From a virus, in the IMG/VR virus record IMGVR_UViG_3300021963_000027, positions 96,001 to 160,000 of that record: a stretch of 64,000 nt of DNA. The stretch is one strand, 5' to 3'. The stretch's first letter is position 1. Every line of letters starts with the position of its first letter. Below the pieces are notes generated by a model. The model did no database searches, had not been told where the DNA came from, and saw only the letters and a program-made list of their open reading frames with translations. A program made the translations under genes and the position numbers. Shown one piece after another: positions 1 to 64,000 of this stretch.

Positions 1-1
1 G

Positions 2-109
2 TTTTGTGTTAAACATTTGTATTTTACCCCCTTTGATTGTTCGGGAATTCAAAACAAATTTCACATCACGGAAAATTAATTTTTTTAAATGTTCTTCGAT
101 TCTGTTCAT
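2..109 (-). CDS. Hypothetical protein, partial (runs off window start)
   Basis: ATG at 109 overlaps the TGA of the 106..519 ORF (ATGA); open to the window edge (MNRIEEHLKKLIFRDVKF...). Confidence 0.5.
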   Translation of the reverse strand, partial: MNRIEEHLKKLIFRDVKFVLNSRTIKGGKIQMFNTK

Positions 110-519
110 GGATAAGGGTCGAGATTGAGTTCGTTGTCCATGTATCGCAATTTCTCGTTTGGACTCATGGGGAATATATTTTCATTGAAAAACTTCCAAA
201 AGTTATCATCTGCTGGGATTTTTTGGACGAGGTAGCACATGTCCATTGAGACATTTCTAAAGTCCTGCATGAAGATATCCCAAGTGACAACCAGATCATG
301 TCTACGCTCATCAACTTTTTTGGGGTCGAAAGAACCTGAAAAGTTCAAAGTTGTCTTACCATTATAAGAATTGAGAATCTCCATACTGTTCGTACACAAC
401 ATCTGACGAATATAAGGTCGTCCTGGTGAGCGTTCAGGTCGCCTACGAACAATTAATAAATCGCAAATATTACTTTTCAGCAATCTTTGCAATTCACTTC
501 GTCTTAATTTTTTCAGCAT
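106..519 (-). CDS. Hypothetical protein, possibly WYL-like/SH3 beta-barrel
   Basis: 137-aa ORF in operon; LVVTWDIFMQDFRNV resembles DUF2693-type proteins. Confidence 0.45.
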   Translation of the reverse strand: MLKKLRRSELQRLLKSNICDLLIVRRRPERSPGRPYIRQMLCTNSMEILNSYNGKTTLNFSGSFDPKKVDERRHDLVVTWDIFMQDFRNVSMDMCYLVQKIPADDNFWKFFNENIFPMSPNEKLRYMDNELNLDPYP

Positions 520-922
520 TTACTTCACAAACGCCAAACATGCGCTGTTCATTCAAGAACAAACCGTTCTTCACTTTACCGTGACCTGTTACTTCCAAAT
601 TGGTGATTGGAATACCCATATTATTGGGGAACACTACGATATCACCGACTTCAGTGTATCGCACGTTTGGTCCTTTGAGGATGACTTTACCTTTTCTCCA
701 AGCATTATGAACTTGAGCAACAGGAATTGCAATTCCTCCACGTAGGATATAGTCACCTGTTTCTTCTCCTGTGACCAAATCACAATATTCAAGAAGCATC
801 ACATCGTCAAAAAGTTTGGATAGACTATAATCATCCAAACCAAAATCACTTGGTAGTGCTTTATCACTAAGGTCAATGTGGGATTTTTGAGGGGCTAAAA
901 CATCAATAGATACTTTCGACAT
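494..922 (-). CDS. GroES/Cpn10-like co-chaperonin
   Basis: GKVILKGPNVRYTEVGDIVVFP and FLNEQRMFGV match the Cpn10 pattern. Confidence 0.7.
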   Translation of the reverse strand: MSKVSIDVLAPQKSHIDLSDKALPSDFGLDDYSLSKLFDDVMLLEYCDLVTGEETGDYILRGGIAIPVAQVHNAWRKGKVILKGPNVRYTEVGDIVVFPNNMGIPITNLEVTGHGKVKNGLFLNEQRMFGVCEVNAEKIKTK

Positions 923-927
923 GAATA

Positions 928-933
928 TATTTA
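928..933 (-). promoter_or_regulatory. Late promoter core TAAATA
   Basis: TAAATA-N5-ATG(922). Confidence 0.6.
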
Positions 934-944
934 TTCATATTACT

Positions 945-1715
945 TTATATGTCAAATATAATTTTTCCTTCTGATAAAGATTTAACAGAAATTGGTGTTT
1001 TACCTCTTTCAATAAAAAGATCTCTCATATTTATGAATTTTTGAAATTCTTCATAATCTGGTTTGATTTCAAAAATACCACCACAATTGAGAGATTTCAA
1101 TTGTTGCTCTGCAATAGCGGGAAGTTTTGATTCATCACCTATACAAGATAAATGATAATTTATAGCTCCAAAATTATAAACAAAATGTATATTTTCTTCA
1201 TCTTTGATCGCTATTTTTTTATCATTCGATATTTTACCATAAAAAACAGAATCGCCTCCCGAATTTTTTGAAAAATGTTGATAACCTTTAATATCAAAAT
1301 ACAAATCTGGTGTATAAGCTATCGCGTTCGGAGCATTCACGCCTTCTTCAAATTTTCCACCATACACAATATATGATCTGATATTTCTATACATTTGTAT
1401 ATGAGGATTTTCTTGAAATTTCCTAACGTGATATGATATTTGTTCAGGAAAAAATATATCATCGTCATCCAATGGCATGATCAAATCATAATCTTTACCC
1501 ATGACTGCACCGATATTTTTTTTAACATCTAATATCAATTTCTTATTGATGTTTAGGATGAATACCCTCTCATGATCAAATTTGATATTAACATTTGGAT
1601 CATCATTTATTATCACCAAATCTGAATTTTCATGTGTTTGTGATAAAAATGATGCTACCATTCTTCCCAAAAAAGGAAGTCTGCCATAAGTTGGAGTGAC
1701 TACTAATACTTTCAT
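945..1715 (-). CDS. GT2-family glycosyltransferase
   Basis: VVTPTYGR, IINDD, PLDDDD (GT-A fold motifs). Confidence 0.85.
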   Translation of the reverse strand: MKVLVVTPTYGRLPFLGRMVASFLSQTHENSDLVIINDDPNVNIKFDHERVFILNINKKLILDVKKNIGAVMGKDYDLIMPLDDDDIFFPEQISYHVRKFQENPHIQMYRNIRSYIVYGGKFEEGVNAPNAIAYTPDLYFDIKGYQHFSKNSGGDSVFYGKISNDKKIAIKDEENIHFVYNFGAINYHLSCIGDESKLPAIAEQQLKSLNCGGIFEIKPDYEEFQKFINMRDLFIERGKTPISVKSLSEGKIIFDI

Positions 1716-1972
1716 AAATTTTTTCTTTTAGATATATATTTGATATTTTTTCTTTTCAATTTGGGAATTACATTTTCAAAGAATCGAAATGTTTCTTCGT
1801 CGGTATCGAATATCTGTGAGTATCTATTTACTGTCTCGTTAGCATATTTCAACAGATCTTTATCATAGAAACTTAAGTAACGAGTGACCATGTATGGTGA
1901 AAATTCTTCCAACAATTCATTGGTCATCTCACTTTTCTTATCGAAAAGAATATGATTTATGGTGTTAAACAT
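1712..1972 (-). CDS. Clamp-loader small subunit (gp62-like)
   Basis: FSPYMVTRYLSFY...ANETVN...FFENVIPKLKRKNIKYI resembles the gp62 pattern. Confidence 0.6.
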   Translation of the reverse strand: MFNTINHILFDKKSEMTNELLEEFSPYMVTRYLSFYDKDLLKYANETVNRYSQIFDTDEETFRFFENVIPKLKRKNIKYISKRKNL

Positions 1973-2736
1973 AAGCGATTATTGATGATGTTTAGATACT
2001 CCTCACTGATCTCACTACCTAAAAAGTTTCTATTATTTTTAATAGCCATTTTAGCAGTAGTCCCACTTCCCATAAATGGATCGTATACCAAATCGCCTTC
2101 ATTTGACCAGCTTAAAATATGATCTTCTGCTAATTTTTCAGGAAAGATTGCTGGATGTTTGTATGCAATTTTATCATCAGAACCATAACCACCTCCTTGG
2201 GTATACTTCCAAATATTACGTCGAATACCAAATTCAGGAGCGATCTTACTTTCATATTTCTCACCCATAGTCCCATCTGCTTTTCTACGCTGGCGAGTCT
2301 TACCCCAACGCTCTCTCCATTTATTTGGTCTGTCGCAAATAGGATTGAATGTTTTGACTTTATCTTTAGATAAAACAAACATATATTCAAATGCAGGGTA
2401 ATATCTATTTTTCACTGGCGAGACTCCGCTCTTTTCATAAATGATGACATCATGTAATTTGAAACCAATTTCTTTGAAGTAAAGAGCTTGTCGAAAACTC
2501 GTTCCAGATTTATCACCATCTTTAGTCTGATCACCAACTACCCAAACAACAACTCCACCTTTTTTAGTGACTTTAAAAAGTCCTTTGGCTACATTTTCAA
2601 AATCAAATGAATAACCATTATAAGTTCTCAAATCATCATATGGAGGACTGGTAACAGTTAAATCGATAGATTCTTCTGGCATCCTATTCATAGTATCCAG
2701 ACAATTTTCATTATATATTTTATTAATTTCAAACAT
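1957..2736 (-). CDS. DNA amino-methyltransferase, beta class (N4-C/N6-A)
   Basis: TSPPY motif IV precedes DPFMGSGTT motif I; HPAIFP; likely start MFEINK at 2736. Confidence 0.92.
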   Translation of the reverse strand: MFEINKIYNENCLDTMNRMPEESIDLTVTSPPYDDLRTYNGYSFDFENVAKGLFKVTKKGGVVVWVVGDQTKDGDKSGTSFRQALYFKEIGFKLHDVIIYEKSGVSPVKNRYYPAFEYMFVLSKDKVKTFNPICDRPNKWRERWGKTRQRRKADGTMGEKYESKIAPEFGIRRNIWKYTQGGGYGSDDKIAYKHPAIFPEKLAEDHILSWSNEGDLVYDPFMGSGTTAKMAIKNNRNFLGSEISEEYLNIINNRLCLTP

Positions 2737-3496
2737 CAACTTTAAACATTTTATCGTGGTAAATATCAATCGCTTCTCTACCATTCGGGAACCACTTGGA
2801 AGGGAAATAAGATATCTTATTTCCAATCAAAGCTGCCCACCAAGAAAAAGTAGAGTTGCTCCCCACTACGATATCACACTTCGACATATATGCAAGCTCT
2901 TTAATATCAGATTCTGATTTCATTATAATAAATTCTTTACCTTTAAATTCTTCTAAAACAATTTCAGGTGAATCTGTGAATACAATAATTTTATTCCCCT
3001 TCACATCTTCAGGTGTGAAAGTATCGAATAATTTATTAAAGTATTCAGTTTTACATACATAATGTATAGGAGCATGAACGATATAATCACCTCTTCTTAT
3101 ATGAAATGCAACGTTCAGATTGTCTCCATATCTGGGAAGACTATCAACTTCTGGTAAGTTCAATAAAGAAATAAATTCATCTTTATATTCTTCAAAGTAT
3201 TTCAAAGATTGGAAATATCCGCTCAATGATACAGACCCCTCATGGAACGGTAATTCATCATAATTAAATCTTTTTTCACGGATACCAATCACATCTCTAG
3301 TGAGACGATTACCATATTCAAAATTCTTGAAGATCGTATCTTTATACACCAAAGGATTAGTTCCTTGACCAGCAAACCAATTATAAGGGTTGATGATCAA
3401 TTTCTTACCATGTTTCTTAGCATAAGCATAACCAGCAGCTATTTGAAATAACTGATTACCCACGCCACCAATAACATTTACATAACAATTAGACAT
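2729..3496 (-). CDS. Alpha-1,2-fucosyltransferase (GT11)
   Basis: GGVGNQLFQ, GYFQS, HIRRGDY, NSTFSWWAA; start MSNCY at 3496. Confidence 0.92.
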   Translation of the reverse strand: MSNCYVNVIGGVGNQLFQIAAGYAYAKKHGKKLIINPYNWFAGQGTNPLVYKDTIFKNFEYGNRLTRDVIGIREKRFNYDELPFHEGSVSLSGYFQSLKYFEEYKDEFISLLNLPEVDSLPRYGDNLNVAFHIRRGDYIVHAPIHYVCKTEYFNKLFDTFTPEDVKGNKIIVFTDSPEIVLEEFKGKEFIIMKSESDIKELAYMSKCDIVVGSNSTFSWWAALIGNKISYFPSKWFPNGREAIDIYHDKMFKVDV

Positions 3497-4172
3497 ATTT
3501 AAAATCGTAATAATGATTTCTATTTCTTTCAACATCGATATCATCTACGTGATGAGAATATCCTATATGTTTAACATATCCATCCATTAATGTCACAAAT
3601 TTATGATTAAATTTGTTTTTTAAAAAGTGTCCTATTTTAGTTTCACCGCCAATTTTATAATAATTACCTAATTTATCATAATCTGATTTTCTAATCAAAG
3701 AAGGATTGAATGTGAACCCCGAATAAATACCTTCCCACATAGGGAGTAGTTCTTTAAATTCTACACCATCATATTCTTCAATTTCATTTAATGTGGGGTG
3801 ATTATGATCATTTCGATCTCTAATCCAACATTGGAAAATATTTGAATCGCTTTCCAATAACTTTAAACTTTTATTTAAATATCCAGATTTGAAAAATAAC
3901 CAATCATCTTCACAATGGAAGATGTATTCAGTATCAACATGTGAATACATTTTATCAATACTTTTTATCTGACCAATTCTTTCGTCATTTGTTATCAATT
4001 CTACAAATTGATATTTTTCTCTAATGTTTGAATGGCATTGACTATCAGTAGAATCATCAATTATAATGAATTTTTCGATATCGTAATCACATGTCTGTAA
4101 AAAAGATGATAAAGTTTGATCTAATAAATCAAATCTCCCGCAAGATGTCATACAAAATGTTATTTTTTTCAT
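3489..4172 (-). CDS. GT2-like glycosyltransferase
   Basis: TSCGRFDLL, IIDDS, HCEDDW. Confidence 0.8.
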   Translation of the reverse strand: MKKITFCMTSCGRFDLLDQTLSSFLQTCDYDIEKFIIIDDSTDSQCHSNIREKYQFVELITNDERIGQIKSIDKMYSHVDTEYIFHCEDDWLFFKSGYLNKSLKLLESDSNIFQCWIRDRNDHNHPTLNEIEEYDGVEFKELLPMWEGIYSGFTFNPSLIRKSDYDKLGNYYKIGGETKIGHFLKNKFNHKFVTLMDGYVKHIGYSHHVDDIDVERNRNHYYDFKYV

Positions 4173-4178
4173 TTTTTT

Positions 4179-4772
4179 TTATTTTTTTCTTAGAATCAAT
4201 CTAATAGATTTGTAAACATTTGACCATCCTTCGTGAGTTGGGTTAATATCTTCGGACATTTTAATCACATCAAAATATTTTTTAAATTTATTAAGCAATT
4301 TGACATCATCTATTACAAGATGATCATCAGAAGACACTGTTCTCAAATCATAATAAATCCAGAATTCACCATTATCATTTAATGAATTAAAAATTTTATC
4401 AACAAAATTGTAATCAGGATCATTGAAATGATCTATCACATTCAAACAAATAATAAAATCGAATTTATCATCGATATTTGAATATAAAATATTATCACTC
4501 AATATTTTATATTTATTCAAAAATTCATATCGTTGAATTTTTGATAATTTGTTTAAAAGTGGATCTAGTAATACCAATCTTCCAGAAAGATCAATATCAT
4601 TGTATTCACTGATTGGACATCCACCACACCCAATTTCTAAAATATTCCCCGATGATATTTTTTCAAATGGGAAAAATTCTTTATAAAATTTTTCATGGTG
4701 AAAGGGCATTTTATGACCATTAATCCAATAATTTAATTCATGATTTTGTAAATATTCGTCACTGTAATTCAT
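4179..4772 (-). CDS. Class I SAM-dependent methyltransferase
   Basis: ILEIGCGG, FDFIICLNVIDH. Confidence 0.8.
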   Translation of the reverse strand: MNYSDEYLQNHELNYWINGHKMPFHHEKFYKEFFPFEKISSGNILEIGCGGCPISEYNDIDLSGRLVLLDPLLNKLSKIQRYEFLNKYKILSDNILYSNIDDKFDFIICLNVIDHFNDPDYNFVDKIFNSLNDNGEFWIYYDLRTVSSDDHLVIDDVKLLNKFKKYFDVIKMSEDINPTHEGWSNVYKSIRLILRKK

Positions 4773-5556
4773 ATTTTTCGTTTTGTTCTTTTAATCTCGT
4801 GTCTATGATATCTCCAACTTCAAAAGCATTGAAATATCGCCAATTTCTAGCATCATCTGGATGCCAGTTATTGACATCACCTCTAGGCATTTTAACCTTT
4901 TGCCAAAATTCTTTAGATTGTGTCGGGTAATGATTGATAATCATATCATAATCATTTTCAGCATTTGTCAAGTTTATATTAGAAGAACTAGAAACTTTAT
5001 GAATTTCTAAATTTTTATTATTAAACTTTTTAGTGTTAAGTATATATTTCAAACTTGCAGCGTTTTGCTCAACCCATTCACCGTTTGGTAACGGGGCATA
5101 TATAGTTTGATTTTCATCCATTCTCTTAACACATGAAGAAACGATAGATTTTGGATGATCAACGTTGCCATTTGAATTAAAATTAAACCAATTATTATAC
5201 ACAACTTCATAATTATAATATCGATTTAATGTGTCACTTAATAATAGATTATTCGGGGAATATACAAATTCATCTAAATCGTTGATCATAAACCATTCCG
5301 ATTCACCGATCACTGGTGTTAAAAATTTATTATAAGCTATACTCTGTCTGTTTGGAATTTTGGGAATATCATTTTTAAAAATAGTTATTTTTCCTTCTTC
5401 TTGGAATGGTTGTATGATTTCTTGATAATCATCGTCGCTATTATCATCTATCATGTAAATATGCTCAACCCCTCTATTGAGATAATGGGTGACCCATTCT
5501 CTCATATTAAGAGATTCATTTTTAAATATGCAACCTAAAGTTAATTTATATTTCAT
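4759..5556 (-). CDS. Glycosyltransferase (GT92/GT2_4-like)
   Basis: IFKNES..REWVTHY..GVEHIYMIDDNSDD, DLDEF, INHY. Confidence 0.8.
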   Translation of the reverse strand: MKYKLTLGCIFKNESLNMREWVTHYLNRGVEHIYMIDDNSDDDYQEIIQPFQEEGKITIFKNDIPKIPNRQSIAYNKFLTPVIGESEWFMINDLDEFVYSPNNLLLSDTLNRYYNYEVVYNNWFNFNSNGNVDHPKSIVSSCVKRMDENQTIYAPLPNGEWVEQNAASLKYILNTKKFNNKNLEIHKVSSSSNINLTNAENDYDMIINHYPTQSKEFWQKVKMPRGDVNNWHPDDARNWRYFNAFEVGDIIDTRLKEQNEKYELQ

Positions 5557-6259
5557 GACCTGTTCCCTCAAATCTTGGATATTCTGACATATTTTTATCT
5601 TTATGAATTATTTTTTTTTCGACTTCCAATGACCATTTTTCAGGATATGCATACCCCGAATCTAAGACTGTAATTTCATCTATAGGAATACTTGAAAAGT
5701 ATTTATTCAAATGGGATTCATCATGCCAAACGGCAACGATATTATTTCGTAAATCGATATCAATATTTTTATTTAGATTATCAATTAAATTGCAAATATT
5801 TAATGATTTACCACCCCATAAACAACCTTGTATGTATGGTCTATCGGTTTTAAAAGGTAGATAAGCAGTGGATTTCGAATTCTTCTCAGTAGTCCAAAAA
5901 GAATTATCAAAAATATTAGCAGGATGGGATACGCCAAAAATAGATGTATTTGGCATTTCATCTATTTTCGAATTTATTATTAAATCACAATCCATATAAA
6001 TGATATAATCATATTGTGACAATTTTTCAATTTGAGAATTGAAAAATTTAAATCTCTGTAAAGTTATAAATGGCCAAGATTGATGCCCTATTTTATTAAA
6101 AATTATGTTATTTTTTTCACTATGGAAAATATTTTCATCCGAAAATGTGAAGATATCCTTTTCGTAATTAGTTAAAAAATATTCATCAATCGATTTGATC
6201 AAATCACATAAAAGTGATTTGTAATTATTAGTCGCTATTGTTAGTATTGCAATTTTCAT
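5546..6259 (-). CDS. GT6 family (ABO/alpha-1,3-Gal/GalNAc transferase-like)
   Basis: IATNNY, WPFITLQRF, DCD, AVWHDESHLNKYF hallmark; start MKIAI at 6259. Confidence 0.92.
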   Translation of the reverse strand: MKIAILTIATNNYKSLLCDLIKSIDEYFLTNYEKDIFTFSDENIFHSEKNNIIFNKIGHQSWPFITLQRFKFFNSQIEKLSQYDYIIYMDCDLIINSKIDEMPNTSIFGVSHPANIFDNSFWTTEKNSKSTAYLPFKTDRPYIQGCLWGGKSLNICNLIDNLNKNIDIDLRNNIVAVWHDESHLNKYFSSIPIDEITVLDSGYAYPEKWSLEVEKKIIHKDKNMSEYPRFEGTGHEI

Positions 6260-6260
6260 A

Positions 6261-7076
6261 TCAAATAATCCAACTTTTAGTATATTGTTCCAACTCCTCC
6301 CGCTTAGTATTACCACAAACAAAATCAGAATGTCTCCGATTATTATCGTAATACGGATGCTTTTCTCTTACAGTATTCTCGTGTGGTAAATGCCATGCGA
6401 TTGCATTTTTATCTTCAACTCTATCGATAAAACACCCCATTTTATTAAATCTAGCTAAAATCTCATCGTCTTCATAACCCCATCCTTTAAAATTTGGATT
6501 ATAACCATTGCAACGAATAAATGTTTCTTTGCTGAACATCACCATACCACCTTTGCTATGTGGATGCGCTACTAGGAAATTATCATCCTGATCATAAGGG
6601 ATCGGCTTCAATGATTGAGACTTTTCCAATAGATCAACCAAGGATTGATTTTCCGCAAATTTTTCAAACATTGGTTGCTTCAAATGGATAAACATTCCAT
6701 TATAAGGGTAAATGATTCTACCCTTACCGTACTTTTCGAATTTATATTTAGCTTCATGTAAAAATACTGGATCGACAATCACATCCGTATCACCAGCAAT
6801 CAGATAATCCACATCCAAAATTTTGGACATCTCATTGAATGCCTTGGTTCTCCAATAGACATCATGGTTTACCATGAACAGACCTTTACAGTCATATTGC
6901 TTACAAAGTCTCTTGAAGTCCTTATCCAATTCCTTGTCGTCATTTAGAATGGCGATCTGGAGATTTTCTGAGTTCTCTCGATAAAATTTCACAACCATTT
7001 CCAGATTGCGAAAGCGGTCATCCACATCCCTACGGAAATGGATCATCAAGCCAATGTTATTAAGGTCTGTTTTCAC
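6261..7076 (-). CDS. Glycosyltransferase with GT7C (galactosyltransferase-like) C-terminal motif
   Basis: AGDTD; GYNPNFKGWGYEDDE. Confidence 0.85.
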   Translation of the reverse strand: MKTDLNNIGLMIHFRRDVDDRFRNLEMVVKFYRENSENLQIAILNDDKELDKDFKRLCKQYDCKGLFMVNHDVYWRTKAFNEMSKILDVDYLIAGDTDVIVDPVFLHEAKYKFEKYGKGRIIYPYNGMFIHLKQPMFEKFAENQSLVDLLEKSQSLKPIPYDQDDNFLVAHPHSKGGMVMFSKETFIRCNGYNPNFKGWGYEDDEILARFNKMGCFIDRVEDKNAIAWHLPHENTVREKHPYYDNNRRHSDFVCGNTKREELEQYTKSWII

Positions 7077-7077
7077 T

Positions 7078-7899
7078 TCAATTATTTTTCTTATTTTTCA
7101 AAAAAGTCAATACTTCTTTTTCATCTGTATCAGAAACACCGTCTCTTCCAAATGGATAAATACCGAATTTTTCCTTGAAGTATTCCATGGAACTCCGAAT
7201 ATTACTCCCCCATTTCTGCATGGATTCTGGAGTCTTGATGGATGAATTTTCCTCTGAACACGCTTGCTCTTCAATGTAATTCGAAGAATTTGCCAGATCA
7301 GTCCACCACCAATAAGGAGTGGAATATCCTTTCAGGGCAAGCTCATAGCTATGGGAAACATGATCAAAAGCATTTCGGAATTGCTCATCAATCAGACCGA
7401 CATCTTCTAGACACTTGCGGGAATAGTAACAGAACGCTCCCACACAATGCTGGTTGAAAGCTAAGGAGAAATCTCCATAATCCACCACCAATCGGGGGGA
7501 TGGCTTGCCTTTGGAGATACCGTTCTTATTGGCTGGTCCGTGATAGCCGAACATCAGGTGTTGGATTCCGCTTTTCTTTGAAGCATTGATATATGCTCGA
7601 AAGATATTGGGGTCTTTGATGAGCATATCATCTTCAATTAGAAAGATGTGATCACATCCCTTATCTAAAAGATGTTGCAATGCTTGATTCTTTGAAATAG
7701 CAACGCCAGTATTGTCTGTATGCTGTATTAGATCCACAGTATTTGAATAAATTGTAGGAGTGACGGCATAAGGATTACCGTCATTCACTACAACATATTC
7801 ATCAATATGGTTAGAGCATAGCTCCAAAGATTTCCAACATTTCCAGAAAAAATCTTCTCTATCTTTGGTTATAACACCAACACCAATTTTCCCGCTCAT
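7078..7899 (-). CDS. GT2-family glycosyltransferase
   Basis: VVNDG, TGVAISKN, FLIEDD, VGLIDEQF. Confidence 0.82.
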   Translation of the reverse strand: MSGKIGVGVITKDREDFFWKCWKSLELCSNHIDEYVVVNDGNPYAVTPTIYSNTVDLIQHTDNTGVAISKNQALQHLLDKGCDHIFLIEDDMLIKDPNIFRAYINASKKSGIQHLMFGYHGPANKNGISKGKPSPRLVVDYGDFSLAFNQHCVGAFCYYSRKCLEDVGLIDEQFRNAFDHVSHSYELALKGYSTPYWWWTDLANSSNYIEEQACSEENSSIKTPESMQKWGSNIRSSMEYFKEKFGIYPFGRDGVSDTDEKEVLTFLKNKKNN

Positions 7900-7900
7900 A

Positions 7901-9460
7901 TCAAAAATTATTAGATACTAATTCTCGGATTTCACTCAATGTCCAGTCTTTAATAAGCTCTCCATTCTTGAAAACATTCACGAATGCGCAATTTTTCACA
8001 TCATCCCAAGTCGCTTGATCTTTCATAGTGAAACCATTTTCAGTTTCATACACAGCGATCAAACCTTTGGCAGATTTTTTAAGTCCATCATCAGTTTTAG
8101 GATCTTTGAAGATTTCAATACCTTTGCGTTCACCGTTCACTAGAACTTCACCATAAGTAGATTTGACTGCAAATCCGTGAGTATCTCTAGTGATAATAGC
8201 ATCAGGATTTATAGCACCTTGATAGGTAAAGCTGCCAATACCAAAGACAATGTTAGTCGATGCAAAGCCTTTATCAGCGAGACGTTGGCAGATTTGCTCT
8301 GCGCGCTCAAGAGTAATGCTATCACCATAGATTGCTCCAATGTGAGAGTCGAGCATCTTATAGCCAGTCGAAGAGACTGTGCCACCAAAGATCTCCCAGA
8401 GGCAAACAATCAGGCCCTTACGCTCAAGTTCCGATGGCAATGTAACGCCACCGCTATAACTACGAGCATGTTCAAGGGCCGTCCATTCTTCATCAGTATA
8501 GCCAGTAACAATCTTCACTGGATCACCACTGTCAGGACGAATGACAACCTTGCCATCACGAGCCATGATCAAATCTTTAAGCTGAGCACAAATGCCGCCA
8601 TCAGGATTGACTACGTTCCAGAAGTCCCAGGTATCAGAGACGATACTGACAATGCCATTTGGATAAAGTTCGGTGATGAGACGTTTAAAAGTTCCGACTT
8701 CATCTTCAAGTCCACCCATGCACATCACACTGTGTTCCGTAGCTGAGACGCTACCACCAACGAGTTCTTTATCAGAATTTGCGTTGTAATACTCTTCAAG
8801 GTAGTCAATGGCAGGAACAGTGTCAGTTCCAGTAAATGCCAGCAAGTGACCAGCACCACTCATAACAGCGGCATCGAATCCAAAGTGTCCACGGAAACTG
8901 AAGTCATGACCTTGCCATGGCACGAAATCAATCATTTCGGGACTGGTTTTTTTGCACCACTCATTGAGAATTTTACGATACATAACTGCCGTAGTAGAAC
9001 TTGTGCATGGACCCCAAAGATTGGAACTGATGATAGTTTCGATTGCATTCGTCAACCAGAAAAAATTATCGTTAGTATTCCACATGACAAGCATGGGAAC
9101 TCTCAAATTAACAGCAGAACCTTCTGGCAATGCCCAAATTTCCAATGGGAGATGTCCAAGAGCATGAAGATCACGGATATGTTGCTCGCCAATACCATTC
9201 GGTCCGAGATAATTTTTCAGACGACGATTGTAATCAGCAACTACTTCTTCAACATCTTTTTGGAAGAATTCTTCATTCCATTCCTTAATAAGATGTTCTT
9301 TGATAAACGCTTGAAGTCCGAAGAAAATAACTTTATCAAGTCCTTTCACGCGACTACCACGAGCGGTCATATTGCTATAAACAAGCAAGCTATTTTCTGG
9401 ATATTGACGACGATGATCACATTTGTATCCATCGAAGCTGAGATGCGGTTTCTTTTTCAT
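7901..9460 (-). CDS. nadV: Nicotinamide phosphoribosyltransferase-like (Nampt/NadV; candidate Namat)
   Basis: DGYK, HDFSFRG, ATEHSVM, SIVSDTWD, VVIRPDSGDP, IYGDSIT, KSAKG. Confidence 0.93.
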   Translation of the reverse strand: MKKKPHLSFDGYKCDHRRQYPENSLLVYSNMTARGSRVKGLDKVIFFGLQAFIKEHLIKEWNEEFFQKDVEEVVADYNRRLKNYLGPNGIGEQHIRDLHALGHLPLEIWALPEGSAVNLRVPMLVMWNTNDNFFWLTNAIETIISSNLWGPCTSSTTAVMYRKILNEWCKKTSPEMIDFVPWQGHDFSFRGHFGFDAAVMSGAGHLLAFTGTDTVPAIDYLEEYYNANSDKELVGGSVSATEHSVMCMGGLEDEVGTFKRLITELYPNGIVSIVSDTWDFWNVVNPDGGICAQLKDLIMARDGKVVIRPDSGDPVKIVTGYTDEEWTALEHARSYSGGVTLPSELERKGLIVCLWEIFGGTVSSTGYKMLDSHIGAIYGDSITLERAEQICQRLADKGFASTNIVFGIGSFTYQGAINPDAIITRDTHGFAVKSTYGEVLVNGERKGIEIFKDPKTDDGLKKSAKGLIAVYETENGFTMKDQATWDDVKNCAFVNVFKNGELIKDWTLSEIRELVSNNF

Positions 9461-9462
9461 AT

Positions 9463-9873
9463 TTATTTTGTATTTTTGTTTATTTTTTCTAAGAGTATTT
9501 CTAAAGTTTCTAGAGCTTGTCCTAAACCCGCTCTATCACAAAGTAAAAGATTATAGTAAATCTTACCATCGTTTCCAATTTTGTCTAGTAAATTTTTGTT
9601 AAGTCCTTCAATTTTAATAAGGTTGTCTTCAAAAAATTGTTCAATTTTTTCAAATCTTTCTTTCTCCGAAGCAGTGAAAACAATTAATTTGAAATTATTT
9701 TCATTACATCTTTTCAAGATATTGATAACTTCTGAGGTATCATAATCGTCTTTATAAGGGCAAACTGTGTCATCAAAGTCTACTGCAATAATTAAAGAGT
9801 TATGCTCTTTCCATTGTTGGAATAATCTCTCTGCACAATTTTCAGATTTCGTAAAAGGATGATTATATCTCAT
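9463..9873 (-). CDS. Small HAD-superfamily hydrolase
   Basis: IIAVDFDDTV (motif I), LIVFTA, LLCDRAG. Confidence 0.65.
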   Translation of the reverse strand: MRYNHPFTKSENCAERLFQQWKEHNSLIIAVDFDDTVCPYKDDYDTSEVINILKRCNENNFKLIVFTASEKERFEKIEQFFEDNLIKIEGLNKNLLDKIGNDGKIYYNLLLCDRAGLGQALETLEILLEKINKNTK

Positions 9874-10799
9874 CAGTATTTGATTTTATAAGTTGTCAAA
9901 TCAGCGAATTTTAAGATATCTGACCAATTTTGCTTACTATTGGTCGTGAAAACGAAGTCAAATTTACGTGAAACATTTTCAACCCCTTCTTGGCAATCAC
10001 TGTGCGTAGTGAACAATCCCAAAGAACCACATTTTTTCTCTCTCAATTTTTCAGCAAGACCTAAGAATGTCCCACCTTTACAATTGATATCATCGATTAT
10101 CAATGTCGGTGCGCCCTCAACAAGTCCTTCACCAACGTAAAATTCTTTCAAAGAACCATCTTTAACGTCTCGAATTTTTTCACATCGAACGAGATGATAA
10201 TGATGAGTTCTATCTTGATTGGATAGATATTCAATGATTTTCTGAACTCTTTTACCAGCACCAGCATCAGGACATACGATATTAACATCCTTACCATTCG
10301 ACATTTGCAAAACGCTTTGCAACATGAATTCACGTTCATCTAAAATATGAACATTGTTGATCAATGCTGGTGTGACATCACTATGCGGACACAGAATAGA
10401 TACCTTATCGAATCCACAAGAGTTGATCATATCTGCGAAGATTTTCAAAGTAAAGGCTTCTCCTGTATTGCAGATTCTATCTTGTCTTGCCGCTGGGAAA
10501 TAGGGTATAAACAATTCAATATTTTTAATTCCCATACGACGAACAGCATCATTGGCTATTACGATATCGATCAAATCGGACACCGAATTGATACGATGCG
10601 TGATCACCATATTACCATTATATAATGGTGATTCGATTTTAAAATTTGGTTCTCCTGCTGGAAAAAGTCCTTTGGAAAAATTAACTTTAAAAATTCCATT
10701 AAAATAATCCGCAAAAGGATCAAAATTTTGATCCAGATTGAGAACATAAAGCTCCTCACTTTCGTTTTTCCAAGTAATGTGATTTTGTTGTTTCGTCAT
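9873..10799 (-). CDS. prs: Ribose-phosphate pyrophosphokinase-like (Prs; candidate Adps)
   Basis: FPAGE, IPYFPAARQDR, VCPDAGA, IIDDINCKGGTF. Confidence 0.9.
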   Translation of the reverse strand: MTKQQNHITWKNESEELYVLNLDQNFDPFADYFNGIFKVNFSKGLFPAGEPNFKIESPLYNGNMVITHRINSVSDLIDIVIANDAVRRMGIKNIELFIPYFPAARQDRICNTGEAFTLKIFADMINSCGFDKVSILCPHSDVTPALINNVHILDEREFMLQSVLQMSNGKDVNIVCPDAGAGKRVQKIIEYLSNQDRTHHYHLVRCEKIRDVKDGSLKEFYVGEGLVEGAPTLIIDDINCKGGTFLGLAEKLREKKCGSLGLFTTHSDCQEGVENVSRKFDFVFTTNSKQNWSDILKFADLTTYKIKY

Positions 10800-10820
10800 G
10801 TTGCGATTGTAATCTAGTTT

Positions 10821-11558
10821 TTAAATTTTGAAATTCTTGATCTGATTCGTCAGATTCTTGAATTGGTTATCTTTTTCCATCCATTGACTCTGTTCTCTCA
10901 GCATTTCTTCCATCATGTCTAGATTTTTAGGATCAAGGACACTTTCTTGTGTTTCAATCAATTCGCCTTTTTGGTCGATAAATTCTCCTACCCAAGCAAT
11001 TCGATCATCGAGATTCGGGATATTTTCAATGGGGATAATTGCTGGCATATCGTCAGCAATGAAGAATGGTGTGTTCTCCAGATGATCAGAATATTGCTCA
11101 TAAAGACCTGAAAAGATGTCGTCAATCTCCTTGATATAATTCAAATTAGTATCGCGTAATCCATCTTCCACGACTTTGATGGTGGGATCGTATTTAATCC
11201 AAAAAATAATATCAAGGTTCTTTAGAGAACGTCGAACAATATCTACAGTAATTCCGAGAACATCTTCCGACACCAAATCTTTTTCCGTGGCATGAAGCGT
11301 GTATGCCAAATTATCCAAAGGACAACGATCATACACGACATATTTCTCATCCTTATTAACTTCTAGGGTCTGTGTCATCCAATCCAAGATAAGCAATTGT
11401 GTCTCTGCCGTGGTATTGGAAGAATGTTTCAAATCTTTTTCTTTGATAATATCTCTGTATGTTTTCAACGGTGTTTTATACATCTGCCATTTCTGTAAAA
11501 ATGACTTGATTAATGTGCTTTTCCCGACATTACCGCTACCACTAAACGCAATTTTCAT
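10821..11558 (-). CDS. P-loop nucleotide kinase (AAA_28/NadR-kinase or dNMP-kinase-like)
   Basis: SGSGNVGKST Walker A; YDRCPLDNLAY. Confidence 0.7.
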   Translation of the reverse strand: MKIAFSGSGNVGKSTLIKSFLQKWQMYKTPLKTYRDIIKEKDLKHSSNTTAETQLLILDWMTQTLEVNKDEKYVVYDRCPLDNLAYTLHATEKDLVSEDVLGITVDIVRRSLKNLDIIFWIKYDPTIKVVEDGLRDTNLNYIKEIDDIFSGLYEQYSDHLENTPFFIADDMPAIIPIENIPNLDDRIAWVGEFIDQKGELIETQESVLDPKNLDMMEEMLREQSQWMEKDNQFKNLTNQIKNFKI

Positions 11559-11565
11559 ATTAATT

Positions 11566-11593
11566 AATTTACCACCATATTCTCAGAAATCAA
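11566..11593 (-). promoter_or_regulatory. Sigma70-type promoter, probably leaderless
   Basis: TTGATT-N16-TAAATT with TGn extension; 7 nt to ATG(11558). Confidence 0.5.
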
Positions 11594-11619
11594 GTGATTT
11601 TTGTTAAATAATAATACAT

Positions 11620-12360
11620 ATGTCAGTTAAAAAGACACCTCCTCGTAAGAGGAAAGAGCGGGATGTGACAGAGGAATTTACCGAACACATCAAAAAGGGG
11701 TTTGATCTATCAAATTTATATTTGAAAAATAATTATCCAATGACTGATAACCAACAGAAATTTTATTATATGTCGCAAAGTCCGAGGAATAATATGGTTT
11801 TTGTCAACGGACCAGCAGGGAGTGCAAAGACTCACTTAGCTGTATTTTCAGCACTAGAACTTCTAAGGAGTGGACATGTTGATAAAATCATCTACATTCG
11901 TTCCGTGGTAGAGAGTTCTTCACGTTCGATTGGATTTCTAAAAGGGGATGAGAATGAGAAGTTCTTACCTTATATTATGCCAATGTTGGATAAATTAAAT
12001 GAAATTTTATCTAAAGCAGATATTACTCATTTGATGGATAACGAATACATTAAAGCAATACCAGTGAACTTTGTAAGGGGTCTTACCTTCCATCGCTGTG
12101 CTGTCATTATTGACGAAGCACAAAACATGACAAGGGGAGAGCTAACCACCATCCTCACACGTTTTGGTAAACATTCTCGATACTTCGTGTTGGGTGATGC
12201 TGCTCAAGCAGATATCAAGGATTCAGGATTTATTTCCGTATATGAATCTTTTGATACCGATTTCTCAAGAAAAAATGAGATCCAATGTGTCGAATTCGAC
12301 ACGAGTGATATCGTGAGATCGCAAATACTCAAGCATATCACCGCAGTACTCAAGGTGTAA
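11620..12360 (+). CDS. phoH: PhoH-like ATPase
   Basis: GPAGSAKT, IGFLKG, VRGLTF, IIDEAQNMT, GDAAQAD, VRS. Confidence 0.95.
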   Translation: MSVKKTPPRKRKERDVTEEFTEHIKKGFDLSNLYLKNNYPMTDNQQKFYYMSQSPRNNMVFVNGPAGSAKTHLAVFSALELLRSGHVDKIIYIRSVVESSSRSIGFLKGDENEKFLPYIMPMLDKLNEILSKADITHLMDNEYIKAIPVNFVRGLTFHRCAVIIDEAQNMTRGELTTILTRFGKHSRYFVLGDAAQADIKDSGFISVYESFDTDFSRKNEIQCVEFDTSDIVRSQILKHITAVLKV

Positions 12361-12531
12361 TTACTTCGCCCCCCAAGAAGTTCCGTTAAACCACGAAAGA
12401 CCTTTTGGATTTTCCAAAGTTGGTTGTGGTTTTTCTTCTTTGATTGGTTGCTCGACAGCTTTCGGCGTTTCTTCTTCACCGTTTACGATCTTAAAATTCT
12501 CATCCTCTTTCACCACGATTTCTATGTTCAT
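12361..12531 (-). CDS. Small hypothetical protein
   Basis: Start 12531 lies 5 nt below a full TATAAATA. Confidence 0.55.
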   Translation of the reverse strand: MNIEIVVKEDENFKIVNGEEETPKAVEQPIKEEKPQPTLENPKGLSWFNGTSWGAK

Positions 12532-12536
12532 GGTGA

Positions 12537-12544
12537 TATTTATA
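12537..12544 (-). promoter_or_regulatory. Late promoter TATAAATA
   Basis: Full T4 late consensus, N5 to ATG(12531). Confidence 0.65.
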
Positions 12545-12559
12545 GGCTTCAATTATTTG

Positions 12560-13117
12560 TCAAGGATTTCTTTGTTGAGAAGTTTGTTCTCCCTCTGGTC
12601 TAGCTGTTTCATCCCAATATTGATCCTGATTATTTAGTTTCATGAATACGTCCGTTCTAGGTTTGATAACCCATTCAAAGATATCTTTATCTTTATCAAA
12701 AAGAATAATTGCTTGAGGATATCTATATTTTTTACCAGCAACAGATTCACCTTCTGGTGTAACACCTTTTTGAGCCACTTTAACCAGATAGTGCTGCCCC
12801 TTTGGGGTATTTTTTCCAGTTTTAATTTTTTCATTAGGAATTGGCACTATACCTTGTTCATCCATCCAATCCAAAATTCTTTCTTCTATAGTTTGATAGG
12901 CTTGACCCACTCTTTGTATAATACCTCTACCTGCTGATCTTATATTAGCAAGTTTAGAGCTAGTATCAGGCGCGACAACTTTACCAAATTCTTTACCTAA
13001 TTGATAAGCTGATTTAGCAAATCTACCGATTTTAGAATTGGCGACTTTTGCTTTAGTTTTTTTAAAAGAATCCCAAAGTCCTTCTTCCAATAATTCTCTT
13101 TGTGATAACTTATACAT
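12560..13117 (-). CDS. Hypothetical protein, putative head-packaged
   Basis: 185 aa; N-terminus MYKLSQRELLEEG. Confidence 0.7.
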   Translation of the reverse strand: MYKLSQRELLEEGLWDSFKKTKAKVANSKIGRFAKSAYQLGKEFGKVVAPDTSSKLANIRSAGRGIIQRVGQAYQTIEERILDWMDEQGIVPIPNEKIKTGKNTPKGQHYLVKVAQKGVTPEGESVAGKKYRYPQAIILFDKDKDIFEWVIKPRTDVFMKLNNQDQYWDETARPEGEQTSQQRNP

Positions 13118-13568
13118 CGACTGATAATTGTTTGTCTGCTACATTATTTAATGCCACATCAATTAGGGCATCCAATTCATTTTTAATAAAGTCTTTCCCG
13201 ATCAAAACCTTGTGATCATTTGTGGATCGATTACTAATAGAAAAGGGGATACTTTTAAATTTTTTACCCCCTATGACGCAATCGAAAAGACACACAGGTC
13301 TTTCAACAGTATTTCCTTCTCCGATATTAATTATAATTGTATCTTCTGTGGGTTTTTCTAATCTCATGGAATTGGTGGTTGTGAATCTTACTATCTTCTC
13401 GCCTGTTTTCTTATCCTTGCCAAATTCAACATCTTCTCCATGTAATACATTGTAAGCACCGTTACCAGTATCCAATTTAGCGGAAATAGTCCCGACACCA
13501 TCAACAATGATATCTTCTACTAGACCGAAGATATTTTTTTCCACAAAGAATTGTTTGAAACTTGTCAT
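13110..13568 (-). CDS. Retropepsin-like aspartic protease (RimK-associated type)
   Basis: AKLDTGNG catalytic motif; SNRSTNDHKVLIGKDFI. Confidence 0.8.
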   Translation of the reverse strand: MTSFKQFFVEKNIFGLVEDIIVDGVGTISAKLDTGNGAYNVLHGEDVEFGKDKKTGEKIVRFTTTNSMRLEKPTEDTIIINIGEGNTVERPVCLFDCVIGGKKFKSIPFSISNRSTNDHKVLIGKDFIKNELDALIDVALNNVADKQLSVDV

Positions 13569-13583
13569 TCATTTATAAAATTA

Positions 13584-14051
13584 TTAATAATCACGGGACT
13601 GATCGAAACCAGTATTCGCAAAATCAGCTTTAGCATCAAGACGATGCCAAACATCGGAAACATAAGTCGAAGAAATAGTAATCGCTGAAACCATCCAATC
13701 TTCAAATTCACAATCGTTTCTCATTTCATACAAACGATTAGCATATTCAGCGAGTTTTTTCAACTCAGATACAAGAACCTCATTGACTTCATGTTTTTCC
13801 ACAGGACTAATTGGATCAAATTCCATAACCATCCCATGTGCTTCAGGCTCATCGTCGTCACCGAAGTCATCACCCTCACTATCAAATCCACCCTCACCGA
13901 AATCTGGATCATCGTCCATCATTCCATAATCATCATCATCACCCATGTCATCACCAAAGTCATCATCCATCTCGTCATCGAATCTTTCGTTCATAACTCC
14001 ACCACGGAAAGATTCCCAAATCACTTTATTTTCTTCTCCTTTGAATTTCAT
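13584..14051 (-). CDS. Highly acidic hypothetical protein
   Basis: Asp/Gly-rich segment; late motif upstream. Confidence 0.7.
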   Translation of the reverse strand: MKFKGEENKVIWESFRGGVMNERFDDEMDDDFGDDMGDDDDYGMMDDDPDFGEGGFDSEGDDFGDDDEPEAHGMVMEFDPISPVEKHEVNEVLVSELKKLAEYANRLYEMRNDCEFEDWMVSAITISSTYVSDVWHRLDAKADFANTGFDQSRDY

Positions 14052-14056
14052 AATAT

Positions 14057-14062
14057 TATTTA
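14057..14062 (-). promoter_or_regulatory. Late promoter core TAAATA
   Basis: N5 to ATG(14051). Confidence 0.6.
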
Positions 14063-14473
14063 GTCAATCGCGTTTAAATTCTGTGCTTCTTCTTTATCAT
14101 TCTGAATTGCGTTGATAATTGGTAGAATTTCTTCTTCATAAAATTCTTTACCAGTCTTTCCAGTCTGTTGTAGTAATTTTTGAGCCTCGTCATCATCCTG
14201 CAAAGCAACTTCAAGTTCTTTCAGATTTGATTTATCTGCTTCTGACACGTTAGTAGTTGTTGCGTATAACAATGCCATCACAACATGCTTAATGTAATTA
14301 ATTTCTGCTATGGAAGTCAGAGGAACAGGATTAGCTTCTTCCGCTGGTGGTGCTTCAGGTGCTGGTTGCCCCTCTTGAGGAGGTGCTTGTTCCATACCAG
14401 CATTAGGATCTTGCTCGTCTTGTTCAAGAAGACGACTATATTTTTCAATTAATTGTAATGTTTTTGATTTCAT
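14060..14473 (-). CDS. Hypothetical protein
   Basis: Likely start MKSKTLQLIEKYSRLLE; Pro/Glu-rich linker. Confidence 0.65.
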   Translation of the reverse strand: MKSKTLQLIEKYSRLLEQDEQDPNAGMEQAPPQEGQPAPEAPPAEEANPVPLTSIAEINYIKHVVMALLYATTTNVSEADKSNLKELEVALQDDDEAQKLLQQTGKTGKEFYEEEILPIINAIQNDKEEAQNLNAID

Positions 14474-14474
14474 A

Positions 14475-14939
14475 TTAATAAGTTCTTCCAACTGCGGATT
14501 GTTTTACTGCTTGTAATCCTTTTTTAATTCTCACGGAACCTTTTCTGTAAGCATCAACAGCTTGTCCAGCAAGATTTTGTCTTTCTTTAACTGCTGATTT
14601 TGCTTTTTGTGCGGAAGTGCCAAACAATTTACCTGCAAGACCTTTCAAGCCACTGGAAGCTTTACCTGCCAAACCTTCAACTTCTTTATCGACTTCATAC
14701 GTACCTGTTCCAGCATCAATAGATTCGTCTTCTTCAGCGTATTTTTTCTTTTTGAGACGTTTTTTCTTTTCATGCAAGAGCATTTTAGCTTTGAAAGCAT
14801 CTTCCCTTTTCTGCTCATTAGCTGGATCATATTGCTCCAGAATTTCTAAAAATTTGCTTTTTTTAGCTTTGGAAGAATCATCCATTTTACGCTTAGTAGC
14901 TGGATCATGTTCTTCGATAATTTTCAAAAATTTATTCAT
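14475..14939 (-). CDS. Hypothetical protein with duplicated N-terminal segment
   Basis: KFLKIIEEHDPA and KFLEILEQYDPA repeats. Confidence 0.7.
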   Translation of the reverse strand: MNKFLKIIEEHDPATKRKMDDSSKAKKSKFLEILEQYDPANEQKREDAFKAKMLLHEKKKRLKKKKYAEEDESIDAGTGTYEVDKEVEGLAGKASSGLKGLAGKLFGTSAQKAKSAVKERQNLAGQAVDAYRKGSVRIKKGLQAVKQSAVGRTY

Positions 14940-14943
14940 AGCA

Positions 14944-15441
14944 TTATTTAATCAAAATAGTCATCTTATTGACAACTTCTTGGAAATATTGCTCATTGAG
15001 AAAAGTCAGACCCTCTTTCTCCAAATATTTAGATATTTTTCGGAATGATGGTGTTTTTCTATTTTGAAATGCTGATTCAAATTCTGAGATAACTTCAGCA
15101 TTCCAAATTTTCAAAAGATATTCTAATTTTTCAAAGTCGAAATTCTTCTCGATGATATTGATTTTGAAAATTCTACGAACTTTTTTCAAAAGCTGATTGC
15201 GGAATTTATCCTTTGTCAGTGTATTGGAGAAAAATACAAAATCTTGTCGTGTATATTTCAAAAATTCGGTGAATGTCTTGATGAATTCATGAGTATACAA
15301 TTTCTGGTTATTTCTTTTAGAGAAATCAAAAGTTGTAGTCAATCCTAGACTTTCCAGAAGAGTTGCGAAATTTTCATTTGTTTCTTTGAAAACCTCATCA
15401 ATATCGATGATTTTCTTATTTTGAAAATAAATTCTACTCAC
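14944..15441 (-). CDS. Hypothetical protein
   Basis: 165-aa ORF overlapping the upstream gene by 4 nt. Confidence 0.65.
   Translation of the reverse strand: MSRIYFQNKKIIDIDEVFKETNENFATLLESLGLTTTFDFSKRNNQKLYTHEFIKTFTEFLKYTRQDFVFFSNTLTKDKFRNQLLKKVRRIFKINIIEKNFDFEKLEYLLKIWNAEVISEFESAFQNRKTPSFRKISKYLEKEGLTFLNEQYFQEVVNKMTILIK
14945..14950 (-). promoter_or_regulatory. Late promoter core TAAATA
   Basis: N5 to ATG(14939). Confidence 0.6.
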
Positions 15442-15902
15442 AACCCAAGAGTAACAGGGTCACGTTCGATGTCAACATAATTTTTGGGAATGACACCTAA
15501 GCGGACATTTAGAATGCCATTGTAGTATTTTTGATCCATCAATGCATTGCATTTAATTTGCCAAATCAATTCTCCGTAGGTCATATGGAATTTTGATTGA
15601 CAGACTTCTATCACTTCTCTGGAAAAATGCTCAATACCGTATTTCTCAATGTCTGCAAGCAATTCCTTGGACGATCCCCAATACTTTTCAACATCGTTGT
15701 CCACATAAGAAATTCTATTGCGTGTCTTACCTTTCAATGGTTTCCTTTTTACTTTCTTGAGCAATTTCTTTTGCCCAATGTAGTATTTTTTCTTGGAATC
15801 TGGATGATTATTGCGAATGAGGTAAACAAATCCTACAACACCTTCCGTATCGGTTGGGAAATTTTTCCATGAGCTTTGGGGTTGACTTTCTGATTTTTGC
15901 AT
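15438..15902 (-). CDS. GIY-YIG-family endonuclease
   Basis: GFVYLIRN...KYYIGQK, YWGSS, FSREVI, YYN. Confidence 0.8.
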   Translation of the reverse strand: MQKSESQPQSSWKNFPTDTEGVVGFVYLIRNNHPDSKKKYYIGQKKLLKKVKRKPLKGKTRNRISYVDNDVEKYWGSSKELLADIEKYGIEHFSREVIEVCQSKFHMTYGELIWQIKCNALMDQKYYNGILNVRLGVIPKNYVDIERDPVTLGL

Positions 15903-16094
15903 TTATATTTAATTATAATTGATTCTGATTTATTATATTTATTGTACATTAATCTTAATCAATAGATAATGATAAGAAGATTGATTTTAATTAATTTTTT
16001 TTCTTTTGTTTCTTTCTTTAGTTATCTTTAATCATAGTTAATATCTAATCTATATCTAATAATAAGATAATTAATTATAATAATAGAATAGCCA

Positions 16095-16121
16095 TTGACA
16101 AATGAATATGGTGTGTATAAT
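16095..16121 (+). promoter_or_regulatory. Possible sigma70-type promoter
   Basis: TTGACA-N15-TATAAT (short spacer). Confidence 0.35.
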
Positions 16122-16206
16122 TAATGGGAGGGGGGTGGGAATAGATGTACAATATAATAAGGAAATTTAGTTAAATTTAATCGCCAGAAAATTGAAAAAC
16201 ATCCGT

Positions 16207-16234
16207 TTGACATCCAAAAAATTTGTGCTACATT
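16207..16234 (+). promoter_or_regulatory. Sigma70-type promoter, probably leaderless
   Basis: TTGACA-N16-TACATT with TGn extension; 6 nt to ATG(16241). Confidence 0.6.
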
Positions 16235-16240
16235 CCAAAC

Positions 16241-17167
16241 ATGGAACTGAATTACATCAAAAATATTGACGCAATGACTGGATTGAAGGAATTGCCCGAC
16301 AAATCGATCCATTGTTGTCTCACATCACCTCCTTACTACAACCTTCGTCAATACACAGATGATGAAAATGAATTTGGATTGGCAGAGACACCTGAAGAAT
16401 TTGTCAATGGATTATGTGATTACTACGATGAAGTTTACCGTGTAATGCGAGATGATGGTGTGGTATTTGTGAACTTGGGAGACACATATCTTGGAAGTGG
16501 TAAAGGTGTTTGGAAAAACAAAGAAGAACCTCAAAAAGAGTCATTCAAATTTCGAGAAAAACCCAAAGAAAAATTGGGTGGTTGGAGAAAACCCAAACAA
16601 TTGGCACTAATTCCTTTCCGTTTTGCCATTGAGATGCAGAACAGAGGTTGGATTTTGAGAAATAATATCGTGTGGCATAAAGGAAATGCCCTTCCACAGA
16701 GCGTTACAGATCGTTTCGTCGTTGATTTTGAATCGGTGTTCATGTTTGTGAAAAGTAAATCGTATTATTTCAAACAACAAATTGAACCATTTGCCAATTC
16801 TTCCAATCCTGATGAAGTATATACAGGAGAGGCTACGAAGGATTATGAGTCTCAGAAGGCTCAGAACCCAAGTGATACGAAGAGAAGGATTCTGGACGCA
16901 ATGCGTAAGCGAGGAGGACGCTCCATGAGAGCAGTTTGGAAAATTAATACCAAACCCAACAAGTCCGTTCACACGGCTACATTTCCTGAAGAATTGGTGG
17001 AACGTATGTTGAAGAGTGGATGTCCTGAAAACGGTATCGTATTGGACTTCTTCATGGGTTCAGGAACAACAGGAGCAGTTGCCAAACAATTAGGTATGAA
17101 TTATATCGGCTTCGATTTGAATTCCGAATATTGTGAAGTAGCGAGAAAGAGAATTAATTCTTTTTAA
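16241..17167 (+). CDS. DNA amino-methyltransferase, beta class (second copy)
   Basis: TSPPY, HTATFP, DFFMGSGTT; start MELNY at 16241. Confidence 0.92.
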   Translation: MELNYIKNIDAMTGLKELPDKSIHCCLTSPPYYNLRQYTDDENEFGLAETPEEFVNGLCDYYDEVYRVMRDDGVVFVNLGDTYLGSGKGVWKNKEEPQKESFKFREKPKEKLGGWRKPKQLALIPFRFAIEMQNRGWILRNNIVWHKGNALPQSVTDRFVVDFESVFMFVKSKSYYFKQQIEPFANSSNPDEVYTGEATKDYESQKAQNPSDTKRRILDAMRKRGGRSMRAVWKINTKPNKSVHTATFPEELVERMLKSGCPENGIVLDFFMGSGTTGAVAKQLGMNYIGFDLNSEYCEVARKRINSF

Positions 17168-17390
17168 TTTTCTTCTTACGTTTTCTATTTTTCAATTTAC
17201 CTCTTCTGGTGGTGACACCCATCCCATAAGGATTCCTTGCATCTCCTGGCGCAAACCAATCGGTATTTTCAATACCAGCATGTCCAGCAACATCCCCCCC
17301 ATATACATCACCAGCAGTCATATCTTCGTTCAACATTTGTTGATAAATGTTGGCGATTTCATTTTTATCGTTGACAAAGGGTTGGTTCAT
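17154..17390 (-). CDS. Small hypothetical protein, putative head-packaged
   Basis: IANIYQQMLNE leader; basic C-terminus; late motif. Confidence 0.65.
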   Translation of the reverse strand: MNQPFVNDKNEIANIYQQMLNEDMTAGDVYGGDVAGHAGIENTDWFAPGDARNPYGMGVTTRRGKLKNRKRKKKIKKN

Positions 17391-17395
17391 GTTAT

Positions 17396-17401
17396 TATTT
17401 A
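17396..17401 (-). promoter_or_regulatory. Late promoter core TAAATA
   Basis: N5 to ATG(17390). Confidence 0.6.
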
Positions 17402-17406
17402 ACTAA

Positions 17407-17763
17407 ATGATGCGAGTAGTGAATAAGTCAAAACATAAGCCAACTCCCGATGATTTTTATATTGGGCGTGGCTCTGTATTGGGCAACCCTTACCACTCTA
17501 AAGAATCCGATCATCCTCAAGCTCTCTATAAAGTGGAAACCACTGAAGAAGCTATTGAAGGGTATCAAGAATATTTTAGAAATAAATTTTCATCAACTGA
17601 TGAAGGATTTCGAAGACAGGTTCAAAATATTATTGAGAGAGAATTAAACGATAAGGATACGAATCTTGTTTGTTACTGCGCCCCTAATAAATGTCACGGT
17701 GACTTTATTAAAAAATTTGTCGAAGATGCAGCGAATCAAATCCGCTGGTCTTCTTTTATGTAA
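17407..17763 (+). CDS. DUF4326-domain protein
   Basis: YIGRGSVLGNPY; LVCYCAPNKCHGD. Confidence 0.85.
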   Translation: MMRVVNKSKHKPTPDDFYIGRGSVLGNPYHSKESDHPQALYKVETTEEAIEGYQEYFRNKFSSTDEGFRRQVQNIIERELNDKDTNLVCYCAPNKCHGDFIKKFVEDAANQIRWSSFM

Positions 17764-17767
17764 AATT

Positions 17768-18166
17768 ATGAGTTACGAATTAATTAAAAAATATCAACAA
17801 CAATACGAAGAATTTGCCAAAATAAATGACTTCAATCTCGAAAATGTGACTCGCAGAGTTCCCTCCGAGAAGCACTTTTGGGTGTGCCGTCTCATTGATG
17901 CAAAGATCGATAAGGATAAACTTTACAAACTCAAAGCATCCACTAAGCACACTCTTCAAAAGAAGCTTATGGAAGAATCTCCTGTGGCACTCAATAAGCA
18001 ATATTTGGATGATCTGGATAAGACTCCATCATTGGAGGCAATCAATCAAAAAATTAAAGAGCAAGAGTATCTTATTGAATATCTGGAAAAATTGGTAAGT
18101 CAGATTACATTCATTGGTAACGACATTAAGAACATTTTGGAACTGCGGAAACTACAGGAATTATGA
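17768..18166 (+). CDS. uvsY: Recombination mediator (UvsY-like)
   Basis: YLIEYLEKLVSQITFIGNDIKNILELRK C-terminus; upstream of uvsW. Confidence 0.7.
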   Translation: MSYELIKKYQQQYEEFAKINDFNLENVTRRVPSEKHFWVCRLIDAKIDKDKLYKLKASTKHTLQKKLMEESPVALNKQYLDDLDKTPSLEAINQKIKEQEYLIEYLEKLVSQITFIGNDIKNILELRKLQEL

Positions 18167-18369
18167 ATAAATACGAATTAAATCCAGAAGAATCTTTTTA
18201 CGAAAATATCATTCGCGTTTTTCATATGAAAATGGAACACCAAAAAATCAAATTCGATTATATTAATCCCAATATGATGGCAGAAATTCTTGAAAAATTG
18301 GAGAATTATGGTAGATTTGAGGCTGATGAAGAAATTTGGGAATGGATACAAGATATGTATGGAGCATGA
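18163..18369 (+). CDS. Small hypothetical protein
   Basis: ATGA overlaps on both sides. Confidence 0.6.
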   Translation: MNKYELNPEESFYENIIRVFHMKMEHQKIKFDYINPNMMAEILEKLENYGRFEADEEIWEWIQDMYGA

Positions 18370-19778
18370 TAACATTTGATTATAAACCAACTAAGCGACA
18401 GGCGCAATTGATTACGGATTCCGAAACACTCGGTATGATCCGTAATCATTTTTCTGTTAAGAATGACGGTGCTTCTTTCGCTAAGAAGAAAGGACATCGT
18501 TTTGTAAAAGACCGTAAGTATGCAATCACGCCCACTGGTTTGTTTGACTTCGGATTTTATGGGGAGATTCTAAAACATCTAAGAGATAACCAAATTACCG
18601 ATATCACATTCACTGATGAATTTCGTGATAGATTGAAATGTGGCATTGGGAAATTCGAGTTCAAAGATGAACTTAAATATGATGCTCGTTATTATCAAAA
18701 AGATTCTATCATAGCTGGACTAGAGAAAGGTTATGGTGTTTTTCTATTAGCAACAGGAGCAGGTAAATCTCTAGCTCAAGCATTACTGATAGAAAATTAT
18801 ATGGAAAACGTATCAAATGATACATTCAAATGTCTTATCGTAGTTCCAGGTCTTTCTCTTGTAAATCAGTTACAAAAAGATTTCGAGGACTACCAAGTCA
18901 CATTCTCATATTCAGGTTGGACTGGTGAAAGTCCTTTGCAAGATACTCAAGTTGTTATATGCAATACTCAGAATTTAGGTTCCAAATTTACTGATAATCC
19001 TTGGATACTTGATGTGAATTTATTGATAGTCGATGAGTGTCACGGTGTCAATAGTGATGCCAATTTGTCAAAAATTATTAATAAAATTAAAACACCAAAC
19101 AAGTTCGGTTTTACAGGGACATTATCTGATAAACCATTGAATCAATGGAAAACGCTTGGTGTCTTTGGACCAGTGATTTATGAGAAGAAATCCAAAGAAT
19201 TGAGAGATGAGAAATATCTATCAAATGTTAATATAAATGTTTTAAAATTGAAACATTCAAAAACATATAAATTAAATTATAAACAAGAATTAGAATACTT
19301 ATATAAAAATGAAAAACGGAATGATTTTATTTGTAAATTGGCTGGCAAACTTAATGGTAACGTTCTTATTATGGTTAATCACTTGGAACATGGCGATTCT
19401 TTACTATCTGTTTTGTCTAATAAATTGGATAGACATATATATTTTGTCAAAGGTGAAGTCGATGTTCAAGAAAGACAAAAAATAATTGACATGATGGAAA
19501 AGAATGATAATATCATTTGTATTGCGATGTCATCTATCTTTTCCACAGGTATCAACATTAAAAATCTTCCAAATATTATGTTTGTTGGATTGGGTAAGAG
19601 CTTTATTCGTGTTGTTCAGTCAATTGGTAGAGGACTTCGTTTGCATGAAAGTAAAGACAAATTGAGGATATTTGATGTTGTCGATGATACCAAATATTCA
19701 TCTTCCCATGCCGAATACAGACAAGAAATTTATGATAAAGAAGATATCCAATGGACGGAAAGAACAATTGAAATATGA
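18366..19778 (+). CDS. uvsW: SF2 DNA helicase (UvsW-like)
   Basis: LATGAGKS, DECH, GFTGT, STGINI, QSIGRGLR. Confidence 0.92.
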   Translation: MITFDYKPTKRQAQLITDSETLGMIRNHFSVKNDGASFAKKKGHRFVKDRKYAITPTGLFDFGFYGEILKHLRDNQITDITFTDEFRDRLKCGIGKFEFKDELKYDARYYQKDSIIAGLEKGYGVFLLATGAGKSLAQALLIENYMENVSNDTFKCLIVVPGLSLVNQLQKDFEDYQVTFSYSGWTGESPLQDTQVVICNTQNLGSKFTDNPWILDVNLLIVDECHGVNSDANLSKIINKIKTPNKFGFTGTLSDKPLNQWKTLGVFGPVIYEKKSKELRDEKYLSNVNINVLKLKHSKTYKLNYKQELEYLYKNEKRNDFICKLAGKLNGNVLIMVNHLEHGDSLLSVLSNKLDRHIYFVKGEVDVQERQKIIDMMEKNDNIICIAMSSIFSTGINIKNLPNIMFVGLGKSFIRVVQSIGRGLRLHESKDKLRIFDVVDDTKYSSSHAEYRQEIYDKEDIQWTERTIEI

Positions 19779-20215
19779 GTAATAAAAATGAGTATTATGT
19801 AAACTCTAAAGAGTTTCGAGAACAATTAACATATTATTATGAGTCGGATAAGATGACTAATAATCTAGCATCTAACATTGTTAAAATAGCAGAGGGATTA
19901 TCATACAATCATCGATTTATTCGATATTCTCGAAGCTGGAAAGAAGAAATGGTGGGAGATGCGATTGTAAAAATGTATCATGCTTTGGAGAAAAAATTAT
20001 ATAATATTGAATCGGAATTCAACCCTTTCTCTTACTTTAATCGGATAGCATGGAACGCTTTTACGAACCGTATCAATAAGGAAAAAGGTCAACATGAAGG
20101 GTTGAACGAATATAAGGAGATGGTGTATATGGAAAACATGTCTGGTCCTGATGCAATGGGTCATGTGTATGTGAAACCAGTGATGGAGGGAGATGAATAC
20201 GATGATAATGATTAA
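19775..20215 (+). CDS. Late-transcription sigma factor (gp55-like)
   Basis: YYVNSKEF, KIAEGLS, EEMVGDA, NPFSYFNRIAWNAF; precedes gp47/gp46. Confidence 0.88.
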   Translation: MSNKNEYYVNSKEFREQLTYYYESDKMTNNLASNIVKIAEGLSYNHRFIRYSRSWKEEMVGDAIVKMYHALEKKLYNIESEFNPFSYFNRIAWNAFTNRINKEKGQHEGLNEYKEMVYMENMSGPDAMGHVYVKPVMEGDEYDDND

Positions 20216-21227
20216 GAAACCGAACGTAGCAATATTCTCTGACCTACACTTAGGTCTATATGGAAATTCGACAGAGTGGCACGAAATCGCTCTCAAGTGG
20301 GCAGATTGGATGGTTTCCGATTTGAAGAAAAAGAAAATCACAGACATTTTTTTCCTTGGTGACTTTTTCCATAACCGTTCAGAAATCTCTGTGCAGACAA
20401 TCCACGTTGCATCCGAATTGATTGCCAAATTCAAGAACTTTAATATGTTCATGGTGATTGGAAATCACGATGCTTTCTATAAAAATCGTAGTGATGTCCA
20501 TAGCTTGGGATTCCTCAAGGGTCATGACAATATCACTATTATTGATCAGAACTTGGAATTGGATGCGTTTGGTAAGAAGTTACTATTCGTCCCATGGAAT
20601 CACGAATTACCTGATGGTAAATTTGATCACATCTTTGGACACTTTGAAATCCAGACATTTCAGATGAACAATTACAAGGTCTGTGATCATGGATTCCAAG
20701 TTATGGATTTCCTCGCATCACGAACCACCAATGTTTGGTCTGGTCACTTCCATACTAAGAGTATCAAGAAATACAATGAAGGAACGATTCGATACATTGG
20801 TAATACTTTTCATCACGATTTCAACGATTGTGGAGATGACAAGGGTTATCACATTCTGAATCTGGAAGATGATTCCGTTGAATTTGTGAAGAATACGATG
20901 TCTCCTGAATTTATTAAAATTCCTCTGACTAAGATCAAGAATTATAAAGCAGAGGATATTGAAGGAAACATTATCAAGCTCATAGTTGACAAAGACATTG
21001 AAGATGATAAGGTGGAGAAGTTCAAAGTCTACCTGTCCAACTTCGCTCCTTTCCGTCTCACCACGGAATACAACGTGGCAACCAAGACAATCGGAGATGT
21101 TGAACAAGTCGATTCCATTGATATTGTTGGAATGTTTGATGAGTTCTACGAACAACTCAAGCTGGATGATGAGCAATTGGTAAGAGTGAAGAAAATAAAT
21201 GATGAGTTATACGAAAAGTGTAAATGA
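20208..21227 (+). CDS. Mre11/SbcD-like nuclease (gp47)
   Basis: SDLHLG, GDFFH, GNHD, GHFE, SGHFH. Confidence 0.92.
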   Translation: MIKKPNVAIFSDLHLGLYGNSTEWHEIALKWADWMVSDLKKKKITDIFFLGDFFHNRSEISVQTIHVASELIAKFKNFNMFMVIGNHDAFYKNRSDVHSLGFLKGHDNITIIDQNLELDAFGKKLLFVPWNHELPDGKFDHIFGHFEIQTFQMNNYKVCDHGFQVMDFLASRTTNVWSGHFHTKSIKKYNEGTIRYIGNTFHHDFNDCGDDKGYHILNLEDDSVEFVKNTMSPEFIKIPLTKIKNYKAEDIEGNIIKLIVDKDIEDDKVEKFKVYLSNFAPFRLTTEYNVATKTIGDVEQVDSIDIVGMFDEFYEQLKLDDEQLVRVKKINDELYEKCK

Positions 21228-22141
21228 AAAAAATCTTATATAAAAATTTATCGGGTCAGAATTTCCTCAGTATTGGAAACGACCAGATTGTGATTGATTT
21301 CCAATCTGGTTTTAACCTGATTACTGGAAAGAATCTGGATAATCCAGATCGTGTAAACGGTATTGGGAAAAGCTGCATCGCAGAACTTTTCTACTATGCT
21401 CTGTTTGGTAAAACCATCCGTGATATCAAAAAAGAATTCATCATCAACAATATCACCAAAGGAAAGGGTGCTATTGAGCTTACGTTCGACGTAGAGACTG
21501 ACAATGACACTCAGACATATACAATCAAGCGACAACTCAAACCAAGCTCTGTGACGCTCCTGAGAGGCGAAGAAGACATTACCAAGGACTCCATTGCCAA
21601 CACTGATAAATTCATCTGTGATTTGATTGGTTCCAATCCTGTGATTTGCCGTAGCTGTGATATTTTGTCATTGTCTGATAATGTCCCATTCATGGCAAAG
21701 AAGCCTGAAGAGAAGCGCAAATTCATCAATGATATTTTCTCTCTGGAAGTCTTTGGTAAGATGAGCAACGAATTGAAGAATCTGATCCGCGAAAACAAAT
21801 CGGACATGAATATTTCTTCTGCTAAATTGGAGGAAATTGATAACACTCTGGAAACCCTGAACAGACAACAGGAGGATTACCAAAAGAAAGTCCAAGAGCG
21901 AGAAGAAATTCTTGAACAAAAACGCAAGGAGATCCAAGAGAAGATCGACGAAACAGTGGAAAAGATTGCTAAAATATCCATAACAGATGTCTCATCAATA
22001 CAATTGGAGCAAGAGAAGTATCATGAAGCTTGGAGAAAATTGGATGGAAAGATCGGTCATGTGAACGATGCGATTTCATCCAAGGAGACTTTGAGAAAAT
22101 TGAAGGTGAAAGAAATTGAACAAATTGAGAAAGTTATATGA
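21224..22141 (+). CDS. Rad50/SbcC-like ATPase (gp46), N-terminal half
   Basis: QNFLSIG, NGIGKS Walker A, coiled coil; stops before the zinc hook. Confidence 0.88.
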   Translation: MKKILYKNLSGQNFLSIGNDQIVIDFQSGFNLITGKNLDNPDRVNGIGKSCIAELFYYALFGKTIRDIKKEFIINNITKGKGAIELTFDVETDNDTQTYTIKRQLKPSSVTLLRGEEDITKDSIANTDKFICDLIGSNPVICRSCDILSLSDNVPFMAKKPEEKRKFINDIFSLEVFGKMSNELKNLIRENKSDMNISSAKLEEIDNTLETLNRQQEDYQKKVQEREEILEQKRKEIQEKIDETVEKIAKISITDVSSIQLEQEKYHEAWRKLDGKIGHVNDAISSKETLRKLKVKEIEQIEKVI

Positions 22142-23214
22142 TAAGATTTGTTAAAAGAGATATAGGGAAATGGAGAAATCACGAAGGAAAAATACCTGAT
22201 AAAATTATGGAATTTGATAATGAAGATTCATTGTTAAAATACATAAAAACACTTTTCCCGAAAATGGAAAACGATGAAAAATTCCCACTTCATATCAAAG
22301 ACAATATGGTAATTCAATGGACAGTTATAGGATATATAAAAAAAATTATGATTAAATGTGATAAGTGCCTCCAAGATGTTCCCCATACTCATGTGGAACA
22401 TCTGGAGAAGATGAAAGAACAATATCAATCGGAATTGGATGATATTGTCAAGGAAATTGATGAATTGAAAGAACAAAAATCTCAATTCCATTCGAAAAAA
22501 GAAAAGGTTCAAGCTAAGGTAGCTGAGTTTCAGGATCAAATCAATGAATCGAAAGTCACCAAACAAAAATTGGAAGGTTTGGAAAATAGTCTCAAGCAAT
22601 ACAAAGATTCTTTGAACAACTTGAAGCTGGAAGAATTACCTAAACCAAATTTTGAGGAAAGTATTCAAAATACTTGGGTGAGACAAAATACTGAGAATGA
22701 TAATTTCCGAATGCTTAAACAGAAATCAGATGATTATGAAATCTGTAAATTTGTTCTTGGTGAAGAAGGTGTTCGTAGCTTTGTGGTGAAGAGACTTCTT
22801 TCCATGATGAACGCAAGCATTCAGCAATACATCAACGATCTTGGTATGTCCATCCGTTGCAAATTTGACGAATACTTTGATGAGCAGCTTTCCAATGACA
22901 AAGGTAAGGAGATTTCCTACTGGAACTTGAGCGGTGGTGAACGTAGAACAGTTGACCTCGCGTGTGCGTGGGCGTTCAAGGACTTGAAGAGAAAGATTTC
23001 TGGAGTGTCGTCTAATGTGGAATTTTTCGATGAATACCTTGATTCCACTTTAGATTCCATGGGAATTGATAAGTTAATCGAACAAATCAAACAACGAATT
23101 GATAGATTTGATCTTTCTGTTTATGTGATTTCTCATAGAACAGAAACCGCCAAACATGTTACTGGTGAAATTGTTGAACTTTCGAAAGAAAATGGTATAA
23201 CATCGAGAAAATAA
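22138..23214 (+). CDS. Rad50/SbcC-like ATPase (gp46), C-terminal half with ~70-aa unrelated N-terminal extension
   Basis: CDKC zinc hook, LSGGE signature, FFDE Walker B, ISH. Confidence 0.88.
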   Translation: MIRFVKRDIGKWRNHEGKIPDKIMEFDNEDSLLKYIKTLFPKMENDEKFPLHIKDNMVIQWTVIGYIKKIMIKCDKCLQDVPHTHVEHLEKMKEQYQSELDDIVKEIDELKEQKSQFHSKKEKVQAKVAEFQDQINESKVTKQKLEGLENSLKQYKDSLNNLKLEELPKPNFEESIQNTWVRQNTENDNFRMLKQKSDDYEICKFVLGEEGVRSFVVKRLLSMMNASIQQYINDLGMSIRCKFDEYFDEQLSNDKGKEISYWNLSGGERRTVDLACAWAFKDLKRKISGVSSNVEFFDEYLDSTLDSMGIDKLIEQIKQRIDRFDLSVYVISHRTETAKHVTGEIVELSKENGITSRK

Positions 23215-23239
23215 CCAGCATTTGATTAAGTAGGATTAT

Positions 23240-24253
23240 ATGGAATATGTAATTACTAAAAAAATCAACGGTGGTAGGTTGGTCGGGGAAGAACAAAATA
23301 TTTTGAAAATGTATTATGATGATGGTCTATCTTTTCCTAAAATATCCGAAATTTATAATTATAAAGATTCCAAATTTATAAGAAAATTTTTTAAAGATAA
23401 TGGGTATAAATCAAGATCATCGGGAGAATATCATATACACGATATATGTATTAATCACAAAGATGATATTATAGAAATGTATTTGAATAACGAATCAAGT
23501 GTTGATATCGCTAATAAATATGATATTGATGTCGGAACGGTTTTAAATTGTTTACGAAGAAATAATATTAAAATAAGAAATTTTATCGAAGCTAGAAACA
23601 CTGAAAAGGTTAGGGGGTTGTGTAATAAGTTTAAAATTTCAGATGACGAAAGTATAAATTATATTGTAGAATCTTATAAAAGTGGTAAGACTGTTGATGA
23701 TTTGGCTAAAGAATTTTCTTGTGATAATATAACACTTAAAAAAATATTATTGAGAAATAACGCGACAATCAGAGGACTTGATAAATGTCAAACCGATGAA
23801 TCTAATAATAAAAGACAAAAAACTCTACAATGTAGATACGGTGTAAACGGTGTAATGCAAAATGAAGATTTTTTTGTAAAACAGCAAAAATCAGCCAAAA
23901 AATATAAAAAAGCTATAATCGATGGGGTTGAAATTGTTTATCAGGGATATGAATTAAAGGCTATTTACAGGCTGATCGATGAAGGTTATAACATAAGGGA
24001 AATTGAAAACGGGAAATATAAAGTTCCGAAATTTGAATATTCGTGGAATGGTAAAAAAAGAGTGTATTACCCAGATATATACATACCTAAAGATAATAGA
24101 ATTGTGGAGGTAAAGTCTTCTTATTTTTACGAAAAAGAGATGGAGAGGAATCTTGCAAAACGAGATTCAGTGTTAAAAGCTGGTTACAAATTCGATTTTT
24201 ATATTATGGATACATATGAGAAAGAAAATGGGATAACTAGAAGAGTGAATTAA
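23240..24253 (+). mobile_element. Free-standing PD-(D/E)XK homing-endonuclease-like gene with three HTH-like repeats
   Basis: Three Y..G/N.S/T..D/KIA..Y repeats; YYPDIYIPKDNRIVEVKS nuclease motif. Confidence 0.75.
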
Positions 24254-24256
24254 ATA
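24251..24256 (+). promoter_or_regulatory. Late promoter core TAAATA
   Basis: N5 to ATG(24262). Confidence 0.6.
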
Positions 24257-24261
24257 TTATA

Positions 24262-24636
24262 ATGAATGATATTATGAATATAGGTTTGATTTATGAGTCG
24301 ATAAATCAAAATTTTTTATACCACGCTACCTACAAACCATTAATTAAAAATATTAAAAAATTTGGATTGGGTGGTAATCCGAAAAAAAGAAAAAATTGGG
24401 AGGATTCCAAAGATGTTGTGTATTTGGCGAATGATCCTGATGTTGCGGAATCATATGCAGAAGAATCAGAATTGGTTAATGAAGATTGGTTGGATGAAAT
24501 TGTTATTTTCAAAATTGATACCAATAATTTAGATATTAATTTGTTAAAAAATGATGAAAACGTTAGAAATGATGATCAAGATACGTTCGAGTATTATGGA
24601 ATAATACCGTATGATTTTTTATTGAGGATTAAATAA
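24262..24636 (+). CDS. Putative ADP-ribosyltransferase-fold (Tpt1/KptA-like) protein
   Basis: LYHAT...IKKFGL...VYLA...VIFKID pattern. Confidence 0.55.
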   Translation: MNDIMNIGLIYESINQNFLYHATYKPLIKNIKKFGLGGNPKKRKNWEDSKDVVYLANDPDVAESYAEESELVNEDWLDEIVIFKIDTNNLDINLLKNDENVRNDDQDTFEYYGIIPYDFLLRIK

Positions 24637-24758
24637 TTGATAAAAATTCGTTATCCGTCTATGCCATCTCTCATAGAAAGGAAATGGAGAAGCATGTTAC
24701 TGGTGAAATTGTCTTCCTTGAAAAAGAAATGGGAGTTACTAGAAGACTAAATATATAA
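24636..24758 (+). pseudogene. Orphan copy of the gp46 3' end
   Basis: Translates IDKNSLSVYAISHRKEMEKHVTGEIVFLEKEMGVTRRLNI*, versus gp46 IDRFDLSVYVISHRTETAKHVTGEIVELSKENGITSRK*. Confidence 0.85.
24748..24753 (+). promoter_or_regulatory. Late promoter core TAAATA
   Basis: N5 to GTG(24759). Confidence 0.6.
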
Positions 24759-25406
24759 GTGAAAAGTAAAAATTATTTCTCAGATATTGCAAACATTTAT
24801 TCGAGGATTATAAACGAATCTCCCGATAATATTACAATTATCGATGATAATGGTCATCGTAAATATCTTTCGTATGATAGCACTCCAAATGCTTATACAG
24901 GTCTTATCGGTAGAGATGGTGAATATGTCTTGTCTAAAGACATTGTGGGGCATAGTAATTTGATTGCTGCTATTAATAGTAGTGATGACGATATTATTCA
25001 AAAATTAATAACTAATGCTGATGATGTCGAAGATTTGAAAAGATTGGCAAGAGAAAGAATAAAAATAAGAATCTGGAAAAATCAAAAAGTTTATAGCATG
25101 TGGGATAAATATGATCCTTCATATGAAGATGCTATTAAAGATTCTCTGAAAGCAATAGGCGAAAATTATCAAGATTATAAATATGATAATGAATATGAAG
25201 AGTATGCAAATTTTCGTGACGCTGATACTTTTTTTGTAAACACTTTAACAGATGAACAAAAAGAAGAGAAAATGAAAGCTGAAATGGAAAAACGTGCAGC
25301 CGATAGAGCTTTAGCAGATAGAATAGCTGGTGTCAGACGAAAAGCTTCGAGTGATTATGACGCTCCTTATAAAAAACCTTCTTGGATGAATAGAGAAGGG
25401 GATTGA
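24759..25406 (+). CDS. Hypothetical protein, putative head-packaged
   Basis: IANIYSRIINE leader; late motif. Confidence 0.7.
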   Translation: MKSKNYFSDIANIYSRIINESPDNITIIDDNGHRKYLSYDSTPNAYTGLIGRDGEYVLSKDIVGHSNLIAAINSSDDDIIQKLITNADDVEDLKRLARERIKIRIWKNQKVYSMWDKYDPSYEDAIKDSLKAIGENYQDYKYDNEYEEYANFRDADTFFVNTLTDEQKEEKMKAEMEKRAADRALADRIAGVRRKASSDYDAPYKKPSWMNREGD

Positions 25407-25434
25407 CATTTCAGATTAATACATAATTAATATT

Positions 25435-26622
25435 ATGTTTAATAATCAACCATTCGCATCTCCTTTCCCAACGACTCCTTTTCAAACACCAAATAAAAAT
25501 AAAGAAGAACCCAAAAAAGGTAATGTTTATTTAAATTTTGTAGCGGATCGTCAGGGATGTGGACAATGGCGAGTAGGTTGGCCTGAACATCACATCAATA
25601 TGAATAATCTTGGTGAGTCTACATCACTCACTAAGATGATTTTCGATAAAAATTGGTTTCGAGATATTAAAACTGTCAAATTGCAAAGACAAGCATCTAC
25701 CCCTCAAAAACAATATTTTGAATTTCTCAAGAGCATTCAAGCAGAAATGGGATTCAAGATTATCTATGAAGTGGATGATGTTGTATTTCGTGAAGAGATT
25801 CCTGATTATAATTCAGGAAAACCATCGTTCGATAATGACGAAATCCGTCAAAATTGCGTTGACATGATGCGAATGGCAGATGAAGTCACAGTCACATGCA
25901 AGTTCATGCGTGATCTGTTTATCGAGAAAACAGGTCAAGGAAAAATCTCTGTGATTCCAAATTTTCCACCTGAATGGTGGATTGGACATTATTACGATTC
26001 TTATAAAATTGCTAAAAATTATGATAAAAATCGTAAAAAACCAAGAATCTTGTATTCTGGTTCAGGAGCGCACTTCGATGTGAAGAATGGTGGACAAGAT
26101 GATTTTTCTCATGTGTTGAAATTTATTATCGATAATAGATATAAATATCAATTCATTTTCATCGGCGCATTCCCTCCACAATTGCATCCATACATTCAAA
26201 ATGGAGAAATTGAATTCCATCATTGGCAGACATTGACGAATTATCCGAAATTTATTTCCGAATTAAACGTGCAGTTGACTCTTGCACCTTTGATGGATAA
26301 TAATTTCAATAAATCGAAGTCAGATATCAAATATATTGAAGGTGCTGTTTTGGGTATCCCTTGCATGTGTCAGGATTTAGTGACTTATGCAGATGTTCCT
26401 GATTTTCTGAAATTTAAAAATTCAGAGGACTTAGCTCTAAAAGTAGAGCAATTACTGAATTATAAAAATCGTGATCGTTATCACAATTTATCCAAAGAAT
26501 TGAGAAAACTTGGTGAAACGAGATTCCTCGAAAGACCTGAAAATATTGGAGCGTTTCTAGAATCAATGAATACACCATTTGGTGATCCATCTCGAAGATT
26601 TATGAAATACTGGAATGATTGA
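25435..26622 (+). CDS. GT-B fold glycosyltransferase (GT4-like)
   Basis: GCGQWR, YEVDD, ADEVTVT, LAPL..NNFNKSKSDIKYIE. Confidence 0.8.
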   Translation: MFNNQPFASPFPTTPFQTPNKNKEEPKKGNVYLNFVADRQGCGQWRVGWPEHHINMNNLGESTSLTKMIFDKNWFRDIKTVKLQRQASTPQKQYFEFLKSIQAEMGFKIIYEVDDVVFREEIPDYNSGKPSFDNDEIRQNCVDMMRMADEVTVTCKFMRDLFIEKTGQGKISVIPNFPPEWWIGHYYDSYKIAKNYDKNRKKPRILYSGSGAHFDVKNGGQDDFSHVLKFIIDNRYKYQFIFIGAFPPQLHPYIQNGEIEFHHWQTLTNYPKFISELNVQLTLAPLMDNNFNKSKSDIKYIEGAVLGIPCMCQDLVTYADVPDFLKFKNSEDLALKVEQLLNYKNRDRYHNLSKELRKLGETRFLERPENIGAFLESMNTPFGDPSRRFMKYWND

Positions 26623-26623
26623 T

Positions 26624-28039
26624 TTATCGGCTTATTTCCTCCCAGTCCATAGAAGCATATAACCCCGTAGTTCCGCTAGAACTATTAACACCAGCAACCA
26701 ATGTTAGCTCATAAGGAGTATTGGTAAATGAATTTCTCTCTAATTGAAATTTAAATAATGCTTCTTTTAGAATATCTACACCTGAAGAGCTTTGATTGTT
26801 AGAAGATATATACCCGCTAGCTAATACTCTACCACCAGCAAAACTTGTACCACTGATGTTGTATTCTACGGAACTATTTATTCCTGCACTTAACCAAGAT
26901 CCTCCTGTTGTTGTTCCACTGGCTACAACTCTCCAATTATAGACTTTATTATCTCCTGCACCTAAAATAGATAATGCAGTTAAAATAACAATAGCATCTA
27001 ATCTATCTGGAGAAGATCTTAGTTTAATAGAAACAATTGGATAATATGTATTTGCAGCCGCAAAGGTTCTTGGGGTATCAATTGGGATAGATGCTGCTTG
27101 TTGTAAGCCTCTTAACTCGTAACCACCTTCAGATATAGCAGTGCTACAAACTTGTTTTAATTTACTCGGTCCTGAAGTTGCAGCTTTATTTTCAATTTCA
27201 TATCTAAGCGGTAGTGATGCTGTTGTAATGTATGTTGAGTCAATTAAGTTAGCATGGTGAAAGTAATGGCAAGCTACAAACTGACCATTGATAACAAATC
27301 CTGTTCTCACAGTACCTAGACCGAGCCATTCAATGTCAGCCCATAGAATCTGCGCTTTTGTGATGTCTAGAGTAATTCCAGATTTTCCTGATCCGTCTAA
27401 GCGATCTACATTCCATTGTGATTGAGGGATACGGTTGGATGAAAGCGATCCAGAAGTAATGCTACGTTCAACCATGTAAAGAGTGCTATCGTCTAACTCT
27501 AAGTAGATACCATTATCAACACCAAAATAACCAACACGTTGTCTAAGATTTGTCTTGGCTTGGTTGAAGGTGAATGTATTTAACAGCTGTAAGCTCTTAC
27601 CAGGTTGATATGCAAATACTTTAGTAGTTTCGCGGTACACTTTAGAGCCGCTTAGAGCGTCAACTTTCAATTCTACAAGACCTTGATTTTGAACGAATTC
27701 CGCAGAAGCAGAGGTTGTTGTAGTTCCACCTGTTAATGTTGCCCAAAGGTTGTTATCCGCATATCTATGAGACGAGTCAAAAAGAGTCAAAGGACTTGAT
27801 GTTCTCGTTCTTCCGAATGCGTCACTTGCCATGTTGAAATTGCCACTAAAGTTGCTTGTCGTGTCATCAATATTTTTTACCAAAACAGCATATTTTGGAT
27901 ATTCGACTATTTGGGGAGAACCGAAAGATGGATCTGCCATTGCCGATGTTGCTGGAAATCTGACATCATTTACAATCTCAACAAATTTACCGCTTTCGGT
28001 ATTTGCAGCGTTTGTCCATACTTTAGTATTAATTGGCAT
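26624..28039 (-). CDS. Putative virion structural protein
   Basis: 471 aa, Ser/Thr/Gly-rich beta-type sequence; DAFGRTRTSSPLTLFDS; late motif. Confidence 0.6.
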   Translation of the reverse strand: MPINTKVWTNAANTESGKFVEIVNDVRFPATSAMADPSFGSPQIVEYPKYAVLVKNIDDTTSNFSGNFNMASDAFGRTRTSSPLTLFDSSHRYADNNLWATLTGGTTTTSASAEFVQNQGLVELKVDALSGSKVYRETTKVFAYQPGKSLQLLNTFTFNQAKTNLRQRVGYFGVDNGIYLELDDSTLYMVERSITSGSLSSNRIPQSQWNVDRLDGSGKSGITLDITKAQILWADIEWLGLGTVRTGFVINGQFVACHYFHHANLIDSTYITTASLPLRYEIENKAATSGPSKLKQVCSTAISEGGYELRGLQQAASIPIDTPRTFAAANTYYPIVSIKLRSSPDRLDAIVILTALSILGAGDNKVYNWRVVASGTTTGGSWLSAGINSSVEYNISGTSFAGGRVLASGYISSNNQSSSGVDILKEALFKFQLERNSFTNTPYELTLVAGVNSSSGTTGLYASMDWEEISR

Positions 28040-28044
28040 ATTTT

Positions 28045-28050
28045 TATTTA
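28045..28050 (-). promoter_or_regulatory. Late promoter core TAAATA
   Basis: N5 to ATG(28039). Confidence 0.6.
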
Positions 28051-28075
28051 ATCATTTGATGAGGTTAATATCGTA

Positions 28076-28103
28076 TTGACTTTTGCATTTCGTGGTTTAT
28101 CAT
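28076..28103 (+). promoter_or_regulatory. Sigma70-type promoter, probably leaderless
   Basis: TTGACT-N16-TATCAT; 6 nt to ATG(28110). Confidence 0.5.
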
Positions 28104-28109
28104 TTTTTT

Positions 28110-28502
28110 ATGTATAGGAATTGTATTTACAACAACCGTGAGCGTAAGATTTTCTTATGGACATGGGATGAAAACGGAGAGCGTGTAAAAGAAGAACACG
28201 ACTTCAAACCATATATTCTTTTAGAGGATAAAGGTGGTAAAGAGAAATCCATCTATGGGACTCCTCTCAAAAAGAAAGAATTTGCTTCTTCGTATGACAG
28301 AAATAATTTCGTAAAAGATAGTAATATCAAGCGAATCTACGAAAACCTTCCCCCATATCAACAATTTTTGATTGATAATTATTGGTCAGTTTGTGAGGAT
28401 GACAATTTCTCCCAATATCCTTTGAAGGTTGCTTATCTAGACATCGAGTGTCCATGTTCTAATTATACAAGTGATCATGAAGTTAAAATACGTAAAAAAT
28501 AG
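28110..28502 (+). CDS. Family B DNA polymerase (gp43), N-terminal fragment ending just after ExoI
   Basis: FKPY..., LKVAYLDIECP (ExoI DxE), then stop. Confidence 0.85.
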   Translation: MYRNCIYNNRERKIFLWTWDENGERVKEEHDFKPYILLEDKGGKEKSIYGTPLKKKEFASSYDRNNFVKDSNIKRIYENLPPYQQFLIDNYWSVCEDDNFSQYPLKVAYLDIECPCSNYTSDHEVKIRKK

Positions 28503-28505
28503 AAT

Positions 28506-28529
28506 TTAGATATCGAATGTCCTAAATAG
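28506..28529 (+). repeat. Degenerate duplicate of the ExoI-coding sequence
   Basis: TTAGATATCGAATGTCCT (LDIECP) repeats CTAGACATCGAGTGTCCA at 28437-28454, in the same frame. Confidence 0.8.
28523..28528 (+). promoter_or_regulatory. Late promoter core TAAATA for the HNH gene
   Basis: N5 to ATG(28534). Confidence 0.6.
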
Positions 28530-28533
28530 TAAT

Positions 28534-29406
28534 ATGGACTATCAATATCAATACGATAATTTAATCAAAACATATAAAAATCGCGAATCAGAAGTAATTA
28601 AAGATTATTATGAGACACATCATATAACTCCTATCTGTAAGGGTGGGAATAATGATATTACTAATTTAGTGAAATTATCTGCTAAAGCACATTATGTCGC
28701 ACACCATTTATTATGTATGATATATCCCAACGACTACCAGTTAGCATGTGCGTTCAACGGTATGTGCGCTAAAAATACAAAAAATAGTAAAAGGGAATAT
28801 TCTGCAAGAATGTACCAAACAGCGAGAAAACATTTTTCTAAAAATCACCCGTGTAAACGACCTGAAATTAAACAGAAATCTGCTGAAACTCGTAACAAAA
28901 ACTATGAGATAAATAAGAAAAAAAGATCAGAAAAGACGATTATTAGCTTAATCAATAAATATAATGAATCGGGTATTAATCATGATGGGGGATATTTGAG
29001 GTGTGAAAATTGTAATAATAAAATACCTCATGATCATAAAAGATTTTGTGGTAAGCTGTGTCACGATATTTTTCAAACTAAAAACTTTCATAGAAGTGAT
29101 ATCCAACACCAAAAGATGGTTGAAAACATTAATAAATATTTCACCAATCTACCAGAAGATAAATTGAAAAAACATCTTGAAAATTCTATTCACTCTGATA
29201 AAGTTGATCATGTTAAACGAGGTTTAGAAATTTCAAAAGCTAAAAAAGGTAAATCGACAAATCAAAATGAAATTATGGGTAAGAGATTTGCCGTAATGAG
29301 TGATTCAGAATTCGACAAACATTTAGAAACATTATCACCTTGGGTACATACTAGATTTAAAAAATTGAGAGAAAAATGGAAAAACATATTACAGTCGGAG
29401 AGTTGA
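28534..29406 (+). mobile_element. Free-standing HNH homing endonuclease inside the DNA polymerase gene
   Basis: YYETHHITPICKGGNNDITNLVKLSAKAHYVAHHLL; CENC..FCGKLC. Confidence 0.9.
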
Positions 29407-31664
29407 GGTCATATATTGGCGAATATGAGGTTTGGGATGAAGAACGTGGTAGATGGGTTGATATCACTGATTCGTGTTACTTGAAAAAAGGTGGTTTTCC
29501 AGAACCAGAAACAGCAGAAGCAGTGATAAATCTGATCACTGTGTTCGATTCATTTTCTAAAATGTATCATGTCTTCGGTCTGAAGAATTACCACACAACC
29601 AGAGATGATGTTCGATATTATTTTTGTAAATCAGAAGAAGATTTGCTCAAATCATTTATCAAGTATTTCAGAAAAGAGGGATTTGATGTGATTAGTGGAT
29701 GGAACATAGCAGGATTCGATATCCCATACTTGATCAACAGAATCACATTTGAATTGGGAGAAGAATGGGCGAAGAAATTGTCACCAATTGAAAGGATTTA
29801 CGAAAAGACAAATCCAAATGGTAAATTTGGAATGCCTACCAAGGAGTATGTGATCGAAGGAATTTCTATTTTGGATTATTATGTGATGTATATGAAATTC
29901 AGCTTAGAGAAGCAAGAATCATACAAGTTGGATAATATCGGAGAAGTTGAATTAGGTATCAATAAAATTCAGCATGAAGGTAATCTATGGGAATTGGCTA
30001 AAAAAGATTGGTATACCTACACTGATTACAACATTCGCGATGTGGAAATTTGTGTTAAATTAGACGAGAAAAAGGGATACATCAATCTTCTTCGATTCCT
30101 CGCATACACGGGACTATGTGATTTGGAAAATGCTATCAAAACAGTCCCACCAATGAACGGTGCTATCGCTATTCGTGCGCGTATGCGCGGAGAGTATATC
30201 CCCACGTTTATTCGTCCTGTGACCGATTTCAAAGCACCTGGAGGTTATGTGGCAGAACCAAGAGTAGGGTTCGCTGAGAATATCGTGTCATTTGATGCCA
30301 ACTCTCTGTATCCATCAGTCATGATTTCGCTCAATCTCTCTCCTGAGACTAAAATCGGTAGAGTTGAAAAGGATGGTGATAAAGTGAAAATTCACCATGT
30401 GTCAGGAAGGCTTTTTGATATGACTAAAGAAAACTTTAAGAAGTTCATGGATGAAGAAAAGGCAGCTTTGACTAAAGCTGGATTTCTATTTTCTCAGAAG
30501 AAACGTGGTCTTGTTCCTGAGTTCTTGGATAACTTGTATTCCAAACGTAAGGAGATGAAGAACAAGATGTTGGAGTCTCGTAAGAAAGGAGATAAAGAAG
30601 GGGAACAGAAATTTGATAGTATTCAATACGCTTATAAAATCCACCTTAACTCTCTCTATGGTTACATGCTCAACAAATATGCTCCCCTTGGTGATGAGGA
30701 TATTGGAACATCTGTGACATTGACAGGTCAAGCAGTTATTAAGAAAAGTAATGATTTGTTCATGGAATACCTATCACAGTATTTCGATAATAAAGAAGAA
30801 ATCGAGAAATCTCTGATATACAATGATACTGATAGCTTCTACACTTCTTTGAAGATATTCGAAAAGATTGGATATGTCTTAAAAGATGGGGATAAAGTTT
30901 CTGATAAATTTTATGGTTTGTGTCAAGATGTTGAAGACTTCGTAAATGACGGAATCACAAAGTGGGCTAAACAGAATTTGAAAAGTATTGACCCAAGATT
31001 CGTGTTTAAGAGAGAAAGCATCTGCGATAGTGGTATTTTCATTGGTAAAAAATATTACGCTCTTCATAAATTGGATGAGGAGGGTGTCGTGATGAATAAA
31101 TTCAAATATATCGGAGTCGATGTAGTGAAAACCACGATGCCTAAGAAAGTGAAACCATATGTCAAGAAAGTCATTGAACACATGATCATGACTCAATCCT
31201 TAAAAGAAACCAACGATTTATTCAACGAAGCATATGAAGAATTTAAGAAATTACCCATCACAGATATTGCCAAGATTTCTGGTATGAATAATTACTCGGA
31301 ATATTCAGCAAGATGTAATGGTATGAATACTGTAAAGGGGATGCCGAGTCACTTGAAAGCTGCTTATTATCACGATTTGATCGTTGAACAGAATGGATGG
31401 ACATCCAAATATGATAAATTCAAATCAGGGGATAAAGTGAAAATGGTATATATCAAGAAACCAAACAAATATAATTTGGAGATGATTGGATTCAAAGGAG
31501 AATGGCAGACTGAATTTGATGATATCTTCACAGTTGATTATGAGAAAATGTTTGGTAAGGTATTCTACGCTGCAATTGAGAGATTCTACGAAGCAGTCGG
31601 ATGGAAACTTAGAAAACCATCAGAGAATCTCACGGTGGAATTGGAAGATTTGTTTGGAGAGTAA
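29376..31664 (+). CDS. Family B DNA polymerase (gp43), C-terminal fragment
   Basis: GFPEP, GWNIAGFDIPY (ExoII), YNIRD (ExoIII), FDANSLYPS, KIHLNSLYG, YNDTDS, KKYY. Confidence 0.95.
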   Translation: MEKHITVGELRSYIGEYEVWDEERGRWVDITDSCYLKKGGFPEPETAEAVINLITVFDSFSKMYHVFGLKNYHTTRDDVRYYFCKSEEDLLKSFIKYFRKEGFDVISGWNIAGFDIPYLINRITFELGEEWAKKLSPIERIYEKTNPNGKFGMPTKEYVIEGISILDYYVMYMKFSLEKQESYKLDNIGEVELGINKIQHEGNLWELAKKDWYTYTDYNIRDVEICVKLDEKKGYINLLRFLAYTGLCDLENAIKTVPPMNGAIAIRARMRGEYIPTFIRPVTDFKAPGGYVAEPRVGFAENIVSFDANSLYPSVMISLNLSPETKIGRVEKDGDKVKIHHVSGRLFDMTKENFKKFMDEEKAALTKAGFLFSQKKRGLVPEFLDNLYSKRKEMKNKMLESRKKGDKEGEQKFDSIQYAYKIHLNSLYGYMLNKYAPLGDEDIGTSVTLTGQAVIKKSNDLFMEYLSQYFDNKEEIEKSLIYNDTDSFYTSLKIFEKIGYVLKDGDKVSDKFYGLCQDVEDFVNDGITKWAKQNLKSIDPRFVFKRESICDSGIFIGKKYYALHKLDEEGVVMNKFKYIGVDVVKTTMPKKVKPYVKKVIEHMIMTQSLKETNDLFNEAYEEFKKLPITDIAKISGMNNYSEYSARCNGMNTVKGMPSHLKAAYYHDLIVEQNGWTSKYDKFKSGDKVKMVYIKKPNKYNLEMIGFKGEWQTEFDDIFTVDYEKMFGKVFYAAIERFYEAVGWKLRKPSENLTVELEDLFGE

Positions 31665-31671
31665 TATCTAT

Positions 31672-31677
31672 TAAGTA
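31672..31677 (+). promoter_or_regulatory. Late promoter variant TAAGTA
   Basis: N5 to ATG(31683). Confidence 0.5.
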
Positions 31678-31682
31678 ATAAT

Positions 31683-32048
31683 ATGCAATTTACAATTTTA
31701 TTCGAAAAACTTTTAAACGAACTTGTTGATACTCTTTTTCCCACCTTTGTCACTAAAAGAGCAGAGGGAGCAAAGAAAATAGAAGAATCTGCGAGAAAAA
31801 AAGGTTCTTTCGCCATCTTAACAGCTTACCACTTCGCTGGTAAGGTGAAACCATATGCTGATGCTTTGCGAAAAGCTAAGAAAGATGACAAAGAATCCCA
31901 TTTCAAAGCGAAATATAAAGAAGCCTATGCCAAACTCAAAGATCTGGATTCTCTTTCGCAAAAAGAATTTCAAATGATCACGGGAACTCTTGAAGCATAC
32001 GGTGAAGTTTACATTCAAGCAAAACATCCGAAAGATTATTCGAAATAA
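31683..32048 (+). CDS. Hypothetical protein, putative head-packaged
   Basis: MQFTILFEKLLNE leader. Confidence 0.7.
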   Translation: MQFTILFEKLLNELVDTLFPTFVTKRAEGAKKIEESARKKGSFAILTAYHFAGKVKPYADALRKAKKDDKESHFKAKYKEAYAKLKDLDSLSQKEFQMITGTLEAYGEVYIQAKHPKDYSK

Positions 32049-32114
32049 TACTTGCATTTCCCTGTAAATGGGGTAGATATTGTTATCAGGCACAACACTC
32101 TGATTTATACACAA

Positions 32115-32345
32115 ATGAACACAAACAAAAACGCATACGAAATAAGGCTCGATATTTTGAGCATCGCCCATAGTGACCTCATGAATATTTTTCATGAGAA
32201 ATTACACAACGCCAAAAAGAAAATGATTGGCAACGATTGGACAGAAGAAAAAATTGATGAAAAAATCATCTCTGATCTTCTTCCAAAAACAGAAGACGTT
32301 ATTAAACGCGCTAAAGAACTTTATGCATTTGTAGAAAATGCATAA
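32115..32345 (+). CDS. Small hypothetical protein
   Basis: MNTNKNAYEIRLDIL...RAKELYAFV. Confidence 0.65.
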   Translation: MNTNKNAYEIRLDILSIAHSDLMNIFHEKLHNAKKKMIGNDWTEEKIDEKIISDLLPKTEDVIKRAKELYAFVENA

Positions 32346-32438
32346 TTAAGATTGTGATCAGTCGCTCTGATCTGATCTGGAATAAGCAGGAGGAAGTCCA
32401 GTGAGAATGATGATAAACCCTGCACAAATTTATTAATT

Positions 32439-32690
32439 ATGACAATACAAGAGGCATATAATAAAGGTTTAGATGATGCAGAGAATCGAATTATCGAAAA
32501 TTTCATCAATCTATTAAACGATAAGGAATATAATGTAGAATTCCCAAACCCAAAGTTGGAAATTGTTCGTAAAGTAATTAAAGAACGATCCGATTATTTC
32601 TTTAAGATGGCAGAAGGAAAACACGGAGTAGCATTAGGATTCCAGAAAAAAATACAAAACAACAAATTAGAACTTGAAAAAGCAAAATAA
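32439..32690 (+). CDS. Hypothetical protein
   Basis: 83-aa ORF. Confidence 0.65.
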   Translation: MTIQEAYNKGLDDAENRIIENFINLLNDKEYNVEFPNPKLEIVRKVIKERSDYFFKMAEGKHGVALGFQKKIQNNKLELEKAK

Positions 32691-32711
32691 TCTATTAAAA
32701 TACAAAAACAT

Positions 32712-33062
32712 ATGAAAGAAAAACACGTAGCAATCATTGACCAAATCGGACGTAACATCATCGGTAAACTCGTAGGTGAAACGGAAACCACACTGACACT
32801 TAACAACCCAGTCATTCTATTCGTTCAACCAGAACAAACAGGACAGATTCAAGTTCAGAGCTTTCCAGTATTCTTCTTTGAATTTATTAACAAGGAATTC
32901 CGTGGTCAGAATAATTGGACATACAACAAAGCTAATGTCGTGACAAGTGATGTGGTTTTGGATGATAGAATTTTGCTTCAATATGAGAAGATTAATACTC
33001 CTCCTGTTGAACAAAATGCACCAACATCCTCACCTAAAGTTATTTCGATTGACGATCTATAA
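32712..33062 (+). CDS. Hypothetical protein, possibly Sm-like fold
   Basis: IIGKLVGETETTLTLNNP beta-strand pattern. Confidence 0.55.
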   Translation: MKEKHVAIIDQIGRNIIGKLVGETETTLTLNNPVILFVQPEQTGQIQVQSFPVFFFEFINKEFRGQNNWTYNKANVVTSDVVLDDRILLQYEKINTPPVEQNAPTSSPKVISIDDL

Positions 33063-33063
33063 T

Positions 33064-33282
33064 ATGTCACCAGAACAATTTACATATTGGTTGAAGGGAT
33101 TTTTCGAAATCTCTGATACCAATAATTTAAGTGAGAAACAAGTTCAGATCATTCGTGATCATTTGGATTTTGTTTTCAATAAAGTGACACCTGAGAGAAG
33201 TAAAAAACCGAATTATGCGGAATTATTTGATTCCATTGTGAAACCCAAATTCCCAATTTCAAAACCTGATTTATATTGTTAA
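33064..33282 (+). CDS. Small phage hypothetical protein
   Basis: MSPEQFTYWLKGFFE...IRDHLDFVFNKVTP. Confidence 0.65.
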   Translation: MSPEQFTYWLKGFFEISDTNNLSEKQVQIIRDHLDFVFNKVTPERSKKPNYAELFDSIVKPKFPISKPDLYC

Positions 33283-33285
33283 TAT

Positions 33286-34404
33286 ATGGAAAAAATAGAT
33301 AAAGATATTTTAGCGTCTTTGAACGCTTTGGATGATGTAGTGCCATACTCAGCATATCTGAGTGATTCAACTCTTTCCAGTGTAAATGACTGGATTGATA
33401 CGGGGAGTATGGTTCTCAATGCTCTGATTTCTGGTTCGTTGTATGGTGGTATTCCAAATGGACGTATCACACAATTAGCAGGACCATCAGGTGCATTTAA
33501 AACGGGACTTGTAATGCAAATTCTGGCAAATGCTCAAAAGAAAGGCTTGATCCCTGTCATTTTTGACACGGAAGGTGCAATTGATCCTGAGTCTGCTGCT
33601 AAATTTGGTTTGGATATTACCAAAGTCAAATATGTCGGATGTGAATCAGTGGAGCAAACACGAAATGCGATCTACAAATTCCTGAAGAGTGTTCGAGAGA
33701 AGAAACAATTCGGTAAATTTATTATCGCTATTGATTCTCTTGCGAACTTGAACTCAGAAATGGAACTGACTCGTATGGATAAGGATTCCATGTCTGCTGA
33801 TATGGGAACATTTGCAAAATCTGTTAAGAGTCTGTTGAAGACATGCACCAACATGTCAACTCTCACCAAGACTCCTATTCTGATTACTAACCATGTCTAT
33901 GACGATCCGAGTGCAATGTATCCATCTCTTGAGAAGAATATGCCAGGTGGTAAAGCAGCAGTGTATCTACCCTCTGTCACTATTCAACTTGCTAGAAAAT
34001 TGGTAAAAGATGCTGATAATAAGCAAGTTAGTGATAAATTGGCTGCATCGCAGAAGAATTATTCAGGTGTTGTTATCCGTGCTTTGACAGTTAAGAATCG
34101 CTTTATCAAGCAATACCTTGAAGGTGAGTTCTATCTGTCCTTTAGCAAGGGGTTGGATAAGTATTACGGCTTGCTTGATATCATGAAAGGTATGGGAGTA
34201 GTCGATAATTCAGGTTCTTCCTATACCGATTGGACAGGAGACAAGCTTGGATACTATAAAGTATGGAGTAAAGATATTGGTCTATGGGAAAATAAATTGC
34301 TTCCCGAACTTGAGAAACGAATCAAAGAGCATTGGGCTTATGGCTCATCTCCTGATGACGATAATCTGATCGAATTGGAAGAAGATAACGAGATTGATGG
34401 ATAA
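33286..34404 (+). CDS. uvsX: RecA-like recombinase (UvsX)
   Basis: WIDTGS, GPSGAFKT, FDTEGA, IDSL, NHVY, GG. Confidence 0.92.
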   Translation: MEKIDKDILASLNALDDVVPYSAYLSDSTLSSVNDWIDTGSMVLNALISGSLYGGIPNGRITQLAGPSGAFKTGLVMQILANAQKKGLIPVIFDTEGAIDPESAAKFGLDITKVKYVGCESVEQTRNAIYKFLKSVREKKQFGKFIIAIDSLANLNSEMELTRMDKDSMSADMGTFAKSVKSLLKTCTNMSTLTKTPILITNHVYDDPSAMYPSLEKNMPGGKAAVYLPSVTIQLARKLVKDADNKQVSDKLAASQKNYSGVVIRALTVKNRFIKQYLEGEFYLSFSKGLDKYYGLLDIMKGMGVVDNSGSSYTDWTGDKLGYYKVWSKDIGLWENKLLPELEKRIKEHWAYGSSPDDDNLIELEEDNEIDG

Positions 34405-34417
34405 AACAATTTCAATT

Positions 34418-34445
34418 AATGCCACTGAGTTTTCTCAGTGGCATT
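34418..34445. terminator. Probable bidirectional terminator
   Basis: Perfect 12-bp stem AATGCCACTGAG-TTTT-CTCAGTGGCATT between convergent genes. Confidence 0.8.
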
Positions 34446-34469
34446 TCACTTGTAATCATTTTATGAACC

Positions 34470-35111
34470 TCAATCACTATTAAGATTATCTTTCGGATAA
34501 GGCATTGGTTTATGCTTTAGTTCCCTTATTATCTTTTTACGATCTTTTTTATGTAAAATATAAATATATCTATGTTTTTTCTTAATTTTAACCCGTTCAT
34601 AGTTAGGGTCAATTTTGAGAAGTTCTTCAGTTTTAATTGTTTTATATACAACACAAACACTTCTTGGGTTTGTAAGTTTTCCATGTATTTTGTGTAGATA
34701 TCCATTTCCAGTCGCGATTTTATTACCTTGATACAACCAATTTGTCGCTTGGTAGATAATGCCTAAATGATTATATGTTGCGTCAGAATAACTGATTAAA
34801 ACTTTAATATCAGTATTTTTTCTCAACCAATCAAAAGTTTTACCTATAAAATAGCTTTCACTATTTTTTGGTGCTTCGTCTACGAGCCATAATCTTTTTA
34901 ATTCTAAAACATCTTTATTCTCTAAATTGGGTGTGATGGATTTGACAGTTTGCCTCCCAACAGGGAAACCATACACTGCAACACCTATTAAATTTTCCCC
35001 GTCGAATAATCCCAACGTGTATCTAGAAGGTGTCCATGCGTGTGAATAATGATTTTCTTTTATTAGCTTTTTAGCTAATTCTTTATCTATCAAATCTATC
35101 GTGTAATCCAT
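34470..35111 (-). CDS. Mom-family (GNAT-fold) adenine modification enzyme
   Basis: NHYS, IGVAVYG, LELKRL, PKNSESYFI, ISYSD...HLGIIYQATNW.Y.G. Confidence 0.8.
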   Translation of the reverse strand: MDYTIDLIDKELAKKLIKENHYSHAWTPSRYTLGLFDGENLIGVAVYGFPVGRQTVKSITPNLENKDVLELKRLWLVDEAPKNSESYFIGKTFDWLRKNTDIKVLISYSDATYNHLGIIYQATNWLYQGNKIATGNGYLHKIHGKLTNPRSVCVVYKTIKTEELLKIDPNYERVKIKKKHRYIYILHKKDRKKIIRELKHKPMPYPKDNLNSD

Positions 35112-35119
35112 AATTCGAT

Positions 35120-36754
35120 TTATTGCTCATTTAGCCATAACCAATGAGCATAATTTTTAGGCTTTTTAAACCCTCGATCAACGAATTTACCTGTATTATC
35201 TGAGAATCCGTCTTTATAGACTTGTTCTGTCATGTAACTCATAACATTTTCCTCATCTTCGGGATTATTTTTTTTGAGTTTTTTTAGATATTTGGACACA
35301 GCATTAATTTTTTCGTAATCTGGATCATCGACATCCATCATTTCTCTTAATTTTTCTTCAACTTCTGGTGCTGACAATCCAGCAACTTCATTTTCAATAT
35401 TAATCTTCGGTTTCTTTACACCTTTTTCCTTTAATTTTTTTTCAGCTTCCCATTTCTTAGCTTGTTTTTCGTATTCCCCTTGTCTTATATTTTTAATGTC
35501 TTCTCTAGATTGAGCTTGATCCGCTTTTTCTGCATCTCTTGAGCTTTTAGAAACGATAGTTTGTTGTAAATTGGATGCGCCATTTCTCCATGCTTTTAAA
35601 ATTTCTTTTTCTTCTGGAGTAATATTCCCTTGTTCGATCATATGGTTTAATAAATCATCATCCAATGAATCATAAATGGTTTGATATCTATCTGCTTTTA
35701 ATCCTGCATCATCATCTGTCGATTCAAATTCGTAATTTTGATTGTAATTTTTTAAAACAATATCAGAAACCTTACCCATAACTCTCGGAACAATTTTTTC
35801 AATTTGTTCCTTTGGAATAGGTTGCCCATTTTGGATGGAAATGTTGATACTGTTAAGCATGGATTCAAATACGGATTTATCAACATCCGTTAATCTGTTT
35901 TGTTCATCGGAAAGAAAATCCATTCGACTCATATTTTTGACCAAATCTCTTCTATATTCCACCAAATCTTCAATAGTGTTTTTGAATATTTTCAAATCAA
36001 ACAAATCATCCTTTTTAAGTTGAGTGTCTTGTCTCTCCAATGATCTCTCCGAATGATAAATGGACATGAGAAGACCTTTTGGTATGTTCTTACTTTTTCG
36101 GAGTCTTTGTATAATACCCTTTGCTTTATTTTGAATTTCGTAGAAATTACCTAAATCCATGCCAAGTAGTTCCTCTTTTCGGTTTATCATTCCTGATGCA
36201 AAATTGGAACTACCACCTTTAAAAAGGTGTTTGTTGAAATATGCGTCAATATTAGCATCATCCATTACTTTGCTTGTAAATTTTTTGGATAATGCTTTTT
36301 CTTCATATGCTCTCACCATCAGAGATAACATATAATCTTGTTGTTTAGGAGTGGTGTCTGCCCATTTTCCAGCAAGTTCGGCATATCCTGGTGTGAATTC
36401 TCTCATTCTTTTGTCACCTATTTTAAGCCTTTCAATTCTTTCGTCTGGAGAAATATCTCTGATTGCTAAATTGCGAACATTAGCCTCAAATCCCTTACTT
36501 TTATTAATTCCAATTGCAGCAAGTTCTTCTTTTGAGAGAAAATCGAATAACATACGACTGATATATTCTATTCGTTTATCTGCACGAGTTTTTGGGATAG
36601 GTGAGGCTTTTGGATGCTTTGCCATTTTGTCTTGTAATTCCAAATAGAAGTTCCTGAATTCTGGAAAATTGGTATTCCAGAATTCACTTTTTAGACCCAT
36701 TTCATTCAACATTTGAACTTTCTCCACTAAATAATCGAATCCGTAATTTCTCAT
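35120..36754 (-). CDS. Large hypothetical protein, putative head-packaged
   Basis: Start MRNYGFDYLVEKVQMLNE at 36754 under a late motif. Confidence 0.7.
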   Translation of the reverse strand: MRNYGFDYLVEKVQMLNEMGLKSEFWNTNFPEFRNFYLELQDKMAKHPKASPIPKTRADKRIEYISRMLFDFLSKEELAAIGINKSKGFEANVRNLAIRDISPDERIERLKIGDKRMREFTPGYAELAGKWADTTPKQQDYMLSLMVRAYEEKALSKKFTSKVMDDANIDAYFNKHLFKGGSSNFASGMINRKEELLGMDLGNFYEIQNKAKGIIQRLRKSKNIPKGLLMSIYHSERSLERQDTQLKKDDLFDLKIFKNTIEDLVEYRRDLVKNMSRMDFLSDEQNRLTDVDKSVFESMLNSINISIQNGQPIPKEQIEKIVPRVMGKVSDIVLKNYNQNYEFESTDDDAGLKADRYQTIYDSLDDDLLNHMIEQGNITPEEKEILKAWRNGASNLQQTIVSKSSRDAEKADQAQSREDIKNIRQGEYEKQAKKWEAEKKLKEKGVKKPKINIENEVAGLSAPEVEEKLREMMDVDDPDYEKINAVSKYLKKLKKNNPEDEENVMSYMTEQVYKDGFSDNTGKFVDRGFKKPKNYAHWLWLNEQ

Positions 36755-36758
36755 ACTC

Positions 36759-37481
36759 TTATTTAGTATTGGTTTCTTTTTTTTGTCTACTATTAGGCTC
36801 CCATCTAGGCTCATTCGTATCCATCAACTCAAAAATTTTTTTCCTGTATACTGGATTTAAATCTAAAAAACGTTCAACCATCACTGCCCACATTTCATAG
36901 TAATCTTTCAAACCATAAGAACGAGGAAACTCGATCAATTTTGCTAAATCATCTCTCAACGCTTTATCACTTTTTAATTTTGGATCATTATTTGTTAATT
37001 GACGATAAAATTTTTTAATTGCTGTGAAAAAAGATTCTCCTTTATTAAACATCCAAATATGACCCCACTCATGAATAATTGTTTTTACCAATTGATCATA
37101 AATTTGTTTATTTTTTAATTGTAAACCAAGTAAAAATTTTGTATCGAGGGTGATGTATTTTAAGTCTTTGTAATTCTTATCTTTTCCATATTTTTTCTTT
37201 CGAGGATCACCAAATGCTTCTCCTGCTTCATCTTTATCAGATGATTTCTTAAACACAGCATTCACATGCATTGACTGAAATCCAATTTTGTTGATATGTG
37301 TTTTTGCTTCTTTAAATGCTCTTGCAACTTCATTCCACAATTCCATATTCTTAACATTTTGCACTTTGGAATCTAAAAAAATTGAAAACATTGGAACATC
37401 CAGTTTATGGATAACTTCGGAAGATTTTCGGAATCTACCCTCAGTCAAAACTTTCTCAAATAACTTATCAAATTCGTTCAT
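36759..37481 (-). CDS. Putative zinc metallopeptidase
   Basis: IIHEWGHIW (HExxH), downstream YYEMWAVMVE; leader MNEFDKLFEKVLTE. Confidence 0.6.
   Translation of the reverse strand: MNEFDKLFEKVLTEGRFRKSSEVIHKLDVPMFSIFLDSKVQNVKNMELWNEVARAFKEAKTHINKIGFQSMHVNAVFKKSSDKDEAGEAFGDPRKKKYGKDKNYKDLKYITLDTKFLLGLQLKNKQIYDQLVKTIIHEWGHIWMFNKGESFFTAIKKFYRQLTNNDPKLKSDKALRDDLAKLIEFPRSYGLKDYYEMWAVMVERFLDLNPVYRKKIFELMDTNEPRWEPNSRQKKETNTK
36760..36765 (-). promoter_or_regulatory. Late promoter core TAAATA
   Basis: N5 to ATG(36754). Confidence 0.6.
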
Positions 37482-37486
37482 CTTAA

Positions 37487-37492
37487 TATTTA
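37487..37492 (-). promoter_or_regulatory. Late promoter core TAAATA
   Basis: N5 to ATG(37481). Confidence 0.6.
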
Positions 37493-37531
37493 ATTGATTG
37501 ACACTTATAGTATCCATGTTAAGGTAATCCC

Positions 37532-38200
37532 ATGTCAAATTCTAATATTTGTATTTGCACCGCGACAAAACGTGGTGATTGGGGATTTCCACTTACCAAA
37601 AGTCTTATAGAACATGGTTTAGATGGGTTTACACACACTATCTTAAACAATAAGAAGGGATTAGCAGAAGTCTATAATAATTGTCTTGATTTAGCAATCC
37701 AAAAAAAATTTGATTACATTATGTTTATTCATGATGATGTTCATCTGGAACATGATCCTCGTCCAAATTTGGAGAGAGCGTTCAAAGATTTTGATATCGT
37801 GGGTGTGGCGGGATGCTCTAGGGCTGAAATCAAGTCTCCTGCGCTTTGGCATCTAATGGGGGGTGGATTTGGTGGTAATCTACACGGTGCAGTGGCTCAT
37901 GGCAATGCTGATAGAAAACACATGACAAGCTTCGGTGTGTATCCTCATCGAGTGGTGATGATCGATGGTGTTTTCATGGCATTCAATCGTAAAGCTATTG
38001 AGACAGTGAGGTTCGATGAGGATTGTCCATCGGGTTTCCATTTTTACGATCTTTGCATGTGTGCTAGAGCTTTAGAAAAAGGCTTGAAAATTGGTGTGGG
38101 GGATGTTATGATTACTCACGAATCACCAGGACTGAGAGAATTTACAGAAGACTGGAAAGCTGGTGAGTCTTATTATCTCTCCAAATATGGAAACGCATGA
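37532..38200 (+). CDS. GT2-like glycosyltransferase (Glyco_tranf_2_5 type)
   Basis: MFIHDDV, IVGVAG, IDGVFMA, FDE..GFHFYD. Confidence 0.8.
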   Translation: MSNSNICICTATKRGDWGFPLTKSLIEHGLDGFTHTILNNKKGLAEVYNNCLDLAIQKKFDYIMFIHDDVHLEHDPRPNLERAFKDFDIVGVAGCSRAEIKSPALWHLMGGGFGGNLHGAVAHGNADRKHMTSFGVYPHRVVMIDGVFMAFNRKAIETVRFDEDCPSGFHFYDLCMCARALEKGLKIGVGDVMITHESPGLREFTEDWKAGESYYLSKYGNA

Positions 38201-39513
38201 GTGAAATTGATTTTGATTATTTTGAAAAGGTTCTGGTGAAGAACGCGATCACGAATGGTGCTTATCTGGCATCTATCGCTGATTACGTTCAACCGAAGTA
38301 TTTTACGGACAAGAATATTGCGAAATATTTTGAGATTGTTGCTGATTTCTATGAAAAGCGACAAGCTATCCCTACATTTACAGAGGTGAAGACATATCTC
38401 ACCACAGATGAACTCAAATCCAACTTCAAGAAGTTGATCGAGTCATTCAAAGAGATTGATTCCAACCACAATGAGGATGAATTGTATGAGAATACTGAAA
38501 GATTCCTCAAGGAAAGGGGTATGTATCACTCCATTTTGGAGTCCGCAGAGGCAATTTCCGAAGGAGAAGCTGATACTGCTGAGATCGTAGAGAAATTTGA
38601 GAAGATTGCTGGTATCAACCTCAATGTTGATAAGGGAATTGAGCTTTATGGTGATGTTGAAAAGGTCATTGATGACATTTTGAGTGACGAAAATACCATT
38701 TCTTCCAAATGGGCATGGTTAGATGAAGCACTTGGGGGTGGATTTCAAGAAGCTGGTAAGGCGTTGTATGTGTTTGCTGGTCAATCCAACATTGGTAAGA
38801 GTATCTTCCTTGGTAATGTGGCTGCAAACATCGCATCACAGGGTAAGCATGTGCTTGTAGTGACTCTGGAGATGTCTGAGACACTCTATGCTAAGAGAAT
38901 CGCGTCGAATGTGACGAAGATTCCCATGAAGGAGTTCCGTAATTGTGTCCCAACGCTTCGACATGCCCTTGAACAAGAGCATAAGAACACTGATGGACGC
39001 ATTTATATCAAAGAATTCCCCCCATCTACGATTACACCTAAGCAATTAGGAGCTTTCATCAAGAAAATGAAGGATTCTGGTATCAGAATTGATGCTATTG
39101 TGCTTGATTACATCACTTTGATGACTGCTGCTGGTAGTAACAGCTATGAAAAGGGTAAAAACATCTGCGAACAAGTTAGAGCATTGTCTTATGTCTATAA
39201 ATGCCCTATTATTTCAGCTTGTCAGTTGAATAGATCTGCTGTCGGACAGAATAACCCTGATATGTCGGGTGTTGCTGAGTCATTAGCAATCGTTATGACT
39301 GCTGATGTGATTACATCTATCTTCCAGAACGAAGAAGACCAAGAAATGGCAGTAATTCGTCTAGGAATGATGAAAAATAGGTTCGGACCAAGAGGAATGA
39401 CGCAAGCCATGAGAATCGATTACCCAACGCTTAGTATATACCAATCGGATGACGATGAAGAAGAGTTGATGAATGATGATGAACTTAGCCTCCTTGAGAA
39501 ATTAAGCGACTGA
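38197..39513 (+). CDS. Replicative DnaB-like helicase (gp41)
   Basis: AGQSNIGKS, TLEMSE, IVLDY, SACQLNR, MKNRFG. Confidence 0.93.
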   Translation: MSEIDFDYFEKVLVKNAITNGAYLASIADYVQPKYFTDKNIAKYFEIVADFYEKRQAIPTFTEVKTYLTTDELKSNFKKLIESFKEIDSNHNEDELYENTERFLKERGMYHSILESAEAISEGEADTAEIVEKFEKIAGINLNVDKGIELYGDVEKVIDDILSDENTISSKWAWLDEALGGGFQEAGKALYVFAGQSNIGKSIFLGNVAANIASQGKHVLVVTLEMSETLYAKRIASNVTKIPMKEFRNCVPTLRHALEQEHKNTDGRIYIKEFPPSTITPKQLGAFIKKMKDSGIRIDAIVLDYITLMTAAGSNSYEKGKNICEQVRALSYVYKCPIISACQLNRSAVGQNNPDMSGVAESLAIVMTADVITSIFQNEEDQEMAVIRLGMMKNRFGPRGMTQAMRIDYPTLSIYQSDDDEEELMNDDELSLLEKLSD

Positions 39514-39554
39514 TGAATACTCTTGACAAATTTATAAAAAATTGTAGGTATGAC

Positions 39555-40409
39555 ATGTCAAAGTGTTTTGCTTGGGTCAATAGTGATTTGGATGGTATCG
39601 GTTCTACCGTCCTTTTGGGTAATTTGTTTAAGAATTTCGAGTATCGCCACTGCTTCTTTGGTAAATTTGAGGAGCAATACTTACCTTGGGCTAAAGAAAA
39701 TGCGGAGGATTATGAAAAAATCTTCGTGGTTGGTATGGTTTTGGATCAGAATTTGATTAAAAAGATCGATGATCATCGTGTGGTATTCGTTTCCGACCGT
39801 CCCGAAGACTTTAAAGTGTGGGATTCCACCATGATTCAAGAGGAATGCTCGTCTTGCACCAAGATGTTATATAAAAAGTTCAAAGAAAAGGTGGAATTTA
39901 CCAAAAATTTGAAGAAATTCTTCCTTTACGTCGATGATTACAATTCCTACGACTTAAAACACGAGGAAACCAAGTATTTGAACGCTCTTTACCGCAAATC
40001 GGGAGGAAATCGCTTTGTTAATTTTGTAAATCGTTTCTGGAATGGGTTCGACGGGTTCACCACAACAGAAGTTAAGCTTGCGGAAGGATTTTTTGAAGAA
40101 TTGGAGAAGGAATTGGAACACATTACTCTATATTCAGGAGAATGGGATGGATTCAAGGTGATTTCCACCATTTCTAAGTTCTCTGTAAATGAATTAAGCC
40201 ACTCCATCATGGAAAATTATCAAGGAGACGCTGTGATCGTCATGAATCCCGACACACAATTCGTATCTTTCCGCAAATATAAGGGATCGGAGGTTGACAT
40301 TGCTAAAATGGCTGCTAATCTGTGTGACGGTGGTGGCGGTGAATGGGCATCAGGAGGTAAAATCACCAAAGAATTTTTGAAATTCAGCGAAACATTGAAG
40401 GAATTATGA
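39555..40409 (+). CDS. DHH-family phosphoesterase
   Basis: SDLDGIGS, D.R, VDDYN, SFRK...GGGGEWASGG. Confidence 0.75.
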   Translation: MSKCFAWVNSDLDGIGSTVLLGNLFKNFEYRHCFFGKFEEQYLPWAKENAEDYEKIFVVGMVLDQNLIKKIDDHRVVFVSDRPEDFKVWDSTMIQEECSSCTKMLYKKFKEKVEFTKNLKKFFLYVDDYNSYDLKHEETKYLNALYRKSGGNRFVNFVNRFWNGFDGFTTTEVKLAEGFFEELEKELEHITLYSGEWDGFKVISTISKFSVNELSHSIMENYQGDAVIVMNPDTQFVSFRKYKGSEVDIAKMAANLCDGGGGEWASGGKITKEFLKFSETLKEL

Positions 40410-40942
40410 AACGTAGAACATTTTTAGGAGCATTGGGAGCTTTGTTTCTCCCCACCGTAGCAGTAGCGAAAACAATCGTCGAAAATAAAATCACTCCTCC
40501 GACAGAGGAAGAGGATTTTTGTCAATTCTTTTTGAATTTTAATGGATTTCCTATTATTGAGATGCAGAAAATTATGTTCAATTTTTATAAAAACGGATTC
40601 ACTGCGGATGCTTACGGGCGACAAATTTTTGGTGTATCCACGTTCATGCTTACATTAGCAGCATGGGAAGCATTTAGAGGTAAAACAGTTGTCCATTTTT
40701 CATCGAATCAATATTTACGTGATAGAGTTAAAAGAAAATTCCATCAAAATATTGATAAACATTTTGATGGTAAATCTCCAAGTATCGATTTTGGTAACAT
40801 CGAATCAAAAAATATGGGATGTATAATGAAGAAATATGACGTAGCATTATTGGATCAATCTGGCCCATATTATCATGAAGCTTGGTCTGCCATCGCCCCG
40901 TCAGTTAAAAAACATTTACTATTAAAAACATATGAGCTTTGA
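40406..40942 (+). CDS. Hypothetical protein with twin-arginine-like N-terminus and degenerate P-loop-like core
   Basis: MKRRTFLGALGALFLPTVAVA; GRQIFGVST; YDVALLDQ. Confidence 0.55.
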   Translation: MKRRTFLGALGALFLPTVAVAKTIVENKITPPTEEEDFCQFFLNFNGFPIIEMQKIMFNFYKNGFTADAYGRQIFGVSTFMLTLAAWEAFRGKTVVHFSSNQYLRDRVKRKFHQNIDKHFDGKSPSIDFGNIESKNMGCIMKKYDVALLDQSGPYYHEAWSAIAPSVKKHLLLKTYEL

Positions 40943-41216
40943 TCCATCATCAGAAATTGTGGAAGAGGAAACAAATCACCTCTTCCTTTGCTATTGTTCC
41001 TTTATAAATCATCTTAAAGGAAAAAAATTATCCATTCAGAATGTTTTCGTGACTACTCTCCAAGAGGAAAGGCTAAAAACAATTTTGAAAACCATTTTAT
41101 CTCTTGACTCTGACCAAGAACTTGTTAAAGTGTTTCTAGATTATGATCCTACTATTTCACGTAGTAAGTTCATCACGAAATACATTAATTCAGAGCAGAA
41201 AAAGAGAAAGAAATGA
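40932..41216 (+). CDS. Hypothetical protein
   Basis: 94-aa ORF in operon. Confidence 0.65.
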   Translation: MSFDPSSEIVEEETNHLFLCYCSFINHLKGKKLSIQNVFVTTLQEERLKTILKTILSLDSDQELVKVFLDYDPTISRSKFITKYINSEQKKRKK

Positions 41217-41512
41217 AATATACTTACAGTATACAGAGTCCATGGTTAAATGATTGGAACTCATTTATTAAAAATGAAGTGAAATCATACTGTGATGGCT
41301 ACATGGATGCCATGAAAGGAGAAATGCCACGAATTCACCTGAGAATGGTTAGATCGGATGGTAAGATTATCAGAGAAATAACGGAATACGATGATGTTGG
41401 TATCGGCATGATCGCTGGATTTCCTACTGCGGAACAATACGAACGGGCTGCTGAGAGGGCATTGGAGAGAGCTAAGAAGATCAGAGAGAATCAGGAGAAG
41501 AATAGACGATAA
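41213..41512 (+). CDS. Hypothetical protein
   Basis: 99-aa ORF in operon. Confidence 0.65.
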   Translation: MKYTYSIQSPWLNDWNSFIKNEVKSYCDGYMDAMKGEMPRIHLRMVRSDGKIIREITEYDDVGIGMIAGFPTAEQYERAAERALERAKKIRENQEKNRR

Positions 41513-41737
41513 ATGTATCACGATGAAACAGAAAAGGATAAGGTGAAAGGTATGACATACCGAACATTCAATGCTTGGAAATCTTGGGGGTTTAAAATCA
41601 AAAAGGGTGAAAAATCTCATTACAGACACCCAATGTTTGGTAGTATGTTTTCATCGGATCAAGTATATAATCCAGAAACTCGTTGTTATTCGGTTGGTAA
41701 AGAATTAAATTATCTATCAAAATATGGTGATATCTGA
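41513..41737 (+). CDS. Small hypothetical protein with ArdC-like motif
   Basis: TFNAWKSWGFKIKKGEK. Confidence 0.5.
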   Translation: MYHDETEKDKVKGMTYRTFNAWKSWGFKIKKGEKSHYRHPMFGSMFSSDQVYNPETRCYSVGKELNYLSKYGDI

Positions 41738-42356
41738 TTTTCAAAAAAGAATTTACAACTCCCATCTCGCCATCTCCCGCAAGATGCGCGACAAACCATT
41801 TCGGATTCGTAAGGATTTCTCCGACATGGATCAAACCAAGCTAGATCGTCTCGCTTCTCTGGAAAGATTTTTCAATAGTTATCAAAATATTAAAATTGAT
41901 GATTATTTCGCTGCCCCTTACGCAATTTTTGAGGATGATGACTATTTTGATTTGGATTTTTACTTGACTTCCAAAGCAAAGAAGGCATACTCTCAATACA
42001 TGAAGAAAATTGAGATGGATGATCCTGATTCGGAGAGTTCCCTCAATCGATTGGTGGATAGTCTTAAATTTGTCAAAAATTTCTGCAAAGAAAAAAACTT
42101 GACTTTGAAAGAATATCCATTATATATTGAAGACGCTCTACCGAACATGATTGACCATCTGAAGAACCATCATATAAATATGTATGCGCTTCATGCTTTA
42201 GGTGTTACAAAAATCGAGGTAGAGAATCGTATTCTGGATTTTATTTTCTCAGACTTTTGGATTTCGTTTCAAAAAACGAAGAACAAATTCTATCTGAGTA
42301 AAAAAATGAAGGAATTTTCAAAACAAGCAATTGACAAAATAACAAAACAACTATAA
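41724..42356 (+). CDS. Hypothetical protein, possibly gp59-like helicase loader
   Basis: Size and position directly upstream of gp32 only; no clear motif. Confidence 0.35.
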   Translation: MVISDFQKRIYNSHLAISRKMRDKPFRIRKDFSDMDQTKLDRLASLERFFNSYQNIKIDDYFAAPYAIFEDDDYFDLDFYLTSKAKKAYSQYMKKIEMDDPDSESSLNRLVDSLKFVKNFCKEKNLTLKEYPLYIEDALPNMIDHLKNHHINMYALHALGVTKIEVENRILDFIFSDFWISFQKTKNKFYLSKKMKEFSKQAIDKITKQL

Positions 42357-42370
42357 TAACTAAACAACAA

Positions 42371-43288
42371 ATGAGTACAAAAACAAAAAGCAAATTCGGT
42401 GCTGCGATGTTCGATTCGATCAAAGCAGCTTTAAACAAGGGTAATGAATCGTCTGGTGGACAATTCTCAAATATTATGAGTTTTCCTGCTGGTAATACAT
42501 ATACTCTGCGTCTGATCCCAAATGTGGAGAATCCTGAAAAGAGTCTCTTCCATCATTGGGTGAATGGCTGGAACAGCAAAGCGACAGGTTCTTACATGAG
42601 CTTCATCGGTCTTCAAACTTTTGGTGATCGTGATCCGATTTCTGAACTTCGTTGGAAGCTTTGGAAAAGCTGGAAAGAAGCTAATCCTAAAGCTGAGAAC
42701 AAAGAATACAAAGCAGAAATTGCTCAGAAAGAGCAGTGGCTTGTGAATGTTTACGTGGTCAATGATCCTGCTAAACCAGAAAACAATGGCACTGTGAAGA
42801 TTCTTCGTATGGGTCCACAACTCAAGAAGATTATCGACGATGCCACTGAAGGTGAGCGTTCCGATGAACTTGGTTGGGATATTTTTGACCCGACTAAAGG
42901 ACACGATTTCAAGATCGTTGCTGAGAAGAAAGGTGAATATACCACATTCGAATCTTCGTTTATCACTACCAAGTCCAAGACTGTTTTGGATGAGGAAGAG
43001 ATTGATAAGATTTGTGAGTCTCTTCATGATCTGGAAGCGGTTTATCCCGTGAAGACTTTTGATGAGCTTCAAGAAGTTCTTAACGAACACTTCTTCGTTG
43101 GTGAAGAGAAAGAAGAGCGCAAGCCTTTGAAGCAAGCCAAAAAAGAAGCTGTAGCCTCTAAAGAAGACGATGACGATGACATTCCTTTCGTTCATGAAAC
43201 ACCGAAAGCGACATCGACTCCCAAAAAGCAAGTAGTCGAAGATGACAATGATGAAATTGACGATCTTCTTGCTGGATTAGATGACTAA
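42371..43288 (+). CDS. Single-stranded DNA-binding protein (gp32-like)
   Basis: LRLIP, NVYVVNDPAKPENNGTVKI, FDPTKGHDF; acidic tail DDLLAGLDD. Confidence 0.9.
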   Translation: MSTKTKSKFGAAMFDSIKAALNKGNESSGGQFSNIMSFPAGNTYTLRLIPNVENPEKSLFHHWVNGWNSKATGSYMSFIGLQTFGDRDPISELRWKLWKSWKEANPKAENKEYKAEIAQKEQWLVNVYVVNDPAKPENNGTVKILRMGPQLKKIIDDATEGERSDELGWDIFDPTKGHDFKIVAEKKGEYTTFESSFITTKSKTVLDEEEIDKICESLHDLEAVYPVKTFDELQEVLNEHFFVGEEKEERKPLKQAKKEAVASKEDDDDDIPFVHETPKATSTPKKQVVEDDNDEIDDLLAGLDD

Positions 43289-43295
43289 CCCTACT

Positions 43296-43325
43296 AACCC
43301 TCTCCATCAATCGGTGGGGAGGGTT
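43296..43325 (+). terminator. Hairpin after gp32
   Basis: 13-bp stem (2 G-U pairs), 4-nt loop; weak U tract. Confidence 0.6.
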
Positions 43326-43341
43326 TCCCCTTTAATAAATT

Positions 43342-43806
43342 ATGAATAACATTCCCGAAGAAATTGAAGCAATGGCATTTTTGATTGGACAATCCAGTCA
43401 AATTGATCAAATGATGGTTGATCGACCATCGACACTTATCACATCAACACATACTTTGAAAAAAGGTTTGAATGATTATATTCAAACACAAAGACAACAA
43501 GCACCTCCTCCTCCTCCTGTTCAATATCCCCAAGTTGCTCAACCACCTATCGTCCCAATTCCAAATTATGTTCCACCTCAAGAACTACCCCAAGTTCCTC
43601 AGTATGCTCCAATGCCACAAAAAGTGGATGATGGGCAATTGGAATTGAATTTGGAGCCAACTAAAGTGGAAGAAGTTATTATTTTATTGAGAGAAATCTC
43701 CAATAAGTTGACAAAGCAGAATAATCTGCTAGAAAAGACATATGCAAATCAATCTAAACAGAAAACCGTTTCAGAACCTATTGTTAAGCTTGTCACAAAT
43801 AAGTGA
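43342..43806 (+). CDS. Pro/Gln-rich hypothetical protein
   Basis: QAPPPPPVQYPQ repeats. Confidence 0.7.
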   Translation: MNNIPEEIEAMAFLIGQSSQIDQMMVDRPSTLITSTHTLKKGLNDYIQTQRQQAPPPPPVQYPQVAQPPIVPIPNYVPPQELPQVPQYAPMPQKVDDGQLELNLEPTKVEEVIILLREISNKLTKQNNLLEKTYANQSKQKTVSEPIVKLVTNK

Positions 43807-44449
43807 TACATGTGTTCTAGAGATGAAAGATGACGGCATACATGGTATTTCCTCTAGCGAGGATAACTCCATGTATGCTCATGCATATCTAAGAGGTGAT
43901 TTCGAAGAAAAGAATCTGAATCTACCTTCTCTGAAGAAGCTTTCCAAAGCATTAGACATGGTATCATCTGATACTGTGAAGCTAAAGTTGAACGGAAACC
44001 ATTTGGAGTATAAAGATAAGCAAATCAAATTCAAATACCATCTCCATGAAGAAGGAGTCATCACTAGACCCAAGTTATCTCTGGAAAAGATTCGTAATTT
44101 TGAATATAACATCGAATTTGAGTTGGACTTTGATTTCCTTTCCAATATTCTTCAAAAATCTTCCATCACAAACACCAAAAAATTATATATTTTCACAGAA
44201 GATGGTAATTTGGTGTGGAAAGTAGGAGACGAGACTGTTCCAAACAGCGATACTCTGAGTATTGTAGGGGATGAAGTTGAATTTGAACTCAATCCTTTCA
44301 TTCTAAAGATTGACAATTTGAAATTATTGTCTAAAGTATCGAAGACGGGTAATGTATTCAAAATCAATTCCAAGTTGGGAGTTGGTTGTATCGTCACGAA
44401 GAGTGGTGATTTTGAAATGGAATATATTTTTAGCTCATTGAAGAATTAA
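43742..44449 (+). CDS. Sliding clamp (gp45/PCNA-like)
   Basis: 235 aa; two alpha/beta repeats (LPSLKKLSKAL, IDNLKLL); replication cluster. Confidence 0.7.
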   Translation: MQINLNRKPFQNLLLSLSQISDTCVLEMKDDGIHGISSSEDNSMYAHAYLRGDFEEKNLNLPSLKKLSKALDMVSSDTVKLKLNGNHLEYKDKQIKFKYHLHEEGVITRPKLSLEKIRNFEYNIEFELDFDFLSNILQKSSITNTKKLYIFTEDGNLVWKVGDETVPNSDTLSIVGDEVEFELNPFILKIDNLKLLSKVSKTGNVFKINSKLGVGCIVTKSGDFEMEYIFSSLKN

Positions 44450-44451
44450 TT

Positions 44452-44658
44452 ATGGACGAAGAAACGAAATTACAAATCGAGGATGCTAGAGCATCTATTC
44501 AAGCTCTTGATCATCAACAACAAGAAATTTATAAAAATATCAAAGGTTTAGTGAACCCTGATATCGAAGATTATCTATGGGATTACTGCTTCAATTGTGA
44601 AATTGGCGACAGATCGGAATTTATCACAAGAACAAAAGAAATTATTTATGGCGATTAA
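44452..44658 (+). CDS. Small hypothetical protein
   Basis: 68-aa ORF. Confidence 0.6.
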   Translation: MDEETKLQIEDARASIQALDHQQQEIYKNIKGLVNPDIEDYLWDYCFNCEIGDRSEFITRTKEIIYGD

Positions 44659-44902
44659 CGAAATTACAGGAAAAGTCATTAAAACATCTCCTCAGAATTC
44701 TGCATATTCTGAAGGATGGGAAAAAGTCTTCGCTAAGAAATCTGCAAACGAATGGCTCAAGACGATGCCAGATGTTCAGATGATGGACCCTGATGGTTGG
44801 AGACAGAACGATGGTGTGGATATGGATACTCCCATCAAATGGTCTGATTTCCAAAAAAGATTAAACATTTCAACAATACTTTGTAAAATTCCTAATGTAT
44901 AA
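44648..44902 (+). CDS. Small hypothetical protein
   Basis: MAINEITGKVIKT...YSEGWEKVF. Confidence 0.6.
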   Translation: MAINEITGKVIKTSPQNSAYSEGWEKVFAKKSANEWLKTMPDVQMMDPDGWRQNDGVDMDTPIKWSDFQKRLNISTILCKIPNV

Positions 44903-45284
44903 CTTATTCTTAGACGATGTTAGAACTCCGAAAGAAGCATTTCTTTATGGGGAAGGAAAAATGTTGTGTGGATACTCTGATATTCCCAATGGTTGTTGGG
45001 AAATTGTTAGAAATTATGAGGACTTTGTGAAAATCCTCAACGAAAAGGGGTTGCCACGAGCAGTTTCTTTCGATTGTGACTTATGTAAAGACCATATGGT
45101 TCATTACATGAAAGAAACAACACGGTCTGAAATTTACGAATGGGAAAATTTTGATACCAAATGTGGTATCCACTGTGCCAATTACCTTAAATCATTATTA
45201 AAAGGTGGGGAAGATATTAAAATCTATGTCCACACCGCAAATCACGTAGGAAGACGAATCATTAAACAAATATTATCATGCTAA
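44895..45284 (+). CDS. Cyclic-phosphate-processing receiver-domain protein
   Basis: LFLDDVRTP, WEIVRNYEDF, SFDCDL, HTANHVG. Confidence 0.75.
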   Translation: MYNLFLDDVRTPKEAFLYGEGKMLCGYSDIPNGCWEIVRNYEDFVKILNEKGLPRAVSFDCDLCKDHMVHYMKETTRSEIYEWENFDTKCGIHCANYLKSLLKGGEDIKIYVHTANHVGRRIIKQILSC

Positions 45285-45802
45285 ATAAAATTTTCATAGA
45301 TCTTGACGAGACATTAATATCGGGATCAGCAGCATCGCGATATCTAACCGATTGTGATTTCACTATCGCATTAGAATACGGCGGTGTTTACGACATCAAA
45401 GTTCGATCATCAGCACTCGATGTCATTAAATTGGCACGTAGCTATGTTGGATTGGAAAACGTGTATATATTGACAATTGCGACTAGAGAATATGCAACAG
45501 AAGTATCAAGATTAGCTTGTTTTGACTTTCCTTCTGAAAATATAATCCCAAGAGAGGAAATTCACCAAGCAACATATAAGACATTATATGGTGGTATGAA
45601 TTATGGGACTAATACTAAGATATCACATTCTGATAATGTTTTGATTGATAATCTTCCTGCTAGAGAGAACGAGAAGAAAATGATTTATATCGGTATTAAG
45701 CCTGATCGTTATCTCAGCATCACACCTTATTACGGAACGAATTTTGAAGATGATGATTTCTACTCATCAGTGGAAGAATTTCTCTTGCAAAAATCCAAAT
45801 AA
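45278..45802 (+). CDS. HAD-family (NIF/FCP1-like) phosphatase
   Basis: IFIDLDETLI; VLIDN. Confidence 0.7.
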   Translation: MLNKIFIDLDETLISGSAASRYLTDCDFTIALEYGGVYDIKVRSSALDVIKLARSYVGLENVYILTIATREYATEVSRLACFDFPSENIIPREEIHQATYKTLYGGMNYGTNTKISHSDNVLIDNLPARENEKKMIYIGIKPDRYLSITPYYGTNFEDDDFYSSVEEFLLQKSK

Positions 45803-45805
45803 CAG

Positions 45806-45811
45806 TAAATA
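45806..45811 (+). promoter_or_regulatory. Late promoter core TAAATA
   Basis: N5 to ATG(45817). Confidence 0.55.
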
Positions 45812-45816
45812 TTTCT

Positions 45817-46143
45817 ATGAAGAATAATATTACCACACAAGGTTATTTTGTTAAAAGATTGAGAGATTCTGGTTTCGTCGTGGTCAAATTGTTTGATCAA
45901 TACGGTCAACATGATCCTCGTAAATGGTCTGTGATGGTAGACCCAAGTAATACATCTGTGATGATCACTTGTTATCAAAACAAAGAGTTCAAAGGTGATA
46001 TTCTATTCGAGATTAATGACGGTGGAAATCGTTTTATTAAAAATTTCAACCTCAAAACACAAAGTATGGAGATTGTCATCACCACTTTGATTGAAAAGGG
46101 TGTTGGACAAATCGAAGAAAATTCAGTCTATAAAAAAGACTAA
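45817..46143 (+). CDS. Hypothetical protein
   Basis: 108-aa ORF. Confidence 0.7.
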   Translation: MKNNITTQGYFVKRLRDSGFVVVKLFDQYGQHDPRKWSVMVDPSNTSVMITCYQNKEFKGDILFEINDGGNRFIKNFNLKTQSMEIVITTLIEKGVGQIEENSVYKKD

Positions 46144-46146
46144 ATA
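46141..46146 (+). promoter_or_regulatory. Late promoter core TAAATA
   Basis: N5 to ATG(46152). Confidence 0.55.
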
Positions 46147-46151
46147 ATATT

Positions 46152-46463
46152 ATGGAAAAGGGAGAAGAACCCCCTGATGAGGTATTTGTGGATGAAAAGG
46201 TTTTAGAAATCCTTAGAGAATCTTTGAAACAAAAGCTCAAAAGAGATAGAAAAGGTGGTAAAAGCGTAATTAAAAATGCTTTAAAAGCTACAATGCAAGA
46301 ATTTTTAACATGTGGTAAACTCTTAGGTTACGATTTAGATGGAAATGTGGTGGAAATCTCATTTCATTCTAATAAATTAGAAGATAACGCCATGCAGAAC
46401 CTCTTCATTCAAAAATTTGGAGAGTTCATGGCTGGTAGAATGAATATATCAGGTGATTTTTAA
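46152..46463 (+). CDS. Hypothetical protein
   Basis: 103-aa ORF. Confidence 0.7.
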   Translation: MEKGEEPPDEVFVDEKVLEILRESLKQKLKRDRKGGKSVIKNALKATMQEFLTCGKLLGYDLDGNVVEISFHSNKLEDNAMQNLFIQKFGEFMAGRMNISGDF

Positions 46464-46740
46464 TTTTTTAAAACCGAAAATAAAAAAAGGCGATGTCTAT
46501 GCTGTTCAAGCAGGAGACTTCGTTGGTCAATTCTTTAATTTTATTAAAAAAGATGGCGATGAATACGTTTTTCTTTCCACACCATTGATGGAAATCCAAC
46601 GAGTTCCAAAAGAAAAATTTGACTTTGCGAAAGAACAAGGTATCATTGAATACATTGAAAATCTTCCAAGAAATATCTTCCAAGTTATCGAAGCGGAATA
46701 TCAACACCAATCAAAAAAGGTTGGTGGAGATTCCAAGTGA
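46453..46740 (+). CDS. Hypothetical protein
   Basis: 95-aa ORF. Confidence 0.65.
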   Translation: MIFNFLKPKIKKGDVYAVQAGDFVGQFFNFIKKDGDEYVFLSTPLMEIQRVPKEKFDFAKEQGIIEYIENLPRNIFQVIEAEYQHQSKKVGGDSK

Positions 46741-47743
46741 TTACGTTGTATCCAAATTTTATGAATTTGGGTATAAAGTAAGTCATAATACTCATGGCAA
46801 CACTTATAATTGTTGTTGTCCTATTTGTAGAGAAGGAAAAAGCTGGGGTCATAAGAAGAGATGCTTCTATATTCCAGAGAATGATAACATTTTTTGCCAT
46901 AATTGTGGATGGTCATCCAAACCCTACAAATGGATCAAGGAAGTTTCAGGAATGTCATTCAATCAAATAGTCGATGAGATTGAAAAGGGTAATTTCGGCA
47001 TGATAAATGTGATGGATTTAGAAGAAAAAGAAGAAAAACCAAAGACTACATCGTCTTTACCAGTAGATAGTATCAATTTATCTGATAAAAATCAGACGGA
47101 TTATTACAAGAATAATAAGATTGTCCAAAAAGCCTTAGATTATATCAAGGATAGACGATTGGATAAAGCTGTGAACCGTCCTGATGCATTTTATCTATCT
47201 CTGAAAGACCGTGTGCATGATAATCGTTTGGTGATCCCGTTCAAAGATGAAGCGGGTAAGATCATCTATTACCAATCCAGAAGGATTTTAGATGATGAAT
47301 CTCCAAGTTACTTGTCAAAAGATGGTGGAGATAAAAGTGTCTTCGGTATCGAGCGAGTATCGTCTGACTTAGACAAGGTGTTTATCATTGAAGGACCGTT
47401 AGATGCTTGTTTCGTAAAAAACGGATTAGGTGTTGGAGGTATTACTAAAGGTGAACAATTGTTTACTTTTAGTCAACAAGAACAAATGGATAGTCTGAAA
47501 TTCTTTGAGAGAATTTGGGTGCTTGATAGTCAATGGCTTGACAAGACTGCACGAGAGAAGACACTAAAGCTCATTGAGATGGGGGAGAAAGTCTTTATAT
47601 GGCCTGAGTATGATGGGAAACGCTTCAAAGACATAAATGCCGTGTGTATGGCTTATGAAATGAACGAATACCCAACAGATTTAATTCTGAAGAACACCTA
47701 TAAAGGGTTGGCAGCAACGGTAAAGATGAAATTGATCAAGTGA
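46724..47743 (+). CDS. DNA primase (gp61-like)
   Basis: CPIC...CHNCG zinc finger; RLVIPF, IIEGPLDA (Toprim), KDIN; GTG start inferred. Confidence 0.92.
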   Translation: MEIPSDYVVSKFYEFGYKVSHNTHGNTYNCCCPICREGKSWGHKKRCFYIPENDNIFCHNCGWSSKPYKWIKEVSGMSFNQIVDEIEKGNFGMINVMDLEEKEEKPKTTSSLPVDSINLSDKNQTDYYKNNKIVQKALDYIKDRRLDKAVNRPDAFYLSLKDRVHDNRLVIPFKDEAGKIIYYQSRRILDDESPSYLSKDGGDKSVFGIERVSSDLDKVFIIEGPLDACFVKNGLGVGGITKGEQLFTFSQQEQMDSLKFFERIWVLDSQWLDKTAREKTLKLIEMGEKVFIWPEYDGKRFKDINAVCMAYEMNEYPTDLILKNTYKGLAATVKMKLIK

Positions 47744-47750
47744 TCAATTA

Positions 47751-48155
47751 TTATTCACGCTTTTTAGCGACAGACGTATCAATAGCATTACAAAATCTAT
47801 CAATTTCACTTCTAATTCTTTCAATTGATCCCAATTCACTTGTTAAATCACCGATAATAGTGTTATTACGTGATTGTGAAATAGACGATAATACATTATC
47901 TTTAAGATACGTATCAATTTTTTCAAAATTTGCTTTCCAGCTATCAACAGTGGAAATCATTTCTTGATTTTGAGAATCATCTCCCATAGTAGCCATAACA
48001 TTTGGATCTGCTTCTGTATCTACACCATATTCATCGAGAGTGATTCCATCATCCAATTGTCCAGCAGCAGCAGCTTCTTCAGCAGCAGGATCGAACTCCA
48101 GTTCAGGTGCTTCTTGTAGTAATTTGAGGAATTTAGCTTGAAATTTGTTTCGCAT
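47751..48155 (-). CDS. Hypothetical protein, putative head-packaged
   Basis: Start MRNKFQAKFLKLLQE at 48155 under a late motif. Confidence 0.7.
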   Translation of the reverse strand: MRNKFQAKFLKLLQEAPELEFDPAAEEAAAAGQLDDGITLDEYGVDTEADPNVMATMGDDSQNQEMISTVDSWKANFEKIDTYLKDNVLSSISQSRNNTIIGDLTSELGSIERIRSEIDRFCNAIDTSVAKKRE

Positions 48156-48159
48156 ATTA

Positions 48160-48513
48160 TTATTTAGTGTTAGGGGTTGGTGTTGCTGTATTGGCAGTTG
48201 GTGTTGCTGTATTGGCAGTTGGTGTTGCTGTATTAGCACTTGGTGTTCCTTTATTAGTGGAACTCGTCTCCACATAATTTTTAATCAAATTGTATATTTG
48301 TTGGGTATGATTTCCAGCATTACCACCAAAAATTTTAGATATATCTTTACCAAGATCATATGCAGCAGATTGAGCGAATTCGTGTATTTTATTAACATCT
48401 CGCATTCCTTGTTTAGAAAATCCTCCTACAATTTTATTAGCGAATCTACGAAGAAATCCTTCTTCTAAAATTTCTTCTAATTTTTTCTGATCTTCTATCG
48501 AATAACGTGCCAT
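48160..48513 (-). CDS. Hypothetical protein with C-terminal (TANTATP)n repeat
   Basis: Leader KKLEEILEEG; Thr-rich tail. Confidence 0.7.
   Translation of the reverse strand: MARYSIEDQKKLEEILEEGFLRRFANKIVGGFSKQGMRDVNKIHEFAQSAAYDLGKDISKIFGGNAGNHTQQIYNLIKNYVETSSTNKGTPSANTATPTANTATPTANTATPTPNTK
48161..48166 (-). promoter_or_regulatory. Late promoter core TAAATA
   Basis: N5 to ATG(48155). Confidence 0.6.
48176..48240. repeat. 21-nt tandem repeat, about 3 copies
   Basis: GTTGGTGTTGCTGTATTGGCA units encoding ANTATPT. Confidence 0.85.
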
Positions 48514-48518
48514 GATAT

Positions 48519-48524
48519 TATTTA
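48519..48524 (-). promoter_or_regulatory. Late promoter core TAAATA
   Basis: N5 to ATG(48513). Confidence 0.6.
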
Positions 48525-48549
48525 GCTTAAATGATTAAATAATCTATGT

Positions 48550-48903
48550 ATGGCTGCTTCAAATTCTCCTTATTCTACTGCAATCGCCTCTGGTGCTATT
48601 GATTTTGATTTCAAAAATCCTCTAAATCCTTCTGAACAGATGAGAAAATATAAAACGGATGAGAAATTGGCACAAGCACCAGACACTCTCCCATATGAAT
48701 TTGAAGGACTGCCTCAATATCTAGCCGATATCCAAGACAGTGCATTTCAAGCGTCTTCCAAACTGAATAATATCATTAAAATGGAAAAATATCAAAAAAA
48801 TGGTGATCTAATTAAGCTGAAAGGTAATCTGGAGAAGATCATGATGTATTTGATGAAAAATGGTGACAAGATATTGTCGAATTATACCATTGGCAATAAT
48901 TAA
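48550..48903 (+). CDS. Hypothetical protein
   Basis: 117-aa ORF. Confidence 0.65.
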   Translation: MAASNSPYSTAIASGAIDFDFKNPLNPSEQMRKYKTDEKLAQAPDTLPYEFEGLPQYLADIQDSAFQASSKLNNIIKMEKYQKNGDLIKLKGNLEKIMMYLMKNGDKILSNYTIGNN

Positions 48904-48918
48904 AAACTAGAGTATAAT
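48890..48918 (+). promoter_or_regulatory. Sigma70-type promoter, probably leaderless
   Basis: TTGGCA-N17-TATAAT; 5 nt to ATG(48924). Confidence 0.6.
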
Positions 48919-48923
48919 CGGGC

Positions 48924-49457
48924 ATGTTCAAAATTCCCGATAACATAAAAATGAAACACGTTCATGGGTATCCTCCCTATGAACAAATGTCGATCCTTAA
49001 AGATATCTGTAATAAATCAACACCTTATTCAGAGACAAGAAAGGTTTCAATTGGAATGACTAAAAAGAAAAATAAAAATCAACAGAAATGGCTAACTGAC
49101 AAGCTCAAAGGTGATTGGATGGATAAAGAACTGATCATCGAAATTGCATTGTTCGAGTCTTTGATTCATTATGTGGAAAAGGAAGATGGTCTTAATGATG
49201 CTGCCTATGACTACTCCTATGAATTAGAAAAGGGTCATATCGATCAGAAAACGGCGAATGCTAATAAAAAGCGTCAAAAAGAACTCAAAAATGCTTATCT
49301 TTATCTAAAAAATGAGCGTCCTGCTCTACAATATCAAGTTGATAATTGGGGTGGGACTAATGTAAATGAATATTTGATACTGGAAGAATCGTTTTTGAAG
49401 AAAGATACAAAAATAATGAACACAATTATAAAATACAGGGGGTATTTATGGAATTAA
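48924..49457 (+). CDS. Hypothetical protein
   Basis: 177-aa ORF. Confidence 0.7.
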   Translation: MFKIPDNIKMKHVHGYPPYEQMSILKDICNKSTPYSETRKVSIGMTKKKNKNQQKWLTDKLKGDWMDKELIIEIALFESLIHYVEKEDGLNDAAYDYSYELEKGHIDQKTANANKKRQKELKNAYLYLKNERPALQYQVDNWGGTNVNEYLILEESFLKKDTKIMNTIIKYRGYLWN

Positions 49458-50203
49458 GTATTGAAAATCACGAAGCATTTAAGAATTGCGAAGGTAAAAT
49501 GATCTGCCAATTGATTGGTGGCTCAACTTTGTATGGTTTGAACACACCAGAGTCCGATATTGATTATCGTGGTCTATTCGTCGCTAAAAATAAGCGATAT
49601 TTAGCCAATTTGGATAATATTGAATCGATTGTCCAGACTGATGACATTGATTCCACTTATTATGAGATCACTCGATACTTAAAATTATTGAGAAAGAGTA
49701 ATACTCAGGTTTTGGAGATATTATTTGCTCCCAATACAGCATTCACCTACAAACATCCAATCTTTGACGAGATTGTCACCCATGCTTACGATCTAATCGA
49801 CACTAATACCCTTAAAAATTCATTAAAGGGTTATGTATTCAGTGAGATTCGATTGGCTACTGGACAAAGAAGCGGTCAGTTAGGTGGTAAAAGGAAAAAA
49901 GCAGTGGAAACCTACGGATTCAGCCCCAAAAACTTTGTTCAAATCCTTCGTTTGTGTAAAGTCGGTATTGAGTTCTTCACCACTGGTAAATACATGGTAA
50001 ACGTCAAGGAATTTGATGAGAAGTATTGGGAGAAATTGATGGATTTAAAAACTAGCCCACAATACTACACATGCGAGCAATTGGAGCGAATGGTGAACGA
50101 AGAATTTGGCAAGTTGGAAGGAATCATGGAGTCATCTAAGATCTCTTTCAAATTTGATCCAGACATTGCAGCAGATATTATTTTAAAAGCAAAACAAATA
50201 TGA
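49448..50203 (+). CDS. Pol-beta-superfamily nucleotidyltransferase (RlaP/nrdC.11-like)
   Basis: GSTLYGLNTPESDIDYRG; NTQVLEILF. Confidence 0.85.
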   Translation: MELSIENHEAFKNCEGKMICQLIGGSTLYGLNTPESDIDYRGLFVAKNKRYLANLDNIESIVQTDDIDSTYYEITRYLKLLRKSNTQVLEILFAPNTAFTYKHPIFDEIVTHAYDLIDTNTLKNSLKGYVFSEIRLATGQRSGQLGGKRKKAVETYGFSPKNFVQILRLCKVGIEFFTTGKYMVNVKEFDEKYWEKLMDLKTSPQYYTCEQLERMVNEEFGKLEGIMESSKISFKFDPDIAADIILKAKQI

Positions 50204-50700
50204 AATACGGAAAACAGATATTATTGGGAGTAGTGGCTTCAAGTGCCATTGCTTATGGGTTATCAGATAATTTGGAGTCATTCTCTAAAACATTTGTCTT
50301 GGCTGGATTAGGGTTCGGCTCAGTTTATTACTGGTCGCAAAACAGAAAGAACAATGATAAAAGAGTGGAAGAATTGGAAGAACTTTTGGGCAAGAAGAAA
50401 GTTGATGAGCGTGTCGAGACTCTGGAGAATATGCTTCAAGAATCCGATGTGGTAATCACTGAGCAAGAAGAAGTTATTAAAAATTATGAGGAACTATTGG
50501 ACGAAGCATCTGTCAAATTCCCTTGTAATTGTGGTAACAACATGTTTGATGGCATTTTCAAACCAATGGAAGAATTTGTGGTTGAATGTGACTATTGTAA
50601 AAACAAATATTCCGTCACACTTAAATTGGATACTATACTGATCACTGAACCAATCGAAGAACTTAACATTGATAAACTAATTAAAGAAAATACAAAATGA
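50200..50700 (+). CDS. Putative membrane protein with C-terminal Zn ribbon
   Basis: Two hydrophobic segments; CNCG...CDYC. Confidence 0.65.
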   Translation: MKYGKQILLGVVASSAIAYGLSDNLESFSKTFVLAGLGFGSVYYWSQNRKNNDKRVEELEELLGKKKVDERVETLENMLQESDVVITEQEEVIKNYEELLDEASVKFPCNCGNNMFDGIFKPMEEFVVECDYCKNKYSVTLKLDTILITEPIEELNIDKLIKENTK

Positions 50701-50927
50701 TAAAAATAGAGACTAAAAAAGGAAATGTTGAAATGACACTGACTGAATTTGCAAGATGGGCATGTTTAGCAGAAGCATTTATCTTCATTGAAAACAAAGC
50801 TGAAGAACTAAACATTAACCCTGTCAACATGATTAAGCCACTGGCAATTGAAAAATACATTGACGAGCGATATCATGCAATGCTTTCCGATGTTCGATAT
50901 GAGTATGATCTAGGAATTTTGGAGTAA
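50697..50927 (+). CDS. Small hypothetical protein
   Basis: 76-aa ORF. Confidence 0.6.
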   Translation: MIKIETKKGNVEMTLTEFARWACLAEAFIFIENKAEELNINPVNMIKPLAIEKYIDERYHAMLSDVRYEYDLGILE

Positions 50928-51749
50928 TCCTATAACTTCTTTCTCAATTTCCGATTGTTTATCTTCCGATAATACGTCTTTGAAATGTTCTTTCAATTCG
51001 TTTGTCGGAAGATTTAATTCGTGAAAACCTAACATGTAATTACGATATCTTTCTTCGTATTTGTTTGGATAAGTAACACCATTTGGTCTATTAAAACGAT
51101 GCAACCATCTTAAAAACGGCAAACATAATGTTCTTTTACCATTTTTTATGTATTTTTTATGGATATATCCTTCTTCTCCACCAAATCCACGAAATTCTTT
51201 GTTAAATCCTAACCAAGAATCTTTTCTACAAGAAAAAAGACCAAGACCCTGAGAGGGGATTTCAAAGGGGTCGTTATCTTTATCTGATCCTCTTTCATCT
51301 GTTTGCCAAGTGCCTAACATATGTCCTCTCCATGTGAAGTCGAAATGAGTTGAATAATTTTTCAAATCATCATAAATGATCGGTCCTTGTAGTAAATTAC
51401 CACCATCTAAACCACTGTCATAAAAATCTATCAGTCTTTTCAAAGATCCTTTTTCTAAAAAGACATGAGAATCGATTGATAACACATAAGGAGTATCTGC
51501 CAACTCGAATATTTTATTTCTAATACTGGTTGATTTATATTTTACGAAAGGAAGATATTGAAACGGTTCTTTCATCCAATTTGTCAAATCCCTTATCGCT
51601 TTACCATGATTTGAATCAGGATTATTATCAATAATTACAAATTCGATATCATCCAACACTTCCGAATGATACATTCGTATTGCTTGAATGGTGAAATATA
51701 CCCCATCATAATCATCATGTGTTGCCATTCCAATGGTCAATTTTCTCAT
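50910..51749 (-). CDS. GT-A glycosyltransferase resembling polypeptide HexNAc transferases (GT27/GT60-like)
   Basis: YVLSIDSH (DxH), GLGLFSCRK, GFGGEE, LPFLRWLHRF. Confidence 0.7.
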   Translation of the reverse strand: MRKLTIGMATHDDYDGVYFTIQAIRMYHSEVLDDIEFVIIDNNPDSNHGKAIRDLTNWMKEPFQYLPFVKYKSTSIRNKIFELADTPYVLSIDSHVFLEKGSLKRLIDFYDSGLDGGNLLQGPIIYDDLKNYSTHFDFTWRGHMLGTWQTDERGSDKDNDPFEIPSQGLGLFSCRKDSWLGFNKEFRGFGGEEGYIHKKYIKNGKRTLCLPFLRWLHRFNRPNGVTYPNKYEERYRNYMLGFHELNLPTNELKEHFKDVLSEDKQSEIEKEVIGLLQNS

Positions 51750-51760
51750 GTAAATAATTA

Positions 51761-52237
51761 TTAGAATCCTAATTTATTACAAGTATTATCTACACATTTT
51801 GGGATAAAAATCGTCGGAATTGTAGTCGTAGTAGTGGTTGTAGTTGTAGTAGTAGTTGTAGTAGTGTTTGTTATTTTAATATTTAAAGGATTTAAAGTAG
51901 TTGGTAGTGTCAACGAAACCGATAGTGGTGGTATGGAAATCGTGGTAAAACGTGGCACAATAGGTGGTAAATTTACTGTGACTTCTGGTTTCGGCACGCA
52001 ACATTTTTCAGTTGTTGTTTCAGGTGGAGTAGTTGTTGGTGGTGGAGTAGTTGTAGCGGTGGTGGTAGAAGTGGTGGTGGAAGTGGTGGTAGTAGTGGTT
52101 GTAGAAGTAGAAGGTGGTGGAGTAGTGCTAGATGTAGGTGGTGGAGTAGTGCTAGAGGTAGGTGGTGGAGTAGTATCCGTAGGTGGAGGAGTAGTATCCG
52201 TAGGTGGAGTAGTACTAGAGGTAGTGGTGGTGGACAT
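51761..52237 (-). CDS. Mucin-like Thr/Pro/Ser-rich protein
   Basis: TTPPP/SSTTPPP repeats, poly-Thr runs, CC and C..C motifs; co-oriented with neighbours. Confidence 0.75.
   Translation of the reverse strand: MSTTTTSSTTPPTDTTPPPTDTTPPPTSSTTPPPTSSTTPPPSTSTTTTTTTSTTTSTTTATTTPPPTTTPPETTTEKCCVPKPEVTVNLPPIVPRFTTISIPPLSVSLTLPTTLNPLNIKITNTTTTTTTTTTTTTTTIPTIFIPKCVDNTCNKLGF
52030..52232. repeat. Low-complexity (GTA/GTG/GGT)n repeats encoding the PTS domain
   Basis: GGTGGTGGAGTAGT units; a second poly-Thr tract at about 51820-51865. Confidence 0.85.
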
Positions 52238-52272
52238 AATAGAGGATAAATTTATGAAATTTACTTTTCAAA

Positions 52273-52743
52273 TTACATTAAAATATAATTTGAATCATCA
52301 GTTACTATGTAAAAAGTATTCATATCGCGACTACCCGATGAAGTTGAAAAAGTTGTTCTATTAGTGCTTACTAAATTTGTTATAGTGCTGCCAAATTTAG
52401 ATATTTGTGTGTTACTATCGATTCCCTTACCTCCAATAGCCTCCCAATCGCCAATATTAGCTCCAGTGCCACTCTTCAATCGATATAGTATTTTGGTGTC
52501 ACTATTATAAACAGTATCGCCGATTTCTGCTGGAGCGACACTGGTGATATTTGTCACTGTTCCTTTAAATAGATTACCAGCGAGAACGCCACCAGTCGTT
52601 ACACCATCGCCAATAAATAATCGTTTGGTATCTGTAGTAAAAGCAGGTTCTCCCGAATTGAAAATTATATTTCTACGTTCATTATCAGTTCCTTGGCGGA
52701 ATAAAATTTTTAATAGTGTGTTGTTAAAGATTTCTATACTCAT
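52273..52743 (-). CDS. Tail-fibre-type protein with Mtd_N/hyaluronidase-like N-terminal domain
   Basis: FRQGTDNER...GEPAFTTDTKRLFIGDG. Confidence 0.75.
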   Translation of the reverse strand: MSIEIFNNTLLKILFRQGTDNERRNIIFNSGEPAFTTDTKRLFIGDGVTTGGVLAGNLFKGTVTNITSVAPAEIGDTVYNSDTKILYRLKSGTGANIGDWEAIGGKGIDSNTQISKFGSTITNLVSTNRTTFSTSSGSRDMNTFYIVTDDSNYILM

Positions 52744-52745
52744 GA

Positions 52746-53837
52746 TTAATATGCGAAAATTGGAATTGCGAATCTACCGAATTGTTGACCTGTTTTTGAA
52801 CTGAAATCACCTTCATAAGCTAAAAACCCAGCAGATGATAGTGTTATTGTTACCGTGGTGACACCATTTGATGATATCGCCTCAAATCTAGTTAATTGAA
52901 GACCTGGTATAGCACCTGTGATAGTGTGTGCAGGTGTCCCATTAAAAATAGATGATAAGCTATTTGTCGCATTTAACGTAGAATTGCCTGTCAGTGTTGT
53001 GAAAACAGACCTCTGAACTGCTTTTGTGTCACTAATGTTCGTCCACGCACTTAATTTGGTAGCAGATGAACCATTCATTTGATATAGAACACCATCGAAA
53101 GTTGATACATCATTACCATTAGCACTTAGAGTTGTTAGAGAATTGTATGTGCTTACTGGTGGAAAAAATTGTGATTTACCAAAAGAAGAACTAATCGAAT
53201 TGTATAATGAAGTATAATTAGCAGTTAAAATACCATCGACAAATGAAAAATTCGTCGGATTGGTTCTCAAAGTAACTGTATTACCATTCCCACCGCTCAA
53301 ACCATTTCCAAATGATGTTGACAATAATTCTCTAGTAGTAATCGATGCAGCATTTAACGATAATTTACTAGCTGAAAGTCCGAAAAATGTTGGATTATAA
53401 TTGATTTGTAATTTATTATTATTAATAAACAAGCCACCACCAACTGTATTTGGGTTTATTTTAGATGCCGATAGACCACTCAATTTCAAATTGATTGTTG
53501 AAAAAGAGTCATACTCAAATTCTTGTGATACTTTGGTAGCGATCCTACCCCATTTTGTGATATCAGTATAAGGGTTCGCCGTTAATTGATACCAAATATT
53601 ATCAATAGATACGATATCACCTATTTCCGAATATGTATCGGATAAACTATAAAAATTAGTCAGAGGTATATGATTTTTTGTCGTTATTGATACTCCACCG
53701 CTCAATACACCGTTTCCGATGTATAAACGTTTGGTATCAGTTGTGTATCCAGGTTCCCCTTGATCCAAACGAACAGATTTTCTTTGTTCATTCGTACCTC
53801 TACGGATTTTTAATTTAGATATGACGATATCAGGCAT
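52746..53837 (-). CDS. Tail-fibre-type protein with Mtd_N-like N-terminal domain
   Basis: IRRGTNEQR...GEPGYTTDTKRLYIGNG. Confidence 0.75.
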   Translation of the reverse strand: MPDIVISKLKIRRGTNEQRKSVRLDQGEPGYTTDTKRLYIGNGVLSGGVSITTKNHIPLTNFYSLSDTYSEIGDIVSIDNIWYQLTANPYTDITKWGRIATKVSQEFEYDSFSTINLKLSGLSASKINPNTVGGGLFINNNKLQINYNPTFFGLSASKLSLNAASITTRELLSTSFGNGLSGGNGNTVTLRTNPTNFSFVDGILTANYTSLYNSISSSFGKSQFFPPVSTYNSLTTLSANGNDVSTFDGVLYQMNGSSATKLSAWTNISDTKAVQRSVFTTLTGNSTLNATNSLSSIFNGTPAHTITGAIPGLQLTRFEAISSNGVTTVTITLSSAGFLAYEGDFSSKTGQQFGRFAIPIFAY

Positions 53838-53839
53838 AA

Positions 53840-54514
53840 TTATGAAGTTCTTTTCCAGACATAAACACCGAATGATGGTGGTGTATTATCAATAGGGTTC
53901 CCACTACCAGTATTATCCAAAAATACCTGACCATCTAAATTTAGCGTTTTATTCGTACTGTCGTCTGTCGTATGACCAGCGTTCTCGTGAACCATGGAAC
54001 GTCTGGAATCCAATAAAGTTGGTTCACCGCTCATAAGAGTCTCTCCACTAGGTCCTCTAGTGCCAGTGACTCCAGTGTGGGTATGACTTGGTAACTGTCC
54101 TACAGTTAATGTGGTTACATATTCACCACTATTATCACCGCTTGTAATGTTTTTAAGATTTACTCCATCGTCACCCAAACCGACACCAGCCAAAAATCTA
54201 CCTTCTGCCACAGCTTGCCATTTGGTATTCGAAAATCTCGATTGTGGATTGACATCATCAGATGAGAGATAAATTGAATTCACAGGATAAAGGTAATCAA
54301 TCAAAGTGGAGTAATTACCGATGCTATAATTGTCAGATGATAAAGTTCCAGTGAAAGATGCACCATTGCCATCAGAACCCACTTTAAAAGAAGTTTTATT
54401 ACCCGAACCATCATAAACTTGGGGTAAACTGGCTCCATCAGTGGGGACATTTGAGGTGTGTAATATTCCTTTATAAGAATCTGCGATGAATTGGTCAGTG
54501 AGATCAGGTAGCAT
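53840..54514 (-). CDS. Baseplate/short-fibre protein with collar-like C-terminus
   Basis: YPVNSIYLS, W..VAEGRFLAGVG, LPSHTH, PPSFGVYVWKRT. Confidence 0.75.
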   Translation of the reverse strand: MLPDLTDQFIADSYKGILHTSNVPTDGASLPQVYDGSGNKTSFKVGSDGNGASFTGTLSSDNYSIGNYSTLIDYLYPVNSIYLSSDDVNPQSRFSNTKWQAVAEGRFLAGVGLGDDGVNLKNITSGDNSGEYVTTLTVGQLPSHTHTGVTGTRGPSGETLMSGEPTLLDSRRSMVHENAGHTTDDSTNKTLNLDGQVFLDNTGSGNPIDNTPPSFGVYVWKRTS

Positions 54515-54519
54515 AATAT

Positions 54520-54525
54520 TATTTA
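54520..54525 (-). promoter_or_regulatory. Late promoter core TAAATA
   Basis: N5 to ATG(54514). Confidence 0.6.
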
Positions 54526-56304
54526 TTCGGAAGTTGTTAAATTGGAAATTAATTTTTGTTGAATTTCGACTATTAATGTGAAAATTCTTTGCATAGTTGT
54601 TGTGTTGATGCTTTCATTGCCATTAATTCGTAAATTATCAAAGTCGTAACTGATCAATTCAATATTATTCAATAATACGTCATCTTTTTTAAAATTAAAT
54701 GAATTTGACGCTTTGGTGAAGAGTGTCAATACGTCTTTCAGAATGTTCGAAAGATTTTGGTTGAAAAATATACCGAACGAATAATCTCCACATGTCACAT
54801 TTTTGAAATTTTTCGTGATATTACTATCAATTGCAGTGTATCTATTATCTTCGATAGGTTGTTTTAGTACATATATTCTACCAGAATTGTGTAATAATGT
54901 GTAATTTTTATCACCCTTAGTAATTTCACTGAATAGTATGTTATAAAAGTTATTGGCGTTCATTCTATTCGTATTCCACTTAATTGGAGCGTTGTCACTG
55001 CCAAATTTATGATAAGTGTTTTTGAAGAGATAGTCAGGTGGATATTTCAAATTGAATTTCTTGAAATTATTGGCAGTATTACGTGGGTTGGATATAAATC
55101 TAGTTTCAATATTCTTCACACTTCTTATATAAAATATATTAGAATCGTAAGTTGAAAAAGCGATATCATAATTATCCACCTCCAAATCATTTATTTCATA
55201 ATTAGTGAAAGTAGTGGAGATGGAATAAGGAACAAATGTAAAAATTGAATAAATACCGTTTTTTTCATGTAAAATGATGACAAAATCGTCAACACTTCTG
55301 ATATCAATCGCCACGACATTTTCTATACTATATTCAGATAGATTTACTCTTCCAAGTAATGTTGAAGATTTTTTATTCCAAAGATAAAGAATATTCCCAT
55401 CAATTACGGTTCTCATATTGTCACCATATTTCATAAATTTCACATTATTGGAATTTATGTTGAAAAATTTGTCATTGAAATTGCCAAATGCTTTTGAAAA
55501 TTTCTCTTTAGCACTCCATTTTAAAGAAATGGTGTCAACATTGCCGATTTTTATACTATCAACTAAGATTAAAGCTTCACATTCGATATAATTCAATCCT
55601 TCATAAGTGTTGATGACATCATTTATAATTATATTGATTTTATTTTCAAATTCATCATAATTTATACCATAAACCTCCTCGCCAAATTCCAAGTTTTGAA
55701 TATTATATGTCAATAATGAAGTATCATCAAATGATCCATTTATTGTTATCAATTCTTTACCAGTTGAGCAGAGATATTTGAATTTTTGATCAGATTTCAC
55801 TACAAAATCACCATATTTCACTTTTTCTAAAAAATCCCATTCACTCGAATAGTTAAAATTGTCAATATGTGTGACAACATCTTTACCCACCATCAAATCA
55901 TTGTTTCTTTCATCTCTAATTGTTGATGATAGTCCATAAAAATGGCAATCGTTTTCATCGAAATCCACGATTTGAGGGTTACTAATAATCAAAGATTTGA
56001 AAACAATCAAATTGTTTGTATTGATTTTATCGAAAATTTTATCTAATTCATTTTTATTTAAAACATCGAAAGCATTAGTGAAATATGGTGTTATGTGTTG
56101 AATCGAATCAAATTGATTATCAAATTCTAATTTTTTAAGATAAAATTCCGACGAAAAATTATTTTTCGATGTCAATTCTTCAGAGAATTGGTCTTTGGTC
56201 TTGCCAGTATAAGCCACACCATTATCAACATTAAAAAATCCTGAATAATCAATACCATTTAAGGTAAAGGATTCACCGTTTGTATATTTGAAATATGTCA
56301 TCAT
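54523..56304 (-). CDS. Putative virion structural protein
   Basis: 593 aa, Asn/Phe-rich, in structural cluster. Confidence 0.6.
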   Translation of the reverse strand: MMTYFKYTNGESFTLNGIDYSGFFNVDNGVAYTGKTKDQFSEELTSKNNFSSEFYLKKLEFDNQFDSIQHITPYFTNAFDVLNKNELDKIFDKINTNNLIVFKSLIISNPQIVDFDENDCHFYGLSSTIRDERNNDLMVGKDVVTHIDNFNYSSEWDFLEKVKYGDFVVKSDQKFKYLCSTGKELITINGSFDDTSLLTYNIQNLEFGEEVYGINYDEFENKINIIINDVINTYEGLNYIECEALILVDSIKIGNVDTISLKWSAKEKFSKAFGNFNDKFFNINSNNVKFMKYGDNMRTVIDGNILYLWNKKSSTLLGRVNLSEYSIENVVAIDIRSVDDFVIILHEKNGIYSIFTFVPYSISTTFTNYEINDLEVDNYDIAFSTYDSNIFYIRSVKNIETRFISNPRNTANNFKKFNLKYPPDYLFKNTYHKFGSDNAPIKWNTNRMNANNFYNILFSEITKGDKNYTLLHNSGRIYVLKQPIEDNRYTAIDSNITKNFKNVTCGDYSFGIFFNQNLSNILKDVLTLFTKASNSFNFKKDDVLLNNIELISYDFDNLRINGNESINTTTMQRIFTLIVEIQQKLISNLTTSE

Positions 56305-58511
56305 TATTCAATAAATTCTATGTTATTTACTTCCGAAGTTAAAGGTGAGAAGGATTTGCATGTTTCCGTTACAATCCTTTTCAATTCATTTTTGATATTA
56401 TCGGGGAGACTAATATTTTTAATCAAAATATCAACATGATTTGATTTGAAGGTTTGATTATTACAGACACTTTGCAACAATTCGATTTCATCTTCGCTAT
56501 TTCTTTGTCCAGATGGAATAGTGATAACCAGAGTGTCTATACTTTGCAACCCATTGGTGTATGGTAATATTAAAGATTCGTCGAAATCGATATATCTTGT
56601 ATATATTTTGAAATTTTTAATATGATCATTATCAACAAAGTCTCCGAAAAGTATTTTCTTGCCAAAAAATTGTGATTTATCAAAAGTGAACTCTTTGATA
56701 CTTGCACCATTCAGATTAAAATATCCTCGTCCATTAATAGCATCGATAGCAACTACCAACGTGTTAATTTTTAATTTTTTAAAGCTTGCAGTAGCATCAA
56801 AACCGATAATAGTTTCATTACTAGAATCATACAAATTCATCAGAAATGAAATATTACCATCATTCTTCTTATCAATATTCAATCCACCATTAATATTATT
56901 GCGTTTACTAGAAAACGACCAATTGGTATTATCACCACTGAAAGTGAAAAATATGGAAAAGACACCATCTGCATTTATATTTTCAAAATAATTTATTTCG
57001 TTGAAAAAATTAACATTTTCAATTTTACACACTGGAATCTCATCTGGAGAACTCACAGTAGGTAAAGAATTCAACCGTTCATATACAAATACATCATTTG
57101 GTTCAATGATAAAATCACTTTTTTTATCAAAAACCTGATAAGCTGATAAACTTTGTTTGGCGAGTTCATTTCCTGATACCAATTGTTCAATCAAATCAGT
57201 GTAAGTAACATTGAAAGTTGAATTAGTCGCCAATGCTGATGCCTTCTCAATGCGATCTGGGTAATAATATCTATCTACCCATACTTTATTATTACTCGAA
57301 GGCGAACCAGATAACCAAGTGCATAGGTAATTTTGTCCATCAGTGTATCCATTGGCATTATCCAATTTGTAAACCTTATCAGCATACAGAGGAGTTGTAT
57401 ATGAAAATGCTCCTGATTCTACAAATTTTGTATCATTTATGTTGATTTTTGTGAAAGGATTTAGATCGTTTGGAGCTTTAATCGTATTCATACCACTTTT
57501 AATGATATAAGGTTTATTGTAGAATACATAATTCAAAGACAAACTTTCGTCTTTCTCACTATCAATATCATTGAAAATCGATGTATACGATCTCATCTCT
57601 TTCATGTAGAAAGGAGAATTGTTTGAAGATATCAAAGTGTTTCCAGATGTGAAAATATCTTCTTGTGTCAATTGGTTTTTCAAAGTGATGATCTCAACAT
57701 CATCGTTTTCAGAATGCAATAGATAATTGTTAGATAAATCTTTTTCTATCAGATTATCTGGGATGATGTTACTCTCCTCATAACCAACCAATGTGAAATT
57801 CTCATTGTCACCAATATTATTATAGATTTTTTTGTCAATTTTGATATTATTCAAGGGAGCCAATATTTTATTGGCACTTGTAAACGGAACTAGAGTTAGA
57901 TTATTACCTTGTTTTGTGAGTATCTTACAAGATCCATCATTTCTGAATAGGCATAACGAGTTATTAGAGCTAGAGTAAATGTAATTGAAATCTATACCAG
58001 ACAATCCTAATTTTCTAGTATAAAAATTGACAGTGTTGTTAGAATCTTGCGTTAGATAGTATTTTTTATAATTGTAAATTTTGTAAATGTTACAAACATT
58101 TGAATCTTTCAGATCAATTATAAAATTGGTCGAATCTGATGTAATATCAAGGAAAGAATAATCTCCATAATAATCATATTTTGTATAAATACCAGATAAT
58201 GCCAATTGTTCCGTATCTTTTGGTTTGAATCCCAAATAAATCCCTCCAAATTTTAAAAATGTTAGAGATTTTTCCAATTTTATAACATTTTTATCATTGA
58301 GAGTTATGTCAGACAGCTTACGTTCATCAGTCAAATAGAAAATGCTGTAATTTTTATATTTGACATCTCTGATGTTGGAAAATGCGTTATAAAAATTGAA
58401 TTTATACCCTCCATCATAGTATCTTTCAAATTTATTGAGCGTGAAATTCTCATCATTGTATGAGAAATCACGAGCTTTACAGGATGATATTTGACTTATA
58501 AAGGTATCCAC
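56304..58511 (-). CDS. Putative virion structural protein, possible LamG-like C-terminus
   Basis: 735 aa; GTG start under a late motif. Confidence 0.6.
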   Translation of the reverse strand: MDTFISQISSCKARDFSYNDENFTLNKFERYYDGGYKFNFYNAFSNIRDVKYKNYSIFYLTDERKLSDITLNDKNVIKLEKSLTFLKFGGIYLGFKPKDTEQLALSGIYTKYDYYGDYSFLDITSDSTNFIIDLKDSNVCNIYKIYNYKKYYLTQDSNNTVNFYTRKLGLSGIDFNYIYSSSNNSLCLFRNDGSCKILTKQGNNLTLVPFTSANKILAPLNNIKIDKKIYNNIGDNENFTLVGYEESNIIPDNLIEKDLSNNYLLHSENDDVEIITLKNQLTQEDIFTSGNTLISSNNSPFYMKEMRSYTSIFNDIDSEKDESLSLNYVFYNKPYIIKSGMNTIKAPNDLNPFTKININDTKFVESGAFSYTTPLYADKVYKLDNANGYTDGQNYLCTWLSGSPSSNNKVWVDRYYYPDRIEKASALATNSTFNVTYTDLIEQLVSGNELAKQSLSAYQVFDKKSDFIIEPNDVFVYERLNSLPTVSSPDEIPVCKIENVNFFNEINYFENINADGVFSIFFTFSGDNTNWSFSSKRNNINGGLNIDKKNDGNISFLMNLYDSSNETIIGFDATASFKKLKINTLVVAIDAINGRGYFNLNGASIKEFTFDKSQFFGKKILFGDFVDNDHIKNFKIYTRYIDFDESLILPYTNGLQSIDTLVITIPSGQRNSEDEIELLQSVCNNQTFKSNHVDILIKNISLPDNIKNELKRIVTETCKSFSPLTSEVNNIEFIE

Positions 58512-58516
58512 ATTAG

Positions 58517-58522
58517 TATTTA
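58517..58522 (-). promoter_or_regulatory. Late promoter core TAAATA
   Basis: N5 to GTG(58511). Confidence 0.6.
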
Positions 58523-59008
58523 ATTGAATGGTGTTTCAAGCTCAATCAAATACCCACCATTTTTGGTCACAAATTGGTGTATTTTTTTATCAAATTTGCT
58601 GATGGTCTTTATCAACGTTAAATCTTCAATACTTTGCGAATAATTATAATTGATAACACTGATGGGAACGGTAAAAGTGGAGATATCACCATTACAATAG
58701 GATATGTAAACATTTGCCGATAGATTTTTACTCGTCGAAGAAACACTTGGGTAATAGACATGACTATGAGTAGTATTCAATACCTCCGAATACCTATTAA
58801 TCGGTGAAAAAATGTTTAACATGACATCATTTTCAAAAAAATCTTCAACATTATCACCCCAATTTATTTTCAAGAAACAAGGTAAAAATTTTTCCGAAAC
58901 ACCAGTCAAAACAACATTTAGTGTTGTTATATCATTCAACACCACCAAAGGCACTGTCGTTGTATTGGATGTGTTACTCGAAGATAAAGATAAATATGCA
59001 GTATTCAT
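58520..59008 (-). CDS. Putative structural protein, PKD-like
   Basis: KINWGD...HSHVY. Confidence 0.55.
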   Translation of the reverse strand: MNTAYLSLSSSNTSNTTTVPLVVLNDITTLNVVLTGVSEKFLPCFLKINWGDNVEDFFENDVMLNIFSPINRYSEVLNTTHSHVYYPSVSSTSKNLSANVYISYCNGDISTFTVPISVINYNYSQSIEDLTLIKTISKFDKKIHQFVTKNGGYLIELETPFN

Positions 59009-61536
59009 TTTTGATTGTATTGTGAAATATTTATTATTTCCAAAGGATTCATTTTGAAATCCATTTCACTCATAACAAATTCATTTAGAGCATTCTTAAT
59101 CAAGAATGATGTGGTGAACTTATCATTTTTCGGATTGTAAGCCAATGTTGGCGATTCAAATGTGGACATTGAGGGCGAATTCACCTTTATTGGAGATATT
59201 GAATAATCATCATATTCTGATAAAGTGTGTTTTTCAGTGTTGAATTCAAATATCGAAGGGCTTACAAGCACATAATCAACATTATTACTCGATAAGCTTC
59301 TAATAGTGGTGAAGTAAATGTTGCCATCTTTACTGTATCTATTTGAAATATTACCATTATGTTGGATTATATATGTCTGTTTGGTTGGAGTCAAAAATTC
59401 ACCATCTTCAAAAATCAATTTAGTGATAATTAAGTTGTTTTCCGTTTCAATTGTGAGAATATCAGAGATAATATCAAATCTCTTAACAGCACTTACCGAT
59501 TCAGTATACACTGACAATGGAAGAACACCCGTTAGATAACTCAATTCAGATTCAAAAGGTGAAATTTCCATTGTATATGAGTTTCTAACATACAATTTAC
59601 CATTCAAATTGAATCTGTTATAAAGATTTTGAACAGGTGCTGACGATAATACGTATTCACTCGATTTCAAAGTAGTATTATCGTAATAAATTTGAGATAT
59701 AGTTGGGGAAAAATCTGGATAATCACTACCAAACCAAGCACCATCAATCATAAATGTGCTTAATTCATTAGGAAACACATTTTGAGTCATGTTCGCTGTT
59801 ATAGTCGGAAATCTAGAATCATCCAAAGCTCTTCTCAATGGTGAGGAAGAATTAATACCACCTTCAATCAGTCTTGAGTAATAGAAATTACCACTCAATT
59901 CAAAAGAACTCAAATCAGACGATGCTGCGTCGATATACGGAGTATCACCGTCCATTATGAACAAACCTTCCAATGTTTGGAAATTTGGAAGATATTCATT
60001 CTCATAATAAAATTGATTATTACTGAAATCACCACCAAATATTTGATAATACAGATCGATGCTAGAAAAACCGTTGGTGAATGTGCTTAGTCCTGATCTA
60101 CTTGTGTAATCATATGTGGTATTATCAACCGTTGAATAATTGAAATTGAAGCCTTCTCCATAGAGATAGTCATAGAAAGTGTGACCATTTAATATCTGAT
60201 AATATACAGGGGCAGCTTCATAAGTAGAAATAGTTTTTGTGAAGCTATTATCATCTTTAAACAAACCGAATAAATTGTTGTAGATATCGCGTTTAGAATC
60301 TTGTAGATAACCGATATTTGGTAATCTATCAAGATATTTGTCGAAATTTGGTTCGATTTTTGATACGTATCCGTAATATTTGCTGTCATTTCTTTTACTC
60401 GATGGTAATATTTGCGATTTACCAGAAGTGAAATTTCTACGAACATAGTCATTATCATTGATAAACGTGACAATATCACCATTATCACCTCTTATAGACG
60501 GATCAGGGAAATAATAAATGGTATTCGGTTCCAGATTCTCAGTATTGAAAGAAAAGCTGAGTGTTTTCCCATCAATATTGATTATCGAGGTTTTATGAGG
60601 TCGAAAATATCCAATATCTTCTTTTGAAATTAAGATTTTTCTATCTGTCGATGCTGTAGTTGGGTAATCAACATTTAAAAAATTTTGTGACGGATCATCA
60701 GCCAATATAGCCAAACCAGATACAAAATTATTCACAGTTGAGCCAGTGGACAAGTAATAAAAATCACTACCAATGTATTTTTTAGTCAGTCTTCTTTTAT
60801 TGTCCAAAAGGTCATTTATTTCTTTGATACCTAATTCCGAACTAGACATACCAGAAAACACGTTTGAAATAATTTCTGAATTATTTTTCAAAAATATATC
60901 CAACCCATAATCTAGATCTTTATTATCATAAATCCTATCATTCGGAGTTTGGTTGAAATATAATGGATATGAATCATACAATTCATCAATATCAATATCA
61001 ATATTTTCTTTGATTTGTTGAATATCATAATAAATTTCACCATTAGAAACATTTTCCAAATAATTTATGATATTGTTTCTTATTTCTTGCACCAATAGAT
61101 TATTAGTGCCGAGTAACTTTTTCTTTACAACTTGATATTTTGCTTCTTCTCTCTTTTTATTGTAATAATTAGCAATCTCTATCAATTTTCGACTGTAGAA
61201 CGGTATTGCCAACTCTAAATCCAAAGGATCATTGAAATCCAATTGTGATAAGAATTTCTGCTCCTCTGTTGTGGAGTATTTTAAATTTATTTCTTTTATG
61301 AAATCTCTATATCTCTCGATAATAACCAAAGAATCTTCTGATTCCTTCACATTCTTCACCCTATTCCATCTTTTCAAGTATTGAATGTAAACATTTTGCA
61401 AGTTATCAACTGAATCTTCTGCTACTTTTATAAATTCTAAGAAAGAAAATGGTTGTGACGAATCCAAAGCATCGACAATATCGACATTTGGATTTGTGAT
61501 GGATTTGGGAAGTGTGATGTTTAATACGTTCTCCAT
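59005..61536 (-). CDS. Large putative baseplate/virion protein
   Basis: 843 aa; TAAATA-N6-ATG upstream. Confidence 0.6.
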   Translation of the reverse strand: MENVLNITLPKSITNPNVDIVDALDSSQPFSFLEFIKVAEDSVDNLQNVYIQYLKRWNRVKNVKESEDSLVIIERYRDFIKEINLKYSTTEEQKFLSQLDFNDPLDLELAIPFYSRKLIEIANYYNKKREEAKYQVVKKKLLGTNNLLVQEIRNNIINYLENVSNGEIYYDIQQIKENIDIDIDELYDSYPLYFNQTPNDRIYDNKDLDYGLDIFLKNNSEIISNVFSGMSSSELGIKEINDLLDNKRRLTKKYIGSDFYYLSTGSTVNNFVSGLAILADDPSQNFLNVDYPTTASTDRKILISKEDIGYFRPHKTSIINIDGKTLSFSFNTENLEPNTIYYFPDPSIRGDNGDIVTFINDNDYVRRNFTSGKSQILPSSKRNDSKYYGYVSKIEPNFDKYLDRLPNIGYLQDSKRDIYNNLFGLFKDDNSFTKTISTYEAAPVYYQILNGHTFYDYLYGEGFNFNYSTVDNTTYDYTSRSGLSTFTNGFSSIDLYYQIFGGDFSNNQFYYENEYLPNFQTLEGLFIMDGDTPYIDAASSDLSSFELSGNFYYSRLIEGGINSSSPLRRALDDSRFPTITANMTQNVFPNELSTFMIDGAWFGSDYPDFSPTISQIYYDNTTLKSSEYVLSSAPVQNLYNRFNLNGKLYVRNSYTMEISPFESELSYLTGVLPLSVYTESVSAVKRFDIISDILTIETENNLIITKLIFEDGEFLTPTKQTYIIQHNGNISNRYSKDGNIYFTTIRSLSSNNVDYVLVSPSIFEFNTEKHTLSEYDDYSISPIKVNSPSMSTFESPTLAYNPKNDKFTTSFLIKNALNEFVMSEMDFKMNPLEIINISQYNQK

Positions 61537-61541
61537 TTTTA

Positions 61542-63623
61542 TTATTTAACCAGAGATAATGATTGATAAAGTGTATCACGTAATACAATTCCCATTGTGA
61601 AGTCTTTGTAAGACGGTGTGGTGTATTCATTGAGAATATAATTACCGTTTTCATCCAAAATCGGGTCATTATCATTATCTCTAATGATGTTTTCCGTGGA
61701 TAACATGTCATATAACGTATTATCTTTGATTATGGTGTTATCATACAGAGTATTGTCGAAAGTATCGACATATTCGAAAAATAGATAATATTTTTCTATA
61801 TCTCCAAATTGGAAAGTATCAGGTAATACCAACGGCCATCCCCAATTTTGATTGTAGGATGATAATGCATAGACAGTATTTGTGGTATATTCAACAGGCT
61901 GCTCAGTATTCAATAGGGAATATTTATTACTGAATTTTTCGAGTGCTACAATAGGAGTTCCAGCAGATACCACATAAGTATTCGTGTTTATCTCATCTCC
62001 GAGATTGATACCGTATACACTCTTAGATGAATATCCTCTCAAATCGAAATTTTCTTTGAATTTGTTATTGATACCCAACAATTTATTGTTGCTGATGGAA
62101 AAAAGATCCAAAATTCTTTTAATTTTTTCTGGATAAGTGAAAGAATTGTCCTCAAACACATTATTCGATGCGTTCAGCATTTTCATTTGTGAAATTAATG
62201 GGAATATCTCGTTCCTATCAACATCTTGAATATTCTGAACAAAATTTGTTATTTTTTCGTATATCTTCTTACCGAGAGTGTCATAAGATGAAGTCAATGT
62301 TCCAAATATAGACCCAATAAATTCATCAAACAGCATACTATCATCCAAAAGAAATTCTTGGAATCGTAAATCCTTGAACATTTCAGTGGCATCGTAACTC
62401 TCATTCTTTTTCTCAATTGTTAAGAAATTCTGTGGATAAACATCAAATACAGATGTCTCACCATTCAAAGAGTATACACTACCTTGAACTGATGATACTG
62501 ATCCAGATACCGTGATTTTAACATCATTCATTTTGGTTGGTGATGTGAAACGTATGGTATTTCTCACTGCACCATTGAAAGAATCTTTAGCTGATATTGT
62601 ATAATATTGAGATGAAATAACATCGTCTGAAGATAATACCGTATATACTAAGTTTGAAGCAGAAAGAGGTTTAAAATTCTTAACTGTAAAGTGTTCTGAA
62701 TCTTTAACTTTAATAACAAAGGGAATATCGACGTTTGAAAACTTTTGAGAATCTATGTTGAACGAATCTTCCGCATAAAATTCACCATCCATACCATTTG
62801 AGGTAACACTGAAATTATCCACTTCATTATTTTGAATGATATTAGCAGATAGAGATACTTTCAAATTGTTGTCCCATATGTTATTGTTTCTTTTATCAAA
62901 GAAAAGATCGATTTGCAACTTATTGACACTATCGTCTTTAAAATAGACTTGCTTGTTACCTGATAAACCAACATAAAACGCTGATACATCTGTAGAATTA
63001 GTCAATGTAATACTATTATTTGATATCTTAGCATACACTGGAACTGTATCTATTTCAATTTTATCAATCTCGATATATTCATATTGTTTTTTTGTCTGAT
63101 TGTATATTTTTTCAAAAAAAGAATATGTGTTTCTTAAATGTCTGAACTTATCTGGAGTATCTTGGAAATAATACTCACTGCCACTTCCGCTTATTCTGTA
63201 GAATATGGTGGAAGGAGTAACATTACTTGGGTAAGTTGCTGAAGCAATTAAAGGACCTGAAATCTTTCCATTTTTCCATGTAATGTTATCATAATACGAT
63301 GCATCTTCAAAGTCTATTCTAAAGGTGTTTACCAAATAGTCTTTGATATCAACTGTTTTAATTGTATTTGATATAATAGCGTTTGAATAGCAATCGAAAA
63401 TTGTTAGATTGGTATCATATTTTCCAGGCTTATCGTAATATTTGTTAGCAGTTAATGATGTGGAATATGTCCCATCACCGAAATCCCACAAAACTCTAAT
63501 ATATACAAAATTATTAACATTTGGTATAAATTTTAATGGTGTTTCCTTTAGAGCATATGCACTAAGAACTTGTTCGTTTTTGTAATCAACGATTTTAAAA
63601 TCAAATTGTTGGTAATTACTCAT
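61542..63623 (-). CDS. Putative baseplate protein with PKD domain
   Basis: WDFGDGTYS...YYDKPGKYDTNLT. Confidence 0.65.
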   Translation of the reverse strand: MSNYQQFDFKIVDYKNEQVLSAYALKETPLKFIPNVNNFVYIRVLWDFGDGTYSTSLTANKYYDKPGKYDTNLTIFDCYSNAIISNTIKTVDIKDYLVNTFRIDFEDASYYDNITWKNGKISGPLIASATYPSNVTPSTIFYRISGSGSEYYFQDTPDKFRHLRNTYSFFEKIYNQTKKQYEYIEIDKIEIDTVPVYAKISNNSITLTNSTDVSAFYVGLSGNKQVYFKDDSVNKLQIDLFFDKRNNNIWDNNLKVSLSANIIQNNEVDNFSVTSNGMDGEFYAEDSFNIDSQKFSNVDIPFVIKVKDSEHFTVKNFKPLSASNLVYTVLSSDDVISSQYYTISAKDSFNGAVRNTIRFTSPTKMNDVKITVSGSVSSVQGSVYSLNGETSVFDVYPQNFLTIEKKNESYDATEMFKDLRFQEFLLDDSMLFDEFIGSIFGTLTSSYDTLGKKIYEKITNFVQNIQDVDRNEIFPLISQMKMLNASNNVFEDNSFTYPEKIKRILDLFSISNNKLLGINNKFKENFDLRGYSSKSVYGINLGDEINTNTYVVSAGTPIVALEKFSNKYSLLNTEQPVEYTTNTVYALSSYNQNWGWPLVLPDTFQFGDIEKYYLFFEYVDTFDNTLYDNTIIKDNTLYDMLSTENIIRDNDNDPILDENGNYILNEYTTPSYKDFTMGIVLRDTLYQSLSLVK

Positions 63624-63999
63624 TTACTATTGAAATTTTTTGATATATTGATTGAGGATTGAAGAAGTAAGGGAATTTGAAGAATGGTAATGTCGTCGTT
63701 TGATTGATAATAAGATCATCAACATCCTCATAAATAGGATTCCATGATACGAATGAAATACCATTGAAGATCTCATTACCATTTCTTGTTCTTATATTGG
63801 CGACTCCTTCCAAACTTAATATGTCCGATGTCAGCGATGAAATATCCAGCTTTTGCCCTAAGACATTTCTTGAACTATCGAAAAACGACAAGATGATATC
63901 GCCAACTTTCTTTTTCAAATTTTCAGGATTTGTTTTAGAATCGTTTCTACGAACAATTTCTAATTTACTCGTATCCAAGACGCTTTTGTTAGCGACACC
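63616..63999 (-). CDS. C-terminus of a baseplate wedge-like protein (partial)
   Basis: Frame open to the window end; LGQKLDISSLTSDILSLEGV resembles gp6-type C-termini. Confidence 0.5.
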   Translation of the reverse strand, partial: GVANKSVLDTSKLEIVRRNDSKTNPENLKKKVGDIILSFFDSSRNVLGQKLDISSLTSDILSLEGVANIRTRNGNEIFNGISFVSWNPIYEDVDDLIINQTTTLPFFKFPYFFNPQSIYQKISIVNE

Positions 64000-64000
64000 A

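Follow-up and report, generated by a model that had tools for sequence, protein, structure and literature searches.

Why should a phage place TAAATA, the core of the T4 late promoter, at one fixed and very short distance from its start codons? The uncultured T4-like phage IMGVR_UViG_3300021963_000027 raises this question, as some 50 start codons in its genome have a late box exactly five bases upstream. We studied a stretch of 64,000 nt of its record (positions 96,001-160,000, called the window here, whose coordinates are used unless genome positions are named) together with the whole 184-kb genome. Judging from the sequence, we consider it probable that TAAATA is a gp55-type late promoter that puts the transcription start (+1) on the start codon, so that late mRNAs would be leaderless.

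The box and its spacing

An earlier note on this DNA had listed 18 starts preceded by the box. All 18 carry the motif on the strand given, 15 as TAAATA-N5-ATG, two as TAAATA-N5-GTG (24759 and 58511) and one as TAAGTA-N5-ATG (31683), with the full TATAAATA at a single one (start 12531). The listed sites are thus all real, but two looser ones in the window were missed: a TAAATA at 61543..61548 (-), 6 nt before ATG 61536 (gene 59005-61536, 843 aa), and another at 48536..48541 (+), 8 nt before ATG 48550 (gene 48550-48903, 117 aa). At the few sites with N6-N8 spacing, leaders of 1-3 nt are predicted.

The note had proposed comparing the spacing with shuffled sequence, and the enrichment is there: the window contains 17 TAAATA-N5-ATG, whereas 100 dinucleotide-preserving shuffles have 2.15 +/- 1.5 on average and never more than 7. 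Of the 17, two (ATG 25189 and 34572, both +) lie inside other genes and are chance matches. Genome-wide, 49 occurrences contrast with 3 for the reversed control. The histogram of spacings from 0 to 30 nt has one spike, at 5, which holds 49 of 216 boxes, while every other spacing holds 1-10; 43 of the 49 open an ORF of at least 60 aa.

On the minus strand, the boxes listed all lie 5 nt before their start. That at 928..933 precedes ATG 922 of a gene with no assigned function (494-922, 142 aa); a TTGACA is found 16 nt upstream of it. The full TATAAATA box lies at 12537..12542 (ATG 12531; gene 12361-12531, 56 aa). At 14057..14062 (ATG 14051; gene 13584-14051, 155 aa) the TAA doubles as stop codon for the gene in front, and at 14945..14950 (ATG 14939; gene 14475-14939, 154 aa) the ATG follows the end of the preceding gene by 4 nt, which puts that gene's stop codon within the box region. 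The box at 17396..17401 (ATG 17390; gene 17154-17390, 78 aa) belongs to a gene that heads its strand run, and the one at 28045..28050 (ATG 28039) to the first gene of a divergent pair, encoding a virion structural protein (26624-28039, 471 aa; phrog_1645, E 7e-139). The box at 36760..36765 (ATG 36754; gene 35120-36754, 544 aa) sets the start 20 codons inside the longest ORF; the gene behind 37487..37492 (ATG 37481; 36759-37481, 240 aa) diverges from a gene at 37532 across a gap of 50 nt. The others are at 48161..48166 (ATG 48155; gene 47751-48155, 134 aa), 48519..48524 (ATG 48513; gene 48160-48513, 117 aa, divergent from the gene at 48550), 54520..54525 (ATG 54514; tail protein gene 53840-54514, 224 aa; phrog_6465, E 3e-18) and 58517..58522 (GTG 58511; gene 56304-58511, 735 aa).

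On the plus strand, again 5 nt before the start, boxes lie at 24251..24256 (ATG 24262; gene 24262-24636, 124 aa), 24748..24753 (GTG 24759; gene 24759-25406, 215 aa), 45806..45811 (ATG 45817; gene 45817-46143, 108 aa) and 46141..46146 (ATG 46152; gene 46152-46463, 103 aa); the TAA of the first and last of these is the stop codon of the upstream gene. The box at 28523..28528 (ATG 28534) precedes a homing endonuclease gene (28534-29406) that sits between two pieces of the DNA polymerase gene. The variant TAAGTA occupies 31672..31677 (ATG 31683; gene 31683-32048, 121 aa).

A logo of 50 sites places an invariant TAAATA at -11 to -6, preceded by A or G at -13 (42 of 50) and C or T at -12 (37 of 50), and followed by at least 80% A or T at every position from -5 to -1. 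A -35 signal was sought in the same logo and none was found, the information content being at most 0.3 bit from -40 to -14. The start codons are 45 ATG, 4 GTG and 1 TTG. Two marks of leaderless mRNAs are therefore present, namely AUG or GUG with a purine at +1, and a -10-like element some 6-12 nt from the start without a Shine-Dalgarno (SD) sequence, here the box at -11 to -6.

The arrangement extends to relatives. Eighty related contigs (54-95% sheath identity) keep the spacing peak at 5, with N6-N8 spacings as a shoulder. When 41 distinct sheath-gene upstream sequences are compared, conservation is limited to the box, a T at -1 and the ATG; the box is at N5 in 34, at N6 in four and at N7 in one, two relatives have the TAAGTA variant at N5, and no sequence lacks a box. 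The clade has 274 sheath matches in IMG/VR. A scan of the metagenome gave seven true sheath contigs, none of which begins at the ATG.

Genes behind the box and the factors that may read it

Ten annotated box genes encode virion proteins (virion structural protein, tail protein, tail chaperone, head protease, head-tail adaptor, baseplate wedge, tail sheath and three tail-tube paralogues, one of them behind a TAAGTA box), and the three annotated non-virion ones are homing or HNH endonucleases. Nineteen genes in the window with a replication or metabolism annotation all lack the exact box. The major capsid gene, expected to be the most heavily translated, has no box either, which fits co-transcription and not a translation enhancer. 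Box genes also head a strand run more often than motif-free genes do (13 of 46, against 10 of 149; Fisher p = 3e-4). Some divergent starts are 28-31 nt apart, the gap being filled by two back-to-back boxes. For the boxes at genome positions 78743 and 165372, a terminator hairpin ends just 2-3 nt ahead, and a third hairpin lies about 25 nt before the box at 172727.

According to the literature, the T4 late promoter TATAAATA spans -13 to -6 relative to the transcription start (PMC1524935, PMC2988020), that of Aeromonas phage Aeh1 reads CTAAATA from -12 (PMC1524935), and a late-promoter variant has a/gC at -13/-12 and an AT-rich segment downstream (PMC2988020). The box studied here matches this T4-family promoter in its core, in the R/Y at -13/-12, in the AT-rich segment downstream and in having no -35 element. 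The T4 position cited by the earlier note agrees with the published numbering, and the register is the same here if the A of ATG is +1; conversely, a box at -13 to -6 followed by five bases predicts +1 on that A.

Late transcription in T4 involves the gp55 sigma factor, the gp33 co-activator and the gp45 clamp (PMC2988020, PMC1524935, PMC7892883). The gp55-like gene claimed by the earlier note lies at 19775..20215 (+), without a late box of its own, and encodes a 146-aa protein (phrog_234, E 7e-24; tblastn to T4 gene 55, E 2e-11) that is presumed to be the reader of the late box. Aligned with T4, three of seven pocket residues are changed (N13S, R57N and T99N); L54 and Y97 are kept, Y replaces F at position 86, and position 95 is F as in marine T4-like phages, where T4 has H. 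A gp45-like sliding clamp of 235 aa (phrog_223, E 6.5e-12) is encoded at 43742..44449 (+), behind TTGACA-N16-TAGAAA-N6-ATG. As for gp33, tblastn with the Syn9 protein recovers those of T4, Mosig and Melnitz and gave no match in the present phage, and the best E-value here with an HMM built from four gp33 sequences was 0.69. The gene could lie in the missing part of the record (estimated 89% complete), or be too diverged to detect.

Where late messages would begin

The following scheme is proposed. Host RNA polymerase carrying the gp55-like sigma factor (19775-20215) would read the TAAATA core, probably while tethered to the sliding clamp (43742-44449), and as five bases after the box lead directly to ATG or GTG, it would initiate at the first base of the start codon. 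The leaderless late messages would then be translated by recognition of the 5'-terminal start codon and not by SD pairing. We infer that the gp55-polymerase starts here at the T4 distance from the box, by analogy, and that the host ribosome translates 5'-AUG messages well. Every sequence-level test run favoured the start at the start codon that the earlier note had predicted.

The absence of SD motifs does not add to this case. None is present at the listed starts, as had been noted, but this is not specific to them: when SD cores were scored at -17 to -4 in all 300 called genes, only 3% had one, against 7% for internal ATG controls, 55% in T4 and 46% in Mosig with the same pipeline. The mean SD duplex energy of box genes is +0.1 kcal/mol. 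Since SD is lacking genome-wide and in every gene class, its lack at box starts is no evidence for leaderless messages; it indicates that host or phage already translates without SD. Motif-free genes are A-rich at -3/-4, -6, -8 and -11 to -13. In Flavobacterium johnsoniae, one of the SD-blind Bacteroidia, A-3, A-6 and A-12/-13 are initiation determinants (PMC6847099). The late box supplies A at -3, -6 and -13, plus an invariant T at both -11 and -7. No positional enrichment of the Bacteroidia promoter motif TAnnTTTG is seen in this phage.

The layout abutting the start codon, described in the earlier note for late genes, holds for them but is not confined to them. An early box class comprises about 75 copies of AAAAACTAG, 2 nt and TAnAnT, placed 6 or 9 nt before the ATG; two predicted RNA genes, a tRNA-Met and an atypical tRNA-like gene, have this early box immediately in front of them as well. 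For a sigma-70-type class, TTGACA-N16-TAnnnT-N6-ATG, the peak is again at the leaderless distance. A translation signal would not be expected in three promoter-like forms divided among gene classes.

Three other explanations are considered. The box may be a late promoter from which transcription starts not at the A of ATG but 1-5 nt to either side of it, yielding very short leaders and SD-independent translation. We hold this to be unlikely: the spacing peak is very narrow (43 sites have 5 nt, 4 have 6 nt and none has 4 nt), a precision that is difficult to account for if the exact position of the 5' end is unimportant, and the -10 elements of the early and sigma-70-type classes are likewise placed with +1 on the ATG. 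Some slack is nonetheless suggested by the N6-N8 sites here and their shoulder in relatives, by the pocket residues in which the gp55-like protein differs from T4, and by the translation of all other phage genes without SD.

Could TAAATA-N5 act in the RNA instead, as a translation-initiation element (an A/U-rich bS1 site, or a Kozak-like context in an SD-blind host) of messages starting further upstream? The genome-wide lack of SD sites would agree with this, as would the A-rich profile of motif-free genes, which resembles the F. johnsoniae determinants (PMC6847099), several such A being supplied by the box. However, a diffuse A-rich determinant predicts neither an exact hexamer nor the invariant T at -11 and -7, and the hexamer is the published gp55 promoter core in its published register. 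Among annotated genes, moreover, it is confined to virion and endonuclease genes and spares the major capsid gene, while early genes have a different, -10-containing box at the same place, found before tRNA genes too. Divergent pairs 28-31 nt apart leave no space for an upstream promoter outside the neighbour's coding region, and terminators stand directly in front of some boxes. We therefore consider such an element improbable as an explanation by itself. With its A at -3, -6 and -13, the box may also work passably for internal initiation on read-through transcripts; this role and that of a promoter need not be mutually exclusive.

A by-product of gene packing, in which TAA would be the upstream stop codon and the fixed short spacer would serve termination-reinitiation, is very improbable and largely refuted by the distribution of gaps to upstream genes: the upstream stop does lie inside the box in 15 of 33 same-strand cases (the first TAA in 9, TA plus the next base in 6), but in the other 18 the two genes are 14-295 nt apart, 13 box genes are not preceded by any gene on their own strand, and the ATA after TAA is invariant although a stop codon does not need it.

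If the leaderless reading is true, the gp55 system can be combined with leaderless translation in a large environmental branch of the T4 family, which would link the timing of transcription simply to that of translation. The layout also suggests a host with ribosomes able to translate leaderless or SD-free messages. Promoter boxes could, moreover, serve to annotate start codons in these abundant lake phages, with starts moved, for example, at 36754, 37481 and 48155. More tentatively, and with less confidence than for the late box itself, the whole uncultured T4-like clade might run an SD-free programme, in which early, sigma-70-type and late promoters are all fused to start codons and efficient reading depends on the transcript beginning there. 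The time at which a promoter is used would then directly determine when translation occurs; for the homing endonuclease inside the DNA polymerase gene, for example, efficient synthesis would require its own late leaderless message. The host, or a phage-modified ribosome, would have to be unusually good at 5'-AUG initiation.

Comparison with known systems

Late transcription in T4 is a textbook system, and T4 late messages carry ordinary leaders and ribosome-binding sites. The present phage resembles T4 in the TAAATA core, the absence of a -35 element, the AT-rich segment downstream and the gp55-like and clamp genes, as well as in having the box before virion genes on both strands and before homing-endonuclease genes. 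It differs by R/Y instead of TA at -13/-12 and by gp33, which was not detected here. The contrast with typical T4 late mRNAs drawn in the earlier note is sustained by distance: with the same script, TATAAATA is spread over 13-34 nt from the ATG in T4 and lies mostly at 20-29 nt in Syn9, whereas here there is one peak at 5, with no leader predicted and no SD. Phage Aeh1 shares the variant consensus, in which a/g at -13 is followed by a pyrimidine, often C, at -12; its promoters are described as ordinary upstream ones, and it is this description that sets them apart.

Two cultured SAR11 myophages, HTVC008M and Mosig, have a partial TAAATA-N5-ATG layout (14 sites against 4 in the control, and 11 against 3, respectively). 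Their sites are far fewer, however, and Mosig has SD cores at 46% of genes, against 3% here.

Leaderless transcripts predominate in the Thermus phages phiYS40 and Lalka27a, where 5' ends were mapped experimentally (PMC3594737, bioRxiv 10.64898/2026.04.20.719267). The likeness lies in promoters without a -35 element and in transcripts whose first base is the A or G of the initiator codon, as is predicted here. These phages are nevertheless unrelated, use other promoter sequences (for instance, TAGGGT as late -10) and infect a host lineage rich in leaderless genes. Finally, leaderless genes of Actinobacteria and Deinococcus-Thermus are recognised by a TA-like signal some 10 bp before the start codon (PMC3160421). 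The in-silico signature is the one seen here: a -10-like element, no SD, and a short, constant distance between element and start codon. Those are cellular sigma-A promoters, whereas the box described here would be a phage-sigma promoter serving a temporal class of genes.

Layout and conservation of the late box

The earlier note had described 18 genes of the window that carry TAAATA, the core of the T4-family late promoter (hereafter the late box), exactly 5 nt before the start codon and without a Shine-Dalgarno (SD) motif, and had read them as specifying leaderless late mRNAs. The layout is confirmed. All 18 listed starts carry the motif. The window contains 17 copies of TAAATA-N5-ATG, compared with 2.15 +/- 1.5 in shuffled sequence; two of the 17 fall within other genes. 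Over the whole 184-kb genome, the count is 49, against three for the reversed control. When the distance from every TAAATA to the following ATG is plotted from 0 to 30 nt, a lone spike appears at 5 (49 of 216 boxes), and 43 of these 49 stand at the head of an ORF of 60 or more codons; every other spacing is represented by 1 to 10 boxes. With ATG, GTG and TTG all allowed as starts, the number of box sites that head an ORF of 40 or more codons is 50 (45 ATG, 4 GTG and 1 TTG). Two further genes of the window, starting at 61536 and 48550, have the box at N6 and N8, respectively.

Numbered from the A of ATG (+1), the box sites give a logo with R at -13, Y at -12 and TAAATA from -11 to -6, followed by a conserved AT-rich spacer of consensus A-T-A-w-T; no conservation is seen around -35. 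Of the 15 A4T2 hexamers, TAAATA is the least frequent, but other hexamers containing two TA steps are scarce as well; its depletion elsewhere is only weak evidence.

A query of IMG/VR with the sheath protein returned 274 related stretches, of which 80 loci (54 to 95% identity) were kept. The spacing peak lies at 5 in every identity band of these loci, with a small shoulder at 6 to 8. Among the 41 distinct sequences found upstream of the sheath gene, the only elements conserved at 80% or more are the box, the T at -1 and the ATG; 34 have TAAATA at N5, two TAAGTA at N5, four the box at N6 and one at N7, and none is without a box. At the level of sequence, the late-promoter reading is supported: the box is very probably a gp55-type promoter, and the late messages are probably strictly leaderless rather than furnished with very short leaders.

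Translation signals and parallel promoter-like classes

An element of translation initiation is an unlikely alternative reading of the box. That SD motifs are missing at the box starts is true, but this is not a property specific to box genes, because SD cores are rare genome-wide: they precede 3% of all 300 called genes, against 7% of internal ATG controls, while T4 and Melnitz each reach 55%, Mosig 46% and Syn9 31% in the same pipeline. Upstream of genes that lack any motif, the sequence is rich in A, a profile resembling the Kozak-like determinants of Flavobacterium johnsoniae, a species in which most mRNAs are nevertheless leadered (PMC6847099). The box contributes an A at some of these Kozak-like positions, and may therefore have a secondary role on read-through transcripts. 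No match to the IF3/IF3_C, bS21 or IF1 families was found among the phage proteins.

The strongest argument against a translation element is that three promoter-like signals, sorted by gene class, would all place +1 on the start codon. Besides the late box, there is an early box, made of AAAAACTAG, two bases and TAnAnT, with about 100 copies in the left arm (genome 1-61 kb); between TAnAnT and the ATG there are 6 nt in 59 cases and 9 nt in 16. Two predicted RNA genes, one for a tRNA-Met and one atypical and tRNA-like, also have this early box immediately in front of them, so it is a transcription signal. Early-type boxes occur in the window at 10800-10830 (minus strand), in front of the PRPP synthetase gene (9873-10799), and at 48895-48918 (plus strand), in front of the gene at 48924, in each case with 5-6 nt between box and ATG. 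The third signal, of sigma-70 type, emerges from TTGACA-to-ATG distances, which cluster at 26 to 29 nt with a mode of 28, corresponding to TTGACA-N16-TAnnnT-N6-ATG. With ATG or GTG as the start, it abuts the clamp gene (43713-43744), the gene at 37532 (37503-37534), a DNA methyltransferase gene whose true start is likely 16241 (16212-16243) and, on the minus strand, the gene at 15441 (15439-15469). A generic sigma-70 scan was uninformative in DNA of this AT-richness (81 sites, against 75 in shuffles).

Transcript 5' ends were also sought in metagenomic data. A degenerate pattern based on the 5' end of the sheath coding sequence matched 113 stretches; the 80 loci listed among them include seven true sheath genes, all of which run on upstream of the ATG. 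In the set of 80 related contigs, six ends fall no more than 5 nt from an ATG or GTG opening a long ORF, a number not above chance: one marks a genuine gene start, four are internal and one lacks a counterpart in the phage genome. The genuine start belongs to the 6.8-kb contig L065 (IMGVR_UViG_3300022925_002891), whose base 1 is 3 nt ahead of the sheath ATG, immediately past the expected position of the box; this is a single case, again not above chance.

Box genes in the transcription map

Two annotated box genes of the window encode a virion structural protein (26624-28039) and a tail protein (53840-54514). Outside the window, the box precedes genes for a tail chaperone, head protease, head-tail adaptor, baseplate wedge and tail sheath, as well as three tail-tube paralogues, one of them behind TAAGTA. 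Three homing or HNH endonuclease genes have it too. One lies within the split DNA polymerase gene (28083-31664), where an N-terminal piece (28083-28502, profile positions 14-129) and a main piece (29376-31664, positions 127-852) are separated by a homing-endonuclease gene (28534-29406) with its own late box. Nineteen annotated genes of the window lack an exact box; they include those for a methyltransferase, helicases, the gp55-like factor, an SbcCD-like nuclease, a UvsX-like recombinase, primase, SSB, the clamp, both DNA polymerase pieces, NAMPT and PRPP synthetase. The portal gene has its box at N6. The major capsid gene (genome 79411-80898, minus strand; 3414-4898 in the related contig L005) starts without a late box, behind a 62-nt spacer, and none precedes the large terminase gene; both are presumably carried on transcripts that begin further upstream.

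Box genes never overlap the upstream gene, whereas 48% of no-motif genes do, and they more often head a strand run (13 of 46, versus 10 of 149 no-motif genes; p = 3e-4). Some divergent start pairs are only 28 to 31 nt apart, a distance filled by two back-to-back boxes. Strong terminator hairpins stop 2-3 nt before the box at genome 78743 and 165372, and a third lies about 25 nt ahead of the box at 172727. A stop-restart junction imposed by gene packing would account for the upstream gene's stop codon that lies inside the box in 15 of the 33 box genes with a same-strand upstream neighbour, but the other 18 have gaps of 14 to 295 nt, and packing is therefore rejected as the main cause of the pattern.

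Some further features of the genome were recorded. A TAAATA box (genome 61842-61870, plus strand) stands 11 nt ahead of a short ORF that itself precedes the main tRNA cluster, so a late promoter may control the tRNA block. Two consecutive ORFs (window 21224-22141 and 22138-23214) encode the SbcC/gp46-like nuclease subunit, the first matching the N-terminal half of a profile and the second its C-terminal half. A NAD-salvage pair (window 7901-10799, minus strand) consists of a nicotinamide phosphoribosyltransferase gene (E 7e-186) adjoining that of a ribose-phosphate pyrophosphokinase.

Late-promoter factors and comparison with other phages

The source record (184,181 bp, ~35% G+C, estimated 89% complete) encodes a DNA polymerase only ~32% identical to those of marine T4-like phages (Melnitz, Mosig, cyanomyoviruses), which makes the phage a distant member of the T4 family without a cultured close relative. 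The Bacteroidia promoter motif TAnnTTTG shows no positional enrichment in the genome. The sole close match in bacterial genome assemblies is a 55-kb relative of 33% G+C (JASLGG010000063.1), binned into a Protaetiibacter MAG; it is most likely not a host signal, since the MAG belongs to the high-G+C family Microbacteriaceae and the contig was almost certainly misbinned.

The gene for a gp55-like protein lies at window 19775-20215 (phrog_234, E 7e-24; tblastn to T4 gene 55, E 2e-11). Seven residues of T4 gp55 form base pockets (PMC7892883). Relative to T4, the gp55-like protein keeps L54 and Y97, has Y for F at position 86 and is changed at N13, R57 and T99; at position 95 it has F, which is also the residue of marine T4-like phages. 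A sliding clamp homologue is present (window 43742-44449); the co-activator gp33 was looked for and not detected in the genome.

Published numbering places the T4 late box at -13 to -6 (PMC1524935, PMC2988020). The Aeh1 late promoter has been described as CTAAATA 'beginning at -12' (PMC1524935), and Geiduschek and Kassavetis report an a/gC variant at -13/-12, no -35 element and an AT-rich segment downstream of the box (PMC2988020). The logo agrees with these descriptions, and the box therefore matches the published promoter in sequence, variant positions and register if transcription starts on the start codon's first base.

None of the papers covered by our literature search describes leaderless late mRNAs in a T4-like phage; in them, 'leaderless' co-occurred with T4-like or SAR11 phages only within reference lists. 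Leaderless phage transcriptomes are established for the Thermus phages phiYS40 and Lalka27a (PMC3594737; bioRxiv 10.64898/2026.04.20.719267), and the accepted in-silico mark of leaderless genes is a TA-like signal ~10 bp upstream of start codons (PMC3160421). Distances computed with the same script set the present phage, with its one peak at 5, apart from T4, in which the distance from TATAAATA to the ATG of the first long ORF is spread over 13 to 34 nt, from cyanophage Syn9, in which TAAATA mostly lies 20 to 29 nt from the ATG, and from Melnitz, which has a broad distribution. SAR11 myophages show a weak version of the N5 layout, with 11 cases against three in the control for Mosig and 14 against four for HTVC008M.

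Follow-up and report, generated by a model that had tools for sequence, protein, structure and literature searches.

The DNA analysed here is a 64,000 nt stretch (the window) of the 184 kb genome of an uncultured, aquatic, T4-like phage. On its minus strand, a gene for a mucin-like protein of 158 aa, rich in proline, threonine and serine (the PTS protein), is followed 11 nt later by a glycosyltransferase (GT) gene (Table 1). The initial annotation had described this arrangement, and the ORF coordinates confirm it. It had also placed the pair in a tail/baseplate cluster, which is supported by profile matches of the upstream same-strand genes to Mtd_N, Gp10_C and tail-fibre PHROGs; the pair forms the end of this tail-fibre gene block. 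No terminator was found when the spacer between the two genes was scanned, therefore their co-transcription is likely. Wider promoter and terminator scans, including a search for T4 late promoters (TATAAATA), returned nothing informative. The phage encodes at least six further GT genes, with a GT cluster 43 kb from the GT of the pair, and two DNA methylases. Its DNA polymerase is only 31–33 % identical to the counterparts in Melnitz, Mosig and cyanomyoviruses. Among 50,697 cultured-phage records there was no match by tblastn with the GT or by blastn with 7.5 kb of the region, and neither PHROGs nor NCBIfam assigned the PTS or the GT gene to a family.

Table 1. Features of the PTS/GT locus and its surroundings, numbered from the first nucleotide of the window.
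Feature	Position	Strand	Description	Evidence
GT gene	50910-51749	minus	279-aa GT-A enzyme, soluble, GT27-like catalytic domain (predicted fold); start codon ATG at 51747-51749	Pfam, AF2, Foldseek, VIA
P211-FLRWL-H217-RFN-R221	51087-51119	minus	Candidate third metal ligand (His) and start of acceptor loop	P211, W215, H217, R218 and F219 invariant
G188-F-G-G-E-E193	51171-51188	minus	Gal/GalNAc-T-motif-like	G188, F189, G190, E192 and E193 invariant
D93-S-H95	51465-51473	minus	Candidate DxH metal/UDP motif	D93 and H95 invariant
Spacer, PTS stop to GT start	51750-51760	minus	11 nt; no terminator-like site	
PTS protein gene	51761-52237	minus	158 aa, mucin-like, presumed acceptor; stop codon TAA at 51761-51763	ORF call, composition, selection
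Carboxy-terminal tail CVDNTCNKLGF	51764-51796	minus		Alignment A2
Conserved C-terminal module	51764-52012	minus	Residues 76-158	Alignment A2, 19 relatives
Run of 15 Thr codons	51821-51865	minus	Residues 125-139	Kept in close relatives
N-terminal Thr/Pro/Ser repeats	52013-52237	minus	Residues 1-75; TTPPP, TSS and poly-T units; variable	
Upstream tail-fibre block	52273-54514	minus	Two Mtd_N-headed proteins and a Gp10_C-type fibre protein	Profile matches
Mtd_N-headed genes	52273-52743 and 52746-53837	minus		Mtd_N profile matches
Gp10_C-type gene	53840-54514	minus		Gp10_C match, tail-fibre PHROGs
GT cluster	945-7899			

Threonine, proline and serine make up 65, 30 and 14 of the 158 residues of the PTS protein (Thr 41 %, the three together 69 %), and residues 1–75 are nearly all of these three kinds. 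There are four cysteines (a CC pair at 79–80, C148 and C153), no signal peptide and no transmembrane segment; Trp and Tyr are absent, hence there is no W/Y leader motif. It was the only ORF in the 184 kb genome to pass a test for Thr-rich windows. The ORF is a genuine gene. Comparison of its C-terminal 83 codons with seven relatives shows purifying selection (dN/dS 0.10–0.28, dS up to 0.99), with values that reject a non-coding repeat artefact, and the gene is intact in every related locus, at lengths of 134–676 aa. An ORF on the opposite strand (51834–52364), which would encode poly-Val/Gly, is a mirror artefact of the PTS repeats.

The N-terminal region is built of tandem repeats with a period of 21/24 nt. 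Close relatives differ in the number and sequence of these repeats, and in other relatives a globular head precedes the tract. The C-terminal module has a constant order of CC, a Pro-rich stretch, NPLN, a Thr run, and a carboxy-terminus of the form C-x(3-4)-C-N-x-L-x-F/Y, and AlphaFold (AF2) models it as extended, with no secondary structure (pTM 0.18). The run of 15 threonines is encoded by mixed ACN codons, with its length held despite synonymous change, and distant relatives have a Thr-rich tract at the same position. Within the tail CVDNTCNKLGF, which occurs once in the phage genome, all 19 relatives share the second Cys and the Leu, and nearly all the first Cys. A DNA pattern for the CNKLGF-stop tail gave 22 matches, of which seven are true PTS genes, all seven with an adjacent GT; two more, in loci L126 and L141, belong to large proteins that end in this tail with no GT nearby, and the remainder are chance matches. 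Searched against 5.8 billion proteins, the C-terminal module had no match at E ≤ 0.001, as is expected for a short, low-complexity query.

The GT matches PF00535 (Glycos_transf_2) over residues 6–172 with 35.7 bits against a cut-off of 23.3, however this match cannot distinguish GT2 from GT27, because PF00535 is found on 100 % of the chordate ppGalNAc-T8 cluster. The gene is strongly constrained (dN/dS 0.04–0.09). All four motifs named in the initial annotation are present, DSH at residue 93, GLFS at 170, GFGGEE at 188 and PFLRWLHRF at 211; the invariance of motif residues (Table 1) was judged in an alignment of 43 phage and bacterial homologues (A3), with alignment A1 also used. The spacing of D93, H95 and H217 agrees with that in GalNAc-T2, on what we take to be the residue numbering of that enzyme. 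A single-sequence search of PDB sequences gave no match at E ≤ 1. Profiles built from A1 and A3 matched K4CP (2.6e-6) and TarP (5e-6), with coverage confined to the N-terminal, generic half of GT2 enzymes, and no GT27 chain was matched below E 0.8; the sole profile match over the C-terminal half, GalNAc-T7, is at that value and is not significant. There was no match of the GT to PF02709 at E ≤ 0.1, to the lectin domain PF00652, or to a PqqD-type RiPP-recognition element (RRE), and the protein has no membrane anchor, the N-terminus leading directly into the first beta strand.

The AF2 model of the GT has a pLDDT of 93.1 and, when it was compared with the PDB using Foldseek, the matches listed at ranks 1–47 were all GT27 polypeptide GalNAc-transferases (E down to 1.8e-14, TM by query 0.64–0.76). 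In VIA alignments against 48,161 chains, mouse GalNAc-T1 had a Z of 22.5 (257 of 279 residues, 3.0 Å) and Toxoplasma GalNAc-T3 a Z of 22.1, followed by K4CP (18.3), RmlT (17.3), TarS, TarP and SpsA (about 16), and SunS (12.2–12.7). The alignment to the GT27 catalytic domain spans the whole model, residues 1–279, at an identity of 12–18 %. In the ESM Atlas, clusters of uncharacterised bacterial GT2 plus Glyco_transf_7C proteins (TM 0.82–0.83) tie with the chordate ppGalNAc-T8 cluster (0.82), therefore GT27 is the nearest characterised relative, and not necessarily the nearest relative; a cluster of GT-LanC fusions is also among the Atlas neighbours. The structural comparison that had been proposed thus groups the model with GT27 catalytic domains rather than with polysaccharide GT2 enzymes, in both Foldseek and VIA, and by its predicted fold the catalytic domain is GT27-like.

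The best structural matches of the phage enzyme are the GT27 structures of mouse GalNAc-T1 (8v9q), human GalNAc-T2 (2ffu and 4d0t) and Toxoplasma GalNAc-T3 (8uhv). In common with these it has, in matching sequence, a putative DxH metal motif, a GGE-type motif resembling that of Gal/GalNAc-transferases and a His further downstream, and it is associated with a Thr/Pro/Ser-rich protein, the presumed acceptor in the phage. It differs from them in lacking a ricin-type lectin domain, a membrane anchor or stem and a location in the secretory pathway, in the low identity without a significant sequence-profile link, and in being encoded by a bacteriophage and acting, if at all, in the bacterial cytoplasm. 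Of the original suggestion of a GT27- or GT60-type enzyme, the likeness to GT27 in fold stands, but sequence profiles reach only GT2 and the GT60 part has found no support. GT60 enzymes are polypeptide/hydroxyproline alpha-GlcNAc transferases, such as Gnt1 of Dictyostelium and Toxoplasma acting on Skp1; they are soluble, cytoplasmic GT-A relatives of GT27 and attach sugar to the side chain of a protein. However, the GT60 model PF11397 matched neither the phage GT at E ≤ 0.1 nor anything in the whole genome at E ≤ 1. The genome encodes no prolyl 4-hydroxylase (PF13640), and a route through hydroxyproline is rejected on this ground.

Recurrence of the pairing in related phages, which had been put forward as a check, is observed, in non-syntenic phages as well and in an altered form in bacteria. 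In every viral locus with a GT of at least 59 % identity for which upstream sequence was fetched, an ORF with a Thr/Pro/Ser tract ends 10–12 nt before the GT. Apart from that of L022, which is without the first Cys, these ORFs all end in C-x(3-4)-C-N-x-L-x-F/Y, including those with a replaced N-terminal part. The upstream tail-fibre block is syntenic throughout this set, and the loci of the phage's own lineage therefore amount to roughly one observation. The genes that flank the pair in the window are all absent from five further loci (L029 and L145–L148), and in each of these the gene directly upstream of the GT encodes a large protein, rich in Cys, that has tracts of poly-Thr or Thr-Pro. In a viral clade with GTs of 43 % identity (L030–L034), there is no Thr-rich neighbour within 6 kb. 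In a tree of 106 GT domains, the phage, 43 %-identity and bacterial sequences form separate clades, with weak support for the deep branches (0.5–0.87).

Bacterial homologues of the GT have 45–57 % identity and are fused to PqqD RREs or HprK-related-kinase-like domains, and to Glyco_transf_25. Bradyrhizobium diazoefficiens and Desulforhopalus singaporensis are among the cultured species that carry such enzymes. Near the homologue in 44 of 81 bacterial loci there are one to five small ORFs with a leader of the form RR...W-x-x-P-V-V...VPAHA (Tat/WxxP), followed by Thr/Pro-rich tails; in the examples examined these are mostly just upstream and on the same strand. The partner peptides are Thr-rich and mostly have no conserved Cys. 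The leader sequence W-x-x-P-x-V fits the motif bound by RREs, [Y/W]xxPx[L/V/I/F/A] (PMC13381572). In these fusions and leaders the bacterial homologues resemble leader-guided RiPP systems with PqqD-type RREs and HprK-like kinases, which make linear polyphosphorylated peptides and lasso peptides of the paeninodin type (Popov et al., 2026, PMC13381572). The phage GT is, in contrast, a bare catalytic domain whose PTS partner has no W-x-x-P leader, and the modification in bacteria would be glycosylation of Thr-rich tails, which is absent from that report.

It is probable that the GT is a soluble polypeptide Thr/Ser O-glycosyltransferase that acts on the adjacent mucin-like protein. The phage probably sugar-coats the PTS protein, because the fold of the enzyme is closest to the animal enzymes that initiate mucin glycosylation and because unrelated phages and bacteria show the pairing too. 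The two genes would then encode an acceptor and its enzyme. The enzyme, soluble, presumably metal-dependent and with its DxH, GFGGEE and downstream His built like the eukaryotic polypeptide GalNAc-transferases, would be produced late, at the same time as the tail fibres. Within the host's cytoplasm, the enzyme would attach sugar to the Thr/Ser hydroxyls of the co-translated, extended PTS protein, with a nucleotide-sugar of the host, probably UDP-hexose or UDP-HexNAc, as donor. The product would be a densely O-glycosylated stalk, in which the N-terminal repeats (globular heads in relatives) would be the variable part and the Cys-bracketed C-terminal module may attach or present the stalk, whose probable site is the virion, close to the fibres. 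That the PTS protein is a virion protein is suggested by the position of its gene at the end of the fibre operon. Mycobacteriophages, discussed below, offer a precedent for virion glycosylation by phage-encoded enzymes. Against this reading count the missing sequence-level link to GT27, the equal Atlas scores of the bacterial GT2 plus Glyco_transf_7C clusters, the synteny within the phage's own lineage, the 43 %-identity clade, the C-terminal tail on proteins with no GT nearby, and the want of an RRE in the GT and of a leader motif in the PTS protein. No published description was found of a mucin-like protein paired with a GT27-like GT.

That same position also lends itself to a rather unlikely alternative, in which the GT glycosylates other virion proteins of the operon (the Mtd_N fibres, the Gp10_C fibre, capsid or tail tube) and the PTS protein is a structural spacer or fibre, or one of several acceptors. 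The upstream fibre proteins are moderately Ser/Thr-rich (T+P+S 0.22–0.29), and there is a precedent in mycobacteriophages, whose glycosyltransferases O-glycosylate their own virion proteins (Freeman et al., 2023, Cell Host Microbe, as cited in PMC12619734 and PMC12801897). As described in those citing papers, the GT genes there are also near structural genes and the phage's own proteins are O-glycosylated, as is proposed here, but the acceptors are capsid and tail-tube C-termini rather than the product of a dedicated mucin-like gene coupled to the GT. In the present case, the 10–12 nt coupling is with the PTS gene, and the constant partner in non-syntenic phages and bacteria is a Thr-tract protein, not a fibre gene. 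It is likewise unlikely that the enzyme is an ordinary GT2-type transferase with a non-protein acceptor, such as an envelope polysaccharide or LPS, a lipid carrier or a free glycan, perhaps working with the distant GT cluster, and that the PTS gene is adjacent through inherited synteny. The Pfam and PDB sequence profiles that place the GT in GT2, the other GT genes of the phage, the syntenic pairing in its own lineage and the 43 %-identity clade without Thr-rich neighbours would all accord with this. However, the best structural matches are the peptide-acting GT27 enzymes, approximately 4 Z units above the polysaccharide synthases, the RRE fusions and leader-peptide neighbours in bacteria favour polypeptide acceptors, and the gene is far from the GT cluster. 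The bacterial GT2 plus Glyco_transf_7C enzyme K4CP (2z86) and the teichoic-acid GT2s TarS and TarP share the GT-A fold and the PF00535-type nucleotide-binding half and are the best PDB profile matches. They differ in their lower structural scores against the phage model (Z 15.8–18.3), in an Asp-x-Asp (DCD or DSD) opposite the D-x-H of the phage GT in profile alignments, and in their polysaccharide or teichoic acid acceptors. To our knowledge, enzymes of this type have no Thr-tract partner gene.

Modification of the conserved Cys by S-glycosylation, as in glycocins, or of a single site in the C-terminal module, instead of dense decoration of the Thr tract, is very unlikely. Four conserved Cys do bracket the module, the structural matches include a glycocin transferase, the GT2 GT-A enzyme SunS (Z 12.7), and the GT-LanC fusions are among the Atlas neighbours; nevertheless, SunS ranks far below GT27 and shares the fold only, the bacterial partners are Thr-rich and mostly without conserved Cys, and the Thr runs are conserved in length. 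Hardly credible is a role in glycosylating the bases of the phage DNA against restriction, for which the two DNA methylases could be cited, as could DNA-modifying glycosyltransferases, which are described as common among T4-like phages. The GT is the last gene of a late structural operon, there is no hydroxymethylase context beside it, and its bacterial homologues are fused to peptide-recognition domains. Furthermore, the T4 DNA glucosyltransferases have a GT-B fold.

If the PTS protein is indeed the acceptor, the two genes would be a self-contained module for dense Thr/Ser O-glycosylation in bacteria, comprising an acceptor and a minimal soluble enzyme of 279 aa, and would be linked to a widespread, apparently undescribed bacterial cassette for leader-guided glycopeptides. 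Phage virion glycosylation would reach past mycobacteriophages to abundant aquatic T4-like phages, and glycan-coated appendages could alter phage adsorption, the stickiness of particles, and how grazers or immune systems recognise them. Glyco-engineering in E. coli would also benefit from a polypeptide glycosyltransferase that is small and soluble and has a defined acceptor. A prokaryotic or viral counterpart of GT27 would bear on the origin of mucin-type glycosylation. It is possible, though doubtful, that mucin-type O-glycosylation is not a eukaryotic invention, that soluble GT27-like enzymes of phages and prokaryotes, each with a Thr-tract acceptor gene, are an ancestral or parallel form of it, and that the phage builds a glycan brush on a virion appendage that governs adhesion, host range or evasion. 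That the phage's variable transferases of GT11, GT6 and GT7C type extend the glycans to blood-group-like, fucosylated structures is further speculation, and adding it would lower the odds of the brush. Among five large related genomes, GT6 is present in none and GT11 in four; the GT cluster is therefore variable, and co-conservation of the blood-group-like GT set is rejected.

Traces of the locus are present in environmental data. In one metatranscriptomic run, a single 217 nt contig covers 50882–51098 at approximately 98 % identity, and in a second RNA run two contigs cover the upstream Mtd_N gene at approximately 93 % identity; either may stem from DNA carry-over. Read depth across the poly-Thr run was rejected as a signal of expression, due to low-complexity cross-matching. 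Near-identical DNA was found in metagenomes from estuary, lake, pond and sea, in at least 12 studies.

The window (bases 96001–160000 of a 184-kb IMG/VR virus record; G+C ~34 %) encodes T4-type replication and structural genes, and the phage DNA polymerase shares only 31–33 % identity with its counterparts in Melnitz, Mosig, and cyanomyoviruses. Both genes of the pair described in the initial annotation, for a mucin-like Thr/Pro/Ser-rich (PTS) protein and a GT-A glycosyltransferase (GT), are present on the minus strand, with an 11-nt spacer between the PTS stop codon and the GT start. Directly upstream on the same strand are two genes with Mtd_N heads and one with a Gp10_C fibre domain, in agreement with the annotated position at the end of the tail gene cluster, and the 3′ end of a convergent ORF overlaps that of GT; the pair therefore closes a fibre operon. 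Wherever the downstream flank was fetched, this small ORF is kept beside GT down to 59 % GT identity, and the gene at 50200–50700 down to 64 %.

Coordinates of the features discussed, in the window and in loci fetched for comparison
Sequence	Feature	Position	Strand	Remarks
Window	PTS protein gene	51761-52237	-	158 aa; stop TAA
Window	PTS repeat region	52013-52237	-	
Window	GT gene	50910-51749	-	279 aa
Window	Overlap of 3′ ends, GT and convergent ORF (50697-50927)	50910-50927	GT -, ORF +	last 18 nt of GT
Window	ORF	48160-48513	-	TPTANTA repeats at end
Window	ORF	47751-48275	-	QQHQLPI repeats at start
Window	Glycan-enzyme cluster	945-7899	-	nine genes, listed below
Window	GT2	945-1715	-	
Window	DNA N6/N4 methylase	1957-2826	-	
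Window	GT11 fucosyltransferase-like	2729-3544	-	
Window	GT2	3489-4172	-	
Window	SAM methyltransferase	4179-4772	-	
Window	GT92/GT2_4	4759-5571	-	
Window	GT6	5546-6322	-	
Window	Glyco_transf_7C beta4GalT-like	6261-7076	-	
Window	Unknown gene	7078-7899	-	
Window	Nicotinamide phosphoribosyltransferase, NAMPT-type	7901-9460	-	
Window	Ribose-phosphate pyrophosphokinase-like	9873-10799	-	
L145	Other-lineage pair	1275-5845		
L146	Other-lineage pair	1281-6028		
L147	Other-lineage pair	1382-5041		
L148	Other-lineage pair	814-5635		
L029	Other-lineage pair	3862-7794		
L126	Acidic protein with PTS-type tail	11171-14245	-	
L141	Acidic protein with PTS-type tail	238-1470	+	
L038	Bacterial cassette	4535-6885		leader ORFs + fusion enzyme
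L075	Bacterial cassette	4600-6855		leader ORFs + fusion enzyme
L105	Bacterial cassette	2207-4948		leader ORFs + fusion enzyme

The PTS ORF is a real gene. Thr makes up 41 % of its product, Pro 19 %, and Ser 9 %, and there is neither a signal peptide nor a hydrophobic segment. Residues 1–75 are pure T/P/S repeats coded by tandem units of 21/24 nt, and residues 76–158 form a distinct module containing CC, a Pro-rich stretch, NPLN, a 15-Thr run, and a C-VDNT-C-NKLGF C-terminus. Over the last 83 codons, dN/dS is 0.10–0.28 against seven relatives, with dS up to 0.99; the ACN codons of the 15-Thr run differ among relatives, its length unchanged; and the reading frame is uninterrupted in all related loci, at total lengths of 134–676 aa. 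Comparisons of the repeat region with phage loci L003–L013 show in-frame length change between near-identical phages (138–215 aa), and a DNA sequencing run of a related strain shows, over these repeats, a skip of 57 nt together with numerous small indels, differences that are consistent with slippage-driven length variation.

In the AlphaFold model (pTM 0.18), the C-terminal module is extended and lacks secondary structure, a prediction that fits a mucin-like stalk better than a globular domain. No other ORF in the genome ends in the C...C-N-x-L-x-F tail. In two of the loci fetched for comparison, L126 and L141, large acidic proteins end in ...LCDDEEDCNKLGF-stop, the same tail as in PTS, and there is no GT homologue within the 11–14 kb fetched. 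This suggests that the tail serves a separate function, for instance in attachment or assembly, and is not the recognition signal for GT.

In Pfam, GT matches Glycos_transf_2 only (35.7 bits); it has no match in PHROGs or NCBIfam and no homologue was found among cultured phages. Close relatives in metagenomes number 2,782, and many of them lie on contigs of 130–200 kb. The AlphaFold model from a 25-sequence alignment (pLDDT 93.1, pTM 0.91) was compared with known structures. In Foldseek against the PDB, the listed ranks 1–47 are exclusively GT27 polypeptide GalNAc-transferases. VIA-align, a structure search independent of Foldseek that was run as an exhaustive pass over 48,161 chains, also places GT27 on top, ahead of polysaccharide GT2 enzymes, with mouse GalNAc-T1 at Z 22.5 (257 residues, 3.0 Å) and Toxoplasma GalNAc-T3 at 22.1, vs 18.3 for the chondroitin polymerase K4CP, followed by RmlT (17.3), B4GALNT1 (17.1), TarS, TarP, and SpsA (~16), and SunS (12.7). 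The four motifs attributed to the enzyme are all present in its protein sequence, and D41, D93-x-H95, G188-F-G-x-E-E193, P211, and W215-x-H217-R-F219 do not vary among 43 phage and bacterial homologues. In GalNAc-T2 (D224, H226, W331-GGEN, and H359), the motif order presumably agrees with that of GT, and the distance from the GGE motif to the His is presumably 27 residues in both.

A single-sequence search of the PDB with GT found nothing, and profiles of 25 or 43 sequences matched GT2 enzymes over their nucleotide-binding half only (K4CP, 2.6e-6; TarP, 5e-6), the sole match to the acceptor half being GalNAc-T7 at E 0.8. The phage enzyme lacks both the lectin domain and the membrane anchor that GT27 enzymes have and, in the ESM Atlas, clusters of uncharacterised bacterial GT2 + Glyco_transf_7C proteins (TM 0.82–0.83) tie with a chordate ppGalNAc-T8 cluster (0.82). 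Because of these ties, the missing domains, and the lack of a sequence link, GT is described from its model as a GT27-like member of the GT2/GT27 GT-A group, with ppGalNAc-Ts as the nearest characterised relatives, and is not demonstrably a member of GT27. Of the GT27/GT60 likeness originally proposed, the GT27-like fold is retained and membership of either family by sequence is not; the GT60 profile (PF11397) has no match to GT or in the genome. No prolyl hydroxylase was found in the genome.

The pair recurs in related phages, which was one of the proposed checks. In all viral loci with GT of at least 59 % identity and the upstream region fetched, an ORF with a Thr/Pro/Ser tract ends 10–12 nt before GT and carries the conserved C-terminal tail, with the exception of L022, in which the first Cys is absent. 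The pairing is kept in this lineage even where the N-terminal half of the PTS protein is exchanged for an unrelated globular head or a long repeat domain, and GT is conserved at 59–98 % vs 29–50 % for neighbours at the same distances. Flanking fibre genes are common to these loci wherever flanks were fetched; they are therefore one lineage and roughly one observation. Five other viral loci (L029 and L145–L148), some on contigs of 234–269 kb, have none of the flanking genes of the window. Directly upstream of the GT homologue, here the N-terminal domain of a 345–679 aa protein, all five encode a large Cys-rich protein (702–1037 aa, 33–65 Cys) with poly-Thr or Thr-Pro tracts. An exception to the recurrence is a viral clade on a long branch of a midpoint-rooted tree (L030–L034, 43 % identity), which has no Thr-rich neighbour within 6 kb. 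A 73 %-identical GT copy was seen on a 3.6-kb contig (L037, JAYVIK010000200.1) binned into a Flavobacterium MAG; this is probably a phage fragment and at most a weak hint of the host.

An exhaustive search for GT homologues gave 1,746 representative clusters. The bacterial homologues (45–57 % identity) are long fusions of a PqqD RiPP-recognition element (RRE) or HprK-related-kinase-like domain, GT, and Glyco_transf_25, in that order, some also with methyltransferase, TPR, or sulfotransferase domains. Among 81 bacterial loci (L036–L116; 80 from named species or MAGs and one other), including Bradyrhizobium, Yoonia, Amylibacter, Desulforhopalus, and sponge symbionts, 44 contain small ORFs, from one to five per locus, with four tandem copies in each of L043 and L046; in the examples inspected, most of them immediately precede the GT gene and share its strand. 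These ORFs encode a conserved leader, RR...LP..W-x-[KR]-P-V-V...VPAHA, and Thr/Pro/Ala-rich tails. The leader resembles a Tat signal, with a TIGR01409 match in one case, and its W-x-x-P-x-V fits the [Y/W]xxPx[L/V/I/F/A] motif bound by PqqD-type RREs in lasso and LPP precursors (PMC13381572). RRE-PF00535 fusions were only recently noted and are uncharacterised (PMC12710340). Judging by sequence, the cassette of leader/Thr-rich ORFs and PqqD- or HprK-like-domain::GT::Glyco_transf_25 enzyme is widespread, and it appears to have no description in the literature searched.

The PTS ORF is the sole ORF of the whole genome that passes the Thr-rich window test, and it adjoins GT; taken with the pairings in its own lineage, in other phages, and in bacteria, this makes a Thr-tract polypeptide the most economical reading of the acceptor for the clade. 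It is likely that GT is a soluble polypeptide Thr/Ser O-glycosyltransferase acting on the adjacent mucin-like protein. The enzyme would be made late, on the same transcript as its acceptor, and would act in the cytoplasm, transferring sugar from a host UDP-sugar to Thr/Ser along the extended PTS chain, with D93, H95, and H217 as the ligands of a divalent metal. In the bacterial relatives, the fused RRE would dock the leader and the product would probably be exported by the Tat route. The phage pair has no RRE on GT and no leader on the PTS protein, and may have lost both or never had them. What the phage enzyme recognises may be the Thr/Pro tract, as for GT27, or the conserved C-terminal module. 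This module is bracketed by two Cys pairs and, from the gene position, may anchor the stalk on the particle. The phage glycosylation system of the initial annotation is supported in part, for the pairing of enzyme with acceptor and for a GT27-like fold; its HexNAc donor, its membership in GT27, and its place in the virion are putative.

The pair lies beside fibre genes, and action of GT on other virion proteins is an unlikely alternative to this one Thr-rich acceptor. Ranked after it, and also unlikely, is a non-protein acceptor, with GT working together with the phage's own glycosyltransferase cluster. Blood-group-type mucin glycans in animals are built by the families of this cluster together with a GT27-like enzyme; in five related large genomes, GT6 is present in none and GT11 in four. 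Modification of Cys or of a single site by GT is very improbable. DNA glycosylation is the least probable of these alternatives.

Eukaryotic mucin-type glycosylation is one precedent for the proposed system. Another is mycobacteriophage virion glycosylation (Freeman 2023, cited in PMC12619734 and PMC12801897). No account of either a phage GT27-like enzyme or the PTS-GT gene pair turned up in full-text literature searches.

Two same-strand ORFs with short peptide repeats, neither with a Pfam family, overlap by 116 nt at 47751–48513 on the minus strand. In addition, the NAMPT-type and pyrophosphokinase-like genes (7901–10799, minus strand) form a phage NAD+ salvage pair.
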